Shown: piece after piece, positions 1 through 56,841 of the stretch
Layout of the letters: each line of letters starts with the position of its first letter
Position numbering within the stretch: the stretch's first letter is position 1
Assembly (NCBI GenBank): GCA_964397675.1
Contig: CAYNKI010000001.1
Span: forward strand, 1-56,841
DNA from: an uncultured Pirellulales bacterium
GTDB taxonomy: Bacteria; Planctomycetota; Phycisphaerae; Sedimentisphaerales; Anaerobacaceae
Length of the DNA stretch: 56,841 nt
Direction of reading: 5' to 3'
Translations under genes and position numbers: made by a program
Notes under the pieces: generated by a model
What the model was told of the DNA's origin: nothing
Seen by the model: only the letters and a program-made list of their open reading frames with translations
Databases searched by the model: none

Positions 1-21
1 CTGCTTTTGGAGCTTTGCCAT

Positions 22-49
22 CCCCAAGCTGCGCTTGAGGCTGCCACCC
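22..49. repeat. family 3 repeat (…AAGCTGCGCTTGAGGCTGCCACCC)
   Basis: Near-identical to 31794-31821 and related to 47334-47360. Confidence 0.7.
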
Positions 50-107
50 AGGATTAAACCATGCCAAAAAAACACACCCGTGTGTATAGAATCCTGACAT
101 TCCGCCA

Positions 108-125
108 TCCCGATGTACATCGGGA
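108..125. repeat. PAL-A TCCCGATGTACATCGGGA
   Basis: Perfect. Intergenic, 83 nt upstream of the flgB sigma54 promoter. Confidence 0.95.
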
Positions 126-208
126 CAATAGGTGATTATCCTGGTCTAAGGCTATTTCTCGAATCAATTAATCGGTTAATAGGCTGAAAGTAACCAGCTT
201 CGATGATC

Positions 209-223
209 TGGCACGATTATTGC
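209..223 (+). promoter_or_regulatory. sigma54 (-24/-12) promoter of the flgB operon
   Basis: TGGCACgattaTTGC matches TGGCAC-N5-TTGC exactly. It lies 33 nt upstream of the preferred flgB start. Confidence 0.8.
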
Positions 224-255
224 TTACGTTCTTAAAGAATCAGGAGAAAACAGAA

Positions 256-630
256 GTGCCTAAGACAAGCAACATAGTAGATTTGCTCGAGGCTGGGATA
301 AAAGCAGAAGGCCTTCGCCAAAAGGCTATCGCCAGTAATATCGCTAACCTCGAAACCCCCGGATACCGCAGAATTGATGTCAGGTTCGAAGAGTTACTGG
401 CAAAGGCCCTGGGCTCATCCGGGGCGGTTGATCCCGAAGTGCTTCGGGATAAAATTGAGCCACTGCTTCATAAGCCAAAACAGACACCAGTAAAGTCAAA
501 TGGTAATGATGTAAACCTGGAGACTGAGGTGGGAGAAATGGTTAAAAATACCCTTCGGCACACGGCATACATTCGGCTGCTCAACAAAAAGTACAGTCAA
601 ATTGTATCGGCTATAAACACAAAAACGTAA
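256..630 (+). CDS. flgB: flagellar basal-body rod protein FlgB
   Basis: ORF 220..630 with rod-family motif SNIANLETPGYRR. I moved the start to the in-frame GTG at 256 (AGGAG at 242-246) because TTG 220 lies inside the sigma54 promoter. Carries PAL-B at 432-449, read as PEVLRD. Confidence 0.9.
   Translation: MPKTSNIVDLLEAGIKAEGLRQKAIASNIANLETPGYRRIDVRFEELLAKALGSSGAVDPEVLRDKIEPLLHKPKQTPVKSNGNDVNLETEVGEMVKNTLRHTAYIRLLNKKYSQIVSAINTKT
432..449. repeat. PAL-B, centre GTGC
   Basis: TCCCGAAGTGCTTCGGGA in flgB (PEVLRD). Confidence 0.9.
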
Positions 631-655
631 CTTTGTTAGTGAGTGAGCGAAATAG

Positions 656-1060
656 ATGGATGTAAATGATATCTTCGGCCCCATAGATATAGCGGTCTCG
701 GGTCTGCGGGCTCAGGGCAAGAATATGGAAGTGATCTCGTCGAATGTTGCCAATGCCCGCACCACCGATGCTGGCAAGGGCGAACCCTACCGCAGACTCG
801 AGGCCGTCCTCGAAGCAGACGATGATGGCATAAGCAGTGTTACCGTGGAAGATATTGTGAAAGATATGGGAGATTTCCAGAGGTTATTTGACCCTGGTAA
901 TCCTATGGCGGACGAACAGGGATATGTGGTAATGCCCAATGTAAATTTGCCCATTGAGATGATGAACCTGGCTGTCGCCTCTCGTGCGTATCAGGCCAAT
1001 GCAGCAATTCTTAAACGTTATCAGCAAATGGTGGAAACCACGCTCGAATTACTACGATAA
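656..1060 (+). CDS. flgC: flagellar basal-body rod protein FlgC
   Basis: SNVANARTT N-terminal motif and a C-terminal rod-family block (RAYQANAAILK). Position after flgB. Confidence 0.9.
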   Translation: MDVNDIFGPIDIAVSGLRAQGKNMEVISSNVANARTTDAGKGEPYRRLEAVLEADDDGISSVTVEDIVKDMGDFQRLFDPGNPMADEQGYVVMPNVNLPIEMMNLAVASRAYQANAAILKRYQQMVETTLELLR

Positions 1061-1069
1061 GAAAGGGAC

Positions 1070-1405
1070 ATGATGGTCAACTTAAACGCCAATGTAAATT
1101 CAGTCCCGAAGTACTTCGGGACTAATAAACCGCTGCCACAAGCGAATAATCCCGAAGTACTTCGAGACACCGAAAAGACAGATTTCACTAAAACTGTTGA
1201 AGCTGTCGGGAAATACATATCCAAGGTTGATAACCTTCAGCAATCATCAGATATGTCAATTGCGGATTTATTGGCCGGCAAAAATGTGGATATTACGTCT
1301 GTAGTTTCATCGGTAGCTAAAGCTGATATGAGCTTCAAACTTCTTGTAGGTGTTAGAAATAAGCTAATTGAAGCCTATAAACAAACAATGAATATGCCAT
1401 TATAA
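1070..1405 (+). CDS. fliE: flagellar hook-basal body complex protein FliE
   Basis: 111 aa between flgC and fliF. C-terminus VRNKLIEAYKQTMNM is FliE-like. Carries two PAL-B copies (PKYFGT, PEVLRD). Confidence 0.8.
   Translation: MMVNLNANVNSVPKYFGTNKPLPQANNPEVLRDTEKTDFTKTVEAVGKYISKVDNLQQSSDMSIADLLAGKNVDITSVVSSVAKADMSFKLLVGVRNKLIEAYKQTMNMPL
1104..1121. repeat. PAL-B TCCCGAAGTACTTCGGGA
   Basis: Perfect, in fliE (PKYFGT). Confidence 0.95.
1150..1167. repeat. PAL-B, 1 mismatch
   Basis: TCCCGAAGTACTTCGAGA in fliE (PEVLRD). Confidence 0.8.
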
Positions 1406-1410
1406 GTTCT

Positions 1411-1476
1411 GAGTTCATTGTTCATTGTTGATCGATGAACTACGAACTACGAACTATGAACTCATAACTATGAACT
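1411..1476. repeat. heptad hairpin (GTTCATT / GAACTAC units around ATCGAT)
   Basis: fliE|fliF junction. GAGTTCATTGTTCATTGTTGATCGATGAACTACGAACTACGAACTATGAAC... Confidence 0.85.
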
Positions 1477-2987
1477 TCTTTCAGAAGATAATTTTAATTT
1501 GGCAAAAGGTAAACTTGGTTCAACGAGCTTTACTGACTGCCGTTATTCTGACATTAATTATTACCGGCGTGCTTCTTGTTCACTGGGCACGCAAGCCTGA
1601 TATGAGAATGCTGTATCAGAGTTTGTCCCCAGAAGAAGCGGCTAAAATTACAGACAAAATCAGTGAAAAAGACATCCTTTATAAATTGCGAGACGGAGGG
1701 ACAACCATCTATGTCCCAAAGGAGCAAGTTTATCAGCTTCGTTTGGATATGGCAAAAGAGGGGCTTCCTCAAGGCCAGCAGAGTGGTTACAGGATATTTG
1801 ATGATGAAAAAATAGGGGTTAGTCCTTTTGTTCAAAATGTGAATCTCAAGCGGGCGCTGCAAGACGAACTTGCCAAGAGCATCCAAATGATAGACGGCGT
1901 AGAATATGCACGGATACATATTGTTAGTCCTGAGCAGACAATATTTACTTCTGAGGCTGGTCAAACTACTGCTTCTGTGGTCCTTCGGCTAAGACCTGGT
2001 TATAGCTTAAGTGCTTTGAATATAGCAGCAATCACCCATCTGGTAGCCGGCAGTGTTGAGGGACTGAAGTCAGAAAATGTAACCGTAATAAATAGTCAAG
2101 GCCATCTTCTTTCCAGTGACTCGGACCAGACTATAGCTAATGGAGCAGGCACTTTCGCCGATTACAAAGAGAGGGTAGAGCAGAATTTGGCCAAGAAAGT
2201 GGAGGATATGCTCAATTCTGTTTTAGGGCCCGGCCGGGCAGCAGTGAGGGTCAGTGCCGTTATTGATATGAACAGCGTCAATACCGTCACAGAAACTTAT
2301 GACCCAACTGCAAAAGTGGCTACAAAAGAAGAGATTACAACTACATCTGAAATTGAGCAGTCCCGAAGTGCATCGGGACAAGGTGGAACAGCCACCCCTG
2401 GTAATACAAAAAAAGATGAAATAATTATGACCGAGTATGAGGTCGGCAAGACTATCAAGCAGGAAGTTATTTTGCCAGGCGAGATAAAATCTCTGTCGGT
2501 AGCGGCCGTTGTTGACTTATCGCCCGCTGATGTGAATGAAGCAGAGACTGGCGGACAGACTACAAAGATAATGGAACCTAATGATGTGGAAAGACTTATT
2601 GAAAATGCGCTTGGTCTGGATCTTACAGGGGCAGACTCGCTTAAAGTGGTTAACGTCAAGTTTTATCATCCAGTCGAATCGCTGCTGTACGAAGAGCTAT
2701 CCGCTGGGCTCGACTATATAGCAATAGCTCGTCATCTTTCCCTGGGAATTATGGCGATTTGCGCTCTGCTTGTCCTTCGGATATTCAGAGGTGCCAAGAA
2801 AAAGGCTGCCTCGGCATCTGGGCCTGAGCAGTTACCGGAAGCTCAGGGTGCCATTGGGCTTCTCCCAGCCGGAGAGCATGCCGATTCATCGGGATTAGTG
2901 TTGCGTAAACAGATAGCCAGTGCCTTACAGAACAATCCCGAACAGGTTAGGCAATTGTTTTCAAGTTGGATCGAAGAAAAGGAGTAA
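1470..2987 (+). CDS. fliF: flagellar MS-ring protein FliF
   Basis: ORF 1425..2987 with N- and C-terminal TM segments and a YscJ/FliF-type periplasmic domain (TIYVPKEQVYQLRLDMAKEGLP). ATG 1470 is preferred because 1425-1469 is heptad-repeat DNA. A hybrid PAL at 2361 reads RSASG. Confidence 0.9.
   Translation: MNFFQKIILIWQKVNLVQRALLTAVILTLIITGVLLVHWARKPDMRMLYQSLSPEEAAKITDKISEKDILYKLRDGGTTIYVPKEQVYQLRLDMAKEGLPQGQQSGYRIFDDEKIGVSPFVQNVNLKRALQDELAKSIQMIDGVEYARIHIVSPEQTIFTSEAGQTTASVVLRLRPGYSLSALNIAAITHLVAGSVEGLKSENVTVINSQGHLLSSDSDQTIANGAGTFADYKERVEQNLAKKVEDMLNSVLGPGRAAVRVSAVIDMNSVNTVTETYDPTAKVATKEEITTTSEIEQSRSASGQGGTATPGNTKKDEIIMTEYEVGKTIKQEVILPGEIKSLSVAAVVDLSPADVNEAETGGQTTKIMEPNDVERLIENALGLDLTGADSLKVVNVKFYHPVESLLYEELSAGLDYIAIARHLSLGIMAICALLVLRIFRGAKKKAASASGPEQLPEAQGAIGLLPAGEHADSSGLVLRKQIASALQNNPEQVRQLFSSWIEEKE
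2361..2378. repeat. PAL A/B hybrid
   Basis: TCCCGAAGTGCATCGGGA in fliF (RSASG). Confidence 0.8.
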
Positions 2988-2991
2988 ATAG

Positions 2992-3993
2992 ATGACTTTA
3001 ACGGGTAAGCAAAAAGCCGCCATGTTATTAATGAGTCTCGATATTACAACTGCTACTGAGCTGCTAAAAGGTCTTGACCCAAAGATGGTTCAGGACTTGG
3101 CAGTGGAATTGAGTTATCTGGATGCCGCAGGCCATCACAGCAGTACGCAAAATGTAGAAATCGCCCGACAGTTTTTCAATTCGATACAACATGGCCCTAC
3201 ATTTCACCTTAAAAGTTTCCTAAGGGAAATGCTAAAGAACACAGTTGGTGACGAAAAAGCAGTAGCAATACAGACGCAAATCCAGGATTTGCTAAAGCAG
3301 CGTGATCCATTTATTTCTATTCGTTCGGCAGCTCCGCAAACGTTGGCATCGGTTTTAGAGAACGAACACCCTCAGGCAGTGGCTGTCGTCCTATCAGAAA
3401 TGACTGCAAAGACAAGCTCCGAGATTCTTAGCCTTTTAGGTGAAGGTATAAGGCTTAGTGCCATCAGCAGAATGACCCAGATTGAAACTGTCACTGTCGA
3501 AGCAAAGTCACGAATAGCAGAGACGATTAGCAAAAGTCTTGACGCCTTGACTACCAGCCGTAAAGGCGCCGGCCCGCAGATTCGTCCAGAGCAGTCTCTA
3601 AGGAAGGTAGCCGTGATTTTGCGAAACTTAGGCAAAGAGCTTAGAGATGGTCTGCTTGGAGCAATTCAGGAAAAAGATAATCAAATAAGCCAGCAGGTGA
3701 CAAACTTAATGATAGTATGGGAAGACATCCCACAGGTAGTAGACAGGCCAATGCAAGAAGCCTTGCGAGGCATTGATGAACGCACTTTAGCATTAGCACT
3801 AAATAAGGCTGACGAATCGATTAGCCGGAAAATAAAGTCCAATATCTCTGAGAGAGCTGCTGCTATGGTGGATGAAGAAGCATCGCTTATGTCAGCCCCA
3901 AAAAAGGATGATGTTAATCAAGCCAGAGAAAAAATTATCAGTGTTTTGCGTGAAATGAATAACAAAGGCGAACTTACATTTATCGAAGAATAG
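2992..3993 (+). CDS. fliG: flagellar motor switch protein FliG
   Basis: 333 aa. C-terminal torque-helix region (WEDIPQVVDRPMQEALRGIDERTLALAL). Synteny fliF-fliG-fliH. Confidence 0.9.
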   Translation: MTLTGKQKAAMLLMSLDITTATELLKGLDPKMVQDLAVELSYLDAAGHHSSTQNVEIARQFFNSIQHGPTFHLKSFLREMLKNTVGDEKAVAIQTQIQDLLKQRDPFISIRSAAPQTLASVLENEHPQAVAVVLSEMTAKTSSEILSLLGEGIRLSAISRMTQIETVTVEAKSRIAETISKSLDALTTSRKGAGPQIRPEQSLRKVAVILRNLGKELRDGLLGAIQEKDNQISQQVTNLMIVWEDIPQVVDRPMQEALRGIDERTLALALNKADESISRKIKSNISERAAAMVDEEASLMSAPKKDDVNQAREKIISVLREMNNKGELTFIEE

Positions 3994-4005
3994 AAGAATA
4001 ACAGA

Positions 4006-4563
4006 ATGGCTGATCCACTTACAATAAATCTTACCAAGCCGATAAAATCAGCAAAAATCCTGGACGACTACAATCCCGATGTACATCGGGACTCGGGACT
4101 CGATACTCGTCAACAATCGAGAAAGGAGGCGGAGATTGTGCAGCTTTGCCAGACACTCAACTGCCTGCTGGGTGAAGTTAATCGGTTTTATGACGAGGCA
4201 TTGGCCAAGAACAAAGACGAAATTGCCAAGCTTTCAGTGGAAATCGCAAACAAAATATTGATGCAAAAAGTACAAAAGGGAGACTACCAAATCGAATCGA
4301 TTGTCAAAGAAGCCCTTCAAAAGGCTCCCACGCGTCAGGATGTGGTGGTGCACTTGAATCCAGAGGACCTGTCTCAATGCCAATCCCGATGTACATCGGG
4401 ACAGCAGGACGACCCCGGTAGCGCCCTTGCCAGTATCAAGTTTGTTGCAGACCAAAGTGTTGGACGGGCAGAATGCCTGCTTGAGACACCAAAGGGAATA
4501 ATCAAATCGTTCATCGATGAACACATGGAACGAATTAGTGAAGCTCTTAAGAAGGTGGAATAG
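4006..4563 (+). CDS. fliH: flagellar assembly protein FliH
   Basis: 185 aa between fliG and fliI with a FliH-like C-terminal block. Two PAL-A copies (PDVHRD, RCTSG). Confidence 0.75.
   Translation: MADPLTINLTKPIKSAKILDDYNPDVHRDSGLDTRQQSRKEAEIVQLCQTLNCLLGEVNRFYDEALAKNKDEIAKLSVEIANKILMQKVQKGDYQIESIVKEALQKAPTRQDVVVHLNPEDLSQCQSRCTSGQQDDPGSALASIKFVADQSVGRAECLLETPKGIIKSFIDEHMERISEALKKVE
4074..4091. repeat. PAL-A
   Basis: Perfect, in fliH (PDVHRD). Confidence 0.95.
4384..4401. repeat. PAL-A
   Basis: Perfect, in fliH (RCTSG). Confidence 0.95.
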
Positions 4564-4566
4564 TTT

Positions 4567-5928
4567 ATGCTAAGCAGTGAAACACGTGACTATTTGATTG
4601 ACTTCGATAAACTTCGCTTAGCTTTAGACAAAGTGAATCTGTTGGACTGTCAGGGTTATGTAGTGCGAGTGTCAGGCTCAACAGTTGAATCGGCCGGTCC
4701 TGTTGTGGGCTTAGGCGAGCTTTGCGGAATCCATATTCGTGACGGCCGACGTGCGTTAGCTGAGGTGGTGGGCTTCCGCAACGACCATCTTATTTTACTA
4801 CCATTAGAGCATATAGAGGGTATATCGCCGGGCGATACGGTAACTGCCCGAACCACTCCACGTTCTATTATTTTAAGCGAGGCCGTTTTAGGAAGAGTAC
4901 TAAACGGATTGGCGGAGCCTATCGACAATAAAGGACCTTTAGTAGGTACGGAGAAGAGATCATTAGATGTAAGCAGTCCACCACCGTTGAGTCGAAAAAA
5001 AATCACCGAGCCTTTAGCTTTAGGAATTAGGTCGATAGACGGAGTATTGACCTGTGGTAAAGGCCAGCGATTAGGCATTTTCTCGGGCAGTGGTGTGGGC
5101 AAGAGTGTGCTTCTTGGAGATATTGCCAATTCAAGTGATGCAGCCGTCAACGTTGTAGCATTGATAGGAGAGCGTGGCCGAGAAGTTCGCGAATTTCTCG
5201 AAGAAGACCTTGGGCCGGAGGGTTTAGCCCACAGTGTGGTTGTGGTCGCTACGTCGGATTCACCTCCTGTTCAGCGAGTAAAGGCAGCGTTCGTAGCGGT
5301 AACAATTGCTGAATACTTCAGGGACAAGGCAAAGAATGTCTTGTTTATGATGGATTCACTTACGCGTTTCGCTCAGGCTCAGCGCGAGATAGGTCTTGCC
5401 GCAGGTGAGCCACCGGCCACCAAGAGTTACTGTCCGAGTGTTTTTTCGCTGATGCCAAGACTAATAGAACGGCTCGGATGTGCTGAAAATGGCAGCATTA
5501 CCAGCATCCTTACAGTACTGGTGGAGAACGATGATTTAGCTGACCCAGTGGCGGATAGTGCCAGGAGCTTGTTAGATGGGCACATAGTGCTGTCAAGAAA
5601 ATTGGCCGATAGAGGCCGTTATCCTGCCGTGGATATTTTGCAAAGTGTCAGCCGATTGATGCCCGCAGTAGTCAGCCAGGAGCACAAAGCTGCCGCTGTC
5701 AAGCTCAAGGAAATATACGCAACCTATACTGATGCTGAAGATTTAATAAATATCGGTGCCTTTTCGCCAGGCAGCAATCGGCGTATCGATGGGGCAATTA
5801 CTTTGATTGACAAGGTAAGTGACTTTCTTGTTCAGCCTATTCGTCAACGAACGAGTTTTGAGGAAACTGTGAATCGGCTGAATGATATTACCCGCTCGTG
5901 GGATAAATTATTAGGTATTCAAAGTTGA
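4567..5928 (+). CDS. fliI: flagellum-specific ATPase FliI
   Basis: Walker A GSGVGKS and Walker B-type LFMMDSLTR. T3SS/F1 ATPase family length. Confidence 0.95.
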   Translation: MLSSETRDYLIDFDKLRLALDKVNLLDCQGYVVRVSGSTVESAGPVVGLGELCGIHIRDGRRALAEVVGFRNDHLILLPLEHIEGISPGDTVTARTTPRSIILSEAVLGRVLNGLAEPIDNKGPLVGTEKRSLDVSSPPPLSRKKITEPLALGIRSIDGVLTCGKGQRLGIFSGSGVGKSVLLGDIANSSDAAVNVVALIGERGREVREFLEEDLGPEGLAHSVVVVATSDSPPVQRVKAAFVAVTIAEYFRDKAKNVLFMMDSLTRFAQAQREIGLAAGEPPATKSYCPSVFSLMPRLIERLGCAENGSITSILTVLVENDDLADPVADSARSLLDGHIVLSRKLADRGRYPAVDILQSVSRLMPAVVSQEHKAAAVKLKEIYATYTDAEDLINIGAFSPGSNRRIDGAITLIDKVSDFLVQPIRQRTSFEETVNRLNDITRSWDKLLGIQS

Positions 5929-5941
5929 GTGTCAGAATTAA

Positions 5942-6397
5942 ATGAAACGATTTAAGTGGAGGTTGCAGCGTGTTCTTGACATCAAAGCCAGGCAGGAACA
6001 GACAAAGAGGGAAGAATTATTAAAAATAACAGAAAAATTAGCTCAAACGCGAGGACAATTACTTATTCAGCAGAGGATACTTCAGAACATAGCATTGGAT
6101 ATAGCTCGAAAAAAGCCAAAGAAGCGATTAGGCGAACAAGAGTTTTTTCTAAAATATTCTGCGTCAAGTGATAAACAAATTAAGAATCTAAAAGATGGAG
6201 TAAGTGAGCTCGAAACACAACAAAGAAAGAAAATTGCTGAAGTAATAAAGGCCAGACAATTTAAGGAAGGTTTGGAAAGATTACTAGCCGAGGCCAAAAA
6301 ACGATTTATGACCGAACAAGAGAAATTAGAACAGAAAAAATTGGATGAAGGAGCCACCGTGTCATTTGCCCGGAAGAGAATAGTTCATAGTCTATGA
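5942..6397 (+). CDS. fliJ: flagellar export protein FliJ
   Basis: 151-aa coiled-coil protein immediately after fliI. N-terminal FKWRLQRVLDIK pattern is typical of FliJ. Confidence 0.75.
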   Translation: MKRFKWRLQRVLDIKARQEQTKREELLKITEKLAQTRGQLLIQQRILQNIALDIARKKPKKRLGEQEFFLKYSASSDKQIKNLKDGVSELETQQRKKIAEVIKARQFKEGLERLLAEAKKRFMTEQEKLEQKKLDEGATVSFARKRIVHSL

Positions 6398-6418
6398 ACA
6401 ATAAACTACGAACTATGA
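6383..6418. repeat. heptad hairpin, same family
   Basis: GTTCATAGTCTATGAACAATAAACTACGAACTATGAG, spanning the fliJ stop. Confidence 0.75.
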
Positions 6419-6438
6419 GCTGATTTAGGAGAAACACA

Positions 6439-7218
6439 GTGAAAAAGAAGCTCATAATAATGATTGCAGCGGCAGGCCTGATAAGCTTTGCAGGGACATT
6501 TGCCTTTGCATGGTTAACCAAGCCAGCTCCAACAAGACCACCTAATGAGCCGAATCAATCAGTCCACGTTGGGCGGACCGACCAGCAAAATGAGCTGTTA
6601 GGGCCAGAAGTCGACACCCCGAAGTACTTCGGGACCGGCGACAGCAATCCGCCGGGGCGGGCAATCCCTGCCTCCGCAGGGGTAAACTTGTCCCCGCGAA
6701 AGCGGGGAACAACTATGATGGAAAATCAGCTCAAGAATCTTATCTATGAAGTCCAGGAAAAGATGAAAGAGTATAACGATAAGCTGCAAAGTCTCCAGAC
6801 GCGGGAACAGAGGCTGCAGATGGCTCAGGAAACGTTAAAAAAAGACATCGAAAACCTCAATAATCTACGAATCGAATTGGCTTCAACTGTTGCCCGTCTC
6901 AAAAATGAGCGAGATAAGTTAGCCAAAAGCAGGGTTGAGATTGCCCAAGCTGAAAAGGTCAACTTAGTTAAAATAGCAGCCGCTTATGACAAGATGGATT
7001 CTGCCAGTGCCGGCAAAATATTGACCAATATGTGCAACAGCCAGGCCCAAAGTGCAGACTCCGCAAGTGAAGAGAAAAACATGAATGATGCAGTTAAGAT
7101 TTTGCACTATATGAGTGAAAGAACTAAGGCAAATTTGTTAGCTGAATTAGCCAATTCTCAACCGGATCTTGCAGCGGATCTGTGTGGGAAGCTGAAACAA
7201 ATAACAGAAGGAAAATAG
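6439..7218 (+). CDS. flagellar protein with MgtE-N-like domain (YlxF/FlbB-type)
   Basis: GTG start with GGAG upstream. N-terminal TM, coiled coil, and a C-terminal block (AAAYDKMDSASAGKILTNM...AVKILHYMSERTKANLLAELA) resembling the MgtE-N fold of YlxF, which follows fliJ in Bacillus. Hosts PAL-B (PKYFGT) and a GC hairpin (SPRKRG). Confidence 0.5.
   Translation: MKKKLIIMIAAAGLISFAGTFAFAWLTKPAPTRPPNEPNQSVHVGRTDQQNELLGPEVDTPKYFGTGDSNPPGRAIPASAGVNLSPRKRGTTMMENQLKNLIYEVQEKMKEYNDKLQSLQTREQRLQMAQETLKKDIENLNNLRIELASTVARLKNERDKLAKSRVEIAQAEKVNLVKIAAAYDKMDSASAGKILTNMCNSQAQSADSASEEKNMNDAVKILHYMSERTKANLLAELANSQPDLAADLCGKLKQITEGK
6617..6634. repeat. PAL-B
   Basis: CCCCGAAGTACTTCGGGA in the ylxF-like gene (PKYFGT). 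Confidence 0.9.
6691..6708. repeat. GC hairpin family 2 (CCCCGC-N4-GCGGGG)
   Basis: TCCCCGCGAAAGCGGGGA in the ylxF-like gene (SPRKRG). Confidence 0.85.
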
Positions 7219-7221
7219 CTT

Positions 7222-7992
7222 ATGGATGTTGCCACGATAGTAGGAGTGGTTCTCGGCTTTATAGTCATTACCAGCGCTATTGTCGCCGGCGGTGGCTGGC
7301 AAATGTTTATTCATATCCCCTCAATGGCGATCACCGTGGGGGGAATGCTGTGCGCTACGCTTATACATTTTTCACTGCCACAGTTTCTGGGAATATTCTC
7401 AATAATCAAAAAAACAATTGTCGCAAAAATACCATCGCAGTCGGAATTAATTCAAAATATGGTTAATTACGCAGCTATCAACAGACGTGATGGAGCGTTA
7501 GCTCTGGAACAAGAGATTCGCAATACAAATGATTTGTTTTTAGGAAAGAGTTTGCAAATGCTTGTGGATGGGAAAGAACCCACAGATATTCGGGATCTTT
7601 TGTCCCTGGAGGTCCAAAACCTCCAGGATCGTCATGCCGGAGGTAAAAAGATTCTTGAATTTATGGGAGCAGCAGCTCCTGCCTTTGGGATGATAGGGAC
7701 ACTCATTGGCCTAATCCAGATGTTAAGAAACCTGGATTCTCCTAAATCAATAGGTTCCGGAATGGCAGTAGCTTTGCTTACAACTTTTTATGGAGCATTG
7801 ACAGCTAATTTGATTTTTCTGCCATTAGCAGGTAAATTAGGAATTTATTCCAAAGCAGAGACCACCACAATGGAGATGATCATAGAGGGCATCTGTGCCA
7901 TTGCACGTGGTGAGAATCCAACCGTTGTTCGCGAAAAACTACAAGCATTTATTTCCCAGGGCAGACGGGAAGAAGTAAAGGCCACCGTGTAG
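7222..7992 (+). CDS. motA: flagellar stator protein MotA
   Basis: Four TM segments. MotA/TolQ/ExbB signature GAAAPAFGMIGTLIGLIQML. Confidence 0.9.
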   Translation: MDVATIVGVVLGFIVITSAIVAGGGWQMFIHIPSMAITVGGMLCATLIHFSLPQFLGIFSIIKKTIVAKIPSQSELIQNMVNYAAINRRDGALALEQEIRNTNDLFLGKSLQMLVDGKEPTDIRDLLSLEVQNLQDRHAGGKKILEFMGAAAPAFGMIGTLIGLIQMLRNLDSPKSIGSGMAVALLTTFYGALTANLIFLPLAGKLGIYSKAETTTMEMIIEGICAIARGENPTVVREKLQAFISQGRREEVKATV

Positions 7993-8060
7993 AATTAAAA
8001 AATAAAGGAGTCCCTAAGGGATGACTCCCTTAATTTTAAATTTTGATATTTAATTTTTAC
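7993..8060. repeat. composite A/T-heptad hairpin element (short left arm)
   Basis: motA|motB junction. Core GGAGTCCCTAAGGGATGACTCC, right arm CTTAATTTTAAATTTTGATATTTAATTTTTAC. Confidence 0.7.
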
Positions 8061-8062
8061 GC

Positions 8063-8794
8063 TTGATAGTGTTTCGTACAAAAGAACAATCAGAACCGGA
8101 CGGACCCACAGGTGCACCGGAATGGATGGTAACTTTCAGCGACTGTATGACGCTGCTGTTGACGTTCTTCGTGCTGTTGTTGAGTTTCTCATCCTTTGAT
8201 GATAAAATTTTTCAGAAGTTAAAAGTGATTTTCTCCAATGCCCTGCCTGCGGTTAGCCAGCAAGACAAACAAGGAAAAGATGCTTTTTTGGCCACGCAGC
8301 AAATTCAACATACAGAGGATATTAGCGAAGGCAGTGAAAAACCAACTTTAGAAAAAGGAATGCAGGACCACCTAAAGCAAGAATCAGAGCCAATAGATTT
8401 CCGTAGCCGGAAGGTATTTTTAATCTCATCGGAGAAGATTTTTTGGGGTAAGGGGACCGCTATTTCTCTTCAAGGTCGTGAGGCTTTAGCCACTATAGCA
8501 TCATTCTTAAAACAAATACCCAACCGGGTAGTGATTAGTGAATGTCCCGCGAATCGCAAATCGCAAATCGCAAATCGCGACGTGTCACAGGCGATAAGCG
8601 ATTCGCAAATTGGTCTGCAGAGAGCTTGGGCGGTGGTGGAGTATCTGGTAAAAAAACAGCACCTCGACAAAAATTGGTTCAGCATCTCAGCAGCGAGCAC
8701 TGTGCCTCAAGAGAGCTTTGAAAGCGGTAAGCAGGCAGAGGAAACTAAACGAGTACTTGAGATTGTTTTATTGGAACGGAGCATTTACCATTGA
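8063..8794 (+). CDS. motB: MotB-like stator protein, paralogue 1
   Basis: N-terminal TM with the conserved Asp (MVTFSDCMTLLLTFFVLLL). Weak OmpA-like C-terminus (LQRAWAVVEYL). The TTG start is uncertain. Heptad repeat 8549-8582 is translated as ANRKSQIANRD. Confidence 0.7.
   Translation: MIVFRTKEQSEPDGPTGAPEWMVTFSDCMTLLLTFFVLLLSFSSFDDKIFQKLKVIFSNALPAVSQQDKQGKDAFLATQQIQHTEDISEGSEKPTLEKGMQDHLKQESEPIDFRSRKVFLISSEKIFWGKGTAISLQGREALATIASFLKQIPNRVVISECPANRKSQIANRDVSQAISDSQIGLQRAWAVVEYLVKKQHLDKNWFSISAASTVPQESFESGKQAEETKRVLEIVLLERSIYH
8549..8582. repeat. tandem heptads (AATCGCA x4)
   Basis: Inside motB paralogue 1. Confidence 0.85.
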
Positions 8795-9606
8795 GAAAAC
8801 AGAACCAAACAACGCAAGAAAGCTCTCCTAAAGTCCCCGCCTATATCGTCACATTTTCAGATATGGTAACGCTATTGCTAACCTTCTTTGTAATGCTGCT
8901 GAGCTTAGCGAGCGTGCAGGACCCCGAGCTATTTAACATGGGCCGAGGCTCGTTTATCCAATCAATAAAAGAACTTGGACTTGGAATGCTTTATGGCAGA
9001 AAGCCACGTCCTGATTCCGGCAACGCTAAAATCAAATATTTTATAAGTACGCCTGACAAGCTATTGCAGGTCAGAACTATAGATGCAAAGGAGGAAGAAC
9101 TTCGACGGATTTTCACAAAAATCAGCCGGTCAATGACAACTATACCTTCTCAAATAATTGCCAAAAATACTGCTCTTTCAGTAACGAATATTCGGTTCTC
9201 ACCAGGCCAGATAACGTTAAATGAATCGGCAAAGAAATACTTAGCAGAATTTTGCTTGGGTTTACAGAATTCTCGAAGATCAATCCCGAAGTACTTCGGG
9301 ACTGGAAGCCCGTTGGGAATCGAGAATCGAGAAGGCCTTTATGTGCTTGGTTTGGCTAATGAGACATCGGCGAGCTCGGACGAGCCGCAGATGACAGAAA
9401 AACAGCAATGGCTGCTCTCCGCCCGCAGAGCCCAAGCGGTTGCGAATTTCTTGCAAAATACCTTACAGTCCCGAAGTACTTCGGGACCGCCGGCGTGGCA
9501 TATCTATTGGTGGGGTGCAGGTCCAGGAGGAGATTGGGTGGCTAAAGACAGCCCAATCTCCAGACACTCGCAAATCCTAATCGCAGTCCTTCGGGCAAGT
9601 GATTAA
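8791..9606 (+). CDS. motB: MotB-like stator protein, paralogue 2
   Basis: TM with conserved Asp (IVTFSDMVTLLLTFFVMLL). OmpA-like block LSARRAQAVANFL. Overlaps paralogue 1 by 4 nt. Two PAL-B copies (PKYFGT, RSTSG). Confidence 0.7.
   Translation: MRKQNQTTQESSPKVPAYIVTFSDMVTLLLTFFVMLLSLASVQDPELFNMGRGSFIQSIKELGLGMLYGRKPRPDSGNAKIKYFISTPDKLLQVRTIDAKEEELRRIFTKISRSMTTIPSQIIAKNTALSVTNIRFSPGQITLNESAKKYLAEFCLGLQNSRRSIPKYFGTGSPLGIENREGLYVLGLANETSASSDEPQMTEKQQWLLSARRAQAVANFLQNTLQSRSTSGPPAWHIYWWGAGPGGDWVAKDSPISRHSQILIAVLRASD
9284..9301. repeat. PAL-B
   Basis: Perfect, in motB paralogue 2 (PKYFGT). Confidence 0.95.
9316..9333. repeat. tandem heptads (GAATCGA)
   Basis: Inside motB paralogue 2, 15 nt after a PAL-B copy. 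Confidence 0.7.
9469..9486. repeat. PAL-B
   Basis: Perfect, in motB paralogue 2 (RSTSG). Confidence 0.95.
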
Positions 9607-9753
9607 TTGGTGCGGGACTTGTCAAGTTTTTGGACAATTTGCTGGTTTAATCAGCCCATTTTTACACAAATCACGCACTAATTGCCCTCATGCGCAAGGA
9701 CCAATCCCGAAAATTAGCTGGAAAACAAAGATTTTGGTTCAATTGGTGCAGGG

Positions 9754-9769
9754 CGGCATACTATTTGCA
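9754..9769 (+). promoter_or_regulatory. sigma54-like promoter upstream of fliO
   Basis: cGGCATactatTTGCa has the GG and GC dinucleotides at the correct spacing. It is weaker than the other four (T instead of C at -22). The ATG lies only 19 nt after the -12 GC. Confidence 0.45.
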
Positions 9770-9786
9770 CATAAAAATGGTGAGTA

Positions 9787-10320
9787 ATGAGACATAGAAA
9801 AAAAATCGTGGTACTTCTGCTGACAGCCCTGATGTGCGGCATTCTTCTTGCAGCCTCAAGGCTATCGGTCGACCCCGCTGCTTCGCGTTTGTCAATCGGT
9901 GCGGGGTTGTTTGCGAATGATCCCAATTTTTCTACAAAAGCGAATAGTAATTCCGCTACCCAAGAGCTGTTCCTTAAAACAATGCTTGCGGTTCTACTTG
10001 TCATTGTTATAGGTGTGGCGGCAATTGTAACCTGCCGGAAACTTTTGCCGAAGATTGCACAGGGCGGAGCACTGGACTGGTTCAGTATCGCATTCAGCGG
10101 GACCGACAAAAAGATTCACATCTTAGAAACGACCCATCTCGGACCAAAAAAAGCAGTGCATCTGATCGAAATAGGTAATCAACAATTTCTTGTAGGCAGC
10201 ACAAATGAGAGCATTACTATGTTAGCTGATGTGACAGATGCTCGATGCTCGATACCGGATGCCAGTCAGGAATCGAGCATCGAGAATCAAGAATCGAGAA
10301 TCGAGAATGTGAGGATATAA
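9787..10320 (+). CDS. fliO: flagellar biosynthesis protein FliO
   Basis: Single TM plus the block LGPKKAVHLIEIGNQQFLVGSTNESITMLADV, typical of FliO. Directly precedes fliP. The C-terminal 25 aa are encoded by heptad-repeat DNA. Confidence 0.7.
   Translation: MRHRKKIVVLLLTALMCGILLAASRLSVDPAASRLSIGAGLFANDPNFSTKANSNSATQELFLKTMLAVLLVIVIGVAAIVTCRKLLPKIAQGGALDWFSIAFSGTDKKIHILETTHLGPKKAVHLIEIGNQQFLVGSTNESITMLADVTDARCSIPDASQESSIENQESRIENVRI
10237..10310. repeat. heptad hairpin (GATGCTC units pairing with GAATCGA/GCATCGA units)
   Basis: Encodes the fliO C-terminus. Left arm 10237-10253 is complementary to 10272-10284. Confidence 0.8.
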
Positions 10321-11151
10321 ATGGCAGGCTCAAAAAACGAAATCCCGATGTGCATCGGGACTCTGTTTCTGGTCTTTGCATTTTTGGGACCGGCCGATTT
10401 ATCTTTTGGGCAGGCTAATCGTCCATCATCCATCGTCGACCAAGGAACGACGGACGAAATCCCAAGTTTCGGTGATTTGATGACAGTTATAGATAAGGCC
10501 ACCAACAACGAGACAAAAGGTAAAGATTGGTCGACACCTGTCAAACTGGTAATCATTTTTACCGGCCTAGCGATTCTACCCAGTCTTTTAGTGATGATGA
10601 CATCCTTTACTCGAATAGTGATTGTCCTGTCTTTTGTTCGTCGGGCTTTGTCTACACAAACCATACCGCCAACTATTGCTATTATAGGTCTGGCATTATT
10701 TCTAACACTATATACCATGGCTCCTACGTATTCGGCGATCAATAGTGCCTCCATTCAGCCTTACCTTGCAGACACGATTGATTTTACAACAGCGGGAAAA
10801 AAGGCGGGCGATTGTATCAAGGAATTCATGCTCCGGCAAAGTAGGGAAGCTGATTTGGCACTTTTTGTGCAAATGGCTAAGATAGAACCTCCCGTTAGCC
10901 CTATGGATATCGATTTACATGTTGTAATTCCTGCATTCATTATCAGTGAATTTCGCACAGCGTTTGAGATAGGATGCCTTTTATTTATACCTTTCTTATT
11001 GGTGGATATGGTTATTGCAAGTGTTTTGCTGAGTGCGGGTATGATAATGTTGCCGCCGGTGATGATTTCGCTGCCTTTCAAGCTGATATTATTTATCCTT
11101 GTTGACGGCTGGGGATTACTGGCGAAAAGCCTTAGTTTAGGCTTCAAATAA
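10321..11151 (+). CDS. fliP: flagellar export gate protein FliP
   Basis: FliP motifs LPSLLVMMTSFTRIVIVLSFVR and GLALFLTLYTMAP. PAL-A variant at 10343 reads PMCIGT in the signal-peptide region. Confidence 0.95.
   Translation: MAGSKNEIPMCIGTLFLVFAFLGPADLSFGQANRPSSIVDQGTTDEIPSFGDLMTVIDKATNNETKGKDWSTPVKLVIIFTGLAILPSLLVMMTSFTRIVIVLSFVRRALSTQTIPPTIAIIGLALFLTLYTMAPTYSAINSASIQPYLADTIDFTTAGKKAGDCIKEFMLRQSREADLALFVQMAKIEPPVSPMDIDLHVVIPAFIISEFRTAFEIGCLLFIPFLLVDMVIASVLLSAGMIMLPPVMISLPFKLILFILVDGWGLLAKSLSLGFK
10343..10360. repeat. PAL-A, centre GTGC
   Basis: TCCCGATGTGCATCGGGA in fliP (PMCIGT). Confidence 0.9.
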
Positions 11152-11250
11152 ATGCAAAAATTAAAAGTTAAAAGTCAAAATTTCGGAGTTGCCGTTTCGT
11201 GTCAACGACTTCCTTAATTTAAAATTTTGTTATTTGATTTTTACATTTGG
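11150..11250. repeat. composite A/T-heptad hairpin element
   Basis: fliP|fliQ junction. AAATGCAAAAATTAAAAGTTAAAAGTCAAAATTTCGG - GC core - GACTTCCTTAATTTAAAATTTTGTTATTTGATTTTTACATTTGG. Confidence 0.85.
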
Positions 11251-11258
11251 TGATATAA

Positions 11259-11528
11259 ATGGATAGTAGCTTTGCTCTTTATATAGGCCGACACACCCTC
11301 GAGACAGCCTTGCTTTTAGCTGCCCCGATTCTGATAACCTGCATAGTAGTAGGTATGACAGTTACATTACTGCAGGCGGTCACCTCTATACGCGATATGA
11401 CCTTAACGATAGTTCCTAAACTTCTGGCTGTTGGCGCTGTCGTATTACTCTTTGGCGGCTGGATGCTCCAGGTCACACTTAGATTTGCTAACGAAATTTT
11501 TGGCCATATCCAAAATATTGGAAATTAA
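11259..11528 (+). CDS. fliQ: flagellar export gate protein FliQ
   Basis: 89 aa, two TM segments, between fliP and fliR. Confidence 0.9.
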   Translation: MDSSFALYIGRHTLETALLLAAPILITCIVVGMTVTLLQAVTSIRDMTLTIVPKLLAVGAVVLLFGGWMLQVTLRFANEIFGHIQNIGN

Positions 11529-11625
11529 ATGTAAAAATCAAAAAGCAAAAATCAAAATTGTGGAGTTGCCGCTGTGCGGCAACGACTTCCTTAATTTTAC
11601 ATTTTGCATTTTAATTTTTGATTTG
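11527..11625. repeat. composite A/T-heptad hairpin element
   Basis: fliQ|fliR junction. Core GTTGCCGCTGTGCGGCAAC (11565-11583). Confidence 0.9.
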
Positions 11626-11633
11626 TCCGGTAC

Positions 11634-12404
11634 ATGTTCGAAAAATTACTGAGTTTTGTAATGGTGCTGACCAGGATTTCGGCGTTTTTTCTGCTGCTTC
11701 CTGTATTTGGCTGGAAAACTATTCCGGTTAGGATCAAAGTTGCCTTGATCCTGCTTTTGTCATTTTTCTTTTCAATCCCGATGTACATCGGGACACCTTT
11801 GACTATCCCCGATCGAGCCGGGGATCCAAAGCAAGTCTCCTTTTTGGAGTCGATACCGCTGATAGCTAATGAAGCAACCTACGGATTGGCTCTGGGATTA
11901 GTCGTTACTCTAATATTTTCAGTGGTTAAACTCGCCGGTAGGATTATTGAAAGACAAATGGGTTTAGTGATGGCAAACATTATTGACCCTTTAACCGACG
12001 AAAGAACTCAGCCATTGGGTAGCTTGTTAGAGATGATATTTATAATTCTGTTTCTAAGCGCCAATGGCCACCATTTGTTCTTATTGATTATATCGAAAAG
12101 TTACGAGGCCTTTCCTGCCGGAAGTATACCCACGATACCGATTTTGGCCGGTGGAGTGATTAAAGCCAGCTCAGCAATGTTCTTTGCTGGTTTAAGATTA
12201 GCTGCACCAATGTTAGCAGCGTTTTTGTTATTGCTGGTTATCTTAGCGGTCTTAGCACGCGTGGTTCCGGAAATGAATATTCTGTTTATCAGTTTGCCAT
12301 TGCGCGTAGGCCTGGGATTGTTAATGGCAGCGATGATTTTGCCATTTATTAATGGATTTATAGCTGAATTCGCTGACTGGATGGTCAAACTGCTGCCTTT
12401 GTGA
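11634..12404 (+). CDS. fliR: flagellar export gate protein FliR
   Basis: 256-aa polytopic membrane protein between fliQ and flhB. PAL-A at 11776 reads PMYIGT. Confidence 0.9.
   Translation: MFEKLLSFVMVLTRISAFFLLLPVFGWKTIPVRIKVALILLLSFFFSIPMYIGTPLTIPDRAGDPKQVSFLESIPLIANEATYGLALGLVVTLIFSVVKLAGRIIERQMGLVMANIIDPLTDERTQPLGSLLEMIFIILFLSANGHHLFLLIISKSYEAFPAGSIPTIPILAGGVIKASSAMFFAGLRLAAPMLAAFLLLLVILAVLARVVPEMNILFISLPLRVGLGLLMAAMILPFINGFIAEFADWMVKLLPL
11776..11793. repeat. PAL-A
   Basis: Perfect, in fliR (PMYIGT). Confidence 0.95.
11806..11824. repeat. GC hairpin
   Basis: TCCCCGATCGAGCCGGGGA in fliR, 12 nt after a PAL-A copy. Confidence 0.6.
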
Positions 12405-12416
12405 AGTAAAAAGTAA

Positions 12417-12444
12417 AAAGGAAAAACTTTTGCCTTTTTCCTTT
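12417..12444. repeat. A/T hairpin with heptad lead-in (GTAAAAA GTAAAAA GGAAAAA)
   Basis: fliR|flhB junction. AAAGGAAAAA-cttttgcc-TTTTTCCTTT forms a 10-bp stem directly before the flhB RBS. Confidence 0.7.
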
Positions 12445-12455
12445 GGAGACCAATT

Positions 12456-13553
12456 ATGCCGGAGCAGCCAGCCGCTGAAAAGACCGAGCAGCCAACAGCA
12501 CGTAAATTACGGAAAGCCAAACAGCAGGGACAAGTGCCGCAAAGCCAGGAGTTAACATCCGTGGCGACGCTTATAGTGTTAGTACTGATGTTGGCTTTTT
12601 TAGCACCAAGCCTGCTGCAATGGTTCATCGTGAAAATCAAATCTGCTTGTGGCGGAACCCCGATGTACATCGGGGGAATCTTTGCCGACAGCAAGGCTTT
12701 TATTCAGTTTGTCAACACAAGTGTTATCGATTCAATACTCCTTATTAGCCCTATTTTCATAGCACTTGTAGCGGCCTCCATTCTGGCCGGAGCTACTATT
12801 AGCGGTTTTAATTTCACACCGGAAGCTGTCAAATTAAAATGGAGCACGATAAGTCCGGCAACAGGCCTTAAAAAGTTAGTAAACGCCCGCTCTATGGTGC
12901 ACCTGCTCGTATCCATAGCAAAATTGTTTTTTGTCTTCATCGTTGTCTGGTTGTATCTACAAAGTAAGCATGATACGTTGGCTACACTTCGGTGGGCTGA
13001 GAGTATTCAGATAATTACAGCTATCGCAAGGATTATATTTGGATTATGCGTACGGGTTGGTATTGCGCTATTGGTTATAGGGATTGCCGATGCCTTTTAC
13101 CAGAAATGGAAGTATATCCAAGACCTGAAGATGACGCGTCAGGAAGTCAAACAAGAACGCAAGGAAACAGAAGGTTCGCCTGAGGTCAAAACCAGAATCC
13201 GAAAGATTCAGTTCGAGATGTCAATGAAACGCTTGCTCCAGGAAGTACCCAAGGCCAACGTGATTCTTGTCAACCCGACACACGTAGCAGTGGCACTACG
13301 TTACGAGGCAAAGACCATGGAAGCTCCTGTCGTGGTGGCAAAAGGAGCAGATTATTTAGCTGAAAAAATCAACGAAATTGCACGGGCTTATGGGATTGCT
13401 ATAGTAAGAAGGCCTGAGTTAGCAAGAACAATATATTCCACAGTCCAGCTCGGCAGTCCTATTCCAGAAACCCTATACGTGGCGGTAGCCGAAGTGCTGG
13501 CGATGATTTATCGGCTGCGACGCAAAAAGAGGAACCCTCAAGCACAATCTTAG
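12456..13553 (+). CDS. flhB: flagellar export switch protein FlhB
   Basis: N-terminus EKTEQPTARKLRKAKQQGQVPQS. NPTH autocleavage motif (VNPTHVAVAL). PAL-A at 12658 reads PMYIGG. Confidence 0.95.
   Translation: MPEQPAAEKTEQPTARKLRKAKQQGQVPQSQELTSVATLIVLVLMLAFLAPSLLQWFIVKIKSACGGTPMYIGGIFADSKAFIQFVNTSVIDSILLISPIFIALVAASILAGATISGFNFTPEAVKLKWSTISPATGLKKLVNARSMVHLLVSIAKLFFVFIVVWLYLQSKHDTLATLRWAESIQIITAIARIIFGLCVRVGIALLVIGIADAFYQKWKYIQDLKMTRQEVKQERKETEGSPEVKTRIRKIQFEMSMKRLLQEVPKANVILVNPTHVAVALRYEAKTMEAPVVVAKGADYLAEKINEIARAYGIAIVRRPELARTIYSTVQLGSPIPETLYVAVAEVLAMIYRLRRKKRNPQAQS
12658..12675. repeat. PAL-A with C..G outer pair
   Basis: CCCCGATGTACATCGGGG in flhB (PMYIGG). Confidence 0.95.
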
Positions 13554-13749
13554 TTTGTGAAAACCAAAAGGCTCCTGCAAAATCAGAGGCCTGAGTAGGC
13601 TGTTAGATCGTGTATATGGGAAATATCAGTTCGTATATTTGTTTACTTTCGGTTTTAGGGCATATTGGTTAATGTTATCGGGGCATATTGGCCGACTGTA
13701 TTAATTGTATTGCTGGGAATTTTCCATTTTCGCGGAACGGACACAACTA

Positions 13750-14658
13750 ATGTTTGAGAGTTTGCCTATAACGGTGTTGGACAAGTGTGAGGGGCGGACT
13801 AATCTGGGCGATAACGATGAGATTGTCAGTTTTGACCTTGATGTTCTTGGCAAACCAGTACACCTTCAAGTTGCGGTCAAGGATAAGCAAGCGAGGCTGG
13901 CAGATATTGTGCCTGCGGCAAGAGCGCTGTCATCCAGGATTGTCGAAACCACGATGAAGAGGCTCAAGGACATTGGAGCATCTGTTCCATGTCACAAAGG
14001 TTGTGCGGCTTGTTGCACCTACTACTTAGTTTGCATTTCGGTTCCTGAAGTATTCCGTCTCGTGCAAGAAACGACAATGATGCCATTAGAACGGTGTGGA
14101 GATATAGTGGACTCTTGCTCGAAAGTGGCTAAACGAATCCGTAGATACCTGGAGAAACACATCGCTCTCAAGGAACTCACACATACTAAAACGAGCTCAC
14201 AAGTACCAACTCTTGAGATACATGGGGAGCAATTGGAAAAACTCCCAGATTGGTATGCTAAGCAGAAATTGCCTTGTGCTTTTCTGCGCAACAGGTTATG
14301 CACAATTTACGAACAAAGACCTGTTACCTGCCGCGAGCATTTGGTAGTAGGTACCGCGCCATGTCAGCTCGACAAGGAGGATGGTGAACGGAGAATAGAA
14401 GGGCCGACCCCCCCTATCCGCATGATAGATGCTCTGAAACTCTTGGCCAGCGATCTTGAGGGCACAACCCGACAGTCAGTACCACTACCCTACGCATTTG
14501 ACTGGTATCGAGGAAACATAGAACGGAGTAACCGCACATGGTCTGCTCTGACGATAGCCCAACGGTTTATTGGGATTGTAAGGGCGATGATTTCGGAGAG
14601 TAATAGAATACGAGCAGAACGGGTAAAATATGAAAGCAAACAAGGCACAGGTTCTTAG
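13750..14658 (+). CDS. CxxCxxCC-type Cys-rich protein (YkgJ/FliB flagellin N-methylase-like family)
   Basis: ORF 13705..14658, with ATG 13750 preferred. Cys clusters PCHKGCAACC and CAFLRNRLCTIYEQRPVTCREH resemble the putative zinc/iron-chelating CxxCxxCC family that includes Salmonella FliB. Convergent with fliD. Confidence 0.45.
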   Translation: MFESLPITVLDKCEGRTNLGDNDEIVSFDLDVLGKPVHLQVAVKDKQARLADIVPAARALSSRIVETTMKRLKDIGASVPCHKGCAACCTYYLVCISVPEVFRLVQETTMMPLERCGDIVDSCSKVAKRIRRYLEKHIALKELTHTKTSSQVPTLEIHGEQLEKLPDWYAKQKLPCAFLRNRLCTIYEQRPVTCREHLVVGTAPCQLDKEDGERRIEGPTPPIRMIDALKLLASDLEGTTRQSVPLPYAFDWYRGNIERSNRTWSALTIAQRFIGIVRAMISESNRIRAERVKYESKQGTGS

Positions 14659-14702
14659 ATGTTAAAATACAGAAGTGTAAAGAAATAAACTGAGCCTTTG
14701 CT

Positions 14703-17090
14703 TTATGTCGTGGCGAAACCCAAGGCTGCCATCTGGCTTTGCAGCAAAGCTAATGTCCTCTCAAGGCTGGCAAAGCGGTCCACTAACCTGGCTTCTTTTA
14801 GAGTCAGGCGGTATTCTTCAGCTTCGATCTTTTCCTGCAGGTTCTCTATAGTTTCGTTGACATATTCCTGATCGATTTGAATCGAGCCGGTTGTTACCTT
14901 GAGCATTTTATCCAGGCCATCTTTAATTGCGCCGGCAAAGCCCTGCTTAACCCTGACCGTAGCGGTGAAAGTGTCATCTTGACTTAAGTCGACGCTAAGC
15001 TGAAGGCCGTTCTCCGCGTATACCGGATCACCGTTGTCGTCGAAAGAGCTATCACCGGTGACAATATTGCCGCTATAGGTTGCATCGCGGTATGTAGATT
15101 CGGTTGAAAGTTTGATTTTGGCGCTGGTGATTGCTCCGCCACTTACAACTACCTCAACATCGTAAGTACCCGCTGTGGTGTAATTACTGCTGGCACCATA
15201 AAATTCGATAGTGTTACTGTCGCTGCTGCCGGTCTTATCCGCTCCGATTATGGCAAGGACACCCATATAATCCTCTGCTATAGCTTCATCAAATACATTT
15301 TCGTCCAGGCTCAATATGTTGTCTCTGTCCAACTCAAGACCAATATGACCTGGCATCAGATGCGTGTCGATATCCTCGATAAACCCACTGGTTTGGGCGA
15401 TAAGCGGCGTGCGAAGCAGGCTCTTAATAGTTGAAACGATATAATCTCCCATTAACACACCAGCAGTTTTTAGAATGTCATTGTATCCGGTCTTTTCCTG
15501 GATATAGACAATAGCAGCGTTGTAAGCATCAACCATAGAAGTCAGTTTTTCTTTGACCGATTCGATATCTCTGTTCAGAGTTATTTCCTCTCCATTGGCA
15601 TCAGTCGTATCGTGCAAATGCAGTGTTACACCGCTAATAACATCATCTACGGTATTAGAGCTTCTTTTGATCCAACCGTAGTTGTCGCCTTTTGTCTGTT
15701 CGGTGAACACGCAATTCGCAGGGTCACTGCAAGGGTCACTGGGAGTCAGGTTGCTGGAATCAATCGAAATCATGTTAACGTCACCCGCGGTATCGAGGAA
15801 TGTAAATATCGTAGCACCATTCTCGCTCAGCTTTTTACCACTTACCGTTATATCGCCAGGATTTACATTTGACAACGCTTCAAGTGCGTCTTCAATAGCG
15901 CCAGTTTTAGCGTTGTGATCGATCGGATCGGTCGTTTGTCCGTCATAAGTTATGGTATAGGTACCACCAGATGGGTTTGTGGTGGCTTCCAGCGTTTGCA
16001 CCTCGGCAATTCCTGCCTGTGGGGTGGGGTAGCCGTCGATCCTTATTTCACTATCCTGGGCTGATTGAGTTTCGCTAAAGTCCGCAGGTTCGAAATCTGC
16101 AAGGGTCCCGGCTGTACCGCCTTGTGTTACCGTCCAATCCCCTGTGTCGGTAGGCAGAGTCAACGCTGCATCACCCCCCGGGTCTTTTACGAACTCTAAG
16201 CTAATAGAGATATCGCTTGCACCACAGCTGTCATCAGTAAGAATAATTTTGCCGTTAACGAAAGCTGCCTTGGCGATTCCGTCAAAAGCATCGTTAATTT
16301 CGCTGATGAGATGTGTAATTTTTGTATTGCTTGTTACATCAAGCTCGACCTGCGATATTGGTTTGCCGCTTTTATCAGTACCATTAATCGTAATCTTGTC
16401 TGTGGTACCGAGTGTTCCGCTGAACTGGTCAAGGTCTATAATCTTTGTGCTTAGTGCAGCATTGTCGCTATCAACAGTAAGAGCGGATTTAGCTTCCAAG
16501 ACTTCCGTGGTACTTGCGTTGATAGAGATTTCGTAATCGGTTCCGGCGTCATTACCATTCAGTACCAGATGGTAGGCATCATTGTGGTGCAATAGGCTGG
16601 CTGTAACGCCGGGATTGTTAGCATCGTTATTGATTAAGCCAACCAGGTCTTCAAGGGTAGTGGTATCGGTGGTCGTTATTGCTGTTTCCTTATGGTTATA
16701 GGAATAGATGAAGGTGCCGGCCTTGACATAATCTTCGGCGTATTCGAGTCCATCGCTATGAATCCATCGCTCGGCAGTGGCCAACCGGTTTATTACAACG
16801 GTGTGATTACCTTCAAAAGCATTATAGGACGCCTCAGCAGTCAATACATCGCTGTCACTGGAGGCGCTTGCAAAAGCACGAAGCTCCTGGGCATCGTAAA
16901 GGTCACGAAGGGTGCTTCTCAATGTCTCCAGCTTGGTCTCTAAGGTGCTCAAGGCGTCTTTTCTTTCTTCCCAAAGGCTTTTACGCTGCTCGTACATATT
17001 GAGTGTACGTCGCTGAACAGCCATCAGTTGAGCGATCAGTGCATTTGTGTCTATCCCTGTAAAAAGACCTGGAAGGCGCAAATCAGACAT
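14703..17090 (-). CDS. fliD: flagellar filament cap protein FliD (long form, 795 aa)
   Basis: N-terminus GLFTGIDTNALIAQLMAVQRRTLNMYEQRKSLWEERKDALSTLETKL and a C-terminal coiled coil are typical of FliD. It has a large Thr/Asp/Gly-rich central region. Confidence 0.85.
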   Translation of the reverse strand: MSDLRLPGLFTGIDTNALIAQLMAVQRRTLNMYEQRKSLWEERKDALSTLETKLETLRSTLRDLYDAQELRAFASASSDSDVLTAEASYNAFEGNHTVVINRLATAERWIHSDGLEYAEDYVKAGTFIYSYNHKETAITTTDTTTLEDLVGLINNDANNPGVTASLLHHNDAYHLVLNGNDAGTDYEISINASTTEVLEAKSALTVDSDNAALSTKIIDLDQFSGTLGTTDKITINGTDKSGKPISQVELDVTSNTKITHLISEINDAFDGIAKAAFVNGKIILTDDSCGASDISISLEFVKDPGGDAALTLPTDTGDWTVTQGGTAGTLADFEPADFSETQSAQDSEIRIDGYPTPQAGIAEVQTLEATTNPSGGTYTITYDGQTTDPIDHNAKTGAIEDALEALSNVNPGDITVSGKKLSENGATIFTFLDTAGDVNMISIDSSNLTPSDPCSDPANCVFTEQTKGDNYGWIKRSSNTVDDVISGVTLHLHDTTDANGEEITLNRDIESVKEKLTSMVDAYNAAIVYIQEKTGYNDILKTAGVLMGDYIVSTIKSLLRTPLIAQTSGFIEDIDTHLMPGHIGLELDRDNILSLDENVFDEAIAEDYMGVLAIIGADKTGSSDSNTIEFYGASSNYTTAGTYDVEVVVSGGAITSAKIKLSTESTYRDATYSGNIVTGDSSFDDNGDPVYAENGLQLSVDLSQDDTFTATVRVKQGFAGAIKDGLDKMLKVTTGSIQIDQEYVNETIENLQEKIEAEEYRLTLKEARLVDRFASLERTLALLQSQMAALGFATT

Positions 17091-17164
17091 TTTTATCCCT
17101 TTTTGTTTTAATTTTCACAATGCACCCATAAATACAGCCAATGTACACACTCAATGTAAATTTA

Positions 17165-17191
17165 TTATCGTTCACAAACCCTTCTTACTTA
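17165..17191 (-). promoter_or_regulatory. sigma28 (FliA)-like promoter upstream of fliD
   Basis: The minus strand reads TAAGTAAG-N11-AACGATAA versus consensus TAAAGTTT-N11-GCCGATAA. The CGATAA core is perfect and the spacing is exact. About 75 nt upstream of the fliD ATG. Confidence 0.4.
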
Positions 17192-17220
17192 ACCGTTCGT
17201 CTTATATGCATAGTATAATA

Positions 17221-20200
17221 TTAAACAAAGTTCCATTTTGAACCATCTTGGCCGGATACGCCCCCAACAGAAATTGCCATTTTATCCAACTTTTCCATGT
17301 GATTTAACAGTTTTTCCTTATAATAATCACCATACTGTTGAAAATACTCACCGTATTGCACCATGTGCCCATTTACATGCTTGTAGAAGGTGTTCATGAG
17401 ATATTTACAGTATTTCCACTCTCTCAAGGCGGGGTCATTTATGCCAGCAACCTGTGGACACAACACCTCCGCCGGATATATCGAAACCATGTCATTCAGC
17501 ACCCGAGCGGTGATTTGATTTCTTGCTCTAAACTTGTAACAATTGCCCCCCGCAAGCCTCCTGTAAAAATATGTTGAATGCACCTCAACCCTCTTAAAAC
17601 TTATCCTCAGGGCATTTTTGCACAGAAATGCAAAATCCTCAACGGTATCTAATTCTTCATACAGCCCTACTTTATCAAACAGTGATTTCCTCTTCAGGAT
17701 CGGTGAATTCGGGATCGGCGAATATCCATTGCTAAACAAAAAAGCTGGAAGAAGTCTATTATCTGAAAAGTCCAAGTAGTCCCACACCACCCCCGTAGGA
17801 TTGCCAGATTTATCTACAAGAACAAGTTTGGCTGGATAAAAATAGTCAATCTCTGGATGCTTCCGCGCACAGATGAGAAGTTTTTCAATATAGTCCGTCG
17901 CTATAAAATCGTCCGAATCGACACCTGTAAGATATTCCCCCTTCGCCTCGCTAATCGCCATATTCATACCCGAAGCGAAATTTTTGTGCGGCTTATAAAT
18001 ATACCTAATCCTATCATCCGAATAGGATGCAACTATGTCCTTTGTTGCGTCGGTACTGCCGTCATCAACTATCAAGAGCTCAAGGTTCTGATAGGTCTGA
18101 GCAAGAACCGAATCAATCGCCTGGCGGATAAATTTTTCCATATTGTACGTTACCAGATAAACCGAAATCAACGACTCTTCTTGCCCACAAAAAGGATTTC
18201 GTGGGCTATCTCCCATGCTGCTAACCGCAGGCAGTTTAATGCTCTCAAGTTTTGCGAGCACCGAGTGAATACCGGCTTTTTGCTCTTCCGGAAGGTCTAA
18301 ATACTGATTGTTTAACAGGTGTGTATAAATTTGCTTTACCTTATCATATTTGCCCTGCTTCATATAACACTGGGCTAATCTCGTACAACTGCTCAAATAA
18401 CACTGAGCCATATTATTATAATTTTCAAGTTTTCGGCCGGACAATTGTTGCTTGCCAGGTTTCAGAGTCTGTGTCAGAGATGCTAATATCGATTCAAATG
18501 TGGCTTGGGCTTCGCTGTATTTTCCTTCTCTCAAGTATGATGAACCAAGTGTATAACGGTCCACGATGGCAAATTGTTCAAGCACAACCGACTCACTTTT
18601 TTGCTGTTCGGCCTTCATTGGTATCAGGCCTCTTCTTCTAAGAGCCCTTACCTTTGCCCTTTCCATCGATTGCCTGCCAATAGACGCTTTTCTGGGATCG
18701 CGGCTCTGTGAGTTCGGCAACTCCCTGGCCAGATACAAACACTGGTCCACGAACTTAAGTTCCGTTACTTCCTCCATCTTGTAGCTGATATCCTTGTCCT
18801 CAGCATATAAAATATCTTCGTCGTATCCCGGGGTCCTCAGATAGTCCCTCATTTTGAAGGTCTTGAAGTGACTTACCACATTTACTTGAAGGTTTGTTTT
18901 GTCAGCTGGTATTTTGTTGCAGTATCCAATCTGTCTTGGAGTAAGGTCCTCGTGACAGTACACAAACTGTGAGTATATAAGCCCACAATCAGGATGCTTA
19001 ACGTGATGTAAATACATCGTCTCGACAGCGAGCTTCGTAAGGCAGTCATCACTGTCCAGAATACCAAAATATTTTGACTGTACGTTCGCAACGCCGGTCT
19101 TTAATGCTGCAATGTAACCCATGTTCTTCTTATGCTGAGTCAGCCGTATGCGCTTATCATCGAGATACCGCTTGATTATTTCCAGAGAGTTATCAGTCGA
19201 GCCGTCTTCGACAATGATTAGCTCCCATTCTCTGAATGTCTGATTTAGGATGGATTCTATGGCTTCGGCAATGTACTTTTCATTGTTGTAATTAGCCATA
19301 ATAATAGAGAATTTCGGCTTCGAATCGGGATACTGCTCAATAGTCTTCATTCCACTAATCTCAACAACATCCTCTGCTTTGGCTGTGCTCGATATGCTAG
19401 GCCCTATGAAATACAGTTCCTCTTCTTGATGTGCTGCATTAGGTGTAAGGCCAATATATTGCTCAACGTCCACCGCCATCCCCTGCGAAAAACAATCCGC
19501 CAGATCCTCGGATGTATAGTTATTAATTGTTCCATGCTTATTCTCATACACGTTCTGCACTATATTGACAGGATTTGCAAACGTCACAGATTCTTCATAT
19601 GTGAGTAGATAAGGCAATGAATTATATAGATTCTTATTCTGGTTCATAAGGCTTTCTAATGTGTTAGGATTTACAAATTCCTTGCGGTTTAGCAGTTGCA
19701 GCATATCCTGGCAACGATAAACTGAACTCGACACCTCCAGCGGATAACCAAAATCGTACTCGGCATCTGGCCAGTAATACTTCAGTATCCCAGTGCTAAC
19801 TTCCCCGAACTCAGGCATCTCTTGCCGCAAACCCAACGGATAGCAGTAATTAGTGTTCCTGCCCAGCCGCAGGGAAAATCCAACTGCATCTTTTTCCCTC
19901 TGCAAAGCAGTGGCAATATCCCGTACACTGAAAGGCTTAACAAAGATGTTGTCATCAACAAGGAATAGGATGTAGTTACATTTCTCAATCGTTGACAAAA
20001 CCTGTTCTCTGAACTTGCTTTCTTCGACGAAATCGATGCCGGAAAATCTCTTCTTTAATTCAGTGTATTGACCACCGTGTAGTTCATTCGATGTTTTATA
20101 CAGCACAACCAAATCAATGCTATCCTCGTCTTGGCAATGCAGCAAAAACGATTCAATCGTAGCCTGTAACTGCATCGCCCTGTCCTTGCTAAAAATTAGA

Positions 20201-23200
20201 GCGATATAGTCTTTTTTGGCCTGCTCCTTTTTTTGCTTTTGGCTGCCTTGGAACCTTTCGGTGATTAAATTAATGTCATGCTCGATTATTTTTTTGTTCT
20301 CAGCGGTTGCTCTTGTGTGAAAGGATAATATTCTCTTTATAAGAACCGACGATATTCGCTGCCTGGTGGCTTCATCTAATCTGTGCTCGATGTATGGTAC
20401 TGTTTTGAAATAAAAATACAGAAGATCCTTGTGACCAAGCTGATTTGCTTCCAACTTTGCAGATAAATTCCCTGACCATTGTCTGCAGTATGCAAGCACT
20501 TGGTCTAAATAGTAAAAATTTTTTCTTTTTAAGATTCTACACCACATATCAATGTCTGCTGCACAGCCAGCGGCTGTATCAAAATCCCCAGCTTTGTCAA
20601 TATCATCCCTTCTAAATAGTATTGCGGTTGGCCATCCTACCGGTTTCTTTCCCAAAAGATAGTTTTTGATAAATTTTTTACCATTCTCCTTAGTATCTTT
20701 ATTGAATAATCTGTATGTGCTGTTATCACTTTTTATGTTGTTATTCTCATCAATGATAAAGGGATTACAAGAAACAACTCCGACGTCAGGATGTTCATTT
20801 AGAATCTTTACCTGTTCAGCAACACAATTACTTTCGAGTATGTCATCATCTCCTATTATTTTGATATACTCTCCTGAAGATAATGACACAGCCTTATTCC
20901 AATTCTCTATGAATCCTATGTTCTCTTCATTTCTGACAAACGTAATATGCTCTATGTCAGAGTAGGCCTTAGAGAGCTTTATGGTTTCGTCTGCAGAACA
21001 ATCATCTAAAACTAAAATTTCTATATTGGGATAAGTTTGATTGAGAGCCGAATCTATCGCCATCCTGAGGTAATTAGCTCTATTAAAGGTCGGAATTAGT
21101 ATGGATACCTTTGGCATTTGTTTTTTGATATGCCTAAATGAACTGTAGTTTAGTTGAAAAATATTACCATAGTTTTTGATAATGGGCTTTTTCTTATACT
21201 TTCTTTGCAATACCAAGAGAAATTGGTAAACATGAGATGCAGGGTCATTCGTCACTGCTTCTAAGGTTGAGTAATCAAACTCTGAGATATTTATCTTAGG
21301 TCCTGTGGAACTAAAATTACGTTTTAGGTAGATGATCTCAGAGCAAGGTAAATTGAGCTTATCCATAAGGCTCAATATTGAATTCAATGTGTAAAAGCGT
21401 AGATGTGTTCGTTCAAGTAAGCCGGAATCAACGTAGTCAAATCGGCCTTGTAGAAGCGATAGCCGCAGGCTGCCGAAGGCAATATTGGGAACAGATATTA
21501 TGAGTTTTCCATTGCCTGACAACAACTGCATACAGTTTTTTATTAACTCGGAAGGGTCAGACAAATGTTCGATTACGTCTGCTAATATAACATAATCATA
21601 CTTTTCTCTTATTAGCTTATCCATATAATTATGGAGATAGCCATGATAAACTCGTCTGTAAAATGAACATATTTCTTTCACTCCGGCTTTATTAGGTTCA
21701 ACAGCGTCAACTACCACGTTTTTATGTAACCTGGCTAAAACCGACCCCAATAACCCGTTTCCCGCCCCAACATCCAATACTTTTGAATTGCTTTCAATAA
21801 TGCAAGCAATGCGATATAGCGGATTGGCTTCATCTTTAACAATGCGTTCAACTGTATCTTGGGACACCTTATAGGTAGTATCAGGTCGTTCAAACATTCG
21901 CAAAGTTTTATCTCCGTTAATCGCAAACCAAGGCTTTACCCTAACCGCCTGAACCGCTGCCGAAACAGAAGAAACATCCGGAGTCTGAGTATTAGATGGC
22001 GAGGCGACAAAATCACCTGCTAGCTCAGGGACGCAAACAGACTCAGGGTCATTTGCCTTCGCATAAATATCTCCCCATAGCAACTCGTTATCCAAGTGCT
22101 CTATGTGATGAAATAGCATCTCTGAAGAAACCCATTCTGAGAACACAAATTCCGGTCTTTCCCCCAAGCATAAATTAAAATGTTTATATCCGAGACCCTG
22201 TAAATGGAGTAAACACTTCCTGGCATTTTCCAAAAACTCGATTGCAAATTCAAATGCAATATGGGGAATCAGCTGAGAAAGACCTTTTAAGACCGCAAGC
22301 TCAAAACCTTCTACATCAATCTTGCAAAATTTTGGACGTCCATAAACTTCTATCATCTCATCCAATGTCGTGACTTCCACTGGAATGACTCTATCCCAAG
22401 AATAGTCAGCAAATCTGCCGGTTTTCCATTCATCAGAAAATGTGGAAATAGTATTTGCCTTGCTGCATATCGAAAGTTGCATTTGCCCGGCCTTGCCTGC
22501 AAGACCTTTCTCCACGACAGTTACGTTCTGATTATTCCGATACTTTTCGCGCAACACTATTACACACTCTGGTTGTGGCTCAAAACAAACCACGTGAGCA
22601 CCCTTCATAAGGTATATATCAGTTTTTGAGCCTACATGTGCACCCACGTCAAACATAAGATCTCCCTCGGTGATCCAATCACTAACCGTTGGCTTGGTGC
22701 CTTCTTTCTCGGATGATGTTTGAATATCGCCTGGCGCAGGAACGAAATCGCCCGCCATCGCGACGTGGAGTTGTTTTTTCCAAACTTCCCAAGTTGGTCT
22801 CTCTACTGGGGCAACAGTACTTTCCCACAACAATTCCTCTGCCACATTTAATTGCTCCTGCAAAGAAATGTTTTGGGACTTCAGGGCAACAACTTTCACG
22901 TTCGATAAATAAGGCTCTTTAGGCCAAGAGCTTGATAACGTTCGAATTGATTTAAACCCCAATCGACTAAGTGTGTGTTCAAACCTCTCAGGGAACCAAT
23001 GATCAACGTGATAGCCCCAACTGGCTGACTGGTCCCCAGCCAAATGGCGAACAACTCCCATTTTAATCTTCCATGAGGTATCAGAAACCAGCATTTTTGC
23101 GCTACCTATCAGGTCAGGTGTCTCGATATAGAGCCTACCGCCAATTTTCAACCATTTGTGCCATTTAATCAGCATAGCAAGTGCTGTAACCCGACTAAAG

Positions 23201-23478
23201 TGCTCAAAAACATGGTGGAGCCGAATCTCATCGACCGATTCAAGAGGGAAATCCAGGCTCTTTATATCAACGCAAACATCCGCTTTTACTCGTATTAGAT
23301 TATGTTCGGATTGTGGATAATCAATATTTATATAACCGTCAAATTGCTTCTGGCCGCAACCAAGATGGAGCCGAAGCGCCCTGCCCTCTTGCCACAATCC
23401 AAAATCTTTAAGCTGCTGCAATACATCAACATCGTTATTAATGATATTGACACAGTTGCTTTCTGCTTTAGCCATCAA
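17221..23478 (-). CDS. 2085-aa multidomain methyltransferase/glycosyltransferase (putative flagellin glycan assembly enzyme)
   Basis: Module order, N to C: class I SAM-MTase (LHLGCGQKQ...IGGRLYIETP). FkbM-type MTase (FDVGAHVGSKT...KIDVEGFE). Second class I MTase (VLDVGAGNGLLG...ADVIEHL). GT2 (VSILIPTFNRANYL...LDDCSAD...GDDD). GT-A-like module (ALIFSKDRAMQL...FLVDDNIF). GT2 (FSIIMANYNNEKYI...VEDGSTD...DSDD). TPR. GT2 (ISVYLVTYNMEKFI...VDDGSTD...DSDD). Confidence 0.8.
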   Translation of the reverse strand: MMAKAESNCVNIINNDVDVLQQLKDFGLWQEGRALRLHLGCGQKQFDGYINIDYPQSEHNLIRVKADVCVDIKSLDFPLESVDEIRLHHVFEHFSRVTALAMLIKWHKWLKIGGRLYIETPDLIGSAKMLVSDTSWKIKMGVVRHLAGDQSASWGYHVDHWFPERFEHTLSRLGFKSIRTLSSSWPKEPYLSNVKVVALKSQNISLQEQLNVAEELLWESTVAPVERPTWEVWKKQLHVAMAGDFVPAPGDIQTSSEKEGTKPTVSDWITEGDLMFDVGAHVGSKTDIYLMKGAHVVCFEPQPECVIVLREKYRNNQNVTVVEKGLAGKAGQMQLSICSKANTISTFSDEWKTGRFADYSWDRVIPVEVTTLDEMIEVYGRPKFCKIDVEGFELAVLKGLSQLIPHIAFEFAIEFLENARKCLLHLQGLGYKHFNLCLGERPEFVFSEWVSSEMLFHHIEHLDNELLWGDIYAKANDPESVCVPELAGDFVASPSNTQTPDVSSVSAAVQAVRVKPWFAINGDKTLRMFERPDTTYKVSQDTVERIVKDEANPLYRIACIIESNSKVLDVGAGNGLLGSVLARLHKNVVVDAVEPNKAGVKEICSFYRRVYHGYLHNYMDKLIREKYDYVILADVIEHLSDPSELIKNCMQLLSGNGKLIISVPNIAFGSLRLSLLQGRFDYVDSGLLERTHLRFYTLNSILSLMDKLNLPCSEIIYLKRNFSSTGPKINISEFDYSTLEAVTNDPASHVYQFLLVLQRKYKKKPIIKNYGNIFQLNYSSFRHIKKQMPKVSILIPTFNRANYLRMAIDSALNQTYPNIEILVLDDCSADETIKLSKAYSDIEHITFVRNEENIGFIENWNKAVSLSSGEYIKIIGDDDILESNCVAEQVKILNEHPDVGVVSCNPFIIDENNNIKSDNSTYRLFNKDTKENGKKFIKNYLLGKKPVGWPTAILFRRDDIDKAGDFDTAAGCAADIDMWCRILKRKNFYYLDQVLAYCRQWSGNLSAKLEANQLGHKDLLYFYFKTVPYIEHRLDEATRQRISSVLIKRILSFHTRATAENKKIIEHDINLITERFQGSQKQKKEQAKKDYIALIFSKDRAMQLQATIESFLLHCQDEDSIDLVVLYKTSNELHGGQYTELKKRFSGIDFVEESKFREQVLSTIEKCNYILFLVDDNIFVKPFSVRDIATALQREKDAVGFSLRLGRNTNYCYPLGLRQEMPEFGEVSTGILKYYWPDAEYDFGYPLEVSSSVYRCQDMLQLLNRKEFVNPNTLESLMNQNKNLYNSLPYLLTYEESVTFANPVNIVQNVYENKHGTINNYTSEDLADCFSQGMAVDVEQYIGLTPNAAHQEEELYFIGPSISSTAKAEDVVEISGMKTIEQYPDSKPKFSIIMANYNNEKYIAEAIESILNQTFREWELIIVEDGSTDNSLEIIKRYLDDKRIRLTQHKKNMGYIAALKTGVANVQSKYFGILDSDDCLTKLAVETMYLHHVKHPDCGLIYSQFVYCHEDLTPRQIGYCNKIPADKTNLQVNVVSHFKTFKMRDYLRTPGYDEDILYAEDKDISYKMEEVTELKFVDQCLYLARELPNSQSRDPRKASIGRQSMERAKVRALRRRGLIPMKAEQQKSESVVLEQFAIVDRYTLGSSYLREGKYSEAQATFESILASLTQTLKPGKQQLSGRKLENYNNMAQCYLSSCTRLAQCYMKQGKYDKVKQIYTHLLNNQYLDLPEEQKAGIHSVLAKLESIKLPAVSSMGDSPRNPFCGQEESLISVYLVTYNMEKFIRQAIDSVLAQTYQNLELLIVDDGSTDATKDIVASYSDDRIRYIYKPHKNFASGMNMAISEAKGEYLTGVDSDDFIATDYIEKLLICARKHPEIDYFYPAKLVLVDKSGNPTGVVWDYLDFSDNRLLPAFLFSNGYSPIPNSPILKRKSLFDKVGLYEELDTVEDFAFLCKNALRISFKRVEVHSTYFYRRLAGGNCYKFRARNQITARVLNDMVSIYPAEVLCPQVAGINDPALREWKYCKYLMNTFYKHVNGHMVQYGEYFQQYGDYYKEKLLNHMEKLDKMAISVGGVSGQDGSKWNFV

Positions 23479-23514
23479 TAGCTTTTCTCCTTCTTAAAGC
23501 CCGTTTGCCTATAA

Positions 23515-23826
23515 TCAAATATTATCACGATAGGCCTTGATGCTTTTTTTGCCTTTGCGGACCTGGCTTAACTTTTTAGTGATGTCAGCTTTCTGGGCGG
23601 TTAGAGCCAGGTGCATCTTGCCGTATAATTTTTGCAAATACCGCCGTCTCTTTTGAAATTCAGCTAATTCAAGAATTCCTGCCTGTGTTATTTTTTCCAC
23701 CAAGCCGCTGATCTGTGAGCCTAAGCGCTCAATATCGATAATGCTGCCCTGGCGAGTCATCTCTATTTGCTTTTCCAGCAGACTCTGTAACTCATCCAAT
23801 AAATTTATCTGTTTATCTATACTCAT
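23515..23826 (-). CDS. small coiled-coil protein, function unknown (FlgN/FliT-like chaperone is only a guess)
   Basis: 103-aa helical ORF that overlaps the upstream TPR gene by 4 nt. No diagnostic motif. Confidence 0.4.
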   Translation of the reverse strand: MSIDKQINLLDELQSLLEKQIEMTRQGSIIDIERLGSQISGLVEKITQAGILELAEFQKRRRYLQKLYGKMHLALTAQKADITKKLSQVRKGKKSIKAYRDNI

Positions 23827-24518
23827 CCAGCTTGAATTCCTGTTTGTCTGGTTTGAGCCAAACTGTGCTCCACTTCCTCTAAAAGATTAGCAGCATCTTG
23901 GTTAGCTGGGTCCAAAGTTAAAATATCCAGCAGAATATTTTTAGACCGTTCAAGCCGACCGTCCCTCATATAAAGCGCCGCCAAAGAGAACGAAACGGCG
24001 GTGTCACCTGGGTGCATCTTCAAATATATCTCCAGATAGTAAATAATCTTTGCAAATGAACCCATTTGACAGGATGTTTGAAACAGCCCCAAAAGCGCTG
24101 TTATATTATTGCTGTTTAGCTCAAGGCTTTTCATATACAGCTCAAATGCCTGCTGATAGTCTTTCCTCTGTTGAGAGATCATAGCCAAGCCGGCATAGGC
24201 TTTTTCACAGTCAGGCCCCAGACGGCAAGCAACCCTAAAGGCTATTTCTGCATCGTCTAACAGATTTTGTTGCAAGGCGACCACACCAAGCCCAACATAA
24301 GGGCCCGGCTCATCAGGCCCCAGTGACGCCGCCTTTTCGTAGTAGCGTTGGGCCTGGGCGTAATCACCAATAGAAGTGTAACAATCGCCTAATTCCTGCA
24401 AAACCTCGTAGTGCTGAGTACAATCGTTCTGTTGAATTCCCACCCCGCTACGGCCTCGGCCTTCGCCGAGACGAGCAAGGCGGGACCCTTCATTGCTATT
24501 ATCCTGTGTTACATCCAT
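23823..24518 (-). CDS. TPR repeat protein
   Basis: Repeated TPR-type A/Y/G patterns (GDYAQAQRYYEKA, KDYQQAFELYMKS, GRLERSKNILLDIL). Confidence 0.7.
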   Translation of the reverse strand: MDVTQDNSNEGSRLARLGEGRGRSGVGIQQNDCTQHYEVLQELGDCYTSIGDYAQAQRYYEKAASLGPDEPGPYVGLGVVALQQNLLDDAEIAFRVACRLGPDCEKAYAGLAMISQQRKDYQQAFELYMKSLELNSNNITALLGLFQTSCQMGSFAKIIYYLEIYLKMHPGDTAVSFSLAALYMRDGRLERSKNILLDILTLDPANQDAANLLEEVEHSLAQTRQTGIQAG

Positions 24519-26085
24519 AATTGGTTTTTCCTGTGATTGTTTGTTCCGCTTTCTTTAGCAATTCAATTGCCACATTAAGTTTTTTTTTCTCTCTGTTGAC
24601 CTGTGCTTCTAACAAAAGTGTATCCACCGTGGGACGCTGCTTATTAATTTCGCTACTTAATTTCGATGCTTTGGTATAGTCACCCGCTTTGTAAAAAGCC
24701 TTTGCAGCCAGACTCTTCATCCACAACTCATTCTGGTGGTGTTCCACGATGTGTTCAAACATCTGAGCTGCTTGTGCCCAGTTCCCGTTTTTTTCCGCTA
24801 ACTCGGCTTGTTGAAGTCGGTTGTCAAACTGGAAAGGCAGCTCCTCAAAATTAGGTTGTCGTAATCTTATTCCTGCTGCCTTTATCGATTCCCGAACCGA
24901 TAGGTTTGGAAAGCACTTTCGAGCATACAGCAAGTCATCCTTTCTGACCACCGCAGCCCATCCCGAAGTACTTCGGGAATCGGTTGAGCCTTCCAATGCA
25001 AATCCTTCACTGCAAACTGAGCTGTTAATCAAAGCATACAATGAATTTTCTACCCACATCTGCTCTATGTTAAAGCCGGTTGGTACAATGGTAATATACT
25101 TACCATCACACTGAGCCAAAGCTGCGTCTGTTCGCTGGGCCTGGGAAGAAAGTGGATTAACAGGTATAAGGACCATATTCGGCATATCGGTATTTAGCGT
25201 AGCAAAATCTGCTTGCGGTAGCGGCAGATAAAGCTTGTAGGGGTAGAAGGTATGCCGCCAGATAGAACCGATAGTCTGCCCTGCTTGCTTATCCAGCCGA
25301 TCTGCTGCAAAAATGATGGACATATCCTCGATCTTTGGCCAGGGCTTGGCGGGCCTTGTAGTCCTTATTGCCAGAACATTCCTCAAGTATTCGTTTTGAT
25401 CTTTGCGCCGCTGGATTGATATTCTGTCGCATTCGTCAATAGGACTATAAAATTCGCCTGTGATTTCGTGTGCGTGATAGAAATCTGAGAAAAAAACCAG
25501 CCGCCGGGTCATGTCCCAATCGATTAGGACATTGAGCTGCTCATTATATGGCCCAGTTTTTTCAATCAAGTCCCTGCTGTGCATCAGGCATACGTGCAAG
25601 ACGTGATTGAAGAAAAGCATTAAAAACCGGTCGAAGTCTCGGCTGATTTCAACGACTTTGCCTAAAACCTGCCGGGTGCCGTCCGGCATAATCTTGCAAT
25701 ATGCCTTATACAAATCGCTGTATGCAACTTTACAGTCCGTCTGGTTTTCCAAGGCGTTAACTAAAGTTTCAATGTGATTGGGATAATATATATCGTCATC
25801 GTCAAGGTAGGCGATGTATTTGCCTTCCGCTCGGGCAAGAGCTTGGTTAAGCGAAAAGGCCTTACCTCGATTCTCTCTTCTATTGATAAATATTAACCGT
25901 GAATCGTTGTAAGAATTAATTATATCGCTTACGTCTTGACCCCCATCATTGACTACAATGACCTGCAGATTCTTATAACTCTGGTGTAAAGCGCTGGCGA
26001 GAGCCTCAGATAGATATCGAGGCCGATTAAAAGTCGGGATGAGTATACTGACCATCGGTCCAGTCTTTTTGCTGTTGTTTTCCAC
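24499..26085 (-). CDS. family 2 glycosyltransferase fused to C-terminal TPR
   Basis: GT2 N-terminus VSILIPTFNRPRYL...VNDGGQD...LDDDD and a TPR-like C-terminus. PAL-B at 24961 reads RSTSG. Confidence 0.8.
   Translation of the reverse strand: MENNSKKTGPMVSILIPTFNRPRYLSEALASALHQSYKNLQVIVVNDGGQDVSDIINSYNDSRLIFINRRENRGKAFSLNQALARAEGKYIAYLDDDDIYYPNHIETLVNALENQTDCKVAYSDLYKAYCKIMPDGTRQVLGKVVEISRDFDRFLMLFFNHVLHVCLMHSRDLIEKTGPYNEQLNVLIDWDMTRRLVFFSDFYHAHEITGEFYSPIDECDRISIQRRKDQNEYLRNVLAIRTTRPAKPWPKIEDMSIIFAADRLDKQAGQTIGSIWRHTFYPYKLYLPLPQADFATLNTDMPNMVLIPVNPLSSQAQRTDAALAQCDGKYITIVPTGFNIEQMWVENSLYALINSSVCSEGFALEGSTDSRSTSGWAAVVRKDDLLYARKCFPNLSVRESIKAAGIRLRQPNFEELPFQFDNRLQQAELAEKNGNWAQAAQMFEHIVEHHQNELWMKSLAAKAFYKAGDYTKASKLSSEINKQRPTVDTLLLEAQVNREKKKLNVAIELLKKAEQTITGKTNYGCNTG
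24961..24978. repeat. PAL-B
   Basis: Perfect, in the GT2-TPR gene (RSTSG). Confidence 0.95.
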
Positions 26086-26089
26086 TATC

Positions 26090-27622
26090 TCAGGACTGTT
26101 TAAACACTATTTGCTTGTCAATTCGTTGCAAATCAATTTCAGCTTCAAATTGGGTAAAAATTCTGTTAGTTTTGCTCAATTGTTCTTTCAAGGAATAGTT
26201 TTCTTCGACAAATTTACGATATCTTTCGGGCTCATATTTATCAGAAAGAATTTGTTCACAGAATTCTTCAGAGATGTTAAATAAAAACTCTTTTGGATAA
26301 ATTTGACTTGCCCCAGGAAAATTATGAATAACCGGCTTCAGCCCACAAGCCATGCCCTCCAACAATCCCATCCCCTGGCTTTCTCCGATGCTGGCCGAGA
26401 CAATATAGTCTTTGTCATTCAGCCAGGAATTTGTATCTTCCTGCCAGCCCTCAAAAAACACTACATCATCAAGACCAAGAGCATCAACCATATTTCTTAG
26501 ATATTGCTCAAGGGCCTGGTCCTGAAAGAAACCAGCGAAGAACAGACGGTATTCAGAATCAATATAGTGCATCTTTTGCATACATTGCAGAAGAAACATA
26601 GGATTCTTTCTCATATTCAGATATCCCACACAAGCGAGATTCTTGCCGCGCTGCCTATTGATAAATTTAAACTTATCAAAGTTGACACCGTTAGGAATCG
26701 TGACCAGTCGTGTGCGATTTTCAACATCAGGAACTTGCTTAAGTAAAGCGTCTTTTACAAATGAGTTGCCAACCGTAATAAGTGTATCGATGCTCTCCCA
26801 TTGTACCTGGTTCGGCCATCTATCGTATGCCTCAAATCGGTGCAGCCTGACAATATTTTTACAGACCTTCGGCAGTTTTGATGCTTCTACAGCCATATCG
26901 GTGCACCACTCGAACCAGGAGATATCACTCCATTTCATCAATTCATACATTTGGTCAATACTTTGCATTTGAAAAAGCTGCACTGGGAAACGGCATTTGG
27001 TAAACTCGTAAATATCTGTCAGGAACTTTTGGTCGGCTAAACCGCAGAAGAAGGCAATTTTAGGTCTTTTGCTGCGAATCACATCAATCATCGGCCTAAG
27101 AATTTCTTGCTCGGGTGCCAACTGTAGTGAGCGCATCAACGTATCGATGGCGTCAGCCTTATTGTCCTGGTTTAAAAATACATTAGCTGTTCTGTTAAGC
27201 ACATCCACATTAAGTATGCCCATTCGTTCCATATCATCAAAAAGCTGCGTGGCTTCATTTGCTCTGCCGTCAGCAAGATAAGCTTCTACTAAATTCCAAA
27301 CTATCTCAGCATCCCGCACCAATTGAACCGGAGACTGTGGGTCATGGCTCAAATGTGTCCCGATGTACATCGGCAGGGCCAGCTCCGCAGAACAATTGGT
27401 GCGGGACAAATTTCTTGCTTTGACCAAATAATTGATGGCTTCCTCTGAGCGACCCAAACAGTGCAGGATTGCACCAGCATCGTTTAGTGCCTGCGCATCA
27501 TGAGGTGCTGCTCGAAGGTGCTGCTCAATACAAGCAAGAGCTTCTTGATATTCACCGGCCTCAGCTAATTCTGTACCTCTTTGATAATCATTTGTTCCCG
27601 TTGTCATTGGTTCTGCTCCCAA
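26090..27622 (-). CDS. N-terminal TPR fused to GT4-type (Glycos_transf_1) glycosyltransferase
   Basis: TPR N-terminus (GEYQEALACIEQHL). C-terminal GT-B motif SIGESQGMGLLEGMACGLKPV. PAL-A at 27358 reads PMYIGT. Confidence 0.75.
   Translation of the reverse strand: MGAEPMTTGTNDYQRGTELAEAGEYQEALACIEQHLRAAPHDAQALNDAGAILHCLGRSEEAINYLVKARNLSRTNCSAELALPMYIGTHLSHDPQSPVQLVRDAEIVWNLVEAYLADGRANEATQLFDDMERMGILNVDVLNRTANVFLNQDNKADAIDTLMRSLQLAPEQEILRPMIDVIRSKRPKIAFFCGLADQKFLTDIYEFTKCRFPVQLFQMQSIDQMYELMKWSDISWFEWCTDMAVEASKLPKVCKNIVRLHRFEAYDRWPNQVQWESIDTLITVGNSFVKDALLKQVPDVENRTRLVTIPNGVNFDKFKFINRQRGKNLACVGYLNMRKNPMFLLQCMQKMHYIDSEYRLFFAGFFQDQALEQYLRNMVDALGLDDVVFFEGWQEDTNSWLNDKDYIVSASIGESQGMGLLEGMACGLKPVIHNFPGASQIYPKEFLFNISEEFCEQILSDKYEPERYRKFVEENYSLKEQLSKTNRIFTQFEAEIDLQRIDKQIVFKQS
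27358..27375. repeat. PAL-A, 1 mismatch
   Basis: TCCCGATGTACATCGGCA in the TPR-GT4 gene (PMYIGT). Confidence 0.8.
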
Positions 27623-27666
27623 TTCTTAAAAGCGGTCTTACAATGGTTTTAACTTGGTACATTAGT

Positions 27667-27681
27667 GCAAATTCTGTGCCG
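27667..27681 (-). promoter_or_regulatory. sigma54 promoter of the TPR/glycosyltransferase operon
   Basis: The minus strand reads cGGCACagaatTTGCa. About 45 nt upstream of ATG 27622. Confidence 0.65.
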
Positions 27682-27764
27682 TCACCCAAGATACGTATTT
27701 TTTTGCTACTTTGCAGGCTCAGCTATAAAAGTTGCATAAATATCAGACATAAATGTCGTTTGAA

Positions 27765-27782
27765 TCCCGATGTACATCGGGA
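27765..27782. repeat. PAL-A, extends to a 24-bp perfect palindrome (27762-27785)
   Basis: Intergenic, 83 nt upstream of the sigma54 promoter at 27667-27681 and just downstream of the flgL stop. Confidence 0.95.
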
Positions 27783-27805
27783 TTCCTAATTTTTGCGTCC
27801 AACAA

Positions 27806-28993
27806 TTATTGGATGAAATCCAGCAGCGACATAGACATAAGCTTTCCAGCTACCGATAATGACATTTGGTATAGAATTTCACTGCGAGAAAGGTCTATAG
27901 CTATCTGGGTAATGTCAGCTTCCTGCAAACGGGTCGCTTCGTCCTCTGTGTTATACTTAAGGTTCTTAAGAGTATCTTCGAGGTTGTCCAAGAATCCAAC
28001 TTTTGATCCAACAGAAACTCCGGTCTGTACCAGTAAACTATTTATCTCTTCCAACGACTGTAGAGAATTATTAAGCAGCTCTTGCAATTGAGCATCAGAA
28101 AGTCCCCTTTCATTTTTCAGTATATCCCGGATGCTGATAAGGGTGTTAAATACATCGTAAGTTCCTGGTACCCTTACTATCTCGATCCCGGTGCTATTTA
28201 TTTCCGTACTGTCAACATATAAAACTCTGCCGGTTCTCGAATCCGTTACGGCTTGGTTGGTATCCCCGCCGGTCGGAACAGTTACATAGCTTGCCCCATC
28301 ATCTATGGAGAGCTTATAATTGCTGCCATCATGAATTACTGTCAGCCAGGTGTCACCGTTAACGCTGGATGTCCCCGTGCCGGCTTTGGCACCGGTATTA
28401 CCGAGAAAAATAGGGGTGCCACGATTGCTCGAACCAAAGATATCATCACCTACGTAAAAAGCTGAAGATTTCAACCCGGGAGCCACCCCTATATTTCGAT
28501 TTTCAGCACTACCTTGATAAGTTACACTGGTGATTTGGCCATTAGTGCGCTGCACAACATAGGGCGCCGAGGCTGTGTTGCTTCCTCCAAACAGGTATTG
28601 GTTCGCATGTTTAGTATTAGCCAATGAGACCATCTGCTCAAGTATAACATTGATTCCTTCTGCAGTTCTTTGTCGCCCTATATCACCGTAAGTGCCGCTG
28701 GTAATTTGAGTTAGACGTATTTTCGTTTCCACTATTGATGATATCATATCCTGAATTATCGTTGTGGTAATTTCCAGTGTCCCTACCATCTCTGACAAAT
28801 TGTCTATATAATTTTTCAGTGACCTCTGCTGAGAATTAAGCCCTAAAACCTGATATGCAGTAGATGGGTCATCAGATGCCCTATTTATCCGAGACCCTGT
28901 AGATGCCTGTTCTTGTAGGCGAGCAATTGCCTTGCTCTGCAAATACAAAGCCAAGCTAATATTATCGTAAATACTACTAAGCGTTCCGCTCAT
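27806..28993 (-). CDS. flgL: flagellar hook-associated protein 3 FlgL
   Basis: ORF 27806..29017. Flagellin-superfamily N-terminus (GSRINRASDDPSTAYQVLGL) and C-terminus. Directly downstream of flgK. ATG 28993 is preferred because the upstream codons lie in a composite repeat. Confidence 0.75.
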   Translation of the reverse strand: MSGTLSSIYDNISLALYLQSKAIARLQEQASTGSRINRASDDPSTAYQVLGLNSQQRSLKNYIDNLSEMVGTLEITTTIIQDMISSIVETKIRLTQITSGTYGDIGRQRTAEGINVILEQMVSLANTKHANQYLFGGSNTASAPYVVQRTNGQITSVTYQGSAENRNIGVAPGLKSSAFYVGDDIFGSSNRGTPIFLGNTGAKAGTGTSSVNGDTWLTVIHDGSNYKLSIDDGASYVTVPTGGDTNQAVTDSRTGRVLYVDSTEINSTGIEIVRVPGTYDVFNTLISIRDILKNERGLSDAQLQELLNNSLQSLEEINSLLVQTGVSVGSKVGFLDNLEDTLKNLKYNTEDEATRLQEADITQIAIDLSRSEILYQMSLSVAGKLMSMSLLDFIQ

Positions 28994-29004
28994 TAAGAAA
29001 GCCA

Positions 29005-29100
29005 AATAAAAAATCAAAAATTAAAAATCAAAACTTTGGTGTTGCCGCTACACGGCAACGAATTCCTTAATTTTGCATTTTGCATTTTTATGTTTAATTT
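29005..29100. repeat. composite A/T-heptad hairpin element
   Basis: flgK|flgL junction. Core GTTGCCGCTACACGGCAAC (29041-29059). Confidence 0.9.
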
Positions 29101-29103
29101 TCT

Positions 29104-31086
29104 TTAGATTATTTCCATAATAGTTCGCAGCGACGATTGAACGGTGGTTAGATATTTGGCTATTGCCTGAAACATCTGTTCAAAAATCAACATCTGGGCA
29201 GCTTCATCGTTGATATTGACGCCACTTATCTCGCTTTGCTTGTTGGCAAGATTTTGAACCATGACCTCAAGATTATCCTGGCGCATTTGTTTGATAGAGA
29301 TTTGCTGACCGACATTAGCAATCATCCGATTATAAAACTCTCCAGGCGTCATGGCATTCAAACTACTTATAGCTTGGTCCTTTAATCCTACCAGCTGCAG
29401 GGCATTGGTATTGTCAGTAAAATCAGCTCCCAGGGCTGTTGCAATTCTTCTTGGCGAATTGATAAGATCTGAGCAAACTGCCATATCCATAGCGCTGCTA
29501 CCAGAAAAAAAGGTGTTCATTCCAACTGCTGCCAGCACTCCCGAAGTATCAGTATCCGCAAAAGCATCGATACTAAAGGAATCTCCGTTAACCAGATCAC
29601 CTGTACTAAGAGATATCTTGATTCCATTGCCCACATCAAACTTGTCACCTGCCGCATAACCGGAACCGATATTGAGAGTAGTAACTGTCTCTAAGACGCC
29701 GTTAGTCACTGTCAGGCTGAGGGTGCCATTTCCAACCTCGCCGGTACCGGAGACCGTGAACGTGAAAGTATCGTTTGAGCTTCCCGTATAAATTCCTGAT
29801 ACACTCACAGTCGGATCGGATGACCCGTTGAAATCAATGTCAGCAGCCTCAGGCTCAGGTAGAACGGCAGGCAGAAAATCAAATTTATAGTCTGTCTGAG
29901 CCTGGATACACAGCTTCAAAGAAGCTGCCGAAGCAGTCAATGGATTCAGACCATCAACTTCAATTGCCGAAATATCCGTGGCTATTGTAGTTAATGAACC
30001 AGTCAATACATCAACATTGATTTCGTGGCGTGTTATTTCTCCGGTACTGGTATTTGTAACCCTTATATATATTTTACCATCATTTACAGGTGGGTCGAAA
30101 TCAGCGATATCCTCACTTGCCATCCTCCAGCCGGTCAGTTCGCTAAAGGAGCCTTCTGAACCTACTCCTTGAAAATGGCATTGATTTACCTGATTTATTA
30201 TAGCCTTTGCTAAGGTGTTCAATTCATCGTTAATCCCATAGATAAAGTCATTTTTCAATGACAACAATCCGCCGAGTCTTCCACCTTGTACATTCGTGTT
30301 ATAATTATGCACGCCAGCGGCAGAAATACCCATATATTTGTTATCTTTCAAACCCACTTCTAATTCGGTTACAGAGGGCCCTGACACCACGGGTATTCCA
30401 GCAATACTAATATCTACCACGCCATACTCTCGTTGCTGGGTCTGGATACCAACCAATTCGGACAGCTCTGTTATGAGCTGGTCCCTTTGATCACGCAAAT
30501 TGTTGGCCTGTCCACAGTTGATTTCCATCTTTTCTATGCTGTCGTTGAGCTCGGCAATCTGGCCTATTAGTGTATTAATCCGCTCAATGGCATTTTCTGC
30601 TTCTAATGTAATCTGGGCTTCTAACCTGCATAGGAATTCTCCTAATGTTCTAAATTGTCCAGCCAAATTCTGACCAGCAGTTACAGCTTGGCTTTGCCAA
30701 ACAATATCCAAGGGATGAGCACTCAGATCCTGTAACGCATTGAAAAATTCGTCTATCGTTTTACTCAAACTGCTGCCAACCGAAAGCTCTCCAAACGCAT
30801 TTTCAAGATTTTGCAGCGTCACAAGCTCCCGTGAAATCTGTCCGGATGACGAACGCTGCCGGAGAATTTCTTGCTCCAGGAGACTGTCTATTAATCGGGT
30901 GACTCCAGAAACGCTTACACCTCCACCCAGCACAACCGAACCAGCTTGCGACGAATATGCGGGAGTAAGCTCTATTCTCTGGCGGTGGTAGCCATCAGTA
31001 ACCGCATTGGCAATATTATTGCCGATTATGTTAAGAGCCTTCTGGGCTGCATCAAGACCGCTCATTGCTATGGAATAATCCTGCAT
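29104..31086 (-). CDS. flgK: flagellar hook-associated protein 1 FlgK
   Basis: N-terminus SGLDAAQKALNIIGNNIANAVTDGYHRQ and a C-terminal rod/hook-family block (NINDEAAQMLIFEQMFQA). 660 aa. Confidence 0.9.
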   Translation of the reverse strand: MQDYSIAMSGLDAAQKALNIIGNNIANAVTDGYHRQRIELTPAYSSQAGSVVLGGGVSVSGVTRLIDSLLEQEILRQRSSSGQISRELVTLQNLENAFGELSVGSSLSKTIDEFFNALQDLSAHPLDIVWQSQAVTAGQNLAGQFRTLGEFLCRLEAQITLEAENAIERINTLIGQIAELNDSIEKMEINCGQANNLRDQRDQLITELSELVGIQTQQREYGVVDISIAGIPVVSGPSVTELEVGLKDNKYMGISAAGVHNYNTNVQGGRLGGLLSLKNDFIYGINDELNTLAKAIINQVNQCHFQGVGSEGSFSELTGWRMASEDIADFDPPVNDGKIYIRVTNTSTGEITRHEINVDVLTGSLTTIATDISAIEVDGLNPLTASAASLKLCIQAQTDYKFDFLPAVLPEPEAADIDFNGSSDPTVSVSGIYTGSSNDTFTFTVSGTGEVGNGTLSLTVTNGVLETVTTLNIGSGYAAGDKFDVGNGIKISLSTGDLVNGDSFSIDAFADTDTSGVLAAVGMNTFFSGSSAMDMAVCSDLINSPRRIATALGADFTDNTNALQLVGLKDQAISSLNAMTPGEFYNRMIANVGQQISIKQMRQDNLEVMVQNLANKQSEISGVNINDEAAQMLIFEQMFQAIAKYLTTVQSSLRTIMEII

Positions 31087-31100
31087 CTCTTTTCCTCTTA

Positions 31101-31129
31101 GTTATTGGTAACTGGTAATTACCAATAAC
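31101..31129. repeat. heptad hairpin TTATTGG TAACTGG TAATTAC CAATAAC
   Basis: The 11-bp stem GTTATTGGTAA / TTACCAATAAC lies between the flgN-like gene and flgK. Confidence 0.8.
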
Positions 31130-31136
31130 AATTTGC

Positions 31137-31754
31137 TCAAAGCTGCAAGCTAACAAAAGCCGTGCTCGTTTGCTGTTTGGTCGCACCGTTGGGACTATAC
31201 ATAACCATTTCCGTCCCCGAAGTACTTCGGGGGTCGAAAATAGCTCTTAAAAGTAAATTGTTGAATCTGGCACATTCCGACAAAAGCAATACCGTACTTA
31301 AATGTTCTTTCTTAATCTGCTCAATCAGCACTTTTAGTTTTATTCTTCTATCCCCGATGTGCATCGGGGCTTTTTTCCCCTTTGGCAGTGTGGCTTCAAG
31401 CGCCGATAGAGTTATTTGCTCAACCCCGCAATCAAAAGTGTCCGCTAAATCTTTTCGTATCGACTGGCGCTCTAATTCATTGGCAGCATAACTATCTGCT
31501 TCAGCCTGGATTTTCTGCAGCAGCTTGCTTAAAGCTACATCGTCTCGCTTTATGACCAGGCTGCGTAATTCATTCAAACAGGACAAGCTTTCTTGTATAT
31601 GCTGGATATCTTTGTCTAAAACAGCCAGAAGCTCATCAACCACGTTAGAGACTTTTTCTTGGAGACCTGAGTCTTCTAATAGGCGTTCTCTAACGGGGTC
31701 AAGTTTATCCGCCACGGCGGATTTATTTTGCATTATTTCTGCTGCTACTTTCAT
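31137..31754 (-). CDS. FlgN-like export chaperone (tentative)
   Basis: 205-aa helical protein immediately upstream of flgK, the usual flgN position. It contains PAL-B (RSTSG) and a PAL-A variant (PMHIGD). Confidence 0.45.
   Translation of the reverse strand: MKVAAEIMQNKSAVADKLDPVRERLLEDSGLQEKVSNVVDELLAVLDKDIQHIQESLSCLNELRSLVIKRDDVALSKLLQKIQAEADSYAANELERQSIRKDLADTFDCGVEQITLSALEATLPKGKKAPMHIGDRRIKLKVLIEQIKKEHLSTVLLLSECARFNNLLLRAIFDPRSTSGTEMVMYSPNGATKQQTSTAFVSLQL
31215..31232. repeat. PAL-B with C..G outer pair
   Basis: CCCCGAAGTACTTCGGGG in the flgN-like gene (RSTSG). Confidence 0.95.
31352..31369. repeat. PAL-A, centre GTGC
   Basis: CCCCGATGTGCATCGGGG in the flgN-like gene (PMHIGD). Confidence 0.9.
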
Positions 31755-32197
31755 ATATTCTCATTCAGTGATTCTACTGTCGGCTGGTTGGCAGCCCCAA
31801 GCTGCGATTGAGGCTGCCACTCAGCGTTAGTTAAAAACTTGTCTGCCGACAGGCAAGATTCGTATATGTCCTTCCATAATCCGAAGCCGCCCTTGCTTGC
31901 AATATCACGAGCAAGGTATAACCAAAATATTCCCTTAATTTGTGTGGAAACTCCATCTTTTTCAAAACCCCAGTCTCCGATAGTATCTTTCATTTCATCC
32001 AGCAACTTATTGAGCAATACCGACTCAAAGTCTCTGGCTATTTGCTTCTTCTTCTCGTCTGAAGACCCGTCGATCTTGCCTGGCTGTTCCGTTGCAATTT
32101 TTTTGCCAAGTGAAACCATCCCGACGTACATCGGGACATTATCTAATGGCCTCGGTGGTAACACCGGCTCGGATAATATCAATTTTGTGCTTTCCAT
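31751..32197 (-). CDS. flgJ: rod-binding protein (FlgJ N-terminal domain-like)
   Basis: Rod_binding-type motifs ARDFESVLLNKLLDEMKDT and ARDIASKGGFGLWKDIY. No muramidase domain. Degenerate PAL-A reads PMYVGM. Confidence 0.65.
   Translation of the reverse strand: MESTKLILSEPVLPPRPLDNVPMYVGMVSLGKKIATEQPGKIDGSSDEKKKQIARDFESVLLNKLLDEMKDTIGDWGFEKDGVSTQIKGIFWLYLARDIASKGGFGLWKDIYESCLSADKFLTNAEWQPQSQLGAANQPTVESLNENI
31794..31821. repeat. family 3 repeat
   Basis: CCCCAAGCTGCGATTGAGGCTGCCACTC in the flgJ-like 3' part. GGCAGCC...GGCTGCC form a stem. Confidence 0.7.
32119..32136. repeat. PAL-A, 1 mismatch
   Basis: TCCCGACGTACATCGGGA in the flgJ-like gene (PMYVGM). Confidence 0.8.
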
Positions 32198-32215
32198 TAA
32201 AATACCTCTATGGTT

Positions 32216-32228
32216 CCCGCAAGGCGGG
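32216..32228. repeat. GC hairpin CCCGCAAGGCGGG
   Basis: In the flgI / flgJ-like intergenic region. The flanks match the 42745 copy (GGTTCCCGCAAGGCGGGGTCCC). Confidence 0.75.
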
Positions 32229-32232
32229 GTCC

Positions 32233-33381
32233 CTACATTATCACCAGCCTTGACTGAAGAGCTCCTGCCTTTTTCAAGGCATTAAATATCGCTATCAGGT
32301 CTCTTGGTGTCGCCCCTATCGCATTGAGTGCCTTAGCTAATTCTGAGACAGTAACTGAGCGTGAAATAGGAATCAAATATGCATCCTTTTCCTCAACACC
32401 AATCATAGTTTCAGGAATGACTTCCGTTGTGCCGGCATCAGAGAAAGGTGCGGTAGGCTGAGACACTCTTGCGGTTTCTGTGATCTTTACCACCAGGCTG
32501 CCCTGCGAGATTGCCACTGCCGAAATAGCGACTTTTTCTCCCACCACAATGGTGCCGGTACGTTCATTGATAACTACTATAGCAGGAATATCAACTGTCA
32601 CCTCCGGCTTTGTAATATCATCGATAAAGCCGGCTATGCCCGCCTGATTGATTTTGCTGGGAACTTTAACGTTGATAGTACCGGCATCAACTACTACTGC
32701 AATATCTGGATAAGTCTGGTTGACGACTTTGCTGATTCGCTCGGCAGTTGAAAAATCGCTGTTTCTAAGATGAAACGTGATGAATCTCTGTCCGCCAATG
32801 TTTTCGACAAATGTGGCTATTTCTTCCTTTTCAACTATTGCGCCTTCGGGGATTCGCCCGACTGTTTGATGGTTCTTAGTAATTGAAGCCTTCTGGCCTG
32901 TTACTGTCCAGCCCCCGATTGAGATACCTCCCTGGGCAACAGCATAAACCTGGCCGTCAAGGCCTGCTAACGGTGTCGGCAAAAGCATTCCACCTTGAAG
33001 GCTTTTGGCATCTCCTATAGCAGAGACATCAACATCGATGCGCGAACCTTCACGAGCAAAAGGACCCAGCTCGGCTGTAACCATAACCATAGCAATATTG
33101 CCGCCGGTCAAGTCGGTAGGACTAAGAATTATACCAGCGTCCCTCAATATATTCGTTAGCATTTGTCGTGATGGCAGCGTGCTGTCACCGGTGTCAGCCA
33201 GACCTATAACCAATCCGATACCTGTGAGTGGATTACTGCGCAAGCCTTGAATATCAACAATATCCTTTATCCTCTCGCATTGCCCAACTTTAGCCAGAAG
33301 TGCACAAGCTATAAGAGCACAAGTCATAAGAGTTGTGGTATTTTTGTGACCTTGTACTTTTACGCTCTCAGTTGATTTCAT
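32233..33381 (-). CDS. flgI: flagellar P-ring protein FlgI
   Basis: Signal peptide followed by RIKDIVDIQGLRSNPLTGIGLVIGLADTGD, the canonical FlgI N-terminus. Confidence 0.95.
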   Translation of the reverse strand: MKSTESVKVQGHKNTTTLMTCALIACALLAKVGQCERIKDIVDIQGLRSNPLTGIGLVIGLADTGDSTLPSRQMLTNILRDAGIILSPTDLTGGNIAMVMVTAELGPFAREGSRIDVDVSAIGDAKSLQGGMLLPTPLAGLDGQVYAVAQGGISIGGWTVTGQKASITKNHQTVGRIPEGAIVEKEEIATFVENIGGQRFITFHLRNSDFSTAERISKVVNQTYPDIAVVVDAGTINVKVPSKINQAGIAGFIDDITKPEVTVDIPAIVVINERTGTIVVGEKVAISAVAISQGSLVVKITETARVSQPTAPFSDAGTTEVIPETMIGVEEKDAYLIPISRSVTVSELAKALNAIGATPRDLIAIFNALKKAGALQSRLVIM

Positions 33382-33430
33382 AAGCTATCACTTTCAAAAA
33401 AATTTACACCGGAACCTTCCGCAAGAGGAT

Positions 33431-34048
33431 CTAAAATGGCCAAAGGATGTCAAATATGCCACCGAGCCAGCCCGGCCTCGTATATGGCGCTGCGACACCA
33501 CTATTTTTTGACACGATACGGAAGTTCGCTACCTGCTCACTTCGGACCGTGTTATCAAACACGATATCGCTGGGTCTGACTATACCACTTACCTCAATGG
33601 TTTGTATGTCACCTGCGATGTTGCGGTCACGGGCGCCCATAACCACGAGATTGCGGTTTGGCAGGACATCTATAACCACGACGGTTACTCGATCGACAAA
33701 GCTGCGCTCGTCTTTATAATCAGCCTTGCTGGTCAACTCATTATTGGCTTGGGCCTGCATAGTCAAACCTGGTATGCTTGGCAGGATATGATCGATATTC
33801 AGTTCTCCATTAAAAGTGCTTGACCGATCAGTCTCCTTTTTCAGATCTCTTTTTGCTTTGTTATCGACTTTACTGTCCTCGGTGATTTTGATGGTCAGGA
33901 TGTCACCTATATTGCGGGCTATGTCATCGGCATATAGATCTTTCATATTCTTGTCCCTCTTAGCCCAGATAGAGCCAGCTTGTGAGCACGCAGCCGATAA
34001 AAGCATCCAAACCATTAATACAAGCACTAAATTTATTCTGCTATTCAT
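33431..34048 (-). CDS. flgH: flagellar L-ring lipoprotein FlgH
   Basis: Lipobox LSAAC and FlgH motifs (IGDILTIKITEDSKV, IEVSGIVRPSDI). Confidence 0.9.
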   Translation of the reverse strand: MNSRINLVLVLMVWMLLSAACSQAGSIWAKRDKNMKDLYADDIARNIGDILTIKITEDSKVDNKAKRDLKKETDRSSTFNGELNIDHILPSIPGLTMQAQANNELTSKADYKDERSFVDRVTVVVIDVLPNRNLVVMGARDRNIAGDIQTIEVSGIVRPSDIVFDNTVRSEQVANFRIVSKNSGVAAPYTRPGWLGGIFDILWPF

Positions 34049-34059
34049 TGTTTCTCCTC

Positions 34060-35172
34060 TTAAAAAATGGGTTCTACGGTTCCATCTTCATTGACCTTGG
34101 TTAAAATTATCCTTTGTGAGTCCAAGTTTCTCACTTTTATATACTCACCAGATCTGCCTTCTTGCATAGCTTTTCCGAGGGCCGTAATTAGAAGCCCTGG
34201 CCTTTTAATTTGAATGACAACTGTTTCATTACGCCCCACAACAATTGCGGGCTCTGCAGGGCCCACCATGTCCGGGCGAATCACGGTTTCTGCAGGTATT
34301 CGACGCCTTGCGATAAGTCCATAAGACGGTCTCCAATTTATAGGCTCAGGATAATTCGACACGGTTTTTTCTATCTTGACGTTCTCGGGGCTTATCACCG
34401 CACCTGCGGGAATTTCAACGAGAGTTACTATAGTACGACAATTGTATTTCAAGCGGAAAGTTACTTCACGCACTCCTATCTCTCCACCCTCGGAAAACAC
34501 GGCAATCTGAACTTTAGCCTCCCGATGTACATCGGGACTCTGGACCAAGCGTGGAGATAGTCTCACATCTTTGCTCAGCCCAGGTAAGATCAAATCTTTT
34601 GGTATCCATACTGGGCTAAATTGGCAAGCCGAACCGATCCCGAAGGACATCGGGAGGGTTTTTTTCAGAAATGAACTTGCTAACTCAACGAATTCTCTGC
34701 CTTTGATGACTTGATGCTGCTTTTGAACCGTTACTTTTTCTGCGCCGATCAACGTAACTTTCGAGGCAGGGATCCCATTACAAGCTAATCGACTTAAAGC
34801 AGTTGACCTGTCAACGACAATTCTCTGACCTGGTACTGAAATCTGCCCTAACGTAATATTGCTTGCCTTGGCTACAAGTGATTCCTCACCACGGATTATG
34901 CTGATCTGACCCAATTTAAAATGATTGTCTTGGCCTTCGACTTCGCTCAGAGCCCGCCCTGAGCTTGTCGAAGGGGCAGGGATTGTAACCTCTCTCGGTA
35001 GATAAATCTTTAAAAAGGAACCCGACGAAGTCGGGTCTGATCCCGTCCAGGCCTTCGGCCTGGTCTTTGAGTCTTGTACCGACCCCCAAGTAAACTTGGG
35101 GGCTAAACAAAGCAGCGCACAGGTCAATAACCAATAACCAATTTGTGTTGTTGGACTCTTTTCTCTGCTCAT
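34060..35172 (-). CDS. flgA: flagellar P-ring assembly chaperone FlgA (long form)
   Basis: C-terminal SAF/FlgA block (RRRIPAETVIRPDMV...EGRSGEYIKVRNLDSQRIILTKV). Hosts PAL-A (PDVHRE), a degenerate PAL (PMSFGI) and a GC-rich palindrome (SSGRALSEVEG). Confidence 0.75.
   Translation of the reverse strand: MSREKSPTTQIGYWLLTCALLCLAPKFTWGSVQDSKTRPKAWTGSDPTSSGSFLKIYLPREVTIPAPSTSSGRALSEVEGQDNHFKLGQISIIRGEESLVAKASNITLGQISVPGQRIVVDRSTALSRLACNGIPASKVTLIGAEKVTVQKQHQVIKGREFVELASSFLKKTLPMSFGIGSACQFSPVWIPKDLILPGLSKDVRLSPRLVQSPDVHREAKVQIAVFSEGGEIGVREVTFRLKYNCRTIVTLVEIPAGAVISPENVKIEKTVSNYPEPINWRPSYGLIARRRIPAETVIRPDMVGPAEPAIVVGRNETVVIQIKRPGLLITALGKAMQEGRSGEYIKVRNLDSQRIILTKVNEDGTVEPIF
34520..34537. repeat. PAL-A
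   Basis: Perfect, in flgA (PDVHRE). Confidence 0.95.
34638..34655. repeat. PAL hybrid, degenerate
   Basis: TCCCGAAGGACATCGGGA in flgA (PMSFGI). Confidence 0.65.
34934..34974. repeat. GC-rich compound palindrome (family 4)
   Basis: CCTTCGAC-TTC-GCTCAG-AGCCCGCC-CTGAGC-TT-GTCGAAGG in flgA (SSGRALSEVEG; the opposite strand reads PFDKLRAGSE). Confidence 0.75.
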
Positions 35173-35181
35173 AATAATTCC

Positions 35182-35967
35182 TTATCTTACGATACTATTT
35201 GCCGTTCGAAGCATATCGTCCCCCGCCTTTATTGCGCGGGAGTTTATCTCGTATGCTCGTTGGGCGGTTATAAGGTTCACCAGCTCGTTTACCATTTGTA
35301 CATTGGATTTCTCAAGGAAACCCGCCTGGATAGTCCCGAAGCCATTTTCTCCTGCTGTACCGGTCGTAGGCGTACCGCTTGCTTCGGTCTCTGACAGCAG
35401 GTTATCTCCCTCATTTGTTAGACCTGATGAATTGGGAAATCTGACCATCTGAATAGTACCGACAACTGATGACGTTCCCGCAGCGTCGGTGACATTTACA
35501 CCCCCGTCCTTTCCGATATCGATGGAGACGGCATCCGTGGGAACGGTAATGGCCGGCTCTATTGGATATCCTGTGGTAGTAACAATTTGCCCGTTGGCAT
35601 TTGTTTGAAGCGCTCCATCACGGGTATACCTTAGGTCGCCATTGGGCAAAGTTACCTGCAGAAATCCATCACCTCTAATAGCAATATCGAGTTTTCGGCC
35701 GGTGTTTTGGAACTCACCAGCGGTGAAAACTTTTATGGTAGATGCGCTACGAACCCCACTGCCTATTTCCAGGCCGCCAGGAGAATTTATACCAGAAGCC
35801 ACTTCGGTGCCGGATTCTCTCATCTTGACATAAACCAAATCCTGAAAGTCAATTTGGCTGCGTTTGAAACCCGTGGTGTTGATATTGGCCAGGTTGTTAG
35901 CGATCACATCGACCATCATCTGCTGGGCTGTCATCCCAGTTGCTGCGGTGGAAAATGCCCTTAACAT
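35182..35967 (-). CDS. flgG: flagellar distal rod protein FlgG
   Basis: 261 aa. ANNLANINTTGFKR N-terminus and a conserved C-terminus (NVQMVNELVNLITAQRAYE). Confidence 0.9.
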   Translation of the reverse strand: MLRAFSTAATGMTAQQMMVDVIANNLANINTTGFKRSQIDFQDLVYVKMRESGTEVASGINSPGGLEIGSGVRSASTIKVFTAGEFQNTGRKLDIAIRGDGFLQVTLPNGDLRYTRDGALQTNANGQIVTTTGYPIEPAITVPTDAVSIDIGKDGGVNVTDAAGTSSVVGTIQMVRFPNSSGLTNEGDNLLSETEASGTPTTGTAGENGFGTIQAGFLEKSNVQMVNELVNLITAQRAYEINSRAIKAGDDMLRTANSIVR

Positions 35968-35990
35968 AATTTCTTTCTCCTTTTTAGTTA

Positions 35991-36045
35991 ATTGTTCATA
36001 GTTCGTAGTTCATCGATGAACAATGAACCATGAACTACGAACTAC
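35991..36045. repeat. heptad hairpin, same family
   Basis: flgF|flgG junction. ATTGTTCATAGTTCGTAGTTCATCGATGAACAATGAACCATGAACTACGAACTAC. Confidence 0.85.
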
Positions 36046-36051
36046 TTTACT

Positions 36052-36801
36052 TTATCCCATTGCTACACCAATGATACTACTGGAGGTTTCCTGTTGAGAT
36101 GAGAGGAGCTTCATATTGGCCTCATACAGTCTGGATACCATTATCATGTCTACCAGCTCATCGACTATCTTAACGTTGGAGGCTTCCTGGTATCCCTGTT
36201 TTACTACTATATTTTCTGCTACGACCGGCTCCATATTTTCCACCGGCACATCGGAATCTGAGACGGAGTAACAGTTCGCACCGACCGGCACCAGCTTGTC
36301 TTGGTTATCTCCGAAATCGACAACTTTGAATTTACCTATGGCTGTCCCTGCTGCGCTGATGCTTCCATCACTTGAGACGTTTAGTTGTGAAAGTCCCACA
36401 CCGCTCGGTATTGTGATTGGCCCGGCTTGGCCGGCTACAAGCCTCCCATCGGAATTCACAATTTGGCCATTTGGGTTTACGTGGAATATCCCGTTGCGAG
36501 TGTAATATGGCCCATCGGGTGTCTCTAACACAAAGAATCCTTTTCCATAAAGAGCAAAATCCAGTGGCCGATCCGTCTCGACTATATCACCTTGGGAAAA
36601 ATCTAATGCTGAATTTAAATCAATATTCCCAGGACAATAGGTCTCTTCCGTAGCTTCTTGTGCCTCAAGAACTTTTGAAAATGCGTTGCATATGCGCTTG
36701 TATCCGACGGTGCTCACATTAGCCAGATTATGCGTAATGATATGATACTCTTGCATCAATGCATCGATGCTTGAACTAACTTGGTTTGTTGTCTCTGGCA
36801 T
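36052..36801 (-). CDS. flgF: flagellar proximal rod protein FlgF
   Basis: 249-aa rod-family protein (THNLANVSTVGYKR; C-terminus SNVKIVDELVDMIMVSRLYE) upstream of flgG. Confidence 0.8.
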   Translation of the reverse strand: MPETTNQVSSSIDALMQEYHIITHNLANVSTVGYKRICNAFSKVLEAQEATEETYCPGNIDLNSALDFSQGDIVETDRPLDFALYGKGFFVLETPDGPYYTRNGIFHVNPNGQIVNSDGRLVAGQAGPITIPSGVGLSQLNVSSDGSISAAGTAIGKFKVVDFGDNQDKLVPVGANCYSVSDSDVPVENMEPVVAENIVVKQGYQEASNVKIVDELVDMIMVSRLYEANMKLLSSQQETSSSIIGVAMG

Positions 36802-36802
36802 G

Positions 36803-38173
36803 TTAGGCTCCTTTTGTCGCTACGGGCTCTGCAACATCCTCTTCTTGTCCCTGCATGTCAATGACGGGGCTCGAAATATCTTGTCTTTTGGCATCTGCAC
36901 TTTGCGAAGCAACGTTTGTGGCACAGACTAACTCATTCATATCTGATTCACTAAGTCCTATTGATTCAACTGCTATCGAAAAACTATTTTTTATGGCTTT
37001 TATGTGCTTGACCATGCCAATAACTTCTACCATTCTTGATTGTGGTGATATTTTGTCGTCTTGACGAGCTGGGCCTGCCCTGAGCGAAGTCGAAGGGATT
37101 GAATTCCGGTCCTTTTCTTCATCATCCAACTTAAATACAACTAAAACTCTGTCATCTACCTTAACTTTTATCTTAGTTTCTATACGCAAACCGGGACCGG
37201 CCAGCTCTGTAATAGTTGCAGGGACAAATCTCGGCGGCTTCCAAGTGCCAATATAAGTCCTTCGCTTCGTCCCAGTCCCGATGTGCATCGGGATATTGCC
37301 ATTACCGCTTGGCAATGTTCTTAGGAACGGAAAGCACGCGATGAAGGCCGGCTTATTTACCTCAACACGTGGAAAACGCCGACGATTAATAAATCGTATA
37401 TTATTGCTGTGATTCAAAACTAAAATGTTACCACTGCAACTGACTGCTGAAGTGTCGAACTCCCAAACTGAAGACTGGGAATAATAACGCCCACGCCAGA
37501 AGCTGCCAGGCGTACTTTCTACCGGCGTGGCAAGCTGAACGGCTAATTCAGTATCAGTATTTTTTATGATGATAGACTCGATATTGGCTAATCTGCGACT
37601 TTTCCGGCGTGTTAAATACAGTTTTCTGCCTATGAGAAGCTGCTTCGTGCTCAACGTCCTCGTTGATTGAACCGATTGATTTTGAAAACCGAGCTTTTCA
37701 CGCAGAAAAGCTAACTCGTCTCCTAATTGTTCGCTCTCTTCAATAGTTTGTGTGGATAGACTTTCCTTTATTATTTTCGCGGCTCCACTCTGAAAAGCAC
37801 CCTCCATGGTAAAGATAGCGTCTCTTCGCTTAAGCCCACTCTTTTTTACAACCTCTAACAGAATTTGGTGCTCGCGCTCACTTAGCCCGCTTCTTTCGGC
37901 GTGATTAACAAACAACTGCTCGGTAACTTTTCGTTCCTCCATTATCCGACTATAGCTAACCCAGAAAAACAAGGCGATTAATATAATCAAGAAAGCCACC
38001 GCAATTAGAGCAAACCATGTCTCAGTTATAAACTCGGTGTTAAAGTCAAACCGCCTTGCAGCCTGCCACCGCTCTAAGGGTGACAGTGCCAGAAGAATCG
38101 TAGTTAAGCCTTCCGTAAATACTATGCCCGGTGTCATCTTAAGCTTCCCAAATAGGTCCATCCCGATGTACAT
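36803..38173 (-). CDS. membrane protein with C-terminal PilZ-like domain
   Basis: Two N-terminal TM segments. RRRFPRV (RxxxR) followed by ITELAGPGLRIET (degenerate D/NxSxxG) and a beta-rich tail. The annotated ATG lies inside PAL-A 38161-38178, and the alternative ATG 38161 gives MDLFGK. An internal PAL-A variant reads PMHIGT. Confidence 0.5.
   Translation of the reverse strand: MYIGMDLFGKLKMTPGIVFTEGLTTILLALSPLERWQAARRFDFNTEFITETWFALIAVAFLIILIALFFWVSYSRIMEERKVTEQLFVNHAERSGLSEREHQILLEVVKKSGLKRRDAIFTMEGAFQSGAAKIIKESLSTQTIEESEQLGDELAFLREKLGFQNQSVQSTRTLSTKQLLIGRKLYLTRRKSRRLANIESIIIKNTDTELAVQLATPVESTPGSFWRGRYYSQSSVWEFDTSAVSCSGNILVLNHSNNIRFINRRRFPRVEVNKPAFIACFPFLRTLPSGNGNIPMHIGTGTKRRTYIGTWKPPRFVPATITELAGPGLRIETKIKVKVDDRVLVVFKLDDEEKDRNSIPSTSLRAGPARQDDKISPQSRMVEVIGMVKHIKAIKNSFSIAVESIGLSESDMNELVCATNVASQSADAKRQDISSPVIDMQGQEEDVAEPVATKGA
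37058..37098. repeat. family 4 copy, degenerate left arm
   Basis: ...CCCTGAGCGAAGTCGAAGGG in the PilZ-like gene (PSTSLRAGPA). Confidence 0.55.
37276..37293. repeat. PAL-A, centre GTGC
   Basis: In the PilZ-like gene (PMHIGT). Confidence 0.9.
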
Positions 38174-38178
38174 CGGGA
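38161..38178. repeat. PAL-A
   Basis: Perfect, at the flgE / PilZ-gene junction. Contains the annotated ATG of the PilZ gene. Confidence 0.95.
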
Positions 38179-38191
38179 TAAAGTCAGCTAC

Positions 38192-39886
38192 TTATCTAAT
38201 AAGATTGCTCAGTTCTCGTAGGATGTCGTTGGCGACCCTGATGGACCTTGCGTTGGCCTGAAAGCCGTTCTGGGCTTGAATTAAATTAACAAATTCGGTT
38301 GCCACATCGGCGTTGGATTTTTCTAAGGCACCTCCATGAATAACGCCAGCACCACCTGTCCTGGCCTGTGTAGCTACCGCTCCACCTGAGTTGGCCGAAG
38401 GACTGAAGTACCCCCCGCCAGCACTTTCGAGACCTGATGTGTTCTGGAATAATGCTATCTGTAAGGCGGCGATATTTTTCTTGATGCCGTTAGAGAACGC
38501 ACCGATGACTATTCCTTCATTATTGACTGAGACAGTGGAAAGACTACCTGCTTCATAACCGTCCTGCTCTCTCGCAACGGCAGTAGAGCTTCCTTTGAAC
38601 TGGGTCAAGCCATCCATTTTGCCCACGCTGCCCATCCATACATCTACAGTTTGTGGATTGGCAGTATCATGTGCAAACGTTATTAAAAATTGTGATAAAT
38701 CCGAACCGCTTAAGCCGGAATAGGAACCGTCACCCGCACTAAAAGTTATATTTTCGATCCGCCGGTCTTCTGGGGTAATCTCGTGGATATCACCGGTGAC
38801 AGACGACAGTACCGCATCCCATGTATTAGGTGTATCTGTTCGGACAAATACTCCGGTGAGAACATGTCTACCACCCTGAGAGTCAAAAATCGTAATACTA
38901 ACGTTTTTGGCTTCCTCTCCACCAACGGTCAATAGTTCAAAATACCCCGGCGTTGTAAACGAACCATTACCGGAGTAGGATAGAGCCAAGTCAGTCTTGC
39001 TGTAGCCGCTACTATTGTCAGTAATACGGATTTGACCATTGACCAAAGATGCTGTTGCGTCACTAAGAACGTTATTATTCAAATGTGTAACAAAATCTCC
39101 CATTGTAGTGCCTTGATTGACAGTAAATGTCTGACCACTACTAAATGCAGTACCATCTTTATGATATCCAGAGATGGCAATCGTTCCTGACTCACCGGCG
39201 CCCAGTTGTCCGCCTGTGCCACTACCTCCACCGAATTGGTCGAGCTGATCAATCTCTGTGGCTATAGCAGCTACTGTGCCACTATTAGTAGTGTAGGTTA
39301 TACTCGAAGAGAGCAACTGTGTTTGTGGCCCCTTAGTAAAGGTCGCATCAGCACTTAGGTTGCCTGCAACTTTTATTTGTGATGTACTATTGGCTGACAT
39401 TGCGGCATCGTAAGGCACATGCACGATAGTATCACCTGGAGTCTGGAAACCATCTGCTTCCCCAGTTTGACCGATACGTTGAACAAGATAGCCGGTGGCA
39501 GGGTCAATCAAATTTGAGTCCGCATCAACAGCGAACACACCTGCACGAGTGTAGATGCTTTGTTGACCGTCACTTAGTACAAAATAGCCTTCTCCTTCTA
39601 TCGCTAAGTCCAGAGGATTGCCCGTATTAACAATATTGCCCTGTATCATATTAGGAGATATGCCGGCTACTCCAACACCACTACCCATCTGTTGCGGATT
39701 GGTACCACCAAGATTTGCAGTCGGTTGTGACGCCTTTTTCATCGTCTCACTCAATAGCTCTGAAAAGGTTATTCTACTCGCCTTAAAAGCTGTGGAGTTG
39801 ACGTTGGCTAAGTTGTTACCAGAAACGTCAAGCATTTTTTGATGAGCTTGTAGCCCCGTAACTGCAGCGGATAATGCAAAACTCAT
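38192..39886 (-). CDS. flgE: flagellar hook protein FlgE
   Basis: 564 aa. N-terminus SGNNLANVNSTAFKASR and C-terminus SNADVATEFVNLIQAQNGFQANAR. Confidence 0.9.
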   Translation of the reverse strand: MSFALSAAVTGLQAHQKMLDVSGNNLANVNSTAFKASRITFSELLSETMKKASQPTANLGGTNPQQMGSGVGVAGISPNMIQGNIVNTGNPLDLAIEGEGYFVLSDGQQSIYTRAGVFAVDADSNLIDPATGYLVQRIGQTGEADGFQTPGDTIVHVPYDAAMSANSTSQIKVAGNLSADATFTKGPQTQLLSSSITYTTNSGTVAAIATEIDQLDQFGGGSGTGGQLGAGESGTIAISGYHKDGTAFSSGQTFTVNQGTTMGDFVTHLNNNVLSDATASLVNGQIRITDNSSGYSKTDLALSYSGNGSFTTPGYFELLTVGGEEAKNVSITIFDSQGGRHVLTGVFVRTDTPNTWDAVLSSVTGDIHEITPEDRRIENITFSAGDGSYSGLSGSDLSQFLITFAHDTANPQTVDVWMGSVGKMDGLTQFKGSSTAVAREQDGYEAGSLSTVSVNNEGIVIGAFSNGIKKNIAALQIALFQNTSGLESAGGGYFSPSANSGGAVATQARTGGAGVIHGGALEKSNADVATEFVNLIQAQNGFQANARSIRVANDILRELSNLIR

Positions 39887-39929
39887 TTCAAATTCTCCTT
39901 ATATTAAATACATATTTTGATTTTTCTTA

Positions 39930-40310
39930 TTATTTCACCGATATCACATCTTCTAATCTGATGATATGGTCGCCTACAGCCAAAGATATTTCTCCATCAA
40001 CGCTATTATAGATTTGCTCAACTGTACCATTACAAGTATCTAAAGCACCTGTCTCTGTTTCTGCGATGAATGAAGCTTCCTTACCTAACAACGAAGCAGC
40101 ATAAGTCCGCTCGGTAGAGGTAAGGACTCTTGCAAAGCTTTGGTTCATTGTCTCAAGCTGCTGCAATTGCGAGAACTGCGCCAGTTGAGAAGCCATTTCA
40201 TTATTGTCTAACGGTTCCAGCGGATTTTGATTCTGTAGTTGTGTTATCAAGAGTTTCATATAATCCGCTTGGATGTCACTTGCAGCCGTTGTTGCTGATA
40301 ATTGATTCAT
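39930..40310 (-). CDS. flgD: flagellar hook assembly/capping protein FlgD
   Basis: LITQLQNQNPLEPLDNNEMASQLAQFSQLQQLE is the canonical FlgD N-terminal motif. Short form of 126 aa. Confidence 0.85.
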   Translation of the reverse strand: MNQLSATTAASDIQADYMKLLITQLQNQNPLEPLDNNEMASQLAQFSQLQQLETMNQSFARVLTSTERTYAASLLGKEASFIAETETGALDTCNGTVEQIYNSVDGEISLAVGDHIIRLEDVISVK

Positions 40311-40354
40311 ACGTTATTACCTTTTTAAAACAAAAAAGAACTAAAACTTGTTAA

Positions 40355-40372
40355 CCCCGATGTACATCGGGG
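40355..40372. repeat. PAL-A with C..G outer pair
   Basis: In the predicted 5' leader between the sigma54 promoter and the flgD ATG. Confidence 0.95.
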
Positions 40373-40410
40373 CTCAAATTCGTATCAACACGAAAGCCAA
40401 ACTTTAATTA

Positions 40411-40425
40411 GCAATTGTCGTGCCA
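40411..40425 (-). promoter_or_regulatory. sigma54 promoter of the flgD-flgL operon
   Basis: The minus strand reads TGGCACgacaaTTGC, an exact consensus. About 100 nt upstream of the flgD ATG. Confidence 0.8.
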
Positions 40426-40581
40426 TATCCGATATGCCTAATGTTTTTTTAGCTGTAACTTCTTTGGTTGCAAGACGTTAGCAAAACTAAAAAATGGCAA
40501 AATATGAATGGTCAGTTTTTCTAACATTTTTCTCAAAGGATAAATTTTCCTATGCCTAAGAAAATCCTTCCGGCTGTCCTA

Positions 40582-40599
40582 TCCCGATGTACATCGGGA
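40582..40599. repeat. PAL-A (20-bp perfect with flanks)
   Basis: Intergenic, 156 nt upstream of the flgD sigma54 promoter. Confidence 0.95.
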
Positions 40600-40705
40600 T
40601 GATGTGACAATTTTAAAACGTTTAGCTCATAATTAATTAGGTGACACAAGGACGTCCTATAAGAAATCGTTTTGTCTCATTATAAATTGAACTTTTTATT
40701 TTCGT

Positions 40706-40723
40706 TCCCGAAGTACTTCGGGA
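40706..40723. repeat. PAL-B
   Basis: Perfect, intergenic. Abuts composite element 40731-40832. Confidence 0.95.
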
Positions 40724-40730
40724 TGTCCGA

Positions 40731-40832
40731 TAAAGTAAAGTCAAAAAATCAAAGATTAAAAATCAAAATTGTGGAATCGCCGCTTTGCGGCGATGACTTC
40801 CTTAATTTTACATTTTGATATTTGATTTTTGG
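40731..40832. repeat. composite A/T-heptad hairpin element
   Basis: flgD / activator-1 divergent region. Core ATCGCCGCTTTGCGGCGAT (40776-40794). Confidence 0.9.
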
Positions 40833-40900
40833 AAAGATTGGCCCGTCCCATAAAAAATTAAAGTTGATAATGGGTATCTGTCGATTTGTTGGGTATTAAA

Positions 40901-40918
40901 TCCCGATGTACCTCGGGA
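40901..40918. repeat. PAL-A, 1 mismatch
   Basis: TCCCGATGTACCTCGGGA, 40 nt upstream of the activator-1 ATG. Confidence 0.8.
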
Positions 40919-40957
40919 TGCAGTGGGGGATAATGCTTATGCTCTTAGAATAATAAA

Positions 40958-42457
40958 ATGAGTTTACGCAGAATTGTTGTAGCAAGCAACGAAGCTGAAG
41001 TTCAACAATTAGCCCAACAAGTCAGCCGGGAAGTTTTTGTGGCCGATGACCTGGCTGAAGCCTTGGATATCGTCAAAACAGTCAATCCTGATTTAATCCT
41101 TTTCGACCATCGCTTTAATCCAACTCATATCCGCGAATTTCTCCTTGCAGCAGATGAAAGCTCTATAAATGTCCCAACGGCAATAGTCGGCAATAGTGAA
41201 GATGGAACCGGAACATCAATAGAGTTCGTTCAGATGGGGATTCACTATTTGCGTGGGAGCCAAGATTACGAACAGCTAAAACAAATTGTAAGCCAAATAA
41301 AAAATAAATCCAAGGTTGTTAGCTCTGAAAGAAAGACGAGCGACTTTTTTGTTGACGATTTCGCCGCCTCTGTCTCCATGGTGGGTCGAAGTCGAGCATT
41401 TGTCAAAATCCTTGGCATGATTAGACTTGTCGCTGCCAGCCGATGCAATCCGGTCTTAATAATAGGAGAAACAGGTACGGGTAAAGAGCTGGTAGCCAAT
41501 GCAATACACAACTTAAGACACCCAGGCGAGAAGCTCGTGGCAGTAAATTGTGCAGCATTGACGGTAAATCTGCTGGAAAGTGAACTTTTTGGTCATGTCA
41601 AAGGCTCGTTTACTGGGGCTGACCGTGACAAAATAGGTCTTTTGGAACTGGCAGGCTCAGGTACAATTTTCCTTGATGAGATAAGTGAAATGCCATTGGA
41701 CCTACAAGCCAAGTTGCTACGGGTCCTTCAGGAAAAAACATTCCGAAAGGTCGGTGGTGTCAAAAATATCACCTGCAATGCTACGATTACAGCTTCAAGT
41801 AACCGCAATCTATATCAGGAGATGAAAGCTCATCGTTTCCGACGCGACCTTTATTATCGTCTGAGCATTTGTCCTGTTATTATTGCTCCTCTAAAATCAT
41901 CTGATCGAAGAGAAGATGTCCCACTTCTGGCTGAATACTTTCTTAAGACATCGACCATCTGTCCGGAAAAAAGCAACAAGATAACCAGCCTAACTAATTT
42001 AGCTCTTGAAGCCTTACAAAAGCATGATTGGCCGGGCAACGTTCGGGAACTACGTAATGTTATTGATAGGGCAACACTGCTGGAGACAACTGACAAAATT
42101 GGCCTTAGCAGTATTGTAATAGACACAAGCGAATCCCGATCCCTTGACTGCGCTCGGGACCCATCCCGATGTACATCGGGAATCGATTCCCGTATAGTAA
42201 GCTCAGGCTCCCCCGGAGTTGCCGATGTACATCGGGACATCAAGGATTTTTCACTGGCCACGGCTGAACGTGAGCTGATTGCACGGGCTTTAGCCGAAAC
42301 AGGCTGGCAGAAAACCCAAGCTGCTGTACTTCTTGGCATAACCAGAGCAACCCTCTATGCTAAAGTCAAGCAGTACAATATTAAAAAGGATTCGCAGGCC
42401 ATACTGACGAATCATAAGTTTTTGTCAGAAAAACTACCAGCTCGTATAGAATCCTGA
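40958..42457 (+). CDS. sigma54-dependent transcriptional activator with degenerate receiver domain (FleQ/FlrA-like)
   Basis: AAA+ motifs GETGTGKELVA, ESELFGH, GSFTGA and the Walker B-type FLDEI. C-terminal Fis-type HTH (QAAVLLGITRATLYAKVKQY). Two PAL-A copies lie in the linker before the HTH (RCTSG, ADVHRD). Confidence 0.85.
   Translation: MSLRRIVVASNEAEVQQLAQQVSREVFVADDLAEALDIVKTVNPDLILFDHRFNPTHIREFLLAADESSINVPTAIVGNSEDGTGTSIEFVQMGIHYLRGSQDYEQLKQIVSQIKNKSKVVSSERKTSDFFVDDFAASVSMVGRSRAFVKILGMIRLVAASRCNPVLIIGETGTGKELVANAIHNLRHPGEKLVAVNCAALTVNLLESELFGHVKGSFTGADRDKIGLLELAGSGTIFLDEISEMPLDLQAKLLRVLQEKTFRKVGGVKNITCNATITASSNRNLYQEMKAHRFRRDLYYRLSICPVIIAPLKSSDRREDVPLLAEYFLKTSTICPEKSNKITSLTNLALEALQKHDWPGNVRELRNVIDRATLLETTDKIGLSSIVIDTSESRSLDCARDPSRCTSGIDSRIVSSGSPGVADVHRDIKDFSLATAERELIARALAETGWQKTQAAVLLGITRATLYAKVKQYNIKKDSQAILTNHKFLSEKLPARIES
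42164..42181. repeat. PAL-A
   Basis: Perfect, in activator 1 (RCTSG). Confidence 0.95.
42220..42237. repeat. PAL-A, 1 mismatch
   Basis: TGCCGATGTACATCGGGA in activator 1 (ADVHRD). Confidence 0.8.
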
Positions 42458-42459
42458 CA

Positions 42460-42477
42460 TCCCGATGCACATCGGGA
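42460..42477. repeat. PAL-A, centre GCAC
   Basis: Intergenic, 2 nt after the activator-1 stop and 79 nt upstream of the sigma54 promoter at 42557. Confidence 0.9.
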
Positions 42478-42556
42478 CGCCAAACAAAACTGATAAAGCC
42501 AAATTTTCTCCTCAAGAGAGGGTAAATATAACCAAGCTGCCTTTTATGCCCGGCTC

Positions 42557-42571
42557 TGGCACAATTATTGC
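42557..42571 (+). promoter_or_regulatory. sigma54 promoter of the TPR / activator-2 / fliLMN-flhA block
   Basis: TGGCACaattaTTGC, an exact consensus. The core is almost identical to the flgB promoter. Confidence 0.75.
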
Positions 42572-42588
42572 TATTCTTATTAGAAGTC

Positions 42589-45054
42589 ATGGCTAAAAAA
42601 AAACTACAAGATACGACCCCGATGTACATCGGGGCTGACGTACCAACATCAAGACGGCATAAACGTCTTTCAATAATTCAGAAAATTCTAATTGGCTGTA
42701 TTGTTCTGATTGTGGCAATGTTGCTGTATACACTACTGAGGGCTCCCGCAAGGCGGGGTCCCAAATCCTTATCGATGCCCGTTATCGGGAATCGTGTTTC
42801 GGGAATCGGGAATCGTGTTTCGGGAATCGGGAATCGTGCATCGAAACACGAATCACGAACCACAAACCACGAATCACGATTCCCGTCAACTGAGGGTCTG
42901 TCTTTAAAAACTGCTGAAACATTCTATCTTCAGAGGGATTTCGACAAAGCTTACGCCGCGTATAACCAGCTTCGCCTGGACCTGCCCGTCAATGACCAAG
43001 AGGATCAAATGAGAGATTTCCTGCAGCTCAAAATGGCTTTTTGTAGAAAAAACGCTCATAAATCTGAGCAAGCTGAACCCTTATTCAGGGTAGTTTCGAA
43101 AAGTCGCTGCCCTGTTGTAAGAGCAGTTGCCAATTACTATCTCAGCCTGCTCGAAATGCAAAAAGAAAAATACTTGAAGGCTCAAACACAAGCTTACCAG
43201 ACGATTGCTTTAATCAGTGCGCTAACCTTCGATTGGCAGTGGACTTTATCATTGCAGCGAAACTGCCAATTTCTTGTCGCTGAATCGATAACCAGACATG
43301 TCCTCTCACTTTGCGACGCCGATAAAGACATGCCCGTGGAATTATGGAGTAGTATACCAGAAATGGACCCTTTTATAAACCTAAGTGAAGCAGAACTGCG
43401 CTGCCTTTTGAACTCCGGCTCAGAACAATTGCGCGGCGCACTGCTTAGCCCGCAGATTCAACAGCTTGAGCATCAAGGCGGCCCAGTTAGCTGGTCTGTC
43501 ATCTGCAATGGAGCATCTATTGAGGAGCTATTGGCAAGATTTGCTGCCAACGCTGACCTTGATATTGAATGGGCTTGCAACAGTAACCCCGCTCCGATGT
43601 ACATCGGGGCGGAAAAAGACAATTTTCGCAAAAGGCCAGTGTGTTTGTATATGTCATCGGCAACAACGCAGCAGATTGTAACAGTAGCAACTGGTTGTGC
43701 TGGTTTACTGGCTCGAATGGATAATCCCCGCTTTCGCGGGGACAAGCTTGCCCCTGCAGAAGCAGGGGGAACAGTTAAAATCTTCAACCCGTTTAACTAT
43801 ACATCATTATCAGAACATACAGCCTTGCTGGCCCAGGAAGCTGTTTCGCTGTGGCAGATATTTCTGCTGACTTCTGGTGACGACCCCGATGTACATCGGG
43901 GCATCGCCGACGAAGGCAGCCTTGATCCAGTCCAGGGCTCCGCCCTGGCTCATTTTGCATTGGGACTTTTGCAGGCCCAAAGGAGTTGCTTAACCGAAGC
44001 GATTGCCGAGTACAAATTGGTTGCCAATCGCTACCCGCGAACATCTTTTGCACCGTACGCACTGCTGGCCTCCAGCAAGCTGAAAACCAACTTGCACGAC
44101 TATTTTGGTGCCCGTGAGGATTTGAAGCAGCTTACAGAACAATTTTCTGATACTGAACTTTCCGACAAGGCTTGCTTGTATCTTGCTAATGCTACTATGA
44201 AAGCTGGGCTTTTATCCGAAGCCGCCAAGCTATATAGCAAAGTTTACAATCTTGGTTTCTCTTTAGAATCTCAGAGGGATTCTGCAATCGGAGCGGGCAG
44301 GTGTTTCTATGAGAACAAAGACTATGAGAACGCAGCTAAATGGTTAACTCGATATATCAACCTCTCCAAAGACCACACAGATAAAGATTTGTATTTAGCT
44401 TGTTTTCTATTAGGCAAAACCTACCTTGAGCTGAATTTGCCTCAACAAGCCTGCAATGCTTTTGAATCCGCATTAGGTGGACTGGCAGGCCAACATGTCA
44501 TGCAAAAGTATGTAGAGGCCCTATCAGCTTTGGTTAAAACGCAAATCATGCAGGGCCATTTCATAGAGGCATTAAAGTTATTAGAGAATACCAGCTCATG
44601 GCAGCTATCACAGAAAGAATCTCTTGAAATATTACTACTCAAGGCAAGTGCCCTCCGCTCAATGGGCTTGTATGACGAAGTTATTGCGGCACTTCGTGAT
44701 AAGTCGGAGTACGTGCCTGACTCGCAATTAAAGGCCAAAATATTTTTTGAACAGTCCAAATGCTTCCTCGCTAAAGGCAACCTGGAACTTGCTCGTGAGA
44801 AATTAAGCGAAATTCTCGTTTTCATAGAACCTGGGCCTCTGGCGCAAGAAATTGGGTGTGTATTGGCTGATGTTTGTTTGAAGCTCGGCCAGGATTCACA
44901 AGCAATCTCCATTTGTCTACAGCTTTTGGATTCTGCCCCGGAAGATCAAATAAAGCAAAGAGCGTCAAACCTACTGGCAGCAGCTTACACTCAGCAGAAA
45001 AACTATGACCAGGCAGTTTTAGCTCTTTTGGGCCAGGGATATTTAACACAATGA
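42589..45054 (+). CDS. large TPR-repeat membrane-anchored protein
   Basis: ORF 42568..45054. TTG 42568 lies inside the promoter, so ATG 42589 is preferred. One TM (ILIGCIVLIVAMLLYTLL) and many TPR-like repeats. Hosts 3 PAL-A copies, 2 GC hairpins and a 100-nt heptad hairpin. Confidence 0.65.
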   Translation: MAKKKLQDTTPMYIGADVPTSRRHKRLSIIQKILIGCIVLIVAMLLYTLLRAPARRGPKSLSMPVIGNRVSGIGNRVSGIGNRASKHESRTTNHESRFPSTEGLSLKTAETFYLQRDFDKAYAAYNQLRLDLPVNDQEDQMRDFLQLKMAFCRKNAHKSEQAEPLFRVVSKSRCPVVRAVANYYLSLLEMQKEKYLKAQTQAYQTIALISALTFDWQWTLSLQRNCQFLVAESITRHVLSLCDADKDMPVELWSSIPEMDPFINLSEAELRCLLNSGSEQLRGALLSPQIQQLEHQGGPVSWSVICNGASIEELLARFAANADLDIEWACNSNPAPMYIGAEKDNFRKRPVCLYMSSATTQQIVTVATGCAGLLARMDNPRFRGDKLAPAEAGGTVKIFNPFNYTSLSEHTALLAQEAVSLWQIFLLTSGDDPDVHRGIADEGSLDPVQGSALAHFALGLLQAQRSCLTEAIAEYKLVANRYPRTSFAPYALLASSKLKTNLHDYFGAREDLKQLTEQFSDTELSDKACLYLANATMKAGLLSEAAKLYSKVYNLGFSLESQRDSAIGAGRCFYENKDYENAAKWLTRYINLSKDHTDKDLYLACFLLGKTYLELNLPQQACNAFESALGGLAGQHVMQKYVEALSALVKTQIMQGHFIEALKLLENTSSWQLSQKESLEILLLKASALRSMGLYDEVIAALRDKSEYVPDSQLKAKIFFEQSKCFLAKGNLELAREKLSEILVFIEPGPLAQEIGCVLADVCLKLGQDSQAISICLQLLDSAPEDQIKQRASNLLAAAYTQQKNYDQAVLALLGQGYLTQ
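42617..42634. repeat. PAL-A with C..G outer pair
   Basis: In the TPR protein gene (PMYIGA). Confidence 0.95.
42745..42757. repeat. GC hairpin CCCGCAAGGCGGG
   Basis: In the TPR gene (PARRGP). Confidence 0.75.
42786..42885. repeat. 100-nt heptad hairpin (GGGAATC / GTGTTTC units pairing with GAAACAC / GAATCAC units)
   Basis: Inside the TPR CDS, translated as IGNRVSGIGNRVSGIGNRASKHESRTTNHESRF. The terminal CGGGAATCGTG pairs with CACGATTCCCG. Confidence 0.85.
43592..43609. repeat. PAL-A, 1 mismatch
   Basis: CTCCGATGTACATCGGGG in the TPR protein gene (PMYIGA). Confidence 0.8.
43725..43742. repeat. GC hairpin family 2, opposite orientation
   Basis: TCCCCGCTTTCGCGGGGA in the TPR gene (NPRFRGD). 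Exact reverse complement of the 6691 copy. Confidence 0.85.
43884..43901. repeat. PAL-A with C..G outer pair
   Basis: In the TPR protein gene (PDVHRG). Confidence 0.95.
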
Positions 45055-45908
45055 AAGTTAAAACTAAAAACATAAAGCCGAACGCGATTCTCAATAAACG
45101 AAACTCGATCCCGATGCACATCGGGACTCGCTTATTGTTTGTGACCGGTTGTCTCTTAGCAGTCCCGATGTACATCGGGATTGCAATTGCATCAGAGCAA
45201 CCTGGCTCAACTGAAACGCCACAGCATCCCGATGTACATCGGGACTTGTGGCAAAACAGGATTAGCGTTCCTGAAAGAGGGGAGGATAAAAAATACAAAA
45301 ATGAGCTTTGGGGTTTGATTGAGCAAATCCGCTCCATTCAATTTGAACCAAAGAGCCAAGAGCCTAAGCCTGTCCCGACGTACATCGGGATTGAGCCAGC
45401 TCCAATCCGCCTTCAGCAAGAACCTAATGAAACCTCATTAATAACTAAAGCGCCACAGGAGCCCCGTAAATCGGGGCAGCCTGAGCCGGACAAGGAATTG
45501 CAATATGAGCCAGTATCCGATCAAACATTACAAATGCTGGAGAATATATCACAATCCGCCACGGAGCGGAACCAATTAGGCAATCCTCTTGAGCTGGCAG
45601 AAATTCTGTTTCGCAGCGGTCATCTGGAACAAGCAGCGGTGTTTTATGAACAAGCCCTTAATCGCAAGGATCCGAACGATGTCAAGGACCCCGCCCTGGC
45701 TCAGGATAGAGCCTGGATTTTATTTCAAATAGGCAATTGCTTAGGGCAAGTCCCGATGTACATCGGGATGCCCGCAGCAAAGAAGATGTATAGACAGCTA
45801 ATTGTAGAATATCCCAATTCTCCATGGACTGATTTAGCTAAGGCCCGGGAGAAATTAATTGACTGGTACCTGAGCGAAAAACCTCAAACATTGATTGCTA
45901 TGGAGTAA
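45051..45908 (+). CDS. protein with C-terminal TPR/YbgF-like domain; N-terminal half riddled with palindrome copies
   Basis: C-terminus AAVFYEQALNRKDPND...YRQLIVEYPNSPWTDLAKAREKL. Five PAL-A copies in 285 aa. Overlaps the upstream gene by 4 nt. Confidence 0.55.
   Translation: MKVKTKNIKPNAILNKRNSIPMHIGTRLLFVTGCLLAVPMYIGIAIASEQPGSTETPQHPDVHRDLWQNRISVPERGEDKKYKNELWGLIEQIRSIQFEPKSQEPKPVPTYIGIEPAPIRLQQEPNETSLITKAPQEPRKSGQPEPDKELQYEPVSDQTLQMLENISQSATERNQLGNPLELAEILFRSGHLEQAAVFYEQALNRKDPNDVKDPALAQDRAWILFQIGNCLGQVPMYIGMPAAKKMYRQLIVEYPNSPWTDLAKAREKLIDWYLSEKPQTLIAME
45109..45126. repeat. PAL-A, centre GCAC
   Basis: In ORF 45051 (PMHIGT). Confidence 0.9.
45163..45180. repeat. PAL-A
   Basis: Perfect, in ORF 45051 (PMYIGI). 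Confidence 0.95.
45227..45244. repeat. PAL-A
   Basis: Perfect, in ORF 45051 (PDVHRD). Confidence 0.95.
45373..45390. repeat. PAL-A, 1 mismatch
   Basis: TCCCGACGTACATCGGGA in ORF 45051 (PTYIGI). Confidence 0.8.
45462..45476. repeat. PAL-like hairpin
   Basis: CCCCGTAAATCGGGG in ORF 45051. Confidence 0.5.
45751..45768. repeat. PAL-A
   Basis: Perfect, in ORF 45051 (PMYIGM). Confidence 0.95.
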
Positions 45909-45913
45909 CACAG

Positions 45914-47542
45914 GTGAATAGAAACGAATCAGACAATCCCGATGTACATCGGGACCAAGGTTTTCCGCGAAGTAAGGTCTCAAGCAAGCAACGTGACAAT
46001 ACCTCCAATGTGCTAATAGTTGATAGTGACCCTGCCGTGGCTCGGTTTATGTTGGAGATTTTAGCTCACAAAGGAATTCGCGCAAATCTTGTCGATGATG
46101 GAAAAGCCGCTTTTGACTTTCTCGACAAGAATAACTGCGACCTTGTATTTATTAACAACAAGATTAGTCAACCACACAGCACTTTCGAGCTGCTAAGCAA
46201 AATCAGGATAGATTCACCGGAGCTGCCGGTGGTTGTGTTAGCCGAGCTCGACGCTGGATGCTCATCACGAAGTGCTTCGGGATCGTCCATCGTCCATCGT
46301 CCGACGAGTCGCCCCGATGTACATCGGGGAGTGCCGAGGGACATGCCGCGCTTGGTAGCCCAAACGGCTGTAAAGGCAATTCGTGCAGGTTGTTGTGATT
46401 TCCTAATCAAGCCTCTTGATCGTGAAAAAATTGAGTCTCTGTTGGATACCTTCCTACCCAACCATAGTGTCTCAACAATAGCCTCGGCCCAGGATGGTAG
46501 TCGCTATCTTTATCAGATTGTAGGCAAAAGCCCAAAACTAATTCAAACCATCAATTTAGCCCAAAGGATAGCTCCCACATCGACACCAGCTTTAATAAGC
46601 GGTGAAAGTGGAACAGGCAAAGAGCTCATTTCTTTCCTTATCCACCACAAAAGCAAAAGGATTCAAGGTCCATACATCAAAGTCAGTTGTGTGGCATTAA
46701 GTGACTCACTTCTGGAAAGCGAATTGTTCGGCCATGAAAAAGGCGCCTTCACCGGTGCCTACGCTCAACGTAAGGGGCGATTTGAAATGGCCCATGGTGG
46801 GACCTTGCTTTTAGACGAAATTACTGAAACACCTCTGAAGTTCCAGGCTAAGCTGCTTCGGATACTCGAACAGCAAGAGTTTGAACGGGTCGGAGGAAAT
46901 GAAAACATCAGAGTTAATGTTCGGATAATAAGCACCACCAACAAAGATTTATTGCAAGAAGTTCAACAAAACCGGTTCCGCCAGGACCTTTACTATCGGT
47001 TAAGTGGGGTAAGATTAGTCATCCCACCTCTAAGACAACGTCCTGAAGATTTGCCCGAGCTGATATGGCATTTCGTCAATCTTCATGCACGTGAATCACG
47101 ACGCACTATAACTAAACTTGACGATGCAATGATAGATATTTTTGCCAAATATCATTGGCCTGGCAATGTCCGGCAATTACGAAACGTTGTGCTGACTTCA
47201 TTGATTTTAGGAGCTGGACCAATCCTTTCATTAGCGGATGTCTCCTGGCTCTTTGATGAGCTCGCACCGCTGTCACAGACTGGATGGACACAAGGTGGCA
47301 GCCTCAAAGGTAAAGCCTTTGGGGATGGCCATCGCCAAGCTGTGCTTGACGCTGCCACCCATCAGGGGCTGGGTGGCATACCGTTAGTTCAAATAGAGCA
47401 ACAAGCAATTTTGGATACCTTGCGTCAGACAGCAGGTAACCAGACTAAAGCTGCAAAAGTATTAGGCATTAGTGATCGAACGTTAAGAGACAAAGTTCGC
47501 CGATATCGATCCGCCGAGGCAAACTTGCAACCAGTCGGATAA
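45914..47542 (+). CDS. sigma54-dependent activator with atypical receiver domain (FleR/FlrC-like position)
   Basis: GTG start with GGAG upstream. REC-like N-terminus (VLIVDSDPAV...). AAA+ motifs GESGTGKELIS, ESELFGH, GAFTGA. HTH (KAAKVLGISDRTLRDKVRRY). Three PAL copies and a heptad array lie inside the CDS. Confidence 0.85.
   Translation: MNRNESDNPDVHRDQGFPRSKVSSKQRDNTSNVLIVDSDPAVARFMLEILAHKGIRANLVDDGKAAFDFLDKNNCDLVFINNKISQPHSTFELLSKIRIDSPELPVVVLAELDAGCSSRSASGSSIVHRPTSRPDVHRGVPRDMPRLVAQTAVKAIRAGCCDFLIKPLDREKIESLLDTFLPNHSVSTIASAQDGSRYLYQIVGKSPKLIQTINLAQRIAPTSTPALISGESGTGKELISFLIHHKSKRIQGPYIKVSCVALSDSLLESELFGHEKGAFTGAYAQRKGRFEMAHGGTLLLDEITETPLKFQAKLLRILEQQEFERVGGNENIRVNVRIISTTNKDLLQEVQQNRFRQDLYYRLSGVRLVIPPLRQRPEDLPELIWHFVNLHARESRRTITKLDDAMIDIFAKYHWPGNVRQLRNVVLTSLILGAGPILSLADVSWLFDELAPLSQTGWTQGGSLKGKAFGDGHRQAVLDAATHQGLGGIPLVQIEQQAILDTLRQTAGNQTKAAKVLGISDRTLRDKVRRYRSAEANLQPVG
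45937..45954. repeat. PAL-A
   Basis: Perfect, in the activator-2 N-terminus (PDVHRD). Confidence 0.95.
46265..46282. repeat. PAL-B, degenerate
   Basis: TCACGAAGTGCTTCGGGA in the activator-2 receiver domain (RSASG). Confidence 0.7.
46281..46308. repeat. tandem heptads (CATCGTC)
   Basis: Between two PAL copies in the activator-2 receiver domain. Reverse complement of the 52494 array units. Confidence 0.75.
46312..46329. repeat. PAL-A with C..G outer pair
   Basis: In the activator-2 receiver domain (PDVHRG). Confidence 0.95.
47295..47360. repeat. family 3 inverted repeat
   Basis: GGTGGCAGCCTCAA (47295-47308) pairs with TTGACGCTGCCACC (47346-47359), inside activator 2. Confidence 0.6.
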
Positions 47543-47561
47543 TCAGTGACAAATTGACCCC

Positions 47562-47579
47562 TCCCGAAGTGCTTCGGGA
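47562..47579. repeat. PAL-B, centre GTGC
   Basis: Intergenic between activator 2 and fliL. Confidence 0.9.
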
Positions 47580-47601
47580 TAATTAAAGTGAAGAATCGAA
47601 A

Positions 47602-48252
47602 ATGGCAGACAAAAAAAATGCAGAAAAACTCGTTCCTGCGAAGGCCGAGGCCGTAGCGGGGCAAAAAAAACTGGAGCAGCAAAAGTTCGATGAGGCCTCC
47701 GAAAAGGTTGATCCCCAGAAGGCCACGGCAGGCAGCCGCAGGCAGTGGATAATAATTGCTGTTGTTGTGGTTGTCTGCGCCGGTACCGGCTTTGGACTCG
47801 GTCGTTTATTTGGCTGGTCCGGTAGTAGCAAAATAGCTGAACCTTCCCAATCTCAACAAACAGAATCAAATCACACACAGCTATTCGAAAAAGATAGTGA
47901 TGCCACGGATTCAGCATCCCAAAGTACTTCGGGATGGTTCTACGACTTTGACCCTGTGGTGGCAAATCTTAATGAGCCGAGCGTAACGCGCTACATTCGA
48001 GTGGCACTGACACTGCAAATAAGTACTGAATTGGACCAAAAAAAGCTCTCCGCTTTTATTGAGGAAAAGAAGCCGCTCTTGAAAAATTGGCTTACCATTT
48101 ACCTTGCAAATCAGACCCTTGAAGATATTCGAGGTGACAGGAATCTTCTGCGTATTCAATCAGAAATATTGGATGCTTTTAATGAAAGACTTTTCCCTGA
48201 TGCCAAACCTAAAATTAAGAACGTTCTTTTTAGTGAATTCGCTGTACAATGA
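47602..48252 (+). CDS. fliL: flagellar basal body-associated protein FliL
   Basis: Single TM and a FliL-type C-terminal domain (FDPVVANLNE...YIRVALTLQ...LRIQSEILDAFNERL). Precedes fliM. Confidence 0.8.
   Translation: MADKKNAEKLVPAKAEAVAGQKKLEQQKFDEASEKVDPQKATAGSRRQWIIIAVVVVVCAGTGFGLGRLFGWSGSSKIAEPSQSQQTESNHTQLFEKDSDATDSASQSTSGWFYDFDPVVANLNEPSVTRYIRVALTLQISTELDQKKLSAFIEEKKPLLKNWLTIYLANQTLEDIRGDRNLLRIQSEILDAFNERLFPDAKPKIKNVLFSEFAVQ
47917..47934. repeat. PAL-B, 1 mismatch
   Basis: TCCCAAAGTACTTCGGGA in fliL (QSTSG). Confidence 0.8.
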
Positions 48253-49355
48253 GTAATGGCGTTGCTAACAATTTAAGTAGAGAAAATATTCGAAAGCTTC
48301 TCGCTGCTATAGGCTCTGGGCCAGCAGAAGATACACAAATAGAAGTCTCTGAGTATGATTGGCATCAGCCTCATTATTTTAGTAGCAGCCAGCTCAACAG
48401 ACTTGATAATTTCACAGAGAAAATAGCCGCAGCAATAGCTGAAACATTTTCTCAGCTTTATCACAATGATTTTAATGTCACTATTACTTCGAACACCCAG
48501 CACTTTGCCAGTGAGCTTTTCGAACAAGTATTAAACAGTGGACAAAACGATTATTACCTGGCATTTGGCACCGATCAGGAACATCTATGTGGACTCATTG
48601 ACGTACCCCAGCAAACGGCAGTTACCTGGACAAAGCAATTGCTCGGTGATGACGAATCTGAAAAAGATACAGGGGACACCACATCACAGCCCGACCCCGA
48701 TGTACATCGGGGCTCATCCCGAAGTGCTTCGGGATTATCGCAACTGGAAGAATCCCTTTTGTTCGACATTGTCTCAGCAATCGTGTCCCAATGTACCCCG
48801 ATGTCCATCGGGGATTTGCAGCCGGTCTCTGAACTTGTCAAAGGCCAGTTGCCCATCAAGCTGTCCACCACTCCCGATTTTAAATCGGGACTACAACCCG
48901 TACAAGAAATCAGTAAGATTGTTTTTAGCATCGAAAAAGCCTCCTCTGCCGACGACAAGCCCGCAGCAGCCTGTGAAGCTTACCTTTTAATACCTTGCAG
49001 CAGACTGGCACCTGCCGTGGGAAAAATCATAGAAGCTGATAAAAATCCCAATGTACATCGGGATGATGATATCTCAAAAGCGATACTTGAGCATCTACAG
49101 CAAATGCCGGTTTCTGTTACGGCTCAATTGGCGGTTGCTGTGCTTACTTTTGAACAGATAATTAGCCTTAGCCCTTATGATATATTGTTACTTGATAAAG
49201 CGATCAATGAACCGATTGAATTGGTTGTTGAAGGCCGAACAGTTCTTCGTGGTCAGCCCACAAAATCGGCTGGCCAGCACGCTATTGTGTTCACAGAGGT
49301 CCCAATGTACAGCGGGACAAAAGCTAAATCACAGGCATTAAATGACTTGACATGA
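48249..49355 (+). CDS. fliM: flagellar motor switch protein FliM
   Basis: N-terminus LSRENIRKLL and a C-terminal SpoA-type domain (VTAQLAVAVLTFEQIISLSPYDILLLDK...ELVVEGRTVLRGQP). Five PAL copies plus one stem-variant hairpin in the middle domain. Confidence 0.8.
   Translation: MSNGVANNLSRENIRKLLAAIGSGPAEDTQIEVSEYDWHQPHYFSSSQLNRLDNFTEKIAAAIAETFSQLYHNDFNVTITSNTQHFASELFEQVLNSGQNDYYLAFGTDQEHLCGLIDVPQQTAVTWTKQLLGDDESEKDTGDTTSQPDPDVHRGSSRSASGLSQLEESLLFDIVSAIVSQCTPMSIGDLQPVSELVKGQLPIKLSTTPDFKSGLQPVQEISKIVFSIEKASSADDKPAAACEAYLLIPCSRLAPAVGKIIEADKNPNVHRDDDISKAILEHLQQMPVSVTAQLAVAVLTFEQIISLSPYDILLLDKAINEPIELVVEGRTVLRGQPTKSAGQHAIVFTEVPMYSGTKAKSQALNDLT
48695..48712. repeat. PAL-A with C..G outer pair
   Basis: In fliM (PDVHRG). 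A PAL-B copy follows 4 nt downstream. Confidence 0.95.
48717..48734. repeat. PAL-B, centre GTGC
   Basis: In fliM (RSASG). Confidence 0.9.
48796..48813. repeat. PAL-A, centre GTCC
   Basis: CCCCGATGTCCATCGGGG in fliM (PMSIGD). Confidence 0.8.
48872..48890. repeat. PAL stem with a different loop
   Basis: TCCCGATTTTAAATCGGGA in fliM (PDFKSG). Confidence 0.7.
49046..49063. repeat. PAL-A, 1 mismatch
   Basis: TCCCAATGTACATCGGGA in fliM (PNVHRD). Confidence 0.8.
49300..49317. repeat. PAL-A, 2 mismatches
   Basis: TCCCAATGTACAGCGGGA in fliM (PMYSGT). Confidence 0.65.
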
Positions 49356-49370
49356 CGAAAGGAGCGTCAT

Positions 49371-49826
49371 ATGGCAAAAGCAGCTAAAGCAACAGAAGAA
49401 AAAGCTCATCCCGATGTACATCGGGATCAACCATCACAGGATGATACCTCACAAGCTGACTCTAAAAAGCAGGTACAGGCGGTTGATTTTCCAGAGGCCC
49501 CGATGCCCATCGGGGAATCTTCAGGTTCGGGCGGCAAATTAGACATCATACTGGATATGAACGTGCCTGTTACCATTGCCATTGGACAAACGGAGATACC
49601 AGTCCGGAGACTTTTGCAACTTGGCCCCGGCTCAGTATTGAAGCTCGGTAAACCTATTGATGAACCAGCTGATTTGTACTTGAAGGACGCTAAGTTTGCT
49701 ACAGGGGACGTAGTAGTAGTAGACGGCCGGTTCGCCGTCAGAATAAAACAGGTTATTGGCGGGACCCCGGATAGCGAGAATCCCGCAGGTAGCGCTTCCG
49801 ATCCCGATGTACATCGGGATAGCTGA
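49371..49826 (+). CDS. fliN: flagellar motor switch protein FliN
   Basis: SpoA domain ILDMNVPVTIAIGQTEIPVRRLLQLGPGSVLKLGKPIDEPADLYLKDAKFATGDVVVVDGRFAVRIKQVI. Three PAL copies in the N- and C-terminal tails. Confidence 0.9.
   Translation: MAKAAKATEEKAHPDVHRDQPSQDDTSQADSKKQVQAVDFPEAPMPIGESSGSGGKLDIILDMNVPVTIAIGQTEIPVRRLLQLGPGSVLKLGKPIDEPADLYLKDAKFATGDVVVVDGRFAVRIKQVIGGTPDSENPAGSASDPDVHRDS
49409..49426. repeat. PAL-A
   Basis: Perfect, in the fliN N-terminal tail (PDVHRD). Confidence 0.95.
49498..49515. repeat. PAL-A, centre GCCC
   Basis: CCCCGATGCCCATCGGGG in fliN (PMPIGE). Confidence 0.8.
49802..49819. repeat. PAL-A
   Basis: Perfect. Encodes the last residues of fliN (PDVHRD-S-stop). Confidence 0.95.
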
Positions 49827-49846
49827 AACTATCATAGCCCCCGTCC

Positions 49847-49864
49847 CCCCGATGTACATCGGGG
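49847..49864. repeat. PAL-A with C..G outer pair, followed by a partial duplication GTACATCGG
   Basis: Lies between fliN and flhA. Confidence 0.9.
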
Positions 49865-49897
49865 TACATCGGCATGACGGTGGCAGAAGGATTCATA

Positions 49898-52108
49898 ATG
49901 GCAGGCTCTGTAAGGCCGAATTTAGTCCCAATGTCCAACGGGACCGATAATTTGCAAAAGCTAACAACTCCCCGCCTTCGCGGGGACAATCCCAATGATT
50001 CTATCGGGATTAATACACCTCTGGCCTCCCACAGCAATATTATTTTGGTTTTGGGCCTGGTGACAGTTCTTGCCACTCTCATAATTCCCCTGCCTACGCT
50101 ATTGATGGATATGCTTTTAGCCTGTAGTATCTCATTGGCGGTAGCCGTATTAATCATTACATTGTCATCAAAAGAGGCCCTCGATTTATCCACCTTCCCT
50201 TCGTTGCTTCTTTTCGTGACATTATTTCGCCTCTCTCTTAACGTGGCCTCGACCAGATTGATCCTTCTACAGGCCGATGCGGGGAAAATTATCCAGACTT
50301 TCGGTAGTTTCGTTGCCGGCGGCAGCCTTGTCGTCGGACTTGTAATTTTCTTAATTCTTGTTGTTATTCAGTTCATAGTAATCACAAAAGGTGCCGAGCG
50401 AATAAGCGAGGTATCTGCTCGCTTTACTCTCGATGCTATGCCCGGCAAGCAGATGGCCATCGATGCAGACCTAAACGCCGGCACTATTACCGAGGCCCAG
50501 GCTAACACACGCAGATCCAAAATTGTCAAAGAAAGCGAATTCTATGGTGCCATGGATGGTGCCAGCAAGTTCATTCGTGGAGATGCCAAAGCCGGGCTGA
50601 TAATTACCGCGGTCAATATAATTGGCGGCATGGCTATGGGCTATTCTCGAGGTATGACTGTTGCCAACGCTGTAAAAACTTATTCTATTCTATCCATCGG
50701 TGATGGCTTAGTCAGCCAGATACCATCGATAATCATCTCTGTCAGCTCAGGCTTTTTGGTGACCAAAATCTCATCGAGCCGGAGCGTCGGCCAGGACCTC
50801 TCCAAGCAGTTTCTTAAAACCAGTCAACCGTTGATGACAGCCGCTTTCGTCATTGGCTTGATGGCATTGGTGCCTGGTTTACCTAAGGTGCCTTTTATAC
50901 TTTTAGCCATCGGGACCGCTTTGATCGGACGAATGACTGCTCAATCCGAGAAGGACCGCAAGAAATCAATTACGCCTGTACCCCAAAAAGCTGAAAAAGA
51001 ACCAGTTGAACAACTCCTGGACGTCGATAGAGTTTCAGTGCGTGTCGGCGTGCGACTGATTAGCATGGTGGACCCTCGTAAAAATAATACCATCTTTGAG
51101 CGTATTGGGGCACTGCGCAGGGGTTTTGCGCACCAGCTTGGAATCATTATCCCATTAGTGCGTTTGCGGGACGATATCAATCTCGAGCCAAGCGTTTATG
51201 AGATTAGGCTCTCAGAGATACCAATAGCGAAGGGGCGGTTAGAACCCGATATGTATCTGGCGATGGATCCAGGCACCGTCCAAAACAAAGTAGCCGGTAT
51301 TGAAACTGCCGAACCTGTTTATGGATTACCCGCCCTCTGGATCACAAAAGATAACAAAGAAAAAGCAGAGTTAAATGGATATACCGTAATCGATCCTGAA
51401 TCCGTCTTTATTACACACCTGTCCGAAACTCTAAAAAAACACGTTGATGAATTGCTAACCCGTGAGGATGTGCAGCTTCTTGTAGATAGACTTCGCAAGG
51501 AACAACCTTCATTAGTTGGAGAAGTTGTTGGTGCTGATGGCCAAGTGCCTATTGGATTGCTTCAACGTGTGCTGAAAAACCTCTTAAAGGACGGAATCCC
51601 GATCCGTGAATTAACCATTATACTTGAATCGTTGTCGGAAAACGCTCCAAAAACTAAAAACATCGCTGCATTAACAGAGTTAGTTCGAAAATCCTTAAGC
51701 AGAACGATTACCGAGCAGTATAAAGACGAGACCGGTAAAATTTCGGCTATAACACTGGAGCCCTCATTCGAACATCATATAACTTCTATTTTGCGGCAGG
51801 AAGCAGACCACATTACCCTGGCCTTACCAACCGAGACGGCGATGCAGATAAGTAGAAAAATCGCACAAGCCTGGAAAGCAACGATGGACAACGGCAAAGA
51901 CAAAGTGGTTATGCTATGCGATTCGAGATTGCGCTCGCCCTTAGCGACCATGTTATCACGTACAGTGCCATTGCTGCCGGTTATAGCTTATGACGAAATC
52001 GTGCTTGGGACCGAAGTAGAACCCATAGAAACTATAACCGTTCAGCTCACTGAATCCACGGTGGCCAAAGAACAAGAGTTGGTCGGAGTTTTACCAGAAG
52101 TGAGCTAA
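49898..52108 (+). CDS. flhA: flagellar export apparatus protein FlhA
   Basis: ORF 49874..52108, with ATG 49898 preferred (GAAGGA 7 nt upstream). FHIPEP motifs (ERISEVSARFTLDAMPGKQMAIDADL). Large cytoplasmic C-terminal domain. Confidence 0.95.
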   Translation: MAGSVRPNLVPMSNGTDNLQKLTTPRLRGDNPNDSIGINTPLASHSNIILVLGLVTVLATLIIPLPTLLMDMLLACSISLAVAVLIITLSSKEALDLSTFPSLLLFVTLFRLSLNVASTRLILLQADAGKIIQTFGSFVAGGSLVVGLVIFLILVVIQFIVITKGAERISEVSARFTLDAMPGKQMAIDADLNAGTITEAQANTRRSKIVKESEFYGAMDGASKFIRGDAKAGLIITAVNIIGGMAMGYSRGMTVANAVKTYSILSIGDGLVSQIPSIIISVSSGFLVTKISSSRSVGQDLSKQFLKTSQPLMTAAFVIGLMALVPGLPKVPFILLAIGTALIGRMTAQSEKDRKKSITPVPQKAEKEPVEQLLDVDRVSVRVGVRLISMVDPRKNNTIFERIGALRRGFAHQLGIIIPLVRLRDDINLEPSVYEIRLSEIPIAKGRLEPDMYLAMDPGTVQNKVAGIETAEPVYGLPALWITKDNKEKAELNGYTVIDPESVFITHLSETLKKHVDELLTREDVQLLVDRLRKEQPSLVGEVVGADGQVPIGLLQRVLKNLLKDGIPIRELTIILESLSENAPKTKNIAALTELVRKSLSRTITEQYKDETGKISAITLEPSFEHHITSILRQEADHITLALPTETAMQISRKIAQAWKATMDNGKDKVVMLCDSRLRSPLATMLSRTVPLLPVIAYDEIVLGTEVEPIETITVQLTESTVAKEQELVGVLPEVS
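49926..49943. repeat. PAL-A, degenerate
   Basis: TCCCAATGTCCAACGGGA in the flhA N-terminus (PMSNGT). Confidence 0.55.
49968..49985. repeat. GC hairpin family 2
   Basis: TCCCCGCCTTCGCGGGGA in the flhA N-terminus (PRLRGD). Confidence 0.8.
49989..50008. repeat. PAL stem, degenerate, longer loop
   Basis: TCCCAATGATTCTATCGGGA in the flhA N-terminus (NPNDSIGI). Confidence 0.5.
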
Positions 52109-52123
52109 AGTGACTAAAGTTGT

Positions 52124-52151
52124 AAAAAATAATAAATAATAAATAATAAAT
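52124..52151. repeat. tandem heptads (AATAAAT x3 plus a variant)
   Basis: Intergenic after flhA. Confidence 0.8.
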
Positions 52152-52155
52152 TGTT

Positions 52156-52401
52156 ATGCCATTACACGCTCGTTCAATTGCGATCAGCAGTGCTGTGTTA
52201 TGCTTTTTCGGCTTGGGTTTTATTAGCTGGACCTGTGGCCTTTCGCCATTTACATGCTGTAGGCGGGCGCTGACAGGCGCGATAGTTGCCTATGTAGTAG
52301 TCAGCTTAGCTGTAAGGACAATAAATGCTATTTTGACCAATGCGATAATTACGAGCCATATGAACAAACAAAGGAACAAGGCTGGTGACAGTAAGAACTG
52401 A
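52156..52401 (+). CDS. small membrane protein, unknown function
   Basis: 81 aa with two predicted TM helices, between flhA and fliA. Confidence 0.35.
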   Translation: MPLHARSIAISSAVLCFFGLGFISWTCGLSPFTCCRRALTGAIVAYVVVSLAVRTINAILTNAIITSHMNKQRNKAGDSKN

Positions 52402-53299
52402 AAATACTCCTGTGAGCTCCCGTTCCACGAGGGCTGAGCGGCATACCACAGGACCAGAGTGGCAGCCTCAATCCCGATGTACTTCGGGATTGAGGATGGA
52501 CGATGGACGACAGACGACAGACGACGGATGTTGCAGCACAGAGCACCTAAAGGTCGTGGCGCTGCGCACATACGCAGGCCCAAAAAAATCCGCCACCGGC
52601 GGGCTTGACGATGAACAGATAGCCCAGTTTCTGCCATTGGTTCACAAAATAGCTCGCCGGGTGACGACATATCTTAAACCTCCTTTGCTATTTGAGGATT
52701 TGATCTCAGCAGGCACGATTGGATTGGTTAAAGCTGCACATGATTTCGATTCATCTCACCAGGCCAAATTTAAGACTTACGCTTATATTCGGATAAAAGG
52801 AGCCATTCTTGACGAGTTGAGAAGTTCATCTTTACTGCCTGCAAATCTTAATAAGCAGCTTCGAAACGCTCGTCGGCTTTGTCAAGAAATCACTGAGCGG
52901 ACAGGCATAGCGCCCAGTGATGAAGAGTTGGCTGAGAAACTTGGAATAACAGTTAATGAAGTTTATGCCCTGTTTGAGGTGGCACGCGCCCAGTATTTTG
53001 TCTCTATTGACGAGTTTACTGGGGAACAATCCTCCCTGGACCATTTCTTGGCAGCAACCAACACAGCCACTCCCGATAAACAGCTTGAACAAGCTGAGCT
53101 GGTAGATAAATTAACTGAGGCCATACGGCAGTTAGACCAGAGGCGACGGCAGATTATTTTGCTTTATTACCAACAAGGCCTAACGATGAAGCAGATAGCC
53201 GGCCTTTTGAAGGTTACCGAATCACGTATCAGCCAGCTGCACGTAAGTGCTATATTCAATTTATCTGTAAAATTGAGGAAATGGAAAGATGGCAGATAG
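52385..53299 (+). CDS. fliA: flagellar sigma factor FliA (sigma28)
   Basis: Region 2 (DLISAGTIGLVKAAHDFD...FKTYAYIRIKGAILDELR) and region 4.2 (LYYQQGLTMKQIAGLLKVTESRISQLH). The start is uncertain because the first ~55 codons are made of nested repeats. GTG 52385 and ATG ~52496 are both possible. Confidence 0.85.
   Translation: MTVRTENTPVSSRSTRAERHTTGPEWQPQSRCTSGLRMDDGRQTTDDGCCSTEHLKVVALRTYAGPKKSATGGLDDEQIAQFLPLVHKIARRVTTYLKPPLLFEDLISAGTIGLVKAAHDFDSSHQAKFKTYAYIRIKGAILDELRSSSLLPANLNKQLRNARRLCQEITERTGIAPSDEELAEKLGITVNEVYALFEVARAQYFVSIDEFTGEQSSLDHFLAATNTATPDKQLEQAELVDKLTEAIRQLDQRRRQIILLYYQQGLTMKQIAGLLKVTESRISQLHVSAIFNLSVKLRKWKDGR
52472..52489. repeat. PAL A/B hybrid nested in a longer stem (52466-52495)
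   Basis: CCTCAATCCCGATGTACTTCGGGATTGAGG in the fliA 5' region (RCTSG). Confidence 0.85.
52494..52530. repeat. tandem heptads (GGACGAT / GACGACA)
   Basis: In the fliA 5' region, immediately after the nested PAL. Confidence 0.75.
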
Positions 53300-53516
53300 C
53301 GATAACAACATAATAAAGCCGGTAGAAAGCTTGCACAATATCGCAGGTTTAACACCAGCAAAACGTCGCGAGGAAAGAAAACATCGGCAGAACCCACATG
53401 CTGAACATAGAGAAGAAGGTGAACAAGATGTGAACGAATCAGTAGACCAAGAGAACCATAACAATAAAATGAACAATGATGAAAATGATCAGCATTCTAT
53501 TGATTACTGCGCCTGA
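53289..53516 (+). CDS. small highly charged protein, unknown
   Basis: 75-aa hydrophilic, low-complexity ORF overlapping the fliA stop. Confidence 0.3.
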   Translation: MADSDNNIIKPVESLHNIAGLTPAKRREERKHRQNPHAEHREEGEQDVNESVDQENHNNKMNNDENDQHSIDYCA

Positions 53517-53537
53517 CTCAGAAAGGCTAAATAACAA

Positions 53538-53792
53538 ATGGATGAAGCGGTAGGACACATTCTAAAAAGTGAGGAGGTCAAGCTCGAAGGCCGAGTTCAA
53601 CTCGATGAGGTCCAGTCGCAGACCGCCAAAGGCGGACCAAAAGAGAGGAAAGAGGTCTCGGCCATAAAGCAGGTGAGCATCTTAGAAAACCACCCTGAAT
53701 TCGCCGTTATAGAGGTAACCTGCTGTTGTGGTGAGAGAATATATTTAAGGTGTGATTATGCTGGTCAAGAAAGTCAAAAAATTAAAGATTAA
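53538..53792 (+). CDS. small Cys-containing protein, unknown
   Basis: 84 aa with motif FAVIEVTCCCGERIYLRCDY. The last codons and the stop lie in the left arm of a composite repeat. Confidence 0.35.
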   Translation: MDEAVGHILKSEEVKLEGRVQLDEVQSQTAKGGPKERKEVSAIKQVSILENHPEFAVIEVTCCCGERIYLRCDYAGQESQKIKD

Positions 53793-53800
53793 AAATCAAA

Positions 53801-53818
53801 TCCCGATGTACATCGGGA
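53801..53818. repeat. PAL-A
   Basis: Perfect. Occupies the core of composite element 53770-53880. Confidence 0.95.
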
Positions 53819-53835
53819 CCCGAAGTGCTTCGGGA
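53818..53835. repeat. PAL-B, centre GTGC
   Basis: ACCCGAAGTGCTTCGGGA, abutting the PAL-A copy in the same composite core. Confidence 0.85.
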
Positions 53836-53902
53836 TGACTTCCTTAATTTTACATTTTGATATTTGATATTTAATTTTGGGAAAGATGATTGGAGAAAAA
53901 CA

Positions 53903-54505
53903 ATGAACGTCAATAAAAAAATTATACTTGTACTACCTTTACAACTGTTAATACTTCAGTTATCAAGCTGCTCGCCATCCCAAGGTCAGAGGGATATTAT
54001 TGCTTCAACCGAAACAATAAACCAACAGCAAAATAACTCTGTGGCAAAAAGATTTCAAGAACCTAAATCCCAGGGACAAACTGTGATAGAATCCGCCATC
54101 GAGTTGTCACAAAAGTACTCCCAGCTCTCCGAGCAGACAGCAACGCTACGAGGACAAAATCAGGACCTTACAAATGAGAACACCCAACTCAAAAAACAGT
54201 CAGCCGAACTCGATATTAAATTGAAGCAAACACAAAAGGAATTAACCGAGGCAAATGACCTTCTGATTGAAATGCGTATTGAGTTGAATAACTGGAAGAG
54301 CAATATCCTCGGTTATCGGGATGAAATGCGGGAGGCTGAATCAGCCCAATTGGAGGCCCTTCTTAAGATACTTAAATTTCTCGGTGCAGAGGACCCAACT
54401 GAATCAGCCCAGAGTGAGGATAAAGGCTCGCCTGCAGCATCAGCTGCAAAGTCAACCGAGCCTAAATCCCAGGAAAATTCAACTAAGGGTAAAACAAATG
54501 AATAA
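53903..54505 (+). CDS. coiled-coil lipoprotein
   Basis: ORF 53864..54505, with ATG 53903 preferred (GGAG upstream). Signal peptide with lipobox LSSC, followed by a long coiled coil. Confidence 0.55.
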   Translation: MNVNKKIILVLPLQLLILQLSSCSPSQGQRDIIASTETINQQQNNSVAKRFQEPKSQGQTVIESAIELSQKYSQLSEQTATLRGQNQDLTNENTQLKKQSAELDIKLKQTQKELTEANDLLIEMRIELNNWKSNILGYRDEMREAESAQLEALLKILKFLGAEDPTESAQSEDKGSPAASAAKSTEPKSQENSTKGKTNE

Positions 54506-54516
54506 TGTCGAAAAAC

Positions 54517-54598
54517 AATGCAAAAATCAAAAATTAAAAATCAAAATTGTGGTCTCGATGTACATCAGGATTGCATTTTGCATTTTGACTTTTGATCT
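54517..54598. repeat. composite A/T-heptad hairpin element with degenerate PAL-A as core
   Basis: CAAAAATCAAAAATTAAAAATCAAAATTGTGG - TCTCGATGTACATCAGGA - TTGCATTTTGCATTTTGACTTTTGAT. Confidence 0.8.
54553..54570. repeat. PAL-A, degenerate
   Basis: TCTCGATGTACATCAGGA in the core of composite element 54517-54598. Its ATG is the candidate lipoprotein start. Confidence 0.6.
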
Positions 54599-55196
54599 GT
54601 TTATTCTTATGTCAGGCTGCCGATTCTACACAGACTCTAAGCCGATGACCGATTGTTATTACCTTAATCCTGACAAACAATTGTCTACTATTGGCAGGGT
54701 TACTCTTATTGAGCTGGACAACTATTCCAGTTATCCGCAAATTTCCGCTGATGTAACCGAAGCACTTTTTCTGGCATTACAAAAAAAACATCTTTTTGGC
54801 TTAACTCATATCGAGCAGAATGACCCTGCGTGGCACAGTTTACAATTAGACTTAGAGACAACTTACAACCTTGAACAACTATTATCAATCCATAAGACAT
54901 TAAAATGCGATGCTGTATTGATTGGCACTGTAACCAAATATCAGCCCTATCCTCATATGGCCATCGGCCTACGCATGAGGCTTTTAGACCTGAAAGAAGG
55001 GCAATTACTATGGGCTTTGGAACAAGTTTGGGATAGCGCCGATAAAAATACCGAATCCCGGATAAAAGACTACTTCCAACATCATATGCGATCCGGCACT
55101 GCATCTTTGCGCGAACAGATAGTAGTTGTCAGCTCGCTTAAGTTTCTCAAATTTGTAGCTTATGAGGTTGCAGAAACATTACAACCCACAAGATAA
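54558..55196 (+). CDS. lipoprotein (TolB-N/LpoB/FlgO-like fold is only a guess)
   Basis: Distal part of ORF 54321..55196. MYIRIAFCILTFDLFILMSGC is a plausible lipoprotein signal peptide. The ATG lies in a degenerate PAL and the h-region lies in the repeat arm. ATG 54498 is an alternative start. Confidence 0.5.
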   Translation: MYIRIAFCILTFDLFILMSGCRFYTDSKPMTDCYYLNPDKQLSTIGRVTLIELDNYSSYPQISADVTEALFLALQKKHLFGLTHIEQNDPAWHSLQLDLETTYNLEQLLSIHKTLKCDAVLIGTVTKYQPYPHMAIGLRMRLLDLKEGQLLWALEQVWDSADKNTESRIKDYFQHHMRSGTASLREQIVVVSSLKFLKFVAYEVAETLQPTR

Positions 55197-55226
55197 AATG
55201 GTGAAAATAGGTTTTTCCGAAAACAA

Positions 55227-55242
55227 TCCCGATAAATCGGGA
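55227..55242. repeat. PAL stem with a different loop
   Basis: TCCCGATAAATCGGGA, intergenic upstream of the flgM-like gene. Confidence 0.7.
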
Positions 55243-55336
55243 CCAAGGCGGACAAAAATTCAGCAAAAAGCTTAAGTTTTGTAGAAAATGTGCGAAAAGG
55301 ATTATAGATTGAAGGTTTTGAAGGAATGTTTATGCA

Positions 55337-55612
55337 ATGATTGATAAAATATATATTAACCACTCCCAATGTACATCGGGATTGCAAAAATCGCCGTCCA
55401 AGCAGCCTGATTCTACCAAGATTCCCCCAAATAATAGCGCGGATGTGTCCTTGCAGGTCGATTATATCCGTTTAATTAACCAAGCAATACAAGTTCCTCA
55501 AACTGATACAGAAGCCGTCCAACGAGCGCAAGAATTGCTACGGTCCGGTAAGCTGGAAAGTCCGGAATATACTCGAAAAGCCGCAAAGAACATCATAACA
55601 TCCGGTATATAA
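55337..55612 (+). CDS. flgM: anti-sigma28 factor FlgM-like (tentative)
   Basis: 91 aa. The C-terminus AVQRAQELLRSGKLESPEYTRKAAKNII resembles the FlgM C-terminal helix pattern. AAGGAA RBS. A degenerate PAL-A reads QCTSG. Confidence 0.45.
   Translation: MIDKIYINHSQCTSGLQKSPSKQPDSTKIPPNNSADVSLQVDYIRLINQAIQVPQTDTEAVQRAQELLRSGKLESPEYTRKAAKNIITSGI
55364..55381. repeat. PAL-A, 1 mismatch
   Basis: TCCCAATGTACATCGGGA in the flgM-like gene (QCTSG). Confidence 0.8.
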
Positions 55613-55616
55613 AAGC

Positions 55617-55648
55617 CAAAGTGAGCTAAAGTGACACGAAGTGTCATT
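55617..55648. repeat. TAAAGTG-heptad element with small hairpin TGACAC-GAA-GTGTCA
   Basis: Lies after the flgM-like stop. Shares an exact 17-mer with 52098-52114. Confidence 0.7.
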
Positions 55649-55665
55649 GCGAGGAGCGCAGCGAC

Positions 55666-56133
55666 GTGCCAATCTCCTTACTAACGAACAAATTCAAAAA
55701 GCTTTGGAAATATTACTTCCTACAAAGCGCATTGGCCGCCGCTATCTTATCCGTCCTGGTTGTTATTCTGGGCAAGGAAAAAATAGTCTTGATCAGCACA
55801 ATGGGGGCGACAATTTTTATCTTATTTGCAATGCCCACGAATGTCTCCGCTAAAACAAGAAATGTTGTCGGTGGCCATCTCGTCGGCCTTGCCTCTGGAG
55901 CTATATTCTGTTTCATTATTCTACCCTATTTCCTTAGTTATCCCCTCGCAGTTGGAATCGCAATATTGCTTATGGTGGCTTTAGACTTTGAACATCCTCC
56001 AGCCGTGGGCACAACTTTGGCTGTTCTAATAAATGAGGTTTCTCTCGATGCCTTCATCACTATAATGTTAAGCGCGTTAGTACTGACCCAATGTCGATAT
56101 TACCTGAGACACTACTTAAAGGATCTGGTATAG
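55666..56133 (+). CDS. HPP-family membrane protein
   Basis: Four TM segments and a literal HPP motif (DFEHPPAVGTTLAVL). Confidence 0.7.
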   Translation: MPISLLTNKFKKLWKYYFLQSALAAAILSVLVVILGKEKIVLISTMGATIFILFAMPTNVSAKTRNVVGGHLVGLASGAIFCFIILPYFLSYPLAVGIAILLMVALDFEHPPAVGTTLAVLINEVSLDAFITIMLSALVLTQCRYYLRHYLKDLV

Positions 56134-56181
56134 ATTGTTCTGCTCTACTTAGGGCCCAGTCGTAAATAACAAGCTTGAGCC

Positions 56182-56430
56182 TCAAACGTAACAATCAAGA
56201 ATCTGTCCCATCATTCGATTATCAAGAGCCGCTTTTGAGATGTCTAATGAACGCGTATAGGTGGCCGAATTGCTGATAGGCTTGACATCCCGAAGTACTT
56301 CGGGATTCACAACGACAGCACAATCTCTGCGGTAGCATTTATTTTTGGGCTGACCTAAATACATTGACGGATTGGTGGCTTTTGTAAAAGGAAAAGAATT
56401 GATAACTTTACATGAGATCCGCTTCGTCAT
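56182..56430 (-). CDS. hypothetical protein (weak call)
   Basis: 82-aa ORF with no motif. Contains PAL-B read as PEVLRD. Confidence 0.2.
   Translation of the reverse strand: MTKRISCKVINSFPFTKATNPSMYLGQPKNKCYRRDCAVVVNPEVLRDVKPISNSATYTRSLDISKAALDNRMMGQILDCYV
56288..56305. repeat. PAL-B
   Basis: Perfect, in the weak ORF 56182..56430 (PEVLRD). Confidence 0.95.
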
Positions 56431-56582
56431 TCAACTAACCCCCCAATCGACATAATATTATGTTAGCAAATTCCGAACACTAAATCAAGTAAAATTTTGT
56501 TATCCTATTTCAAAAAACTAACGTTTGTTTCGCTTAGATTGGTATTGTCTGTCATAAAGTGATATTATAGGTCAAAAGAGGT

Positions 56583-56789
56583 TTGCCGATGCAGATTATT
56601 GCCAAATGTCCGAACTGTAGCAGCAACTGGATTTTAGATAGTAGTACAGCAGACAAAAGAGTAAAGTGTCGAAAGTGTGGCAGGCTATTTAAAGTCCCAG
56701 AGCTTGCCAAGGTGTCAAAGGCAGTTAAAGTCATAAAACAAGCAAAAGGTACGATTTATGTGGATGAAGCCGGCAAAACCTATGGCTAA
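56583..56789 (+). CDS. zinc-ribbon protein
   Basis: CPNCSSNW...CRKCGRLFKVP forms two CxxC pairs, consistent with an MJ0042-type zinc finger. Confidence 0.5.
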   Translation: MPMQIIAKCPNCSSNWILDSSTADKRVKCRKCGRLFKVPELAKVSKAVKVIKQAKGTIYVDEAGKTYG

Positions 56790-56841
56790 ATACCTCAGAT
56801 TATCTACTCAAAGTACATAAAAAAATAATCCAATAGTCTAA

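Follow-up and report, generated by a model that had tools for sequence, protein, structure and literature searches.

An 18-bp palindrome iterated through the flagellar genes of an uncultured planctomycete

Introduction

The flagellar gene cluster of an uncultured planctomycete from sediments, a lineage of the Phycisphaerae/Sedimentisphaerales type, carries the same 18-bp palindrome many times over, in spacers and within open genes, which raises the question of what this sequence is and how it came to be there. An initial annotation of the window (the whole stretch of 56,841 nucleotides analysed here) took it for a nucleotide-level element akin in concept to REPs and Rickettsia palindromic elements (RPEs). 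The palindrome is confirmed, and that interpretation is partly supported.

Copy number and distribution

Counting as a copy any match to TCCCGATGTACATCGGGA (PAL-A) or TCCCGAAGTACTTCGGGA (PAL-B) with at most three mismatches, we find 58 between positions 108 and 56305, close to the 59 or so first counted by eye. Sixteen PAL-A and six PAL-B copies are exact, giving 22 without mismatch, with 18, 14 and 4 copies at one, two and three mismatches, respectively; exact copies number zero in 100 dinucleotide-preserving shuffles, and at the same threshold 895 kb of related DNA yield a background of 4, or about 0.25 per window. Four additional hairpins have the common stem with other loops, for example CCCCGATGCCCATCGGGG at 49498 (loop GCCC), which turns out to be the third FliN copy of the initial annotation. 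Forty of the 58 copies have at most one mismatch, decayed copies are almost absent, and the copies are apparently young.

The estimate of about one copy per kb cannot be generalized, since the distribution is patchy. Copies are absent from 12676–24960 of the window, from the 7.5 kb of sulfatase genes downstream and from 6.7 kb upstream, and selection alone may or may not be sufficient to explain these three copy-free stretches of 6.7–12.3 kb. Copies are clustered (variance/mean 2.2 in 2-kb bins) with close pairs in excess, and neighbours share a sub-type no more commonly than by chance, so local hopping is not supported.

Hairpin architecture

The unit has a 7-bp stem, TCCCGA(T/A), and a 4-nt loop, GTAC. 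The flanks of the copies share only a purine at −1 and a pyrimidine at +1, and lack the GTAG or CGTC tag by which known REP super-families are defined. At pair 1–18, 45 copies have T-A and 11 have C-G; at pair 7–12, 37 have T-A and 15 have A-T; all four combinations are found. In the loop, variation at positions 9 and 10 is one-sided. Stem pairing is shown to be kept by compensatory changes as the loop drifts, and this covariation of the stem beside a freely varying 4-nt loop identifies the unit as a 7-bp-stem hairpin. It folds at −9.7 kcal/mol as RNA (range −9.7 to −11.6) and at −6.5 kcal/mol as DNA. The loop reads GTGC ten times and GCAC twice on the + strand, a weak hint of strand-specific insertion.

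Positions of the copies

Coordinates are given without strand. In the left part of the cluster, FlgB is read through a PAL-B copy with loop GTGC at aa 71 (432–449, DPEVLRD; net +4 aa versus 14 of 15 relatives). FliE holds an exact PAL-B at aa 12 (1104–1121, VPKYFGT) and one with one mismatch at aa 27 (1150–1167, NPEVLRD; +4 aa by codon alignment), FliF an A/B hybrid with two mismatches at aa 313 (2361–2378, SRSASG), and FliH exact PAL-A copies at aa 23 (4074–4091, NPDVHRD) and aa 127 (4384–4401, SRCTSG), the latter in place of a conserved K-L (AAACTG; +4 aa, 13 of 15 relatives). PAL-B occurs at aa 60 of an unknown 259-aa protein (C at position 1; 6617–6634, TPKYFGT) and, exact, at aa 165 (9284–9301, IPKYFGT) and aa 227 (9469–9486, SRSTSG) of MotB-like 2, and PAL-A in the signal-peptide region of FliP (aa 8, loop GTGC; 10343–10360, IPMCIGT), in FliR (aa 48, exact; 11776–11793, IPMYIGT; +4 aa) and in FlhB (aa 68, C..G ends; 12658–12675, TPMYIGG; +4 aa, 12 of 15).

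Beyond the internal gap, an exact PAL-B lies at aa 370 of a GT2-TPR protein (24961–24978, SRSTSG) and PAL-A copies with one mismatch at aa 83 of a TPR-GT1 protein (27358–27375, LPMYIGT) and aa 21 of a 148-aa ORF at the FlgM position (32119–32136). FlgN has two copies with C..G ends, PAL-B at aa 175 (31215–31232, PRSTSG) and PAL-A with loop GTGC at aa 129 (31352–31369, APMHIGD); FlgA has an exact PAL-A at aa 212 (34520–34537, SPDVHRE) and a degenerate copy with two mismatches at aa 173 (34638–34655, LPMSFGI), and an unknown 456-aa protein a PAL-A with loop GTGC at aa 294 (37276–37293, IPMHIGT). Both sigma54 activators are hosts: activator 1 carries PAL-A at aa 403, in the linker before the HTH (exact; 42164–42181, SRCTSG), and at aa 421 (one mismatch; 42220–42237, VADVHRD), and activator 2 an exact PAL-A at aa 8 (45937–45954, NPDVHRD), a PAL-B with two mismatches in the receiver-AAA linker at aa 118 (46265–46282) and a PAL-A with C..G ends at aa 133 (46312–46329). 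PAL-A with C..G ends is found three times in an 828-aa TPR protein, at aa 17 (42617–42634), aa 342 (three mismatches; 43592–43609, APMYIGA; +3 aa versus the relative L210) and aa 439 (43884–43901, DPDVHRG), and PAL-A five times in a TPR-like 285-aa protein, at aa 20 (loop GCAC; 45109–45126), aa 38 (exact; 45163–45180), aa 59 (exact; 45227–45244, HPDVHRD), aa 108 (one mismatch; 45373–45390) and aa 234 (exact; 45751–45768).

FliL contains a PAL-B with G5>A at aa 106 (47917–47934, SQSTSG). The five FliM copies are a PAL-A with C..G ends in the disordered linker at aa 149 (48695–48712), a PAL-B with loop GTGC at aa 157 (48717–48734), a C..G-ended copy with loop GTCC at aa 183 (48796–48813), a PAL-A with G5>A at aa 266 (49046–49063, NPNVHRD; +3 aa) and a degenerate copy in the C-terminal tail at aa 351 (49300–49317). 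FliN has exact PAL-A copies at aa 13 (49409–49426) and in its C-terminal tail at aa 144 (49802–49819), besides the GCCC-loop hairpin (49498–49515, APMPIGE). The remaining copies in ORFs are a degenerate one with three mismatches in the N-terminal extension of FlhA (aa 18; 49926–49943), an A/B hybrid at aa 30 of FliA (52472–52489, SRCTSG), a PAL-A with G5>A at aa 10 of a 91-aa ORF (55364–55381) and an exact PAL-B at aa 42 of an 82-aa ORF (56288–56305).

Between genes, exact PAL-A copies lie 95 nt upstream of flgB (108–125), 24 nt past the flgL stop (27765–27782) and between the flgE stop and the 456-aa ORF start (38161–38178). The divergent flgD/activator-1 spacer holds four: PAL-A with C..G ends (40355–40372), exact PAL-A (40582–40599), exact PAL-B (40706–40723) and PAL-A with one mismatch (40901–40918). 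Three follow stop codons, a PAL-A with loop GCAC 3 nt past that of activator 1 (42460–42477), a PAL-B with loop GTGC 20 nt past that of activator 2 (47562–47579) and a PAL-A with C..G ends 21 nt past that of fliN (49847–49864). An exact PAL-A (53801–53818) and the PAL-B with loop GTGC that abuts it (53818–53835) together take the place of the hairpin native to an AT-rich terminator-like repeat, and a degenerate copy stands in place of the hairpin of another (54553–54570, nominally aa 19 of a 232-aa ORF).

A DNA-level element in tolerant sites

Forty-six of the 58 copies, or 42 after doubtful small ORFs are dropped, lie within called ORFs, all of which remain intact, in keeping with the three quarters estimated by the initial annotation, and Pfam agrees with its list of hosts. 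The three frames are used 11, 21 and 14 times, so that all three readings do occur, a usage not distinguishable from uniform (p=0.18). The unit length is a multiple of three, and the unit is, as had been noted, free of stops in each frame and orientation, as are all junction codons; this is less a marvel than a prerequisite, since 35% of random 18-bp palindromes of matching GC are internally stop-free and 11% are junction-safe too. Aligned to orthologues, the hexapeptides prove to be lineage-specific additions in variable loops and occur in none of the orthologues. A conserved protein motif was therefore rejected, and the element is, by its use of one DNA sequence in three frames and in spacers, a DNA-level one.

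Density is 2.8 per kb in intergenic and 0.82 per kb in genic DNA (p=1.6e-4), a three- to fourfold difference. All 12 testable sites fall within the least conserved 40% of the host protein (mean percentile 0.19), each of the five FliM copies is in a loop or in a segment whose pLDDT is below 50, and of the 12 intergenic copies seven follow a stop codon within an operon at a distance of 3–24 nt. Surviving copies are thus shown to sit where harm is small: between genes they often come right after stop codons, and within genes they occupy loops, linkers and termini that are disordered and little conserved.

The copies past stop codons would also suit hairpins kept, and perhaps spread, for a role in RNA: like REPs at 3' ends, they might stabilize or process the polycistronic flagellar mRNA, or else they might pause ribosomes. 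The stability of the RNA fold, the compensated pairing, the replaced hairpins of the two terminator-like repeats and two copies directly 3' of a shared promoter-like motif (family D13) all point in this direction. We nevertheless consider it unlikely, as the same operons work in relatives without such a hairpin, the five G5>A copies have, when + strand genes are transcribed in sense, an A.C mismatch that lowers the fold to −4.1 kcal/mol, no Rfam family matches, and the retention of some intergenic copies would be covered but neither their origin nor the intragenic spread.

Origin of the copies

The locus is 99.7–100% identical, palindromes included, in four independent metagenomic assemblies from three studies (JGI 3300028837, 3300008516 and 3300008517, and ENA ERZ25073496). 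Their sole difference is a deletion of 22 nt between two adjacent FliM copies (assembly L208), with which the aa 149 copy is gone; insertion polymorphism is absent among the four, giving no direct sign of present activity. By contrast, 80 related flagellar loci (895,447 nt; FliI 80–90% identical) contain neither a single copy nor any other iterated hairpin. The orthologous spots in relatives do not resemble the palindrome (mean minimum mismatch 9.1 versus a background of 8.9), and in the same FliM loop a sister contig (L209) has an independent copy whose hairpin loop, position and frame all differ. As judged from these relatives, genes and spacers alike gained their copies de novo once the lineage had separated from all those sampled.

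Nor is the element confined to this genome: the 18-mer occurs in exact form, and with the same purine/pyrimidine flanks, in Bacteroidota, Fibrobacter, Planctomycetota, Patescibacteria and Chloroflexota, at low density and mostly outside ORFs, and its neighbourhoods there share no recurrent gene family. Most of these genomes are metagenome bins, as might be expected of an assembly or library artefact, but the isolate Flavobacterium stagni has it as well. Together with the agreement of the four assemblies, the open host ORFs, the avoided conserved residues, the mutated versions, the replaced target bases and the three frames read, this leaves an artefact, or a protein motif, with a negligible probability.

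The palindrome might instead be a functional site in duplex DNA, whether an operator bound by a dimeric regulator (for example one of the sigma54 activators of this cluster), a site for a nucleoid or segregation protein, a target of a methylase or restriction enzyme, or a DNA-uptake signal. It has perfect dyad symmetry and the size of an operator, and its copies concentrate in the flagellar cluster, with none in 14 kb of flanks. The sequences GTAC, TGTACA and AGTACT within it are recognized by known restriction enzymes, and a methylase or restriction target role has reportedly been proposed for HIP1. USS and DUS accumulate through biased DNA uptake, and the density here is similar to theirs. 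Yet the copies arose by insertion with a change of length, not by substitution, relatives with the same regulators carry none, half-site changes are compensated and the centre varies one-sidedly, as in a hairpin and not a dimer site, and the 18-mer has no conserved neighbour gene in other phyla, making a duplex site improbable.

Target loss and mechanism

It had been proposed that any insertion adds exactly six codons. At tightly anchored sites we instead find a net gain of four residues (FlgB, FliH-127, FlhB, FliR and FliE-27) or three (FliM-266 and TPR828-342), and none with a clean gain of six, which means that 6–9 nt of target were lost for each 18 nt gained. At least five coding sites lost 6 nt, as did one site of another genome, where 18 nt replace 6 in a non-coding repeat; three sites lost 9 nt, and the two terminator-like repeats 27–38 nt. 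As reconstructed from these alignments, the 18-nt gain is shown to be usually accompanied by a target loss of 6–9 nt.

Such losses are also what a repair or replication accident would leave if, with no dedicated transposase, the filler or template were a copy already present or a hairpin oligonucleotide in abundant supply. A stalled fork might switch template, or a double-strand break might capture the sequence after some resection, and a short, variable piece of target would be swapped for the 18-mer each time. The 22-nt deletion, which shows that adjacent copies recombine or slip, the clustering and the failure to find a transposase fit this account. We regard it as a possible but subordinate explanation, because target spots in relatives have no prior similarity or microhomology to the element, flanks compared between copies are unrelated and so speak against co-conversion, neighbouring copies are not of like sub-type, the most common loss, exactly 6 nt, looks like the work of an enzyme and not of chance, and the 18-mer with its flank rule in distant phyla suggests a specific recognizing activity.

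We therefore favour, with a confidence somewhat above even, a very small non-autonomous REP-like DNA hairpin that underwent a recent burst of copying in one lineage. The hairpin would be made or recognized while the DNA is single-stranded, and an enzyme whose gene lies elsewhere in the genome would copy it in trans, our best guess for this enzyme being an HUH/Y1 nuclease of the TnpA-REP (RAYT) or IS200-IS605 kind; the 74 kb available from the organism contain no transposase or HUH gene. The identical 18-mer elsewhere would be accounted for if the same enzyme-hairpin pair has passed from phylum to phylum. Any effects on the host would be by-products, namely 3–6 extra loop residues and mRNA hairpins of −9.7 kcal/mol, of which the intergenic ones may stabilize 3' or 5' ends. 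Evidence against this reading comprises, besides the lack of such a gene in these 74 kb, the target loss, the missing tag, the lack of polymorphism, the patchiness and the want of a recurrent neighbour gene.

Comparison with known systems

We found no published description of the 18-bp sequence in the literature, and the initial annotation likewise knew of none. A target loss of 6–9 nt per insertion is not among the known actions of IS200/IS605-type enzymes. The conceptual likeness to REPs and RPEs is upheld, although not the view that REPs are strictly extragenic: intragenic REPs have been described, including in the PVC bacterium Opitutus terrae (PMC3733652), which lowers the novelty of a gene-invading element. 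There are known cases of perfect-palindrome REPs that TnpA-REP processes in single-stranded form (PMC8266576). The present element shares with REPs its sub-families with alternative complementary stems and its copies just past stop codons (PMC3733652), as well as its excess of close pairs; it is unusually small, invades genes and lacks the GTAG/CGTC tag. Intragenic REPs and the RPEs of Rickettsia are its precedents.

Abundance, hosts and authenticity of the palindrome

The window, a flagellar gene cluster of 44.3% GC, contains 16 exact copies of TCCCGATGTACATCGGGA (PAL-A) and six of TCCCGAAGTACTTCGGGA (PAL-B), neither of which arose in 100 dinucleotide-preserving shuffles. With up to three mismatches allowed, we find 58 copies of the palindrome (PAL; 22, 18, 14 and 4 with zero, one, two and three mismatches, respectively), against a background at the same threshold of four sites in 895 kb of related DNA, or about 0.25 per window. 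The over-representation reported in the initial annotation is thus borne out. The consensus of the element with its flanks is R-TCCCGAWGTACWTCGGGA-Y, with a purine before and a pyrimidine after the 18-mer, and four further hairpins in the window combine the PAL stem with different loops.

Called ORFs hold 46 of the 58 copies, or 42 when doubtful small ORFs are left out (72–79% intragenic), and all host ORFs are open. Pfam and the gene calls of public assemblies, which confirm the host genes named from the sequence, identify the hosts as FlgB, FliE, FliF, FliH, a MotB-like protein, FliP, FliR, FlhB, two glycosyltransferase/TPR proteins, FlgN, FlgA, both sigma-54 activators, two TPR proteins, FliL, FliM, FliN, FlhA and FliA. 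As had been proposed, conservation is at the level of DNA rather than protein: all three frames are read, copies lie in spacers too, and orthologues lack the hexapeptides, which rules out a protein motif.

Four metagenome assemblies, JGI 3300028837, 3300008516 and 3300008517 and ENA ERZ25073496, contain the locus at 99.7–100% identity with all palindromes present. An assembly artefact is ruled out by these four assemblies together with an isolate genome that carries the 18-mer. The sole difference among the assemblies that touches PAL is in the ENA contig (ERZ25073496, position 674), where 22 nt corresponding to window 48696–48717 are missing between the adjoining copies 48695 and 48717. The gap crosses a direct repeat of CCCGA, and the resulting frameshift splits fliM into two ORFs. 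Either a genuine deletion mediated by the palindromes in a strain or an error at low coverage (5x) accounts for it.

Anatomy of the hairpin

Sequence variation among the copies follows base pairing. The 1/18 pair is T-A in 45 copies and C-G in 11, the 7/12 pair T-A in 37 and A-T in 15, and all four combinations of the two pairs are present, with few one-sided exceptions. Positions 9 and 10, on the other hand, show one-sided changes only, giving the loops GTGC, GCAC and GTCC. Paired changes in the outer positions and one-sided changes in the loop indicate a 7-bp stem with a 4-nt loop rather than a dyad bound by a dimer, and a duplex-binding model fits the element poorly. The predicted fold has an energy of −9.7 kcal/mol as RNA and −6.5 as DNA.

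Base bias outside the 18-mer is limited to the adjacent positions, with a purine at −1 and a pyrimidine at +1 in 50 of 58 copies each. These two bases do not covary and therefore lie outside the stem. The flank matrix of the 58 copies shows no GTAG or CGTC tag, nor any other tetranucleotide, on either side. Ten spacings between copies are shorter than 80 nt against about four expected; REPs (repetitive extragenic palindromes) often come as inverted doublets or clusters (BIME/REPIN), and a perfect palindrome has no orientation to score. The non-palindromic variants are strand-biased on the plus strand of the window, where the loop GTGC occurs 10 times and GCAC twice, and G5>A (a substitution at PAL position 5) occurs in five copies while the mirrored C14>T occurs in none. 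The bias is unchanged in the two copies within minus-strand genes. This weak asymmetry would fit strand-specific, replication-coupled insertion; the numbers are small.

Lineage-specific origin

FliM homologues carry the labels Sedimentisphaerales, Phycisphaerae or Planctomycetota. A metagenome scan with FliI yielded 80 flagellar loci of relatives at 80–90% identity (895,447 nt in total), which contain no PAL copy and no other iterated hairpin. When the host proteins are aligned to the relatives' orthologues, the PAL-encoded hexapeptides are additions in variable segments, in agreement with the earlier suggestion that they are lineage-specific insertions. The relatives' DNA at the orthologous spots has a mean minimum mismatch to PAL of 9.1, compared with 8.9 for random segments of the same genes. 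As these spots are no more palindrome-like than random, both decayed shared copies and homology-guided conversion of pre-existing similarity are rejected at 12 sites. The peptide RSASG in FliA of one relative (contig L210) was considered as a shared copy and rejected, its DNA not being palindrome-like.

A closer contig, L209, whose FliM is 61% identical, has its own copy, CCCCGATATCCATCGGGG (L209 3196), in the same FliM loop. This copy lies a few codons away and is read in another frame, and so represents an independent event. Relatives also have hairpins that share the CCCGA/TCGGG outer stem but differ in the loop, at about 0.01–0.02 per kb, for example at L210 11273 (FliN), 15718 and 15988 and at L209 3196 (FliM); the one in L210 FliN is at about the same place as window copy 49498, in a different frame. 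Given this thin scatter, the stem family is old in the clade, and the form with the GTAC loop exploded in this lineage.

The insertion footprint

A plain insertion of 18 nt predicts six additional residues, and the initial annotation had taken the insertion to be exactly six codons. Scored where conserved anchors close on both sides, the sites show otherwise. The net gain is four residues in FlgB (14 of 15 relatives), FliH at residue 127 (13 of 15), FlhB (12 of 15), FliR and FliE at residue 27, and three residues in FliM at residue 266, the 828-residue TPR protein at residue 342 and the copy in L209's own FliM, so that 6–9 nt of target have been lost. At FliH-127, a conserved K-L (AAACTG) is gone. 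The same 6-nt replacement is seen free of any reading-frame constraint in a repeat of about 190 nt on the Sedimentisphaerales chromosome OY763926.1, one copy of which reads GG-TGAATA-TTCACG and two others GG-CCCCGAAGTACATCGGGG-TTCACG. This dispersed repeat, which has no Rfam match, is found with and without PAL (L006 3853 and L064 6979 versus L110 4333–4507, all loci of other genomes). Two copies of an AT-rich repeat in the window that resembles a terminator have PAL in place of the native hairpin region of 27–38 nt.

Empty sites already have the flanking R and Y, which therefore belong to the target. The typical event is thus 18 nt in and 6 nt out at R-N6-Y, sometimes with 9 nt or more removed. 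We know of no transposition chemistry that gives such a footprint, and it is the main unexplained point of the element. A repair or template-switch origin of the copies is kept alive by the loss of target together with the missing enzyme.

Selection and patchiness

The density of copies is 3.4-fold higher in spacers than within genes (2.8 versus 0.82 per kb, p=1.6e-4), and the intragenic ones show no frame preference (11/21/14, p=0.18). RNA-level roles may explain the retention of some intergenic copies. Within genes, all 12 scorable sites fall in the less conserved 40% of the host protein (mean percentile 0.19), and when FliM is modelled with AlphaFold2, each of its five copies lies in a loop, the disordered linker or the C-terminal tail. 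That PAL is stop-free in every frame, as initially stated, is true but not remarkable, since about 11% of random 18-bp palindromes at the window's GC share the property, junctions included. It explains why PAL can persist in ORFs and is not evidence of design.

The estimate of one copy per kb holds locally in the window but fails as a general rule, the distribution being patchy. Counts per 2-kb bin are over-dispersed (variance/mean 2.2). Three stretches lack copies: window 12676–24960, with the genes for a CxxCxxCC protein, for FliD and for a 2085-aa glycosyl/methyltransferase; 7.5 kb on the downstream side, occupied by sulfatase genes; and 6.7 kb on the upstream side, where flagellin and FliS are encoded. 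Six copies lie in FliK and a TPR gene immediately upstream of the window. The copy-free stretches are almost wholly coding, and constraint may therefore account for them. A recent horizontal origin of the copy-free 12-kb stretch was rejected, as its GC is not distinctive. Neighbouring copies share sub-type no more often than by chance, leaving no signal of local hopping. A search with a synthetic hexapeptide string for further proteins of this organism gave no candidates.

Two features of the gene content may be recorded here. Two tandem MotB-like genes follow motA within window 8063–9606. The 2085-aa protein (17221–23478), beside fliD, combines three GT2 domains, two methyltransferase domains and TPR, has no PAL in its 6.3 kb, and is probably involved in flagellin glycosylation.

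Other repeats near the element

The AT-rich palindromic repeat is intergenic and about 99 nt long, and occurs at window 11145–11243, 11522–11620, 28998–29096, 40733–40831, 53770–53870 and 54511–54609, with a partial copy at 7960–8065. Its central GC hairpin (GTTGCCGCTGTGCGGCAAC, which also has compensatory variants) stands between one A-rich and one T-rich arm, so that the repeat resembles a MITE or an intrinsic terminator acting in both directions. Spacers of the flagellar cluster at 1406–1479, 6391–6424 and 35980–36060 contain tandem heptamers GAACTAC/GAACTAT around a central palindrome, GTTCATCGATGAAC. A 36-nt motif containing GTATAGAATCCTGACAT lies immediately 5' of two PAL copies, at 69–104 upstream of flgB and at 42429–42464 upstream of the TPR-828 gene. 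This motif may be a promoter, in which case the transcript would carry the hairpin at its 5' end. A 42-nt repeat beginning TTGCCATCCCCAAGCTGCGCTTGAGGCTGCCACCCAGG (79–86% identity) is found at 15–56, 31788–31829 and 47326–47367, one copy being within the C-terminal part of sigma-54 activator 2.

Tandem 7-mers (GGACGAT/GGACGAC)n adjoin PAL 46265 (reverse complement, 46283–46305) and PAL 52472 (52490–52530). GGACGA runs are present in L210 orthologues as well and are thus older than PAL. PAL 4074 is followed by TCGGGAC TCGGGAC TCGATAC (4092–4111).

The 18-mer in other genomes

The element is not private to this genome: the 18-mer is also found in distant phyla. A scan with the 16-mer core, using one genome per species, returned at least 113 stretches, a set in which the core is diluted by chance matches. 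Among the stretches listed, at least 44 sites have the full 18-mer with T..A ends, for which the chance expectation is 1 in 16. Carriers among the matches listed include Prolixibacteraceae, Draconibacterium, Bacteroidales, Chitinophagaceae, a Flavobacterium stagni isolate, Fibrobacter, four Sedimentisphaerales bins, high-GC Planctomycetales, Patescibacteria, Dehalococcoidia and others, and several of these listed carrier bins have it on more than one contig. Seven IMG/VR contigs, all high-GC, have one to three copies each (eight sites in total). The flank rule extends to the 52 sites listed elsewhere, with a purine at −1 in 43 and a pyrimidine at +1 in 37. Among the matches listed, low-GC carriers have the 18-mer mostly outside long ORFs, set in differing local repeats.

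No recurrent gene family accompanies the 18-mer in 54 loci of other genomes. A linked transposase was sought there and rejected, the shared neighbours being ABC transporters and response regulators, and the two-copy locus L016 does not enclose one. Rfam 15 covariance models at gathering score give no match in the window and 18 loci of other genomes, and the 18-mer was not found on plasmids or phages of sequenced isolates. In a Draconibacterium MAG (L063 7799), a mixed A/B 18-mer, TCCCGATGTACTTCGGGA, directly follows the D-arm sequence GCTCAGTTGGTTAGAGC and looks to sit within a tRNA gene.

Interpretation and significance

The best account of PAL is a REP-like, non-autonomous hairpin that multiplied in a burst within a single lineage, its copies then being filtered by selection. 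The initial annotation was right in essence, with corrections to the insertion footprint, genome-wide abundance, exclusivity and precedent. The footprint and the cross-phylum identity are genuinely odd. A bolder reading, which we consider doubtful, is that the 18-mer is the whole of a new ultra-small, tag-less hairpin element, written by a candidate horizontally travelling enzyme through cut-and-replace at R-N6-Y (6, sometimes 9 nt out, 18 in), active across Planctomycetota, Bacteroidota, Fibrobacterota and candidate phyla, and responsible in one lineage for remodelling dozens of loops in regulators and in proteins of the flagellar motor and export gate.

If the reading of PAL as a REP-like hairpin holds, it would be the smallest and most gene-invasive bacterial hairpin repeat described, a single 18-nt stem-loop having colonised the export gate (FliP, FliR, FlhB, FlhA), the switch (FliM, FliN), the MS ring, stator-like proteins and master regulators, with none broken. 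Its sites provide a natural insertion-tolerance map of the flagellar machinery, and a clean case of selfish DNA giving rise to protein length variation. The exchange of 18 nt for 6, together with the identity of the sequence between distant phyla, points to copying by an activity outside textbook transposition chemistries. Such repeats can also lead gene calling, domain modelling and assembly astray in uncultured planctomycetes.

Comparison with known systems

Repetitive extragenic palindromes (REPs) are associated with the HUH transposase TnpA-REP/RAYT (PMC3733652; PMC8266576). Some are perfect palindromes, processed by TnpA-REP as single-stranded DNA (PMC8266576), and their hallmark is a tetranucleotide, GTAG (or CGTC), that is conserved and unpaired at one of the ends (PMC3733652; PMC8266576). 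Like PAL, they are short GC-rich stem-loops (stem 6–9 bp, 4-nt loop) in many dispersed copies, have sub-families with alternative complementary stems, prefer spacers just past genes, and in some cases lie in frame within genes at loops or termini. PAL shares the dispersed short stem-loop, with 58 copies and compensated pairing. However, its flanks show R/Y only and no tag, it is at or below the 20–40 bp quoted for REPs, it is mostly intragenic and locally as frequent as about one per kb whereas REPs are predominantly extragenic, it has the identical sequence in different phyla, most REP families being confined to a species or genus, and it inserts with loss of 6–9 nt of target. REPs typically flank a cognate RAYT/TnpA-REP gene in the genome; the 74 kb covered of this organism contain no such gene. 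On sequence grounds, membership in the REP family proper fails on the tag. The likeness in concept to REPs and Rickettsia palindromic elements (RPEs) drawn initially stands. The initial view of REPs as extragenic is too strict: intragenic ones are documented, and Opitutus terrae, a member of the PVC superphylum, has the most (PMC3733652).

The classic in-frame case is that of the RPEs (Ogata et al. 2000, as cited in PMC3733652), selfish palindromic repeats in frame within functional, often essential genes, tolerated in surface loops and read in several frames. They share with PAL the in-frame, loop-located position; they are long, imperfect palindromes in ORFs of Rickettsia only, with tens of copies per genome, whereas PAL is an 18-bp element of a planctomycete. 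RPE-1, at about 100–150 bp, adds tens of residues. The cyanobacterial HIP1 (GCGATCGC) is hyper-abundant, on the order of one per kb within and between genes, but it is 8 bp long, arises by substitution with length unchanged, is clade-wide and has been linked to methyltransferases and repair. PAL is 18 bp, inserted and lineage-specific, with three or four added residues and no copies in the 80 relatives, rather than substituted in place and common to related genomes.

The uptake sequences USS (Pasteurellaceae) and DUS (Neisseriaceae) also occur about once per kb, in coding regions, in several frames and enriched at tolerant positions. They are not palindromes, are common to related species at uniform density, and arise from point mutation plus uptake bias, whereas PAL is palindromic, patchy, absent from relatives and present as insertions; an uptake-signal model fits poorly. 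MITEs have terminal inverted repeats on either side of an internal sequence, plus a target-site duplication; PAL has no internal sequence and no target duplication, 6–9 nt of target being lost instead. IS200/IS605 elements insert 3' of a fixed tetra- or pentanucleotide and are not known to lose target. Their subterminal hairpins and transposase-less derivatives (PATEs) are handled as single-stranded DNA, as proposed for PAL. Hairpin elements in organelle genes, such as the coding palindromes of Nematomorpha mitochondria (PMC6649704), can colonise coding sequence, as PAL does. These elements, however, have two different ends and cargo or longer arms, whereas PAL is a single 18-nt hairpin in its entirety.

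Follow-up and report, generated by a model that had tools for sequence, protein, structure and literature searches.

A family of palindromic repeats at gene junctions of Planctomycetota and Nitrospirota, including those of a flagellar gene cluster

The stretch of DNA analysed here (the window; 56,841 nucleotides from an uncultured Pirellulales bacterium) carries a series of flagellar genes, among them motA and motB, the run fliP-fliQ-fliR-flhB, flgK and flgL, and flgD beside a sigma-54 activator gene. An earlier note, made by reading the sequence, had listed eight related hairpin elements of MITE-like size and shape in this stretch, and a covariance model scan together with motif counts found all eight where it had placed them. 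Of the 63 copies that went into the model (R1), 59 come from other genomes. Run with filters off over the whole window, it matched only these eight sites, the sole extra match having E ~1. The right-arm 23-mer GACTTCCTTAATTTTACATTTTG occurs six times in the window at <=2 mismatches (0.00 expected from 100 shuffles) and the left-arm 18-mer five times (0.18 expected). Non-coding sequence makes up 7.5% of the window and contains all the window copies, each of them on the + strand. Membership of a curated Rfam family was considered and rejected: the whole window gave 0 hits at the gathering score, and a permissive scan of 11100-11700 returned only eukaryotic miRNA and snoRNA models at chance level. 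Seven of the eight sites are convincing members of a single family, referred to below as the A/T family, and the site at 12417 is marginal. The sites are as follows.

7993..8059, + strand: truncated copy at the motA/motB junction; R1 35.2 bits (from 7967), E=1e-4
11152..11248, + strand: full copy at the fliP/fliQ junction; R1 84.7 bits (from 11146)
11529..11624, + strand: full copy at the fliQ/fliR junction; R1 116.7 bits (from 11523)
12405..12455, + strand: marginal site in the fliR/flhB spacer (12417 in the earlier note); R1 24.7 bits (from 12399), E=0.023
29004..29101, + strand: full copy at the flgK/flgL junction; R1 93.5 bits on the + strand vs 41.6 on the - strand (from 28999)
40741..40832, + strand: full copy between flgD and the sigma-54 activator gene; R1 113.7 bits (from 40734)
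53774..53878, + strand: variant copy; R1 53.2 bits (from 53767)
54517..54598, + strand: variant copy; R1 51.7 bits (from 54512)

The copies at motA/motB, fliP/fliQ and fliQ/fliR follow directly on stop codons. The motA/motB copy, which starts immediately 3' of the motA stop codon, combines a short left arm (AATTAAAAAATAAAGGA) and the core GTCCC-TAA-GGGAT with a full right arm (GACTCCCTTAATTTTAAATTTTGATATTTAATTTTTAC); its right-arm motif has two mismatches and its fold a z-score of -2.25. The first base of the fliP/fliQ copy follows the fliP stop codon and its end is 10 nt short of the fliQ ATG; its core is the degenerate GTTGCCGT/TGTCAAC. The fliQ/fliR copy likewise begins at the first base after the fliQ stop codon, has the core GTTGCCGC-TGT-GCGGCAAC, and folds at -29.8 kcal/mol (z=-5.4), or at -33.4 kcal/mol (z=-6.1) on the opposite strand. 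This copy contains two of the few substitutions between the window and five near-identical strains. The fliR/flhB spacer holds a small A/T hairpin of the AGTAAAA type with a lag-7 autocorrelation of 0.55; given its weak E-value, a fold z-score of -0.41 and the absence of the family-specific motif, we do not find it convincing as a member.

Elsewhere in the window the setting is more varied. The flgK/flgL copy has the GTTGCCGC/GCGGCAAC core and the GAATTCC variant and is inverted with respect to its genes, which lie on the minus strand (flgK stop codon at 29104-29106; flgL ATG, as read from the sequence, probably at 28993). The copy at 40741 (core ATCGCCGC-TTT-GCGGCGAT; fold -32 kcal/mol, z=-5.5) is not intercistronic and sits in a 647-nt divergent intergenic region between flgD (-) and the sigma-54 activator gene (+); this copy is also where the contigs of two assemblies, made independently for the same species, break off. 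In the variant copy at 53774 the left inner arm is absent, the right-arm motif is exact, and the core is replaced by a 16-nt palindrome that is abundant in the genome and here occurs twice in tandem, as CCCGATGTACATCGGG and CCCGAAGTGCTTCGGG; its left arm includes the stop codon of an upstream 84-aa ORF, and it folds with z=-4.9. The copy at 54517 has a diverged version of the same palindrome (CTCGATGTACATCAGG) as its core, lacks the right inner arm, and carries the left-arm motif with one mismatch (fold z=-2.7). Pfam assignments confirm the flanking genes named in the earlier note (motA/motB, fliP/fliQ, fliQ/fliR, fliR/flhB and flgK/flgL), and most copies do lie between tandem genes; the copy in the divergent region and the inversion of the flgK/flgL copy qualify this picture.

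An element is ~95-110 nt long and forms an imperfect palindrome over its entire length, with ends AAATGYAAAAAT...ATTTTTRCATTT. It is built of three modules. Each outer arm is a run of roughly three units of 7 nt; the left arm is A-rich, with CAAAAAT-like units, and the right arm, its complement, is T-rich. Inside them is a nearly invariant inner stem (CAAAATTGTGGA / GACTTCCTTAATTTT), in which CAAAATTGTGGA pairs with (GAC)TTCCTTAATTTT and which retains a conserved G.T pair, a T/T mismatch and a one-sided bulge of 3-4 nt. At the apex lies a GC-rich mini-hairpin that is exchangeable and sometimes absent. Gaps and weak A-U arms limited RNAalifold to 5 core pairs on the raw alignment, and the consensus structure was therefore supplied by hand and then tested against controls. 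The inner stem was 95.9% paired across the 63 aligned copies. The covarying core described in the earlier note was borne out, with compensatory changes on both sides in 7/7 core pairs (94.6% of cells paired) and a covariation of 0.148, as against 0.090 in shuffles and <=0.056 in slid controls. The conserved columns of the right arm were set by the search pattern, so that its apparent invariance is inflated.

The full copies do fold as long composite hairpins, on either strand, with z-scores of -1.8 to -6.1. Across copies of the family, mean fold energies are -26.4 vs -26.0 kcal/mol for the two strands. If transcribed, the intercistronic copies would therefore be predicted to form long hairpins in the mRNA. 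The 7-nt periodicity of the arms is evident in a lag-7 autocorrelation of 0.44-0.50 in full A/T copies, and reaches 0.73 in sibling hairpins of the window's spacers. The arms vary by whole 7-nt units, on the basis of a single indel: the near-identical strain L113 has one additional unit in the mini-hairpin at 12405-12455, itself only a marginal member. The apical core is a separate module that is gained or lost: between L076 and L098, which are orthologous loci, the difference is a palindrome of 15 nt at the apex. A small ORF within the element (ATG...TAA, 21 codons in the fliP/fliQ copies) was rejected as a coding sequence, because many copies read ATG TAA or have no ATG, and because each 7-nt unit shifts the frame. 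By eye, part of the inner stem (ACUUCCUUA) resembles a Shine-Dalgarno/anti-Shine-Dalgarno pairing with GGAG.

Among species-representative genomes the 23-nt arm motif matched in 102 blocks, labelled as Planctomycetota (72), Nitrospirota (15) and Nitrospinota (1), with 8 carrying no name; the remaining 6 have no left arm and appear to be fortuitous. No cyanobacterial genome was among the 102. A metagenome scan with an exact 43-nt subfamily pattern added only 7 copies, all at other loci. The earlier note had asked whether copies are biased to intercistronic positions; of 65 copies from other genomes, 50 lie between tandem genes, with 11 at convergent and 4 at divergent junctions. Full copies start 0-11 nt past the upstream stop codon and end ~10 nt before the next start. 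The elements persist almost only in spacers, chiefly those that separate tandem genes or follow the 3' end of a gene. With respect to transcription they are oriented at random, 23 copies being co-oriented and 27 anti-oriented. A strand-specific function was rejected on this ground and because the transcribed strand folds no better, being the more stable in 11/18 co-oriented and 8/23 anti-oriented copies. A replication-strand bias, which the uniform + orientation in the window might suggest, was also discarded, since orientations are mixed on other contigs. The gene contexts are diverse. Copies occur in ribosomal-protein operons (rplN/rplX and rpsC/rplP), and a further one, read by eye, lies immediately 5' of an L36-like ORF. 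The prophage-like block L049 has the element at nearly every gene junction, five copies of differing orientation are crowded into one 8-kb block, and the phage contig L123 has two within its terS-terL (terminase) operon.

Comparison with relatives showed that the family has expanded in the lineage of the window. Seven syntenic relatives (~100 kb) together contain one copy, against seven in the 57-kb window. The motA/motB and fliQ/fliR junctions are empty of the element in most relatives: motA and motB overlap or are 2 nt apart in six of the seven, and fliQ and fliR are separated by only 3-13 nt in five. Other junctions of these relatives carry unrelated hairpins made of 7-nt repeats (among them TTGGTAA, GATGCTC, GCCTAAAGT, TATCAGG and GTTCATT types; some nested), often at the same positions as the window copies. 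The fliP/fliQ spacer is filled by some hairpin in most of the eight genomes compared, and L103, the closest relative by FliR identity (83%), has a different one there. The single orthologous copy is that of L104 (9611-9717). Its spacer and that of the window, 107 nt each, are 88% identical, whereas 4-fold degenerate sites in the flanking genes are 47% identical. Taken with the near-invariance of the asymmetric inner stem across phyla, this difference points to constraint on the sequence of the element itself.

Several pairs of copies are nearly identical and have unrelated flanks: L068 and L095 (100% over 111 nt), L008 and L056 (99% over 107 nt), and L047 and L063 (97.7% over 133 nt, with a common 27-nt insertion inside the left arm). 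Such pairs define the ends of the element, and none of the six copies is flanked by direct repeats, in agreement with the earlier note, which had seen no target-site duplication by eye. Pfam searches of the window genes found no transposase or RAYT; clustering of 648 ORFs found no protein family recurring beside 100 loci; and no pair of arms encloses a gene in ~0.8 Mb of loci. As for presence and absence, which the earlier note had suggested comparing, syntenic relatives do differ (7 vs 1 copies) but strains do not: close-strain contigs, ~99.8% identical, all carry copies or end inside them, and no clean filled-versus-empty pair for a whole element was found among close strains.

The closest parallels in other organisms are each incomplete. 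The cyanobacterial STRR hairpins are also made of 7-bp units and occupy spacers between co-transcribed genes; for STRRs as for the A/T family, an effect on transcript stability or translational coupling has been proposed. STRR units are CCCCAGT, TTGGTCA and CAACAGT, whereas that of the A/T family is CAAAAAT-like and its hosts are metagenome-assembled genomes of Planctomycetota and Nitrospirota. Unlike STRRs, the A/T family is a discrete element of fixed length: its inner stem is conserved and non-repetitive, its GC core can be exchanged, and different species carry near-identical, dispersed copies. The intercistronic RNase III sites of phage T7 are also interrupted hairpins, placed in a polycistronic transcript where one cistron gives way to the next, and L123 and L049 similarly carry the A/T element at successive junctions. 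The T7 sites differ in being orientation-dependent, shorter and not dispersed repeats, and cleavage of the A/T element would be an analogy with them.

REPINs, REP doublets that form hairpins and are mobilised by RAYT transposases (PMC3116915), resemble the A/T family as extragenic, non-autonomous, multicopy imperfect hairpins of ~100 nt with unrelated flanks and no target-site duplication, and in having subfamilies with distinct hairpin sequences inside one genome (for REP superfamilies see PMC3733652). In contrast to REPINs, the A-rich and T-rich arms of the A/T family cannot form a REP palindrome of their own, there is a single central hairpin or none rather than a doublet, a GTAG or CGTC tag is not evident, and no RAYT gene was found in the window or near copies (8-kb blocks and single contigs). 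Correia elements (CREE/NEMIS) are likewise inverted-repeat elements of ~100-150 bp between genes, co-transcribed and forming mRNA hairpins as predicted for the A/T family. Binding or cleavage of the Neisseria hairpins by RNase III (PMC2649163) offers a plausible model, by analogy, for how A/T elements might behave as RNA. However, CREE insert at TA with a duplication, contain IHF sites and create promoters (PMC2649163), whereas the A/T family shows no TA or other duplication, has 7-nt-repeat arms and a variable GC hairpin at its centre, and its ends bear no relation to those that the same paper gives for CREE. Like bacterial MITEs in general (PMC2229807, PMC10969869), the A/T family is a short non-coding element with terminal inverted repeats that occurs in multiple copies at unrelated loci and is present or absent between relatives; unlike them, it showed no target-site duplication. 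Finally, the TAACTGA heptamer repeats, intergenic in Beggiatoaceae, cyanobacteria and Bacteroidetes (PMC4679880), are also 7-nt units in spacers near start codons, and their patchy occurrence across phyla, like that of the A/T family, suggests horizontal spread without a known mechanism; they are direct repeats, without the complementary arm or hairpin of the A/T family.

The family membership, architecture and distribution described above are established, as are the random orientation, the expansion in the lineage of the window, and the gain or loss of the core. As to what the elements are, we think it somewhat probable that they are copies of a dispersed, non-coding, non-autonomous, proliferating palindromic repeat, nearest to REPINs and MITEs and to the cyanobacterial STRR hairpins. 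Such a family would multiply inside genomes by a mechanism acting in trans that leaves no target duplication. The insert, folding back on itself whichever strand is transcribed, would be looped out of the mRNA, so that the stop codon of the gene before it and the ribosome-binding site of the gene after it would stay side by side where the stem begins. The operon would thereby still be expressed, and its translational coupling kept, after insertion, and this looping out would be the reason that copies are tolerated between cistrons; copies are indeed tolerated in essential, coupled operons (rplN/rplX, rpsC/rplP). The mode of mobility is inferred, and so are read-through of the elements by transcription and any consequence for expression. 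A generic influence on mRNA processing or translational coupling is possible: any effect on fliP-fliQ-fliR-flhB would be what a long, interrupted duplex does in general within a polycistronic mRNA, for example by undergoing processing of the RNase III type, by blocking 3' exonucleases or by modulating coupling.

The earlier note had suggested instead, as inference only, that the hairpins bracketing fliQ could set differential mRNA stability or translation for export-gate subunits needed at different stoichiometries; read in this way they would be a dedicated post-transcriptional device for FliP, FliQ, FliR and FlhB. Two full copies do flank fliQ, a small hairpin lies 5' of flhB, the fliP/fliQ copy is kept in one relative well above the level of neutral sites, and some hairpin occupies that spacer in most of the genomes compared. 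We nevertheless judge this very unlikely, and the comparisons do not support it. The same family stands at unrelated junctions in many genomes, in ribosomal-protein, prophage-like and terS-terL contexts; its orientation is random and its two strands fold alike; fliQ/fliR and motA/motB are closely spaced, abutting or overlapping in most relatives; and the closest FliR relative has another hairpin at fliP/fliQ. Nothing marks the hairpins around fliQ as export-gate-specific control. Bidirectional intrinsic terminators or attenuators, in which each strand would present an A-tract followed by a GC hairpin and then a U-tract, would explain the order of the arms and the stem-loop on both strands and the excess of convergent over divergent junctions, and the truncated copy at 7993 does match the consensus in a terminator scan. 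However, in full copies the U-run begins 8-9 nt past the core stem, the sequence there being GACTTCCTTAATTTT, and the consensus scan of 7000-14000, which requires a U-run within 0-2 nt, called neither of the two full copies. Coreless copies have no GC stem at all, and others lie between genes that overlap in relatives or inside ribosomal-protein and phage packaging operons, where efficient termination would be harmful. This makes the terminator reading quite unlikely. The least probable reading, in our view, is that the hairpins arise locally, by slippage of 7-nt units and palindrome-making template switching in place, with no source copy. Near-identical strains differ by one 7-nt unit and many unrelated 7-nt-repeat hairpin types occupy the same junctions in relatives, and slippage may explain the variation in arm length and some of the other hairpin types. 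Independent growth is ruled out for the A/T family by the ~30 nt of specific inner sequence common to several phyla, together with the ~98-100% identical copies at unrelated loci, some sharing the idiosyncratic 27-nt insertion.

What a purely selfish repeat leaves unexplained is the sequence constraint, unless this comes from the family's own mobility machinery or from gene conversion between copies. One way to account for it, which we regard as doubtful, is that a host protein recognises the inner stem at the DNA level, as duplex, cruciform or single-stranded hairpin; the binder might be, for example, a nucleoid, supercoiling, recombination or replication factor. E. coli REP/BIME elements, bound by IHF, gyrase and Pol I, are a comparable case. 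The indifference to strand and orientation, the near-invariance of the inner stem down to its non-Watson-Crick features and one-sided bulge, the 99-100% identity of copies from different species and the conservation of the fliP/fliQ copy past neutral expectation would all fit such a site. Against it, the search turned up no candidate protein, nor any gene that recurs beside the copies (100 loci), part of the right-arm invariance stems from the search pattern, and restriction to spacers with lineage-specific expansion fits a proliferating repeat equally well. A bolder proposal, unlikely but deserving some weight, is that the A/T element and its sibling 7-nt-repeat hairpins make up a class of operon punctuation that has so far gone undescribed in these two phyla, Planctomycetota and Nitrospirota. 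These would be domesticated, sequence-constrained, protein-recognised hairpin modules that process polycistronic transcripts, or couple or uncouple translation at cistron boundaries, that are exchanged between lineages by phages and that capture tiny apical GC palindromes. It rests on the near-invariant inner stem, the excess of spacer over neutral-site identity and the fully identical copies between species.

The repeat content of uncultivated Planctomycetota and Nitrospirota has barely been described, and a literature search found no paper containing the motif strings of this family. In practical terms, the family marks positions at which assemblies of these genomes break. It also provides a natural experiment in which ~100 nt are inserted between translationally coupled genes and the operon is not broken. 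Cyanobacterial STRRs have been known for decades with no function assigned, and the A/T family offers a test case for whether a single mechanism underlies 7-nt-repeat hairpins across phyla. If the constraint is due to a protein that binds the elements or to an enzyme that processes them, the elements would represent a general layer of control over operon expression in these phyla; if not, they would be another selfish palindromic repeat, and their location among flagellar genes would be incidental.

The A/T-rich hairpin elements in this flagellar gene cluster belong to a proliferating, modular family of palindromic repeats that has expanded in the window's lineage. Matches to a right-arm 23-mer (six at up to two mismatches; 0 expected) and to a left-arm 18-mer (five; 0.18 expected) were present in the window. 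From an alignment of 63 copies, of which four are the window's own and the other 59 come from other genomes, we derived a covariance model, R1, and scanned the window with filters off. All eight positions named in the earlier note were recovered, and the sole additional match had an E of about 1. Seven sites were clear (35-117 bits). The eighth, at the fliR|flhB junction (12399-12460), is not counted as a family member, since it scored low (24.7 bits, E=0.023) and folded no better than shuffled sequences (z=-0.41). Full copies form long interrupted hairpins on both strands (-18 to -33 kcal/mol, z -1.8 to -6.1). All of the window copies lie within non-coding DNA, which makes up 7.5% of the window; full copies start 0-11 nt past the upstream stop codon and the next start lies about 10 nt beyond the copy end, so that stop and start sit at the stem base.

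The window (56.8 kb, 44% G+C), which is apparently an entire metagenome contig since its own FliR is recorded on a single 56,841-nt contig, carries the flagellar cluster. It encodes a FliR whose nearest homologues are at most 83% identical, the named sources being Phycisphaerae, Sedimentisphaerales or Planctomycetota MAGs. Genes assigned by Pfam, and promoter motifs of the sigma-54 type (TGGCAC-N5-TTGCW, exact or with a single mismatch), are:

7222-7992, plus strand, MotA
8063-8794, plus strand, MotB
10321-11151, plus strand, FliP
11259-11528, plus strand, FliQ
about 11661-12404, plus strand, FliR
12456-13553, plus strand, FlhB
within the window, plus strand, FliO
within the window, minus strand, FliD, FlgL, FlgK and FlgD
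within the window, two sigma-54 activators, FliL, FliM/N, FlhA and a FliA-like sigma factor
209-224, plus strand, promoter motif 5' of the first gene block
9755-9769, plus strand, promoter motif 5' of fliO
42557-42572, plus strand, promoter motif 5' of the TPR gene at 42568
40410-40425, minus strand, promoter motif 5' of flgD

The fliO motif is kept in four relatives, with an inverted repeat, CTTGTCAAGTTTTT(C/G)GACAATTTGC, farther upstream (9618-9642 in the window), which fits a predicted single sigma-54-dependent operon running from fliO to flhB.

The left arm of the element consists of (A)AATGY, about three 7-nt units (e.g. AAAAATC) and CAAAATTGTGGA; a GC hairpin forms the centre; and the right arm runs from GACTTCCTTAATTTTRCATTTTG through T-rich 7-nt units to the terminus ATTTTTRCATTT. 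The earlier note had described these elements accurately. Its claim of a covarying core was borne out when a structure given by hand was tested on the 63 copies: in the core helix, 7/7 pairs show compensatory double changes and 94.6% of cells are paired. The inner arm helix, almost invariant, reaches 95.9% pairing; it has a conserved G.U pair (53/63 copies), a mismatched U/U and, on one side only, a GAC(T) bulge. Pairing is 79.6% in the outer arms. Covariation was 0.148, compared with 0.090 after shuffling and no more than 0.056 with slid partners. Since the search pattern itself dictated the right inner arm, only conservation of the left arm and core counts as independent evidence.

The core is a module separate from the rest of the element. 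Two orthologous loci (L076 365-455 and L098 2090-2195; flanks 92-95% identical), from MAGs labelled Nitrospirae and Nitrospinota, differ in that one is coreless and the other has a 15-nt extra palindrome, TCTACG-ACT-CGTAGA, at the exact centre of symmetry. In two window copies the core position is occupied by the genome's abundant 16-nt palindrome. The coreless form (…AAAATTGTG-GAATTCCTTAATTTT…) prevails in Nitrospirota and cored forms in Planctomycetota, where recurrent cores are GTTGCCGC/GCGGCAAC, ATCGCCGC/GCGGCGAT, ATCCGCC/GGCGGAT, ATCCCGGC/GCCGGGAT and GTCCC/GGGAC; some cored copies have longer structured inserts.

The 16-nt palindrome itself occurs 58 times in the 56.8 kb of the window, in two forms, CCCGATGTACATCGGG and CCCGAAGTACTTCGGG, with covariation between them at a single stem position. 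Most occurrences (44/58) are within ORFs, where every reading frame is used (peptides PMYIG, PDVHR and SRCTSG). Against seven aligned orthologues they stand out as in-frame insertions, located in the variable loops of FliR, FlhB, FliP and a MotB-like protein. They are similar to Rickettsia palindromic elements, but much smaller. Examples are:

9285-9300 and 9470-9485, in the second motB-like gene
10344-10359, in fliP
11777-11792, in fliR
12659-12674, in flhB

Other repeat-derived insertions affect the MotB-like protein and FliR of the relative L106, the former as an in-frame ...IPAFAGMTSPPHKRG... stretch.

A search of 8-kb blocks of species-representative genomes with the pattern GAMTYCCTTAATTTNNNATTTTG gave matches in 102 blocks, labelled as 72 Planctomycetota (including Pirellulales, Phycisphaerae and Sedimentisphaerales), 15 Nitrospirota, 1 Nitrospinota and 8 without phylum label; the remaining six have no left arm and resemble chance matches. 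R1 found additional copies in matched blocks; a single 8-kb block holds as many as five, and their orientations are mixed. The rplN|rplX junction is occupied in two Planctomycetota-type MAGs and one Nitrospiraceae MAG, and the rpsC|rplP junction in a further Nitrospirota MAG; one more copy is directly 5' of an ORF that, judged by eye, resembles ribosomal protein L36. The five-copy block, with genes for HTH, ParB_N and DUF1376 proteins, resembles a prophage or plasmid. A phage fragment, L123 (IMGVR_UViG_3300031673_014681; terS, a 170-aa ORF, terL, portal and S49 protease), carries a full copy at each of two successive junctions, in both cases pointing against the genes:

357-468, terS|orf
994-1103, orf|terL

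Phage carriage may be a route by which copies pass from one lineage to another. The earlier note had proposed a role in tuning flagellar export-gate subunits; a flagellum-specific function is not supported, since the same family occurs at ribosomal-protein junctions, in a prophage-like block and at phage terS/terL junctions.

The intercistronic bias noted in the window holds elsewhere. By crude ORF calls, 50 of 65 copies outside the window genome lie between tandem genes, 23 in gene orientation and 27 opposite, indicating no orientation preference relative to transcription; 11 are at convergent and four at divergent junctions. Placement thus strongly favours junctions of tandem genes and the 3' ends of genes, with promoter regions avoided. 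The two strands fold equally well on average (-26.4 vs -26.0 kcal/mol), and this comparison revealed no better folding of the transcribed strand.

Near-identical copies with unrelated flanks occur in different species representatives (L068/L095, 100% over 111 nt), in the pair L008/L056 (99% over 107 nt) and within one MAG (L047/L063, 97.7% over 133 nt, with a common 27-nt left-arm insertion). The ends set by these pairs show no target-site duplication, as the earlier note had judged by eye, and no transposase is present in the window or recurs near copies elsewhere. With no target duplication found and, in about 0.8 Mb of loci, no parent IS, the family does not look like a classical MITE; nor is it a REP doublet, because its arms cannot fold independently. 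A terminator scan of 7000-14000 did not call the two full copies there as canonical intrinsic terminators, Rfam gave no match and the motif strings were not found in the literature searched. The closest mobile-element analogue is the REPIN (PMC3116915). Also among the closest systems are the cyanobacterial STRR hairpins, intergenic 7-bp repeats found between hupS and hupL, of unknown function but with suggested roles in transcript stability or translational coupling (PMC2670836), Correia elements, mRNA hairpins bound or cleaved by RNase III (PMC2649163), and TAACTGA heptamer repeats, whose cross-phylum spread is unexplained (PMC4679880).

Across syntenic flagellar loci of seven relatives (L103, L104, L106, L108-L111; about 100 kb) we found one A/T-type copy, at fliP|fliQ of L104, versus seven in the window. 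The motA|motB genes overlap or are 2 nt apart in six of the seven, and in five the fliQ|fliR gap is 3-13 nt. At several of the remaining junctions there are hairpins of other kinds, some nested within one another, whose arms are likewise tandem 7-nt units (TTGGTAA/TTACCAA, GATGCTC/GAGCATC, GCCTAAAGT, TATCAGG/CCTGATA, GTTCATA/GAACTAC), and there is also a plain ATTTACC run of six units. The L104 fliR|flhB spacer (10745-10990) contains GTCATTGCGAGG/CCTCGCAATGAC-type hairpins. Sibling hairpins in the window, with lag-7 autocorrelation up to 0.73 and units including GTTCATT/GAACTAC and TTGGTAA/TTACCAA, are:

1406-1478, 7-nt-unit hairpin
6398-6438, 7-nt-unit hairpin
31087-31136, 7-nt-unit hairpin
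35968-36051, 7-nt-unit hairpin
42781-42890, 7-nt-unit hairpin inside the TPR-protein ORF (ATCGGGA.ATCGTGT/CACGAAT)

Five near-identical strains (about 99.8%) all carry the window's copies. Two of the few differences in 1.4 kb between close strains are substitutions within the fliQ|fliR element. In one strain, L113 (about 99.8%), the fliR|flhB mini-hairpin (12405-12430) is longer by exactly one 7-nt unit, AAAAGTT, indicating that change in unit number is an ongoing mutation in these arms. The A/T repeat also breaks short-read assemblies: contig starts of two independent same-species assemblies (L120, L121) fall in the core of the 40741-40832 copy, at about window position 40773.

The main fact left unexplained by a purely neutral passenger is conservation at the fliP|fliQ junction, together with identity across species. 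The window and L104 agree at 47% of fourfold degenerate sites in fliP, fliQ, fliR and flhB (346 sites), near saturation, whereas the spacer plus element is 107 nt in both and 88% identical. This points to purifying selection, to homogenisation among copies or to similar copies having inserted there independently; variant units present in both genomes and an identical spacer tail favour orthology. Constraint on the inner-stem sequence leaves room for a bound factor. Tolerance at cistron boundaries may reflect an insert able to fold itself away whichever strand it lies on, and by analogy the elements could plausibly act in a generic way on mRNA processing, stability or coupling.

Follow-up and report, generated by a model that had tools for sequence, protein, structure and literature searches.

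What are the two short palindromes that lie back to back at positions 53801-53835 of the window (the whole stretch of DNA analysed here, 56,841 nucleotides)? The window is a chromosomal flagellar cluster of a planctomycete, and the site holds, as the original prediction had stated, one copy of each of two subtypes: 53801-53818 is TCCCGATGTACATCGGGA, an exact copy of type A (PAL-A), and 53818-53835 is ACCCGAAGTGCTTCGGGA, a copy of type B (PAL-B) with a GTGC centre and an outer A..A pair, the two having one base in common. From the paired changes between such copies it had been argued that they form a selected hairpin (stem of 7 bp, loop of 4 nt) in RNA or single-stranded DNA. In fact, the arms of each copy stay complementary, as would fit a role as a hairpin within one strand, but selection of each copy as an RNA is not supported.

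Allowing up to four mismatches to PAL-A or PAL-B, we found 59 near-identical copies in the 56.8 kb (∼1 per kb) where none is expected by chance, with the consensus TCCCGA-W-GTAC-W-TCGGGA, an 18-nt perfect palindrome (as a single strand, TCCCGAWGTACWTCGGGA). Twenty-two copies are exact, 18 have one mismatch and 14 have two, and the pattern TCCCGA-N6-TCGGGA is matched 35 times in the window versus 0.00 times expected from 100 dinucleotide shuffles. Similarity between copies ends at the core, around which there is a weak R...Y flank (purine at -1 in 50 of 58 copies, pyrimidine at +1 in 50 of 58) and a weak C at -3; the unit is an 18-bp core, of about 20–24 bp in all with this flank. The copies are not an assembly artefact, since the same sequence is found at 99.98% identity in two independent assemblies (JGI 3300028837 and SRR3085416). 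The three assemblies of the strain are four substitutions and zero indels apart, and the palindrome itself shows no presence/absence polymorphism among them. We also considered a sequencing adapter, as ATGTACTTCG presumably resembles a nanopore adapter over 10 nt; the preserved reading frames, the three agreeing assemblies and the occurrence in both Illumina-type and long-read data speak against an adapter or assembly artefact.

PAL-A and PAL-B differ, as claimed, by a mirrored T-A/A-T swap at pair 7/12, which is T-A in 38 copies, A-T in 15 and non-complementary in six. The outer pair is T-A in 45 copies, C-G in 12 and something else in two, both sides switching jointly as had been proposed, and pairs 2–6 are Watson-Crick in 54–58 of the 59. 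Both-sided changes exceed those of all 500 column shuffles, but just three pairs are affected, namely the outer one, pair 7 and the R-Y pair of the flank, and as only two pair types occur at each core pair the changes reflect very few events. The three A/B hybrids that had been counted are there (A/A at 2361 and 34638, T/T at 52472), but three more copies are non-complementary at pair 7, with C/A at 32119 and 45373 and T/C at 40901. At 5.1% per site versus 2.4% for other stem changes these mismatches are not rarer, so that hybrids are not depleted and their low number reflects young founder lineages, a caveat that the original prediction had itself raised; subtypes A and B look like such lineages. 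A first impression that subtypes cluster regionally was not confirmed by adjacency permutation (p=0.42 for A/B, p=0.54 for the outer pair), which detected no clustering among neighbouring copies.

The central tetranucleotide had been described as a freely varying loop. Its two middle bases do vary (16 changes, 13.6% per site), six times more than stem positions 2–6 and 13–17 (2.4% per site), but G8 and C11 are invariant in 59 of 59 copies and the centre is therefore not a free 4-nt loop. Furthermore, among the four asymmetric centres reported, GTGC and GCAC are a single variant seen from opposite strands. One-sided sense-strand changes yield A.C and not G.U (five copies with TCCCAA). The predicted stability is -9.7 kcal/mol for the RNA hairpin (z about -3) and -6.5 kcal/mol for the DNA hairpin. 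The stems with unrelated loops are also present: TCCCGA-TTTTAAA-TCGGGA at 48872-48890, TCCCGA-TAAA-TCGGGA at 55227-55242 (intergenic) and a degenerate TCCCAA-TGATTCTA-TCGGGA at 49990-50009, together with TCCCGA-N14-TCGGGA, with a 14-nt centre, at 42134-42159. Two processes account for the mirrored changes equally well or better: handling of the unit as a hairpin of single-stranded DNA, by which it is propagated or recognised, and correction of quasi-palindromes by template switching within a strand.

Most copies lie inside genes: 46 of the 59 are within ORFs, in all three frames and read in either transcription direction, and 12 are intergenic. Recorded gene calls of contig L173, which is from the same strain and 99.98% identical, agree with this between 39.9 and 56.8 kb. 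The copies encode PMYIG, PDVHR or SRCTSG and are located in linkers and termini; of the 24 in proteins with Pfam coordinates, about one is inside a domain, whereas domains make up ∼51% of the residues concerned (manual count). Persistence within genes is possible because none of the frames of the unit contains a stop codon and the net changes in length that were observed are divisible by three.

In the left part of the window, an exact PAL-A is intergenic (108-125), a PAL-B with GTGC centre encodes PEVLRD in ORF 220-630 (+) (432-449), and ORF 1070-1405 (+) contains an exact PAL-B encoding PKYFG (1104-1121) and another with one mismatch, TCGAGA (1150-1167). The FliF ORF 1425-2987 (+) carries the A/A hybrid at 2361-2378, with a GTGC centre. 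Two exact PAL-A copies are found in ORF 4006-4563 (+), one followed by the arm duplication CTCGGGACTC (4074-4091) and the other encoding SRCTSG (4384-4401). Further along there are a PAL-B with outer C..A in ORF 6439-7218 (+) (6617-6634), two exact PAL-B in ORF 8791-9606 (+) (9284-9301 and 9469-9486), a PAL-A with GTGC centre at codon 8 of ORF 10321-11151 (+) (10343-10360), with a GAATCGA heptamer array 35 nt before it, an exact PAL-A in ORF 11634-12404 (+) (11776-11793) and a PAL-A with outer C..G in ORF 12456-13553 (+) (12658-12675). One stretch of 12.3 kb in the window has no copy at all.

An exact PAL-B lies in the glycosyltransferase ORF 24499-26085 (-) (24961-24978) and a PAL-A with one mismatch in ORF 26090-27622 (-) (27358-27375), while an exact PAL-A with three extra flank pairs is intergenic, downstream of a flagellin-like ORF (27765-27782). 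ORF 31137-31754 (-) holds a PAL-B with outer C..G (31215-31232) and a PAL-A with outer C..G and GTGC centre (31352-31369), and ORF 31751-32197 (-) the PAL-A with C/A at pair 7 (32119-32136). ORF 34060-35172 (-) contains an exact PAL-A (34520-34537) and the A/A hybrid at 34638-34655, which has a GGAC centre and a CCGA duplication before it; in ORF 36803-38173 (-) there is a PAL-A with GTGC centre (37276-37293), and an exact PAL-A stands across its start (38161-38178). Four intergenic copies follow: a PAL-A with outer C..G (40355-40372), an exact PAL-A (40582-40599), an exact PAL-B (40706-40723) right before a copy of a 95-nt element at 40733, and the PAL-A with T/C at pair 7 (40901-40918).

The sigma-54 activator ORF 40958-42457 (+) carries in its linker an exact PAL-A (42164-42181, aa 403) and one with one mismatch (42220-42237, aa 421), and 3 nt past its stop there is a PAL-A with GCAC centre (42460-42477). 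Two PAL-A copies with outer C..G (42617-42634 at the N-terminus, and 43884-43901) and CTCCGATGTACATCGGGG with three mismatches (43592-43609) are in the TPR ORF 42568-45054 (+). ORF 45051-45908 (+) has five PAL-A copies, three exact (45163-45180, 45227-45244 and 45751-45768), one with GCAC centre (45109-45126) and one with C/A at pair 7 (45373-45390). In the NtrC-like ORF 45914-47542 (+) an exact PAL-A lies at aa 8 (45937-45954), and the linker between receiver and AAA+ holds a PAL-B (GTGC) with one further mismatch (46265-46282), followed by ATCGTCC x3, and a PAL-A with outer C..G (46312-46329); 20 nt past the stop of this gene is an intergenic PAL-B (GTGC) at 47562-47579. The FliL ORF carries a PAL-B with G5>A (47917-47934).

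The FliM-like ORF 48249-49355 (+) contains a PAL-A with outer C..G (48695-48712), a PAL-B (GTGC) 4 nt past it (48717-48734), CCCCGATGTCCATCGGGG (48796-48813), a PAL-A with G5>A (49046-49063) and, in its C-terminal part, the degenerate TCCCAATGTACAGCGGGA (49300-49317). In the FliN-like ORF 49371-49826 (+) there are an exact PAL-A (49409-49426), CCCCGATGCCCATCGGGG (49498-49515) and, in the last codons, an exact PAL-A with a CCGA duplication before it (49802-49819). A PAL-A with outer C..G at 49847-49864, followed by the partial duplication TACATCGG, is intergenic; it lies, like the copies at 42460 and 47562, shortly 3' of a stop codon. The FlhA N-terminus holds the degenerate TCCCAATGTCCAACGGGA (49926-49943), and the N-terminus of the sigma factor FliA the T/T hybrid at 52472-52489, with five extra flank pairs and a GGACGAC heptamer array after it. 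Beyond the two palindromes at 53801-53835 and a degenerate PAL-A, TCTCGATGTACATCAGGA, at the 5' end of a called ORF (54553-54570), the last copies are a PAL-A with G5>A in ORF 55337-55612 (+) (55364-55381) and an exact PAL-B between genes of the + strand, within a called 82-aa ORF on the - strand (56288-56305).

The site at 53801-53835 shows what a copy can displace. The two palindromes belong to a dispersed intergenic element of 95 nt (53770-53880, +), in which the PAL-A stands in place of ATTGTGG and the PAL-B in a hairpin slot. The paralogous copy at 40733-40831 (+) is in the 'unconverted' state, with ATCGCCGC-TTT-GCGGCGAT in the slot. The remaining copies located, all on the + strand, have a degenerate GTTGCCG hairpin (11146-11248), GTTGCCGC-TGTG-CGGCAAC (11523-11624), GTTGCCG-CTACA-CGGCAAC (29009-29100) and the degenerate PAL-A at 54553 (54517-54603). 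Thus the palindrome occupies the slot in two of seven copies of the element, and as every copy has some hairpin there, a hairpin at this position may matter. Partial arm duplications adjoin several copies (TCGGGACTCGGGAC, CCGA|TCCCGA and GGGG|TACATCGG), and heptamer arrays are abundant; one at 42784-42880 is built on the palindrome arm (ATCGGGA x7.6, then CGAACCA x5.4 at 42842-42879).

We then compared the window with its closest relatives (∼85% FlhA identity). Their six syntenic loci contain zero copies of the palindrome, and individual copies are therefore not conserved. These loci carry a different hairpin family, YCCGCC-loop-GGCGGR, at 0.4–1 per kb and also in genes, with the same T..A/C..G dimorphism of the outer pair. 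Both families use the same slots in FliL, FliM and FliA: the FliL slot reads TCCCAAAGTACTTCGGGA in the window, TCCGCCTCTGGCGGA in L108 and TCCAACTCTGACGGA in L107, and the FliM slot at 48796-48813 is a CCCGCCACAGGCGGG hairpin in L107 and L111. Between L107 and L111, at 96.7% identity, there are about 20 indels, over half of which can be seen to be units of a hairpin or inverted repeat; they include two independent 21-nt inserts (TCACCCGCCCRAGGCGGGCAA), two of 24 nt, one of 18 nt and one replacement of a small hairpin. The hairpin insertions are clean, in frame and 18–27 nt long, those of 21 and 24 nt in L107 having conserved non-palindromic flanks, which implies that such hairpins are mobile in the clade. 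The window copies compared with relatives are mostly delins, with a net gain of 3–9 codons (at 49046, ∼10 nt of the relatives are replaced, net +9 nt), which rules out a clean 18-nt insertion at most comparable sites. The sequences replaced are often hairpins or quasi-palindromes themselves, as CAGC-TTCTT-GCTG or the TCC...GGA of FliL, whose loop TCT is kept in L108. One L108 hairpin apparently arose in place by three substitutions.

Outside this genome, the identical TCCCGATGTACATCGGGA was found in Planctomycetota, Bacteroidota, Patescibacteria and other phyla, in genomes of 33–73% GC. The distinct contexts are 96 for type A, 8 for B and 14 for hybrids, where 1:1:2 is expected, so that only type A exceeds its chance ratio; an identical 18-mer across phyla with type A alone enriched implies a transferable, sequence-specific agent. 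Nine of 124 copies are within 300 nt of a tRNA gene versus 1.7% of the bases (P=2.4e-4), and at at least 10 loci of other phyla the palindrome replaces the anticodon, D or T arm of a pseudo-tRNA. A tRNA variable arm was considered for L020, L067 and L070 and discarded, as ARAGORN and Rfam call only the neighbouring genes; these sequences are truncated tRNA copies with an arm replaced. Nor does the palindrome as a rule cap a longer hairpin: in other genomes only a minority of the copies (9 of 124, versus ∼1.9 expected) have three or more extra pairs.

In one Phycisphaerales locus (L031), a Y1_Tnp gene (E=1.4e-29) lies between two identical copies of TCCCGAAGTACATCGGGA. In the paralogs L175 and L176, a conserved subterminal hairpin carries TCCCGATATACATCGGGA and TCCCGATGTGCATCGGGA at its tip, 63–65 nt past the stop codon. 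These three positive loci come from a single metagenome assembly, and the paralogous or related transposase loci L181 and L179 are without the palindrome. At the positive loci the palindrome occupies the loop of a different conserved hairpin, so that it may be an invader and not the cognate site of the enzyme. NCBIfam files the L031 enzyme under IS200/IS605 and not RayT, while JGI names some homologs RayT; its motif, Y---Q--HH read by eye, is that of TnpA-Y1 subclass 1.2, to which it may be assigned by motif alone. Clustering of all ORFs within 4 kb at 117 loci gave no recurrent neighbour family, the Y1 transposase appearing once (L031). In the window there is no transposase of any kind, and tblastn with the L031 protein gave zero matches. 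The palindrome repeatedly replaces pre-existing hairpins, namely the slot of the 95-nt element, pseudo-tRNA arms and hairpin tips by IS200/RAYT-type transposase genes.

With these data, we consider the palindrome to be a lineage-amplified, REP-like DNA hairpin mini-repeat that multiplies by copy-and-paste at the DNA level, with a probability of about 0.5. New copies would insert into or overwrite short stretches of DNA, often the tip of an existing hairpin or quasi-palindrome, and those within genes would persist only where the protein tolerates 3–9 extra or altered residues, as in linkers and termini. The complementarity of the arms could follow from recognition or propagation as a single-stranded hairpin, most plausibly handled in trans by a candidate enzyme of IS200/RAYT type (HUH-Y1), and, alternatively or in addition, from intrastrand template switching in which one arm is the template for its partner. 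We take types A and B, as well as the variants with an outer C..G or a GTGC centre, for founder sublineages; they are no evidence for each copy being a selected RNA structure. Such an element would probably be selfish, that is, without a host function.

An enzyme might not be needed if the copies were replication errors, in which a stalled nascent strand would switch to another hairpin copy by microhomology, return and overwrite a patch, while intrastrand switching would perfect quasi-palindromes and slippage would make heptamer arrays; since the most abundant hairpin would be the most frequent donor, one family would take over in each lineage. Template switching at quasi-palindromes gives mirrored double changes in one step, and the delins of variable net length, the hairpins and quasi-palindromes among the replaced sequences (CAGC-TTCTT-GCTG, FliL, the 95-nt slot), the partial arm duplications, the heptamer arrays (that on ATCGGGA and the inverted ones of L107) and a window without transposase would all fit. 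We regard this explanation as rather unlikely, because it leaves aside the identity of the 18-mer in phyla of such different GC content with type A alone enriched, the clean insertions of 21 and 24 nt in L107, the adjacency to Y1 transposase genes at three loci, and the unclustered subtypes, where donor proximity predicts clustering. Another possibility is a double-stranded site that a dimeric protein binds, be it a methyltransferase, a nucleoid protein or a factor of repair or recombination, and that is kept genome-wide by selection or biased repair, as has been proposed for HIP1 of cyanobacteria; against it, point mutation could not produce an 18-mer time and again, and most copies bring length changes. 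The density of ∼1 per kb, similar to that of HIP1, in intergenic DNA as well as in every frame of genes, the invariant G8 and C11 with strongly conserved arms, the L108 hairpin seemingly made in place and the 6-6-6 layout TCCCGA-TGTACA-TCGGGA, which we take to resemble recombinase core sites, are what such a site would show. However, two symmetric types dominate, where a protein indifferent to T or A at position 7 would be expected to allow hybrids; the site is missing altogether from close relatives, which have a different hairpin; and the 12.3-kb gap and the arms-only copies with other centres add to making it improbable. No methyltransferase for the palindrome was seen in the window.

The remaining explanation is that of the original prediction taken literally, each copy being a functional hairpin of RNA, or of single-stranded DNA at transcription, for processing, pausing, stability or termination. 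Its stability, the excess of mirrored changes over all column shuffles, the variable centre, the three intergenic copies soon after stop codons and the permanently hairpin-bearing slot of the 95-nt element are in its favour, but most copies are translated, in all frames and whichever way they are transcribed, and none is kept at the syntenic loci of relatives. Moreover, A.C instead of G.U in the stem, hybrids that are not depleted and the two fixed bases of the supposed loop are not what RNA pairing predicts, and in other phyla the palindrome stands in place of arms in defunct tRNA copies. The whole window gave zero Rfam matches at the gathering score, and as most copies are intragenic and lack a T-run (a U-tract in the RNA) they do not look like intrinsic terminators; a single terminator-like instance was seen elsewhere, in Flavobacterium stagni (locus L036). 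We therefore consider an RNA role copy by copy very unlikely.

The REP-like reading finds its closest parallel in REP/REPIN repeats and their RAYT (TnpA-REP, HUH-Y1) transposases, for example in Escherichia coli and Pseudomonas (PMC3733652, PMC3116915, PMC6006769). As these, the palindrome is a short, hairpin-forming, lineage-specific repeat in many copies (59 in 56.8 kb, an 18-bp core plus flank) that turns over between relatives. Handling of REPs as single-stranded hairpins is attributed to a Y1 enzyme, of which there are one or few per genome flanked by the repeats, and hairpins of the palindrome family flank Y1 genes in the Phycisphaerales assembly. The palindrome is different in being 18 bp and perfect, where REPs are 20–40 bp and imperfect; ∼78% of its copies are in genes, whereas REPs are mostly extragenic, rare intragenic ones being known in Opitutus, Thauera and Rickettsia (PMC3733652). 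It does not form inverted doublets, often replaces existing hairpins, has a core identical across phyla and sits at transposase loci in the loop of another conserved hairpin. No GTAG/CGTC foot appears in its flank logos, in which R at -1, Y at +1 and the weak C at -3 are the only signals; the missing foot, the predominance of delins in the window, the intragenic location and the perfect symmetry count against a REP-like nature.

Rickettsia palindromic elements (RPE) are about 100–150 bp long, occur in Rickettsia only and contribute a peptide segment that is folded. The palindrome unit is much smaller (18–24 bp; 18–21 nt make 6–7 codons) than the 100–150 bp of RPE and of another sequence, but both are in-frame palindromic repeats in permissive parts of coding genes (PMC3733652). 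HIP1 (GCGATCGC), the highly iterated palindrome of cyanobacteria (PMC5861425, PMC4390886), also occurs about once per gene or more, in coding DNA and all frames, and its function is still debated. However, HIP1 has 8 bp, is found throughout the phylum, comes about by substitution and has a link to methyltransferases, whereas the palindrome has 18 bp, is specific to a strain or lineage, is absent from relatives and usually comes with length changes (net insertions of 3–9 codons). The subterminal hairpins of IS200/IS605 and of PATEs, their derivatives that lack a transposase, offer a further parallel, being recognised on single-stranded DNA without target duplication; PATEs are far larger than the dispersed copies, for which no cleavage or guide sequences were identified. 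Class 3 TnpA-Y1 genes of Planctomycetes have atypical flanking structures with a CnGA foot, and of these structures there are up to ∼600 copies per genome (PMC6006769, Quentin et al. 2018); the palindrome contains CCGA.

It is tentatively possible that these palindromes belong to undescribed 'hairpin-tip' mini-elements of 18–27 nt that home to the apices of single-stranded DNA hairpins, colonise genes in frame and cross phyla. They would overwrite tRNA arms, subterminal hairpins of REP/IS200, older hairpin elements and regulatory hairpins, and would colonise coding genes in frame at ∼1 per kb with continual rewriting of linker peptides; their passage between phyla would be deduced from the identical TCCCGATGTACATCGGGA in Planctomycetota, Bacteroidota, Patescibacteria and others, and the succession of families in the same slots would be a concerted turnover of dispersed hairpins. 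The identity of the 18-mer across phyla and its occurrence in place of tRNA arms and further hairpins may be signs of an insertion mechanism that is directed by structure.

If the REP-like reading is right, REP-like hairpins are not bound to spacers and can enter most genes of a flagellar regulon, adding or rewriting linker peptides of 6–7 residues as a steady source of variation in proteins, and hairpin families can replace each other between relatives that share 85% FlhA identity. With its many and exact insertion polymorphisms (18, 21 and 24 nt), this would be a tractable system for the movement of REP-type repeats, a movement still experimentally unproven. It would also follow that 'compensatory' changes in dispersed repeats need founder and template-switch controls before being read as RNA selection.

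A literature search with the palindrome sequence returned unrelated synthetic oligonucleotides only, and one on intragenic palindromes returned REP and RPE work with nothing on this palindrome. A synthetic query of palindrome-encoded peptides, aimed at further proteins of this genome, gave only three candidates, none of which scored. The metagenome collection scanned, in which the contig of the window is absent, had no other high-density contig, and the 48 matches to a two-copy pattern in the metagenome scan were mostly half-sites and taken as chance. A phage origin was discarded, as the 40–56.8 kb part had no megablast match in the phage collection and the region is the chromosomal flagellar cluster. 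A MITE-like view of the arms, as 7-bp inverted repeats that enclose a 4-nt core, meets with a size far below the 50–500 bp of MITEs and with no consistent flank duplication, where MITEs have terminal inverted repeats and a target-site duplication. The GC-rich palindromic clusters of fungal mitochondria, such as the Neurospora PstI palindromes (CCCTGCAGTACTGCAGGG) and the yeast GC clusters, belong to organelle genomes and have a different sequence, but they resemble the palindrome in being ∼18 bp long with a GTAC centre, in flanking tRNA genes, in spreading within a genome and in occasionally entering reading frames.

At 53801-53835 one type A and one type B copy do lie back to back (TCCCGATGTACATCGGGA followed by ACCCGAAGTGCTTCGGGA), with one base common to both. 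The pattern TCCCGA-N6-TCGGGA occurs 35 times in the window against 0.00 expected, and 59 copies, 22 exact ones included, differ from type A or B by no more than four mismatches. Pair 7/12 is T-A in 38 of the 59 and A-T in 15, which leaves 6 non-complementary copies; the outer pair is T-A in 45, C-G in 12 and different in two; and pairs 2-6 are nearly always Watson-Crick. Both-sided changes and the covariation score exceeded those of all 500 column shuffles. According to these counts and shuffles, the original prediction was correct in substance about the mirrored A/B difference and the joint switch of the outer pair, and these differences show that the arms have been kept complementary. The both-sided signal is confined to three pairs (the outer pair, pair 7 and an R-Y flank pair), with two pair types only at each core pair, so it represents a handful of events. 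The unit reaches beyond the 18-mer to a weak purine...pyrimidine flank. As anticipated, stem changes (2.4% per site) are rarer than changes in the two central bases (13.6% per site), but the central tetranucleotide does not behave entirely as a free loop, because neither G8 nor C11 changes in any of the 59 copies. The hairpin is predicted to be stable in both forms, at -9.7 kcal/mol for RNA and -6.5 kcal/mol for DNA. For the two adjacent copies (53793-53843), the preferred RNA fold is one long composite hairpin (-21.9 kcal/mol) formed between the left arm of A and the right arm of B, and the preferred DNA fold is two separate hairpins (-12.2 kcal/mol).

The intragenic position of most copies alters the picture. 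Of the 59 copies, 46 fall within long ORFs, where every one of the three frames is used, and 12 are intergenic; the gene calls of L173, a contig that belongs to the same strain and is 99.98% identical, gave the same result for 39.9-56.8 kb. Direct reading of the palindrome reveals no stop codon in any frame, type A encoding (I/V)PMYIG(T), PDVHR(D/G) or SRCTSG and type B encoding PKYFG, PEVLR or SRSTSG. In the proteins with Pfam coordinates the copies occupy linkers and the N- and C-termini, and by our own count about 1 in 24 falls inside a domain envelope, with domains making up about half of those residues. Copies occur about once per kb except for the 12.3 kb between 12676 and 24960, where there is none. 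This region, of lower GC (0.41-0.44), includes FliD and a 2085-residue transferase in which three glycosyltransferase domains are combined with two methyltransferase domains. It may have arrived later than the expansion of the palindrome, or insertions may be tolerated less well in it.

The palindrome has zero copies in six syntenic loci of relatives. These loci carry a YCCGCC-(2-4 nt)-GGCGGR hairpin family, at 0.4-1 per kb, that is also intragenic (encoding SATGG, PATGG, SALGG and similar peptides), shows a T..A/C..G outer dimorphism like that of the palindrome and has only four members in the window. In alignments with the hairpin-coded residues marked, variable slots are often common to the window palindromes and the relatives' hairpins, although the alignment of variable linkers is uncertain. 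The FliL slot is exactly orthologous, with TCCCAAAGTACTTCGGGA in the window, TCCGCCTCTGGCGGA in the relative L108 and the quasi-palindrome TCCAACTCTGACGGA in the relative L107, and the FliM slots and the FliA N-terminal slot behave similarly. At the window sites comparable with relatives a clean 18-nt insertion is usually not what is seen; the palindrome usually replaces ∼10-15 nt, for a net gain of 3-9 codons, subject to the same uncertainty of linker alignment. Two Phycisphaerae stretches, L107 (3190-13713) and L111 (638-10968), share 96.7% identity across 10.5 kb. About 20 indels separate them; over half are visibly units of a hairpin or inverted repeat (18, 21, 24, 27, 54 and 69 nt) or else blocks of heptamers, and those within genes have lengths divisible by three. 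Among them, TCACCCGCCCRAGGCGGGCAA (21 nt) was inserted twice independently, AGGGTTCCCGCNNNGCGGGGTYCC (24 nt) was also inserted twice and one insertion has 18 nt; there are in addition composite blocks of 27-69 nt, and in one place TCCGCCTTAGGCGGA has taken over from the small hairpin CAGCTTCTTGCTG. The identical 21-nt and 24-nt units were inserted repeatedly inside flagellar genes. Short hairpin units are thus being actively gained in the clade; this is evident from the relatives' hairpins, and the window palindrome, represented by one strain only, shows no such polymorphism.

Replacement of one hairpin by another can also be followed in an intergenic element of ∼95 nt. Its seven copies in the window (11146-11248, 11523-11624, 29009-29100, 40733-40831, 53770-53880, 54517-54603 and, partially, 8018-8059) lie upstream of flagellar genes, and it might serve the flagellar regulon as a common promoter or leader. 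Its parts are, in order, an A-rich run of AAAAATC-type heptamers, a variable hairpin and a conserved GACTTCCTTAATTTTACATTTTG-TATTTGATTTTT, and its hairpins vary by copy (GTTGCCGC...GCGGCAAC or ATCGCCGC-TTT-GCGGCGAT, for instance). In the copy that includes 53801-53835, type B occupies the hairpin slot and type A stands in place of the preceding ATTGTGG, and the copy at 54517 has a degenerate type A in the slot. In other genomes (Patescibacteria, Bacteroidota and others) the exact 18-mer stands in for the anticodon arm, D-loop or T-arm in truncated tRNA copies beside intact tRNA genes (L067:3590-3790, L070:5420-5640, L020:3745-4040, L095:5150-5490, L030:5380-5660, L127:2330-2870, L132:13480-14264 and L094:960-1274). 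Four cases of anticodon-arm replacement have the junction GAGCG/palindrome/AGGTC, some of the truncated copies form tandem arrays of 52, 66 or 106 nt, and in L030 the arms flank a kept core (TAGCT becoming TCCCGA-TAGCTA-TCGGGA). Nine of 124 copies have a tRNA gene no more than 300 nt away, compared with 1.7% of bases (P=2.4e-4).

Among the matches listed, the exact 18-mer was present in more than 106 GTDB genome stretches from Planctomycetota, Prolixibacteraceae and other Bacteroidota, Patescibacteria, Nitrospirota and others, with 33-69% GC, and also in 11 viral contigs. As an internal control, the distinct contexts among these matches were 96 A, 8 B and 14 hybrid, against 1:1:2 by chance, so only type A is truly enriched outside the window. 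The one place among them where type B (TCCCGAAGTACTTCGGGA) seems repeated, with similar flanks, is the Nitrospirota MAG JAADGU01 (L019, L068 and L105). Elsewhere the palindrome is low-copy and often lies within larger local repeats of ∼40-800 nt, mostly 80-300 nt, and a metagenome scan with a two-copy pattern found no other contig of comparable density.

Within the window there is no transposase. In a Phycisphaerales MAG (L031), a Y1_Tnp gene of 148 residues (Pfam E=1.4e-29), which matches the NCBIfam IS200/IS605 model and some of whose homologs are called RayT by JGI, lies between two identical TCCCGAAGTACATCGGGA copies. Paralogs of the same assembly have TCCCGATATACATCGGGA (enzyme 78% identical) and TCCCGATGTGCATCGGGA (71%) 63-65 nt past the stop codon, so that the three positive loci come from one assembly; there is no palindrome at a 69% paralog nor at the 60-61% homologs. 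The aligned genes of this IS200/RAYT-type clade (L031:4850-6150, L175:2670-3870, L176:2670-4070, L181:120-1220 and L179:3020-4130) are bracketed by CCGCC...GGCGG hairpins and all have a conserved subterminal TTCCGGGGG-loop-CCCCCGGCTAAC hairpin whose loop inserts differ among copies, the palindrome, where present, being in the apical loop; in L175 a nested palindrome, CCTGCCTGCCGGCAGGCAGG, occupies the palindrome's own centre. According to published work (PMC6006769), Y1 enzymes of Planctomycetes have atypical flanking structures with a CnGA foot, of which there are hundreds of copies. CCGA is present in the palindrome. The tie to IS200/RAYT-type loci is nevertheless ambiguous on these sequences, as the palindrome may be part of the site recognised by the enzyme or another occupant of the hairpin tip.

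The best-supported reading is that the palindrome is a REP-like DNA hairpin mini-repeat, of the REP/RPE kind, which would spread by copy-and-paste, with intragenic copies surviving where tolerated. The pattern is explained by two to four founders, namely A, B, the variant with a C..G outer pair and the GTGC variant. Intrastrand template switching at quasi-palindromes is known from E. coli, and by this process a mutation in one arm would be copied to the other, producing a "compensatory" pair in one step. Such switching without any enzyme is a serious rival as the generator of the whole pattern, being consistent with the replacements with net length change, with the duplicated arms and with the heptamer arrays. 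A double-stranded protein site is less likely, and so is a selected RNA hairpin: where only one side has changed, the sense strand shows A.C, not G.U, and copies occur in both transcription directions, which argues against RNA-level selection. Moreover, copies without complementarity at pair 7 are, at 5.1% per site, no less frequent than other changes in the stem (2.4%), and thus there is no sign of purifying selection per copy. The inference of an intrastrand hairpin that matters is retained, but the mini-repeat hairpin probably acts in DNA propagation and correction, and not as a selected RNA element at each copy. Three features of the mini-repeat merit further attention: its very high intragenic density, the hairpin replacement and the identical core across phyla.

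Tandem 7-nt repeats are frequent in the window, within and between genes, with a unit that differs per array (ATGAACT, CGCAAAT, GAATCGA, ATCGGGA, CGAACCA, ATCGTCC and GGACGAC; arrays at 1435-1476, 8548-8578, 10270-10308, 42784-42879, 46282-46302, 52498-52528 and others), and several adjoin palindrome copies. The relatives have CAGAATA, CAGAAGA and CTAATTT units, and in three stretches of other genomes (L012, L032 and L047) the palindrome lies within heptamer arrays.

The window is a chromosomal cluster of flagellar genes (FliF, FliG, FliI, FlgE, FlgK, FliD, flagellin, FliL, FliM/N, FlhA and the FliA sigma factor, together with two sigma-54 activators and the 2085-residue glycosyl/methyltransferase) of a planctomycete of the Phycisphaerae/Sedimentisphaerales, the FlhA of its best named relatives being ∼85% identical. 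Two further public assemblies contain the same strain (99.98% identity), and the palindrome repeats are therefore not an assembly artefact. The sole differences of the window from these assemblies are four substitutions (40771, 40784, 47984 and 52529), two of which affect the hairpin part of the 95-nt element at 40733, one (40771) lying in the ATTGTGG directly before the hairpin and the other (40784) in the hairpin loop.
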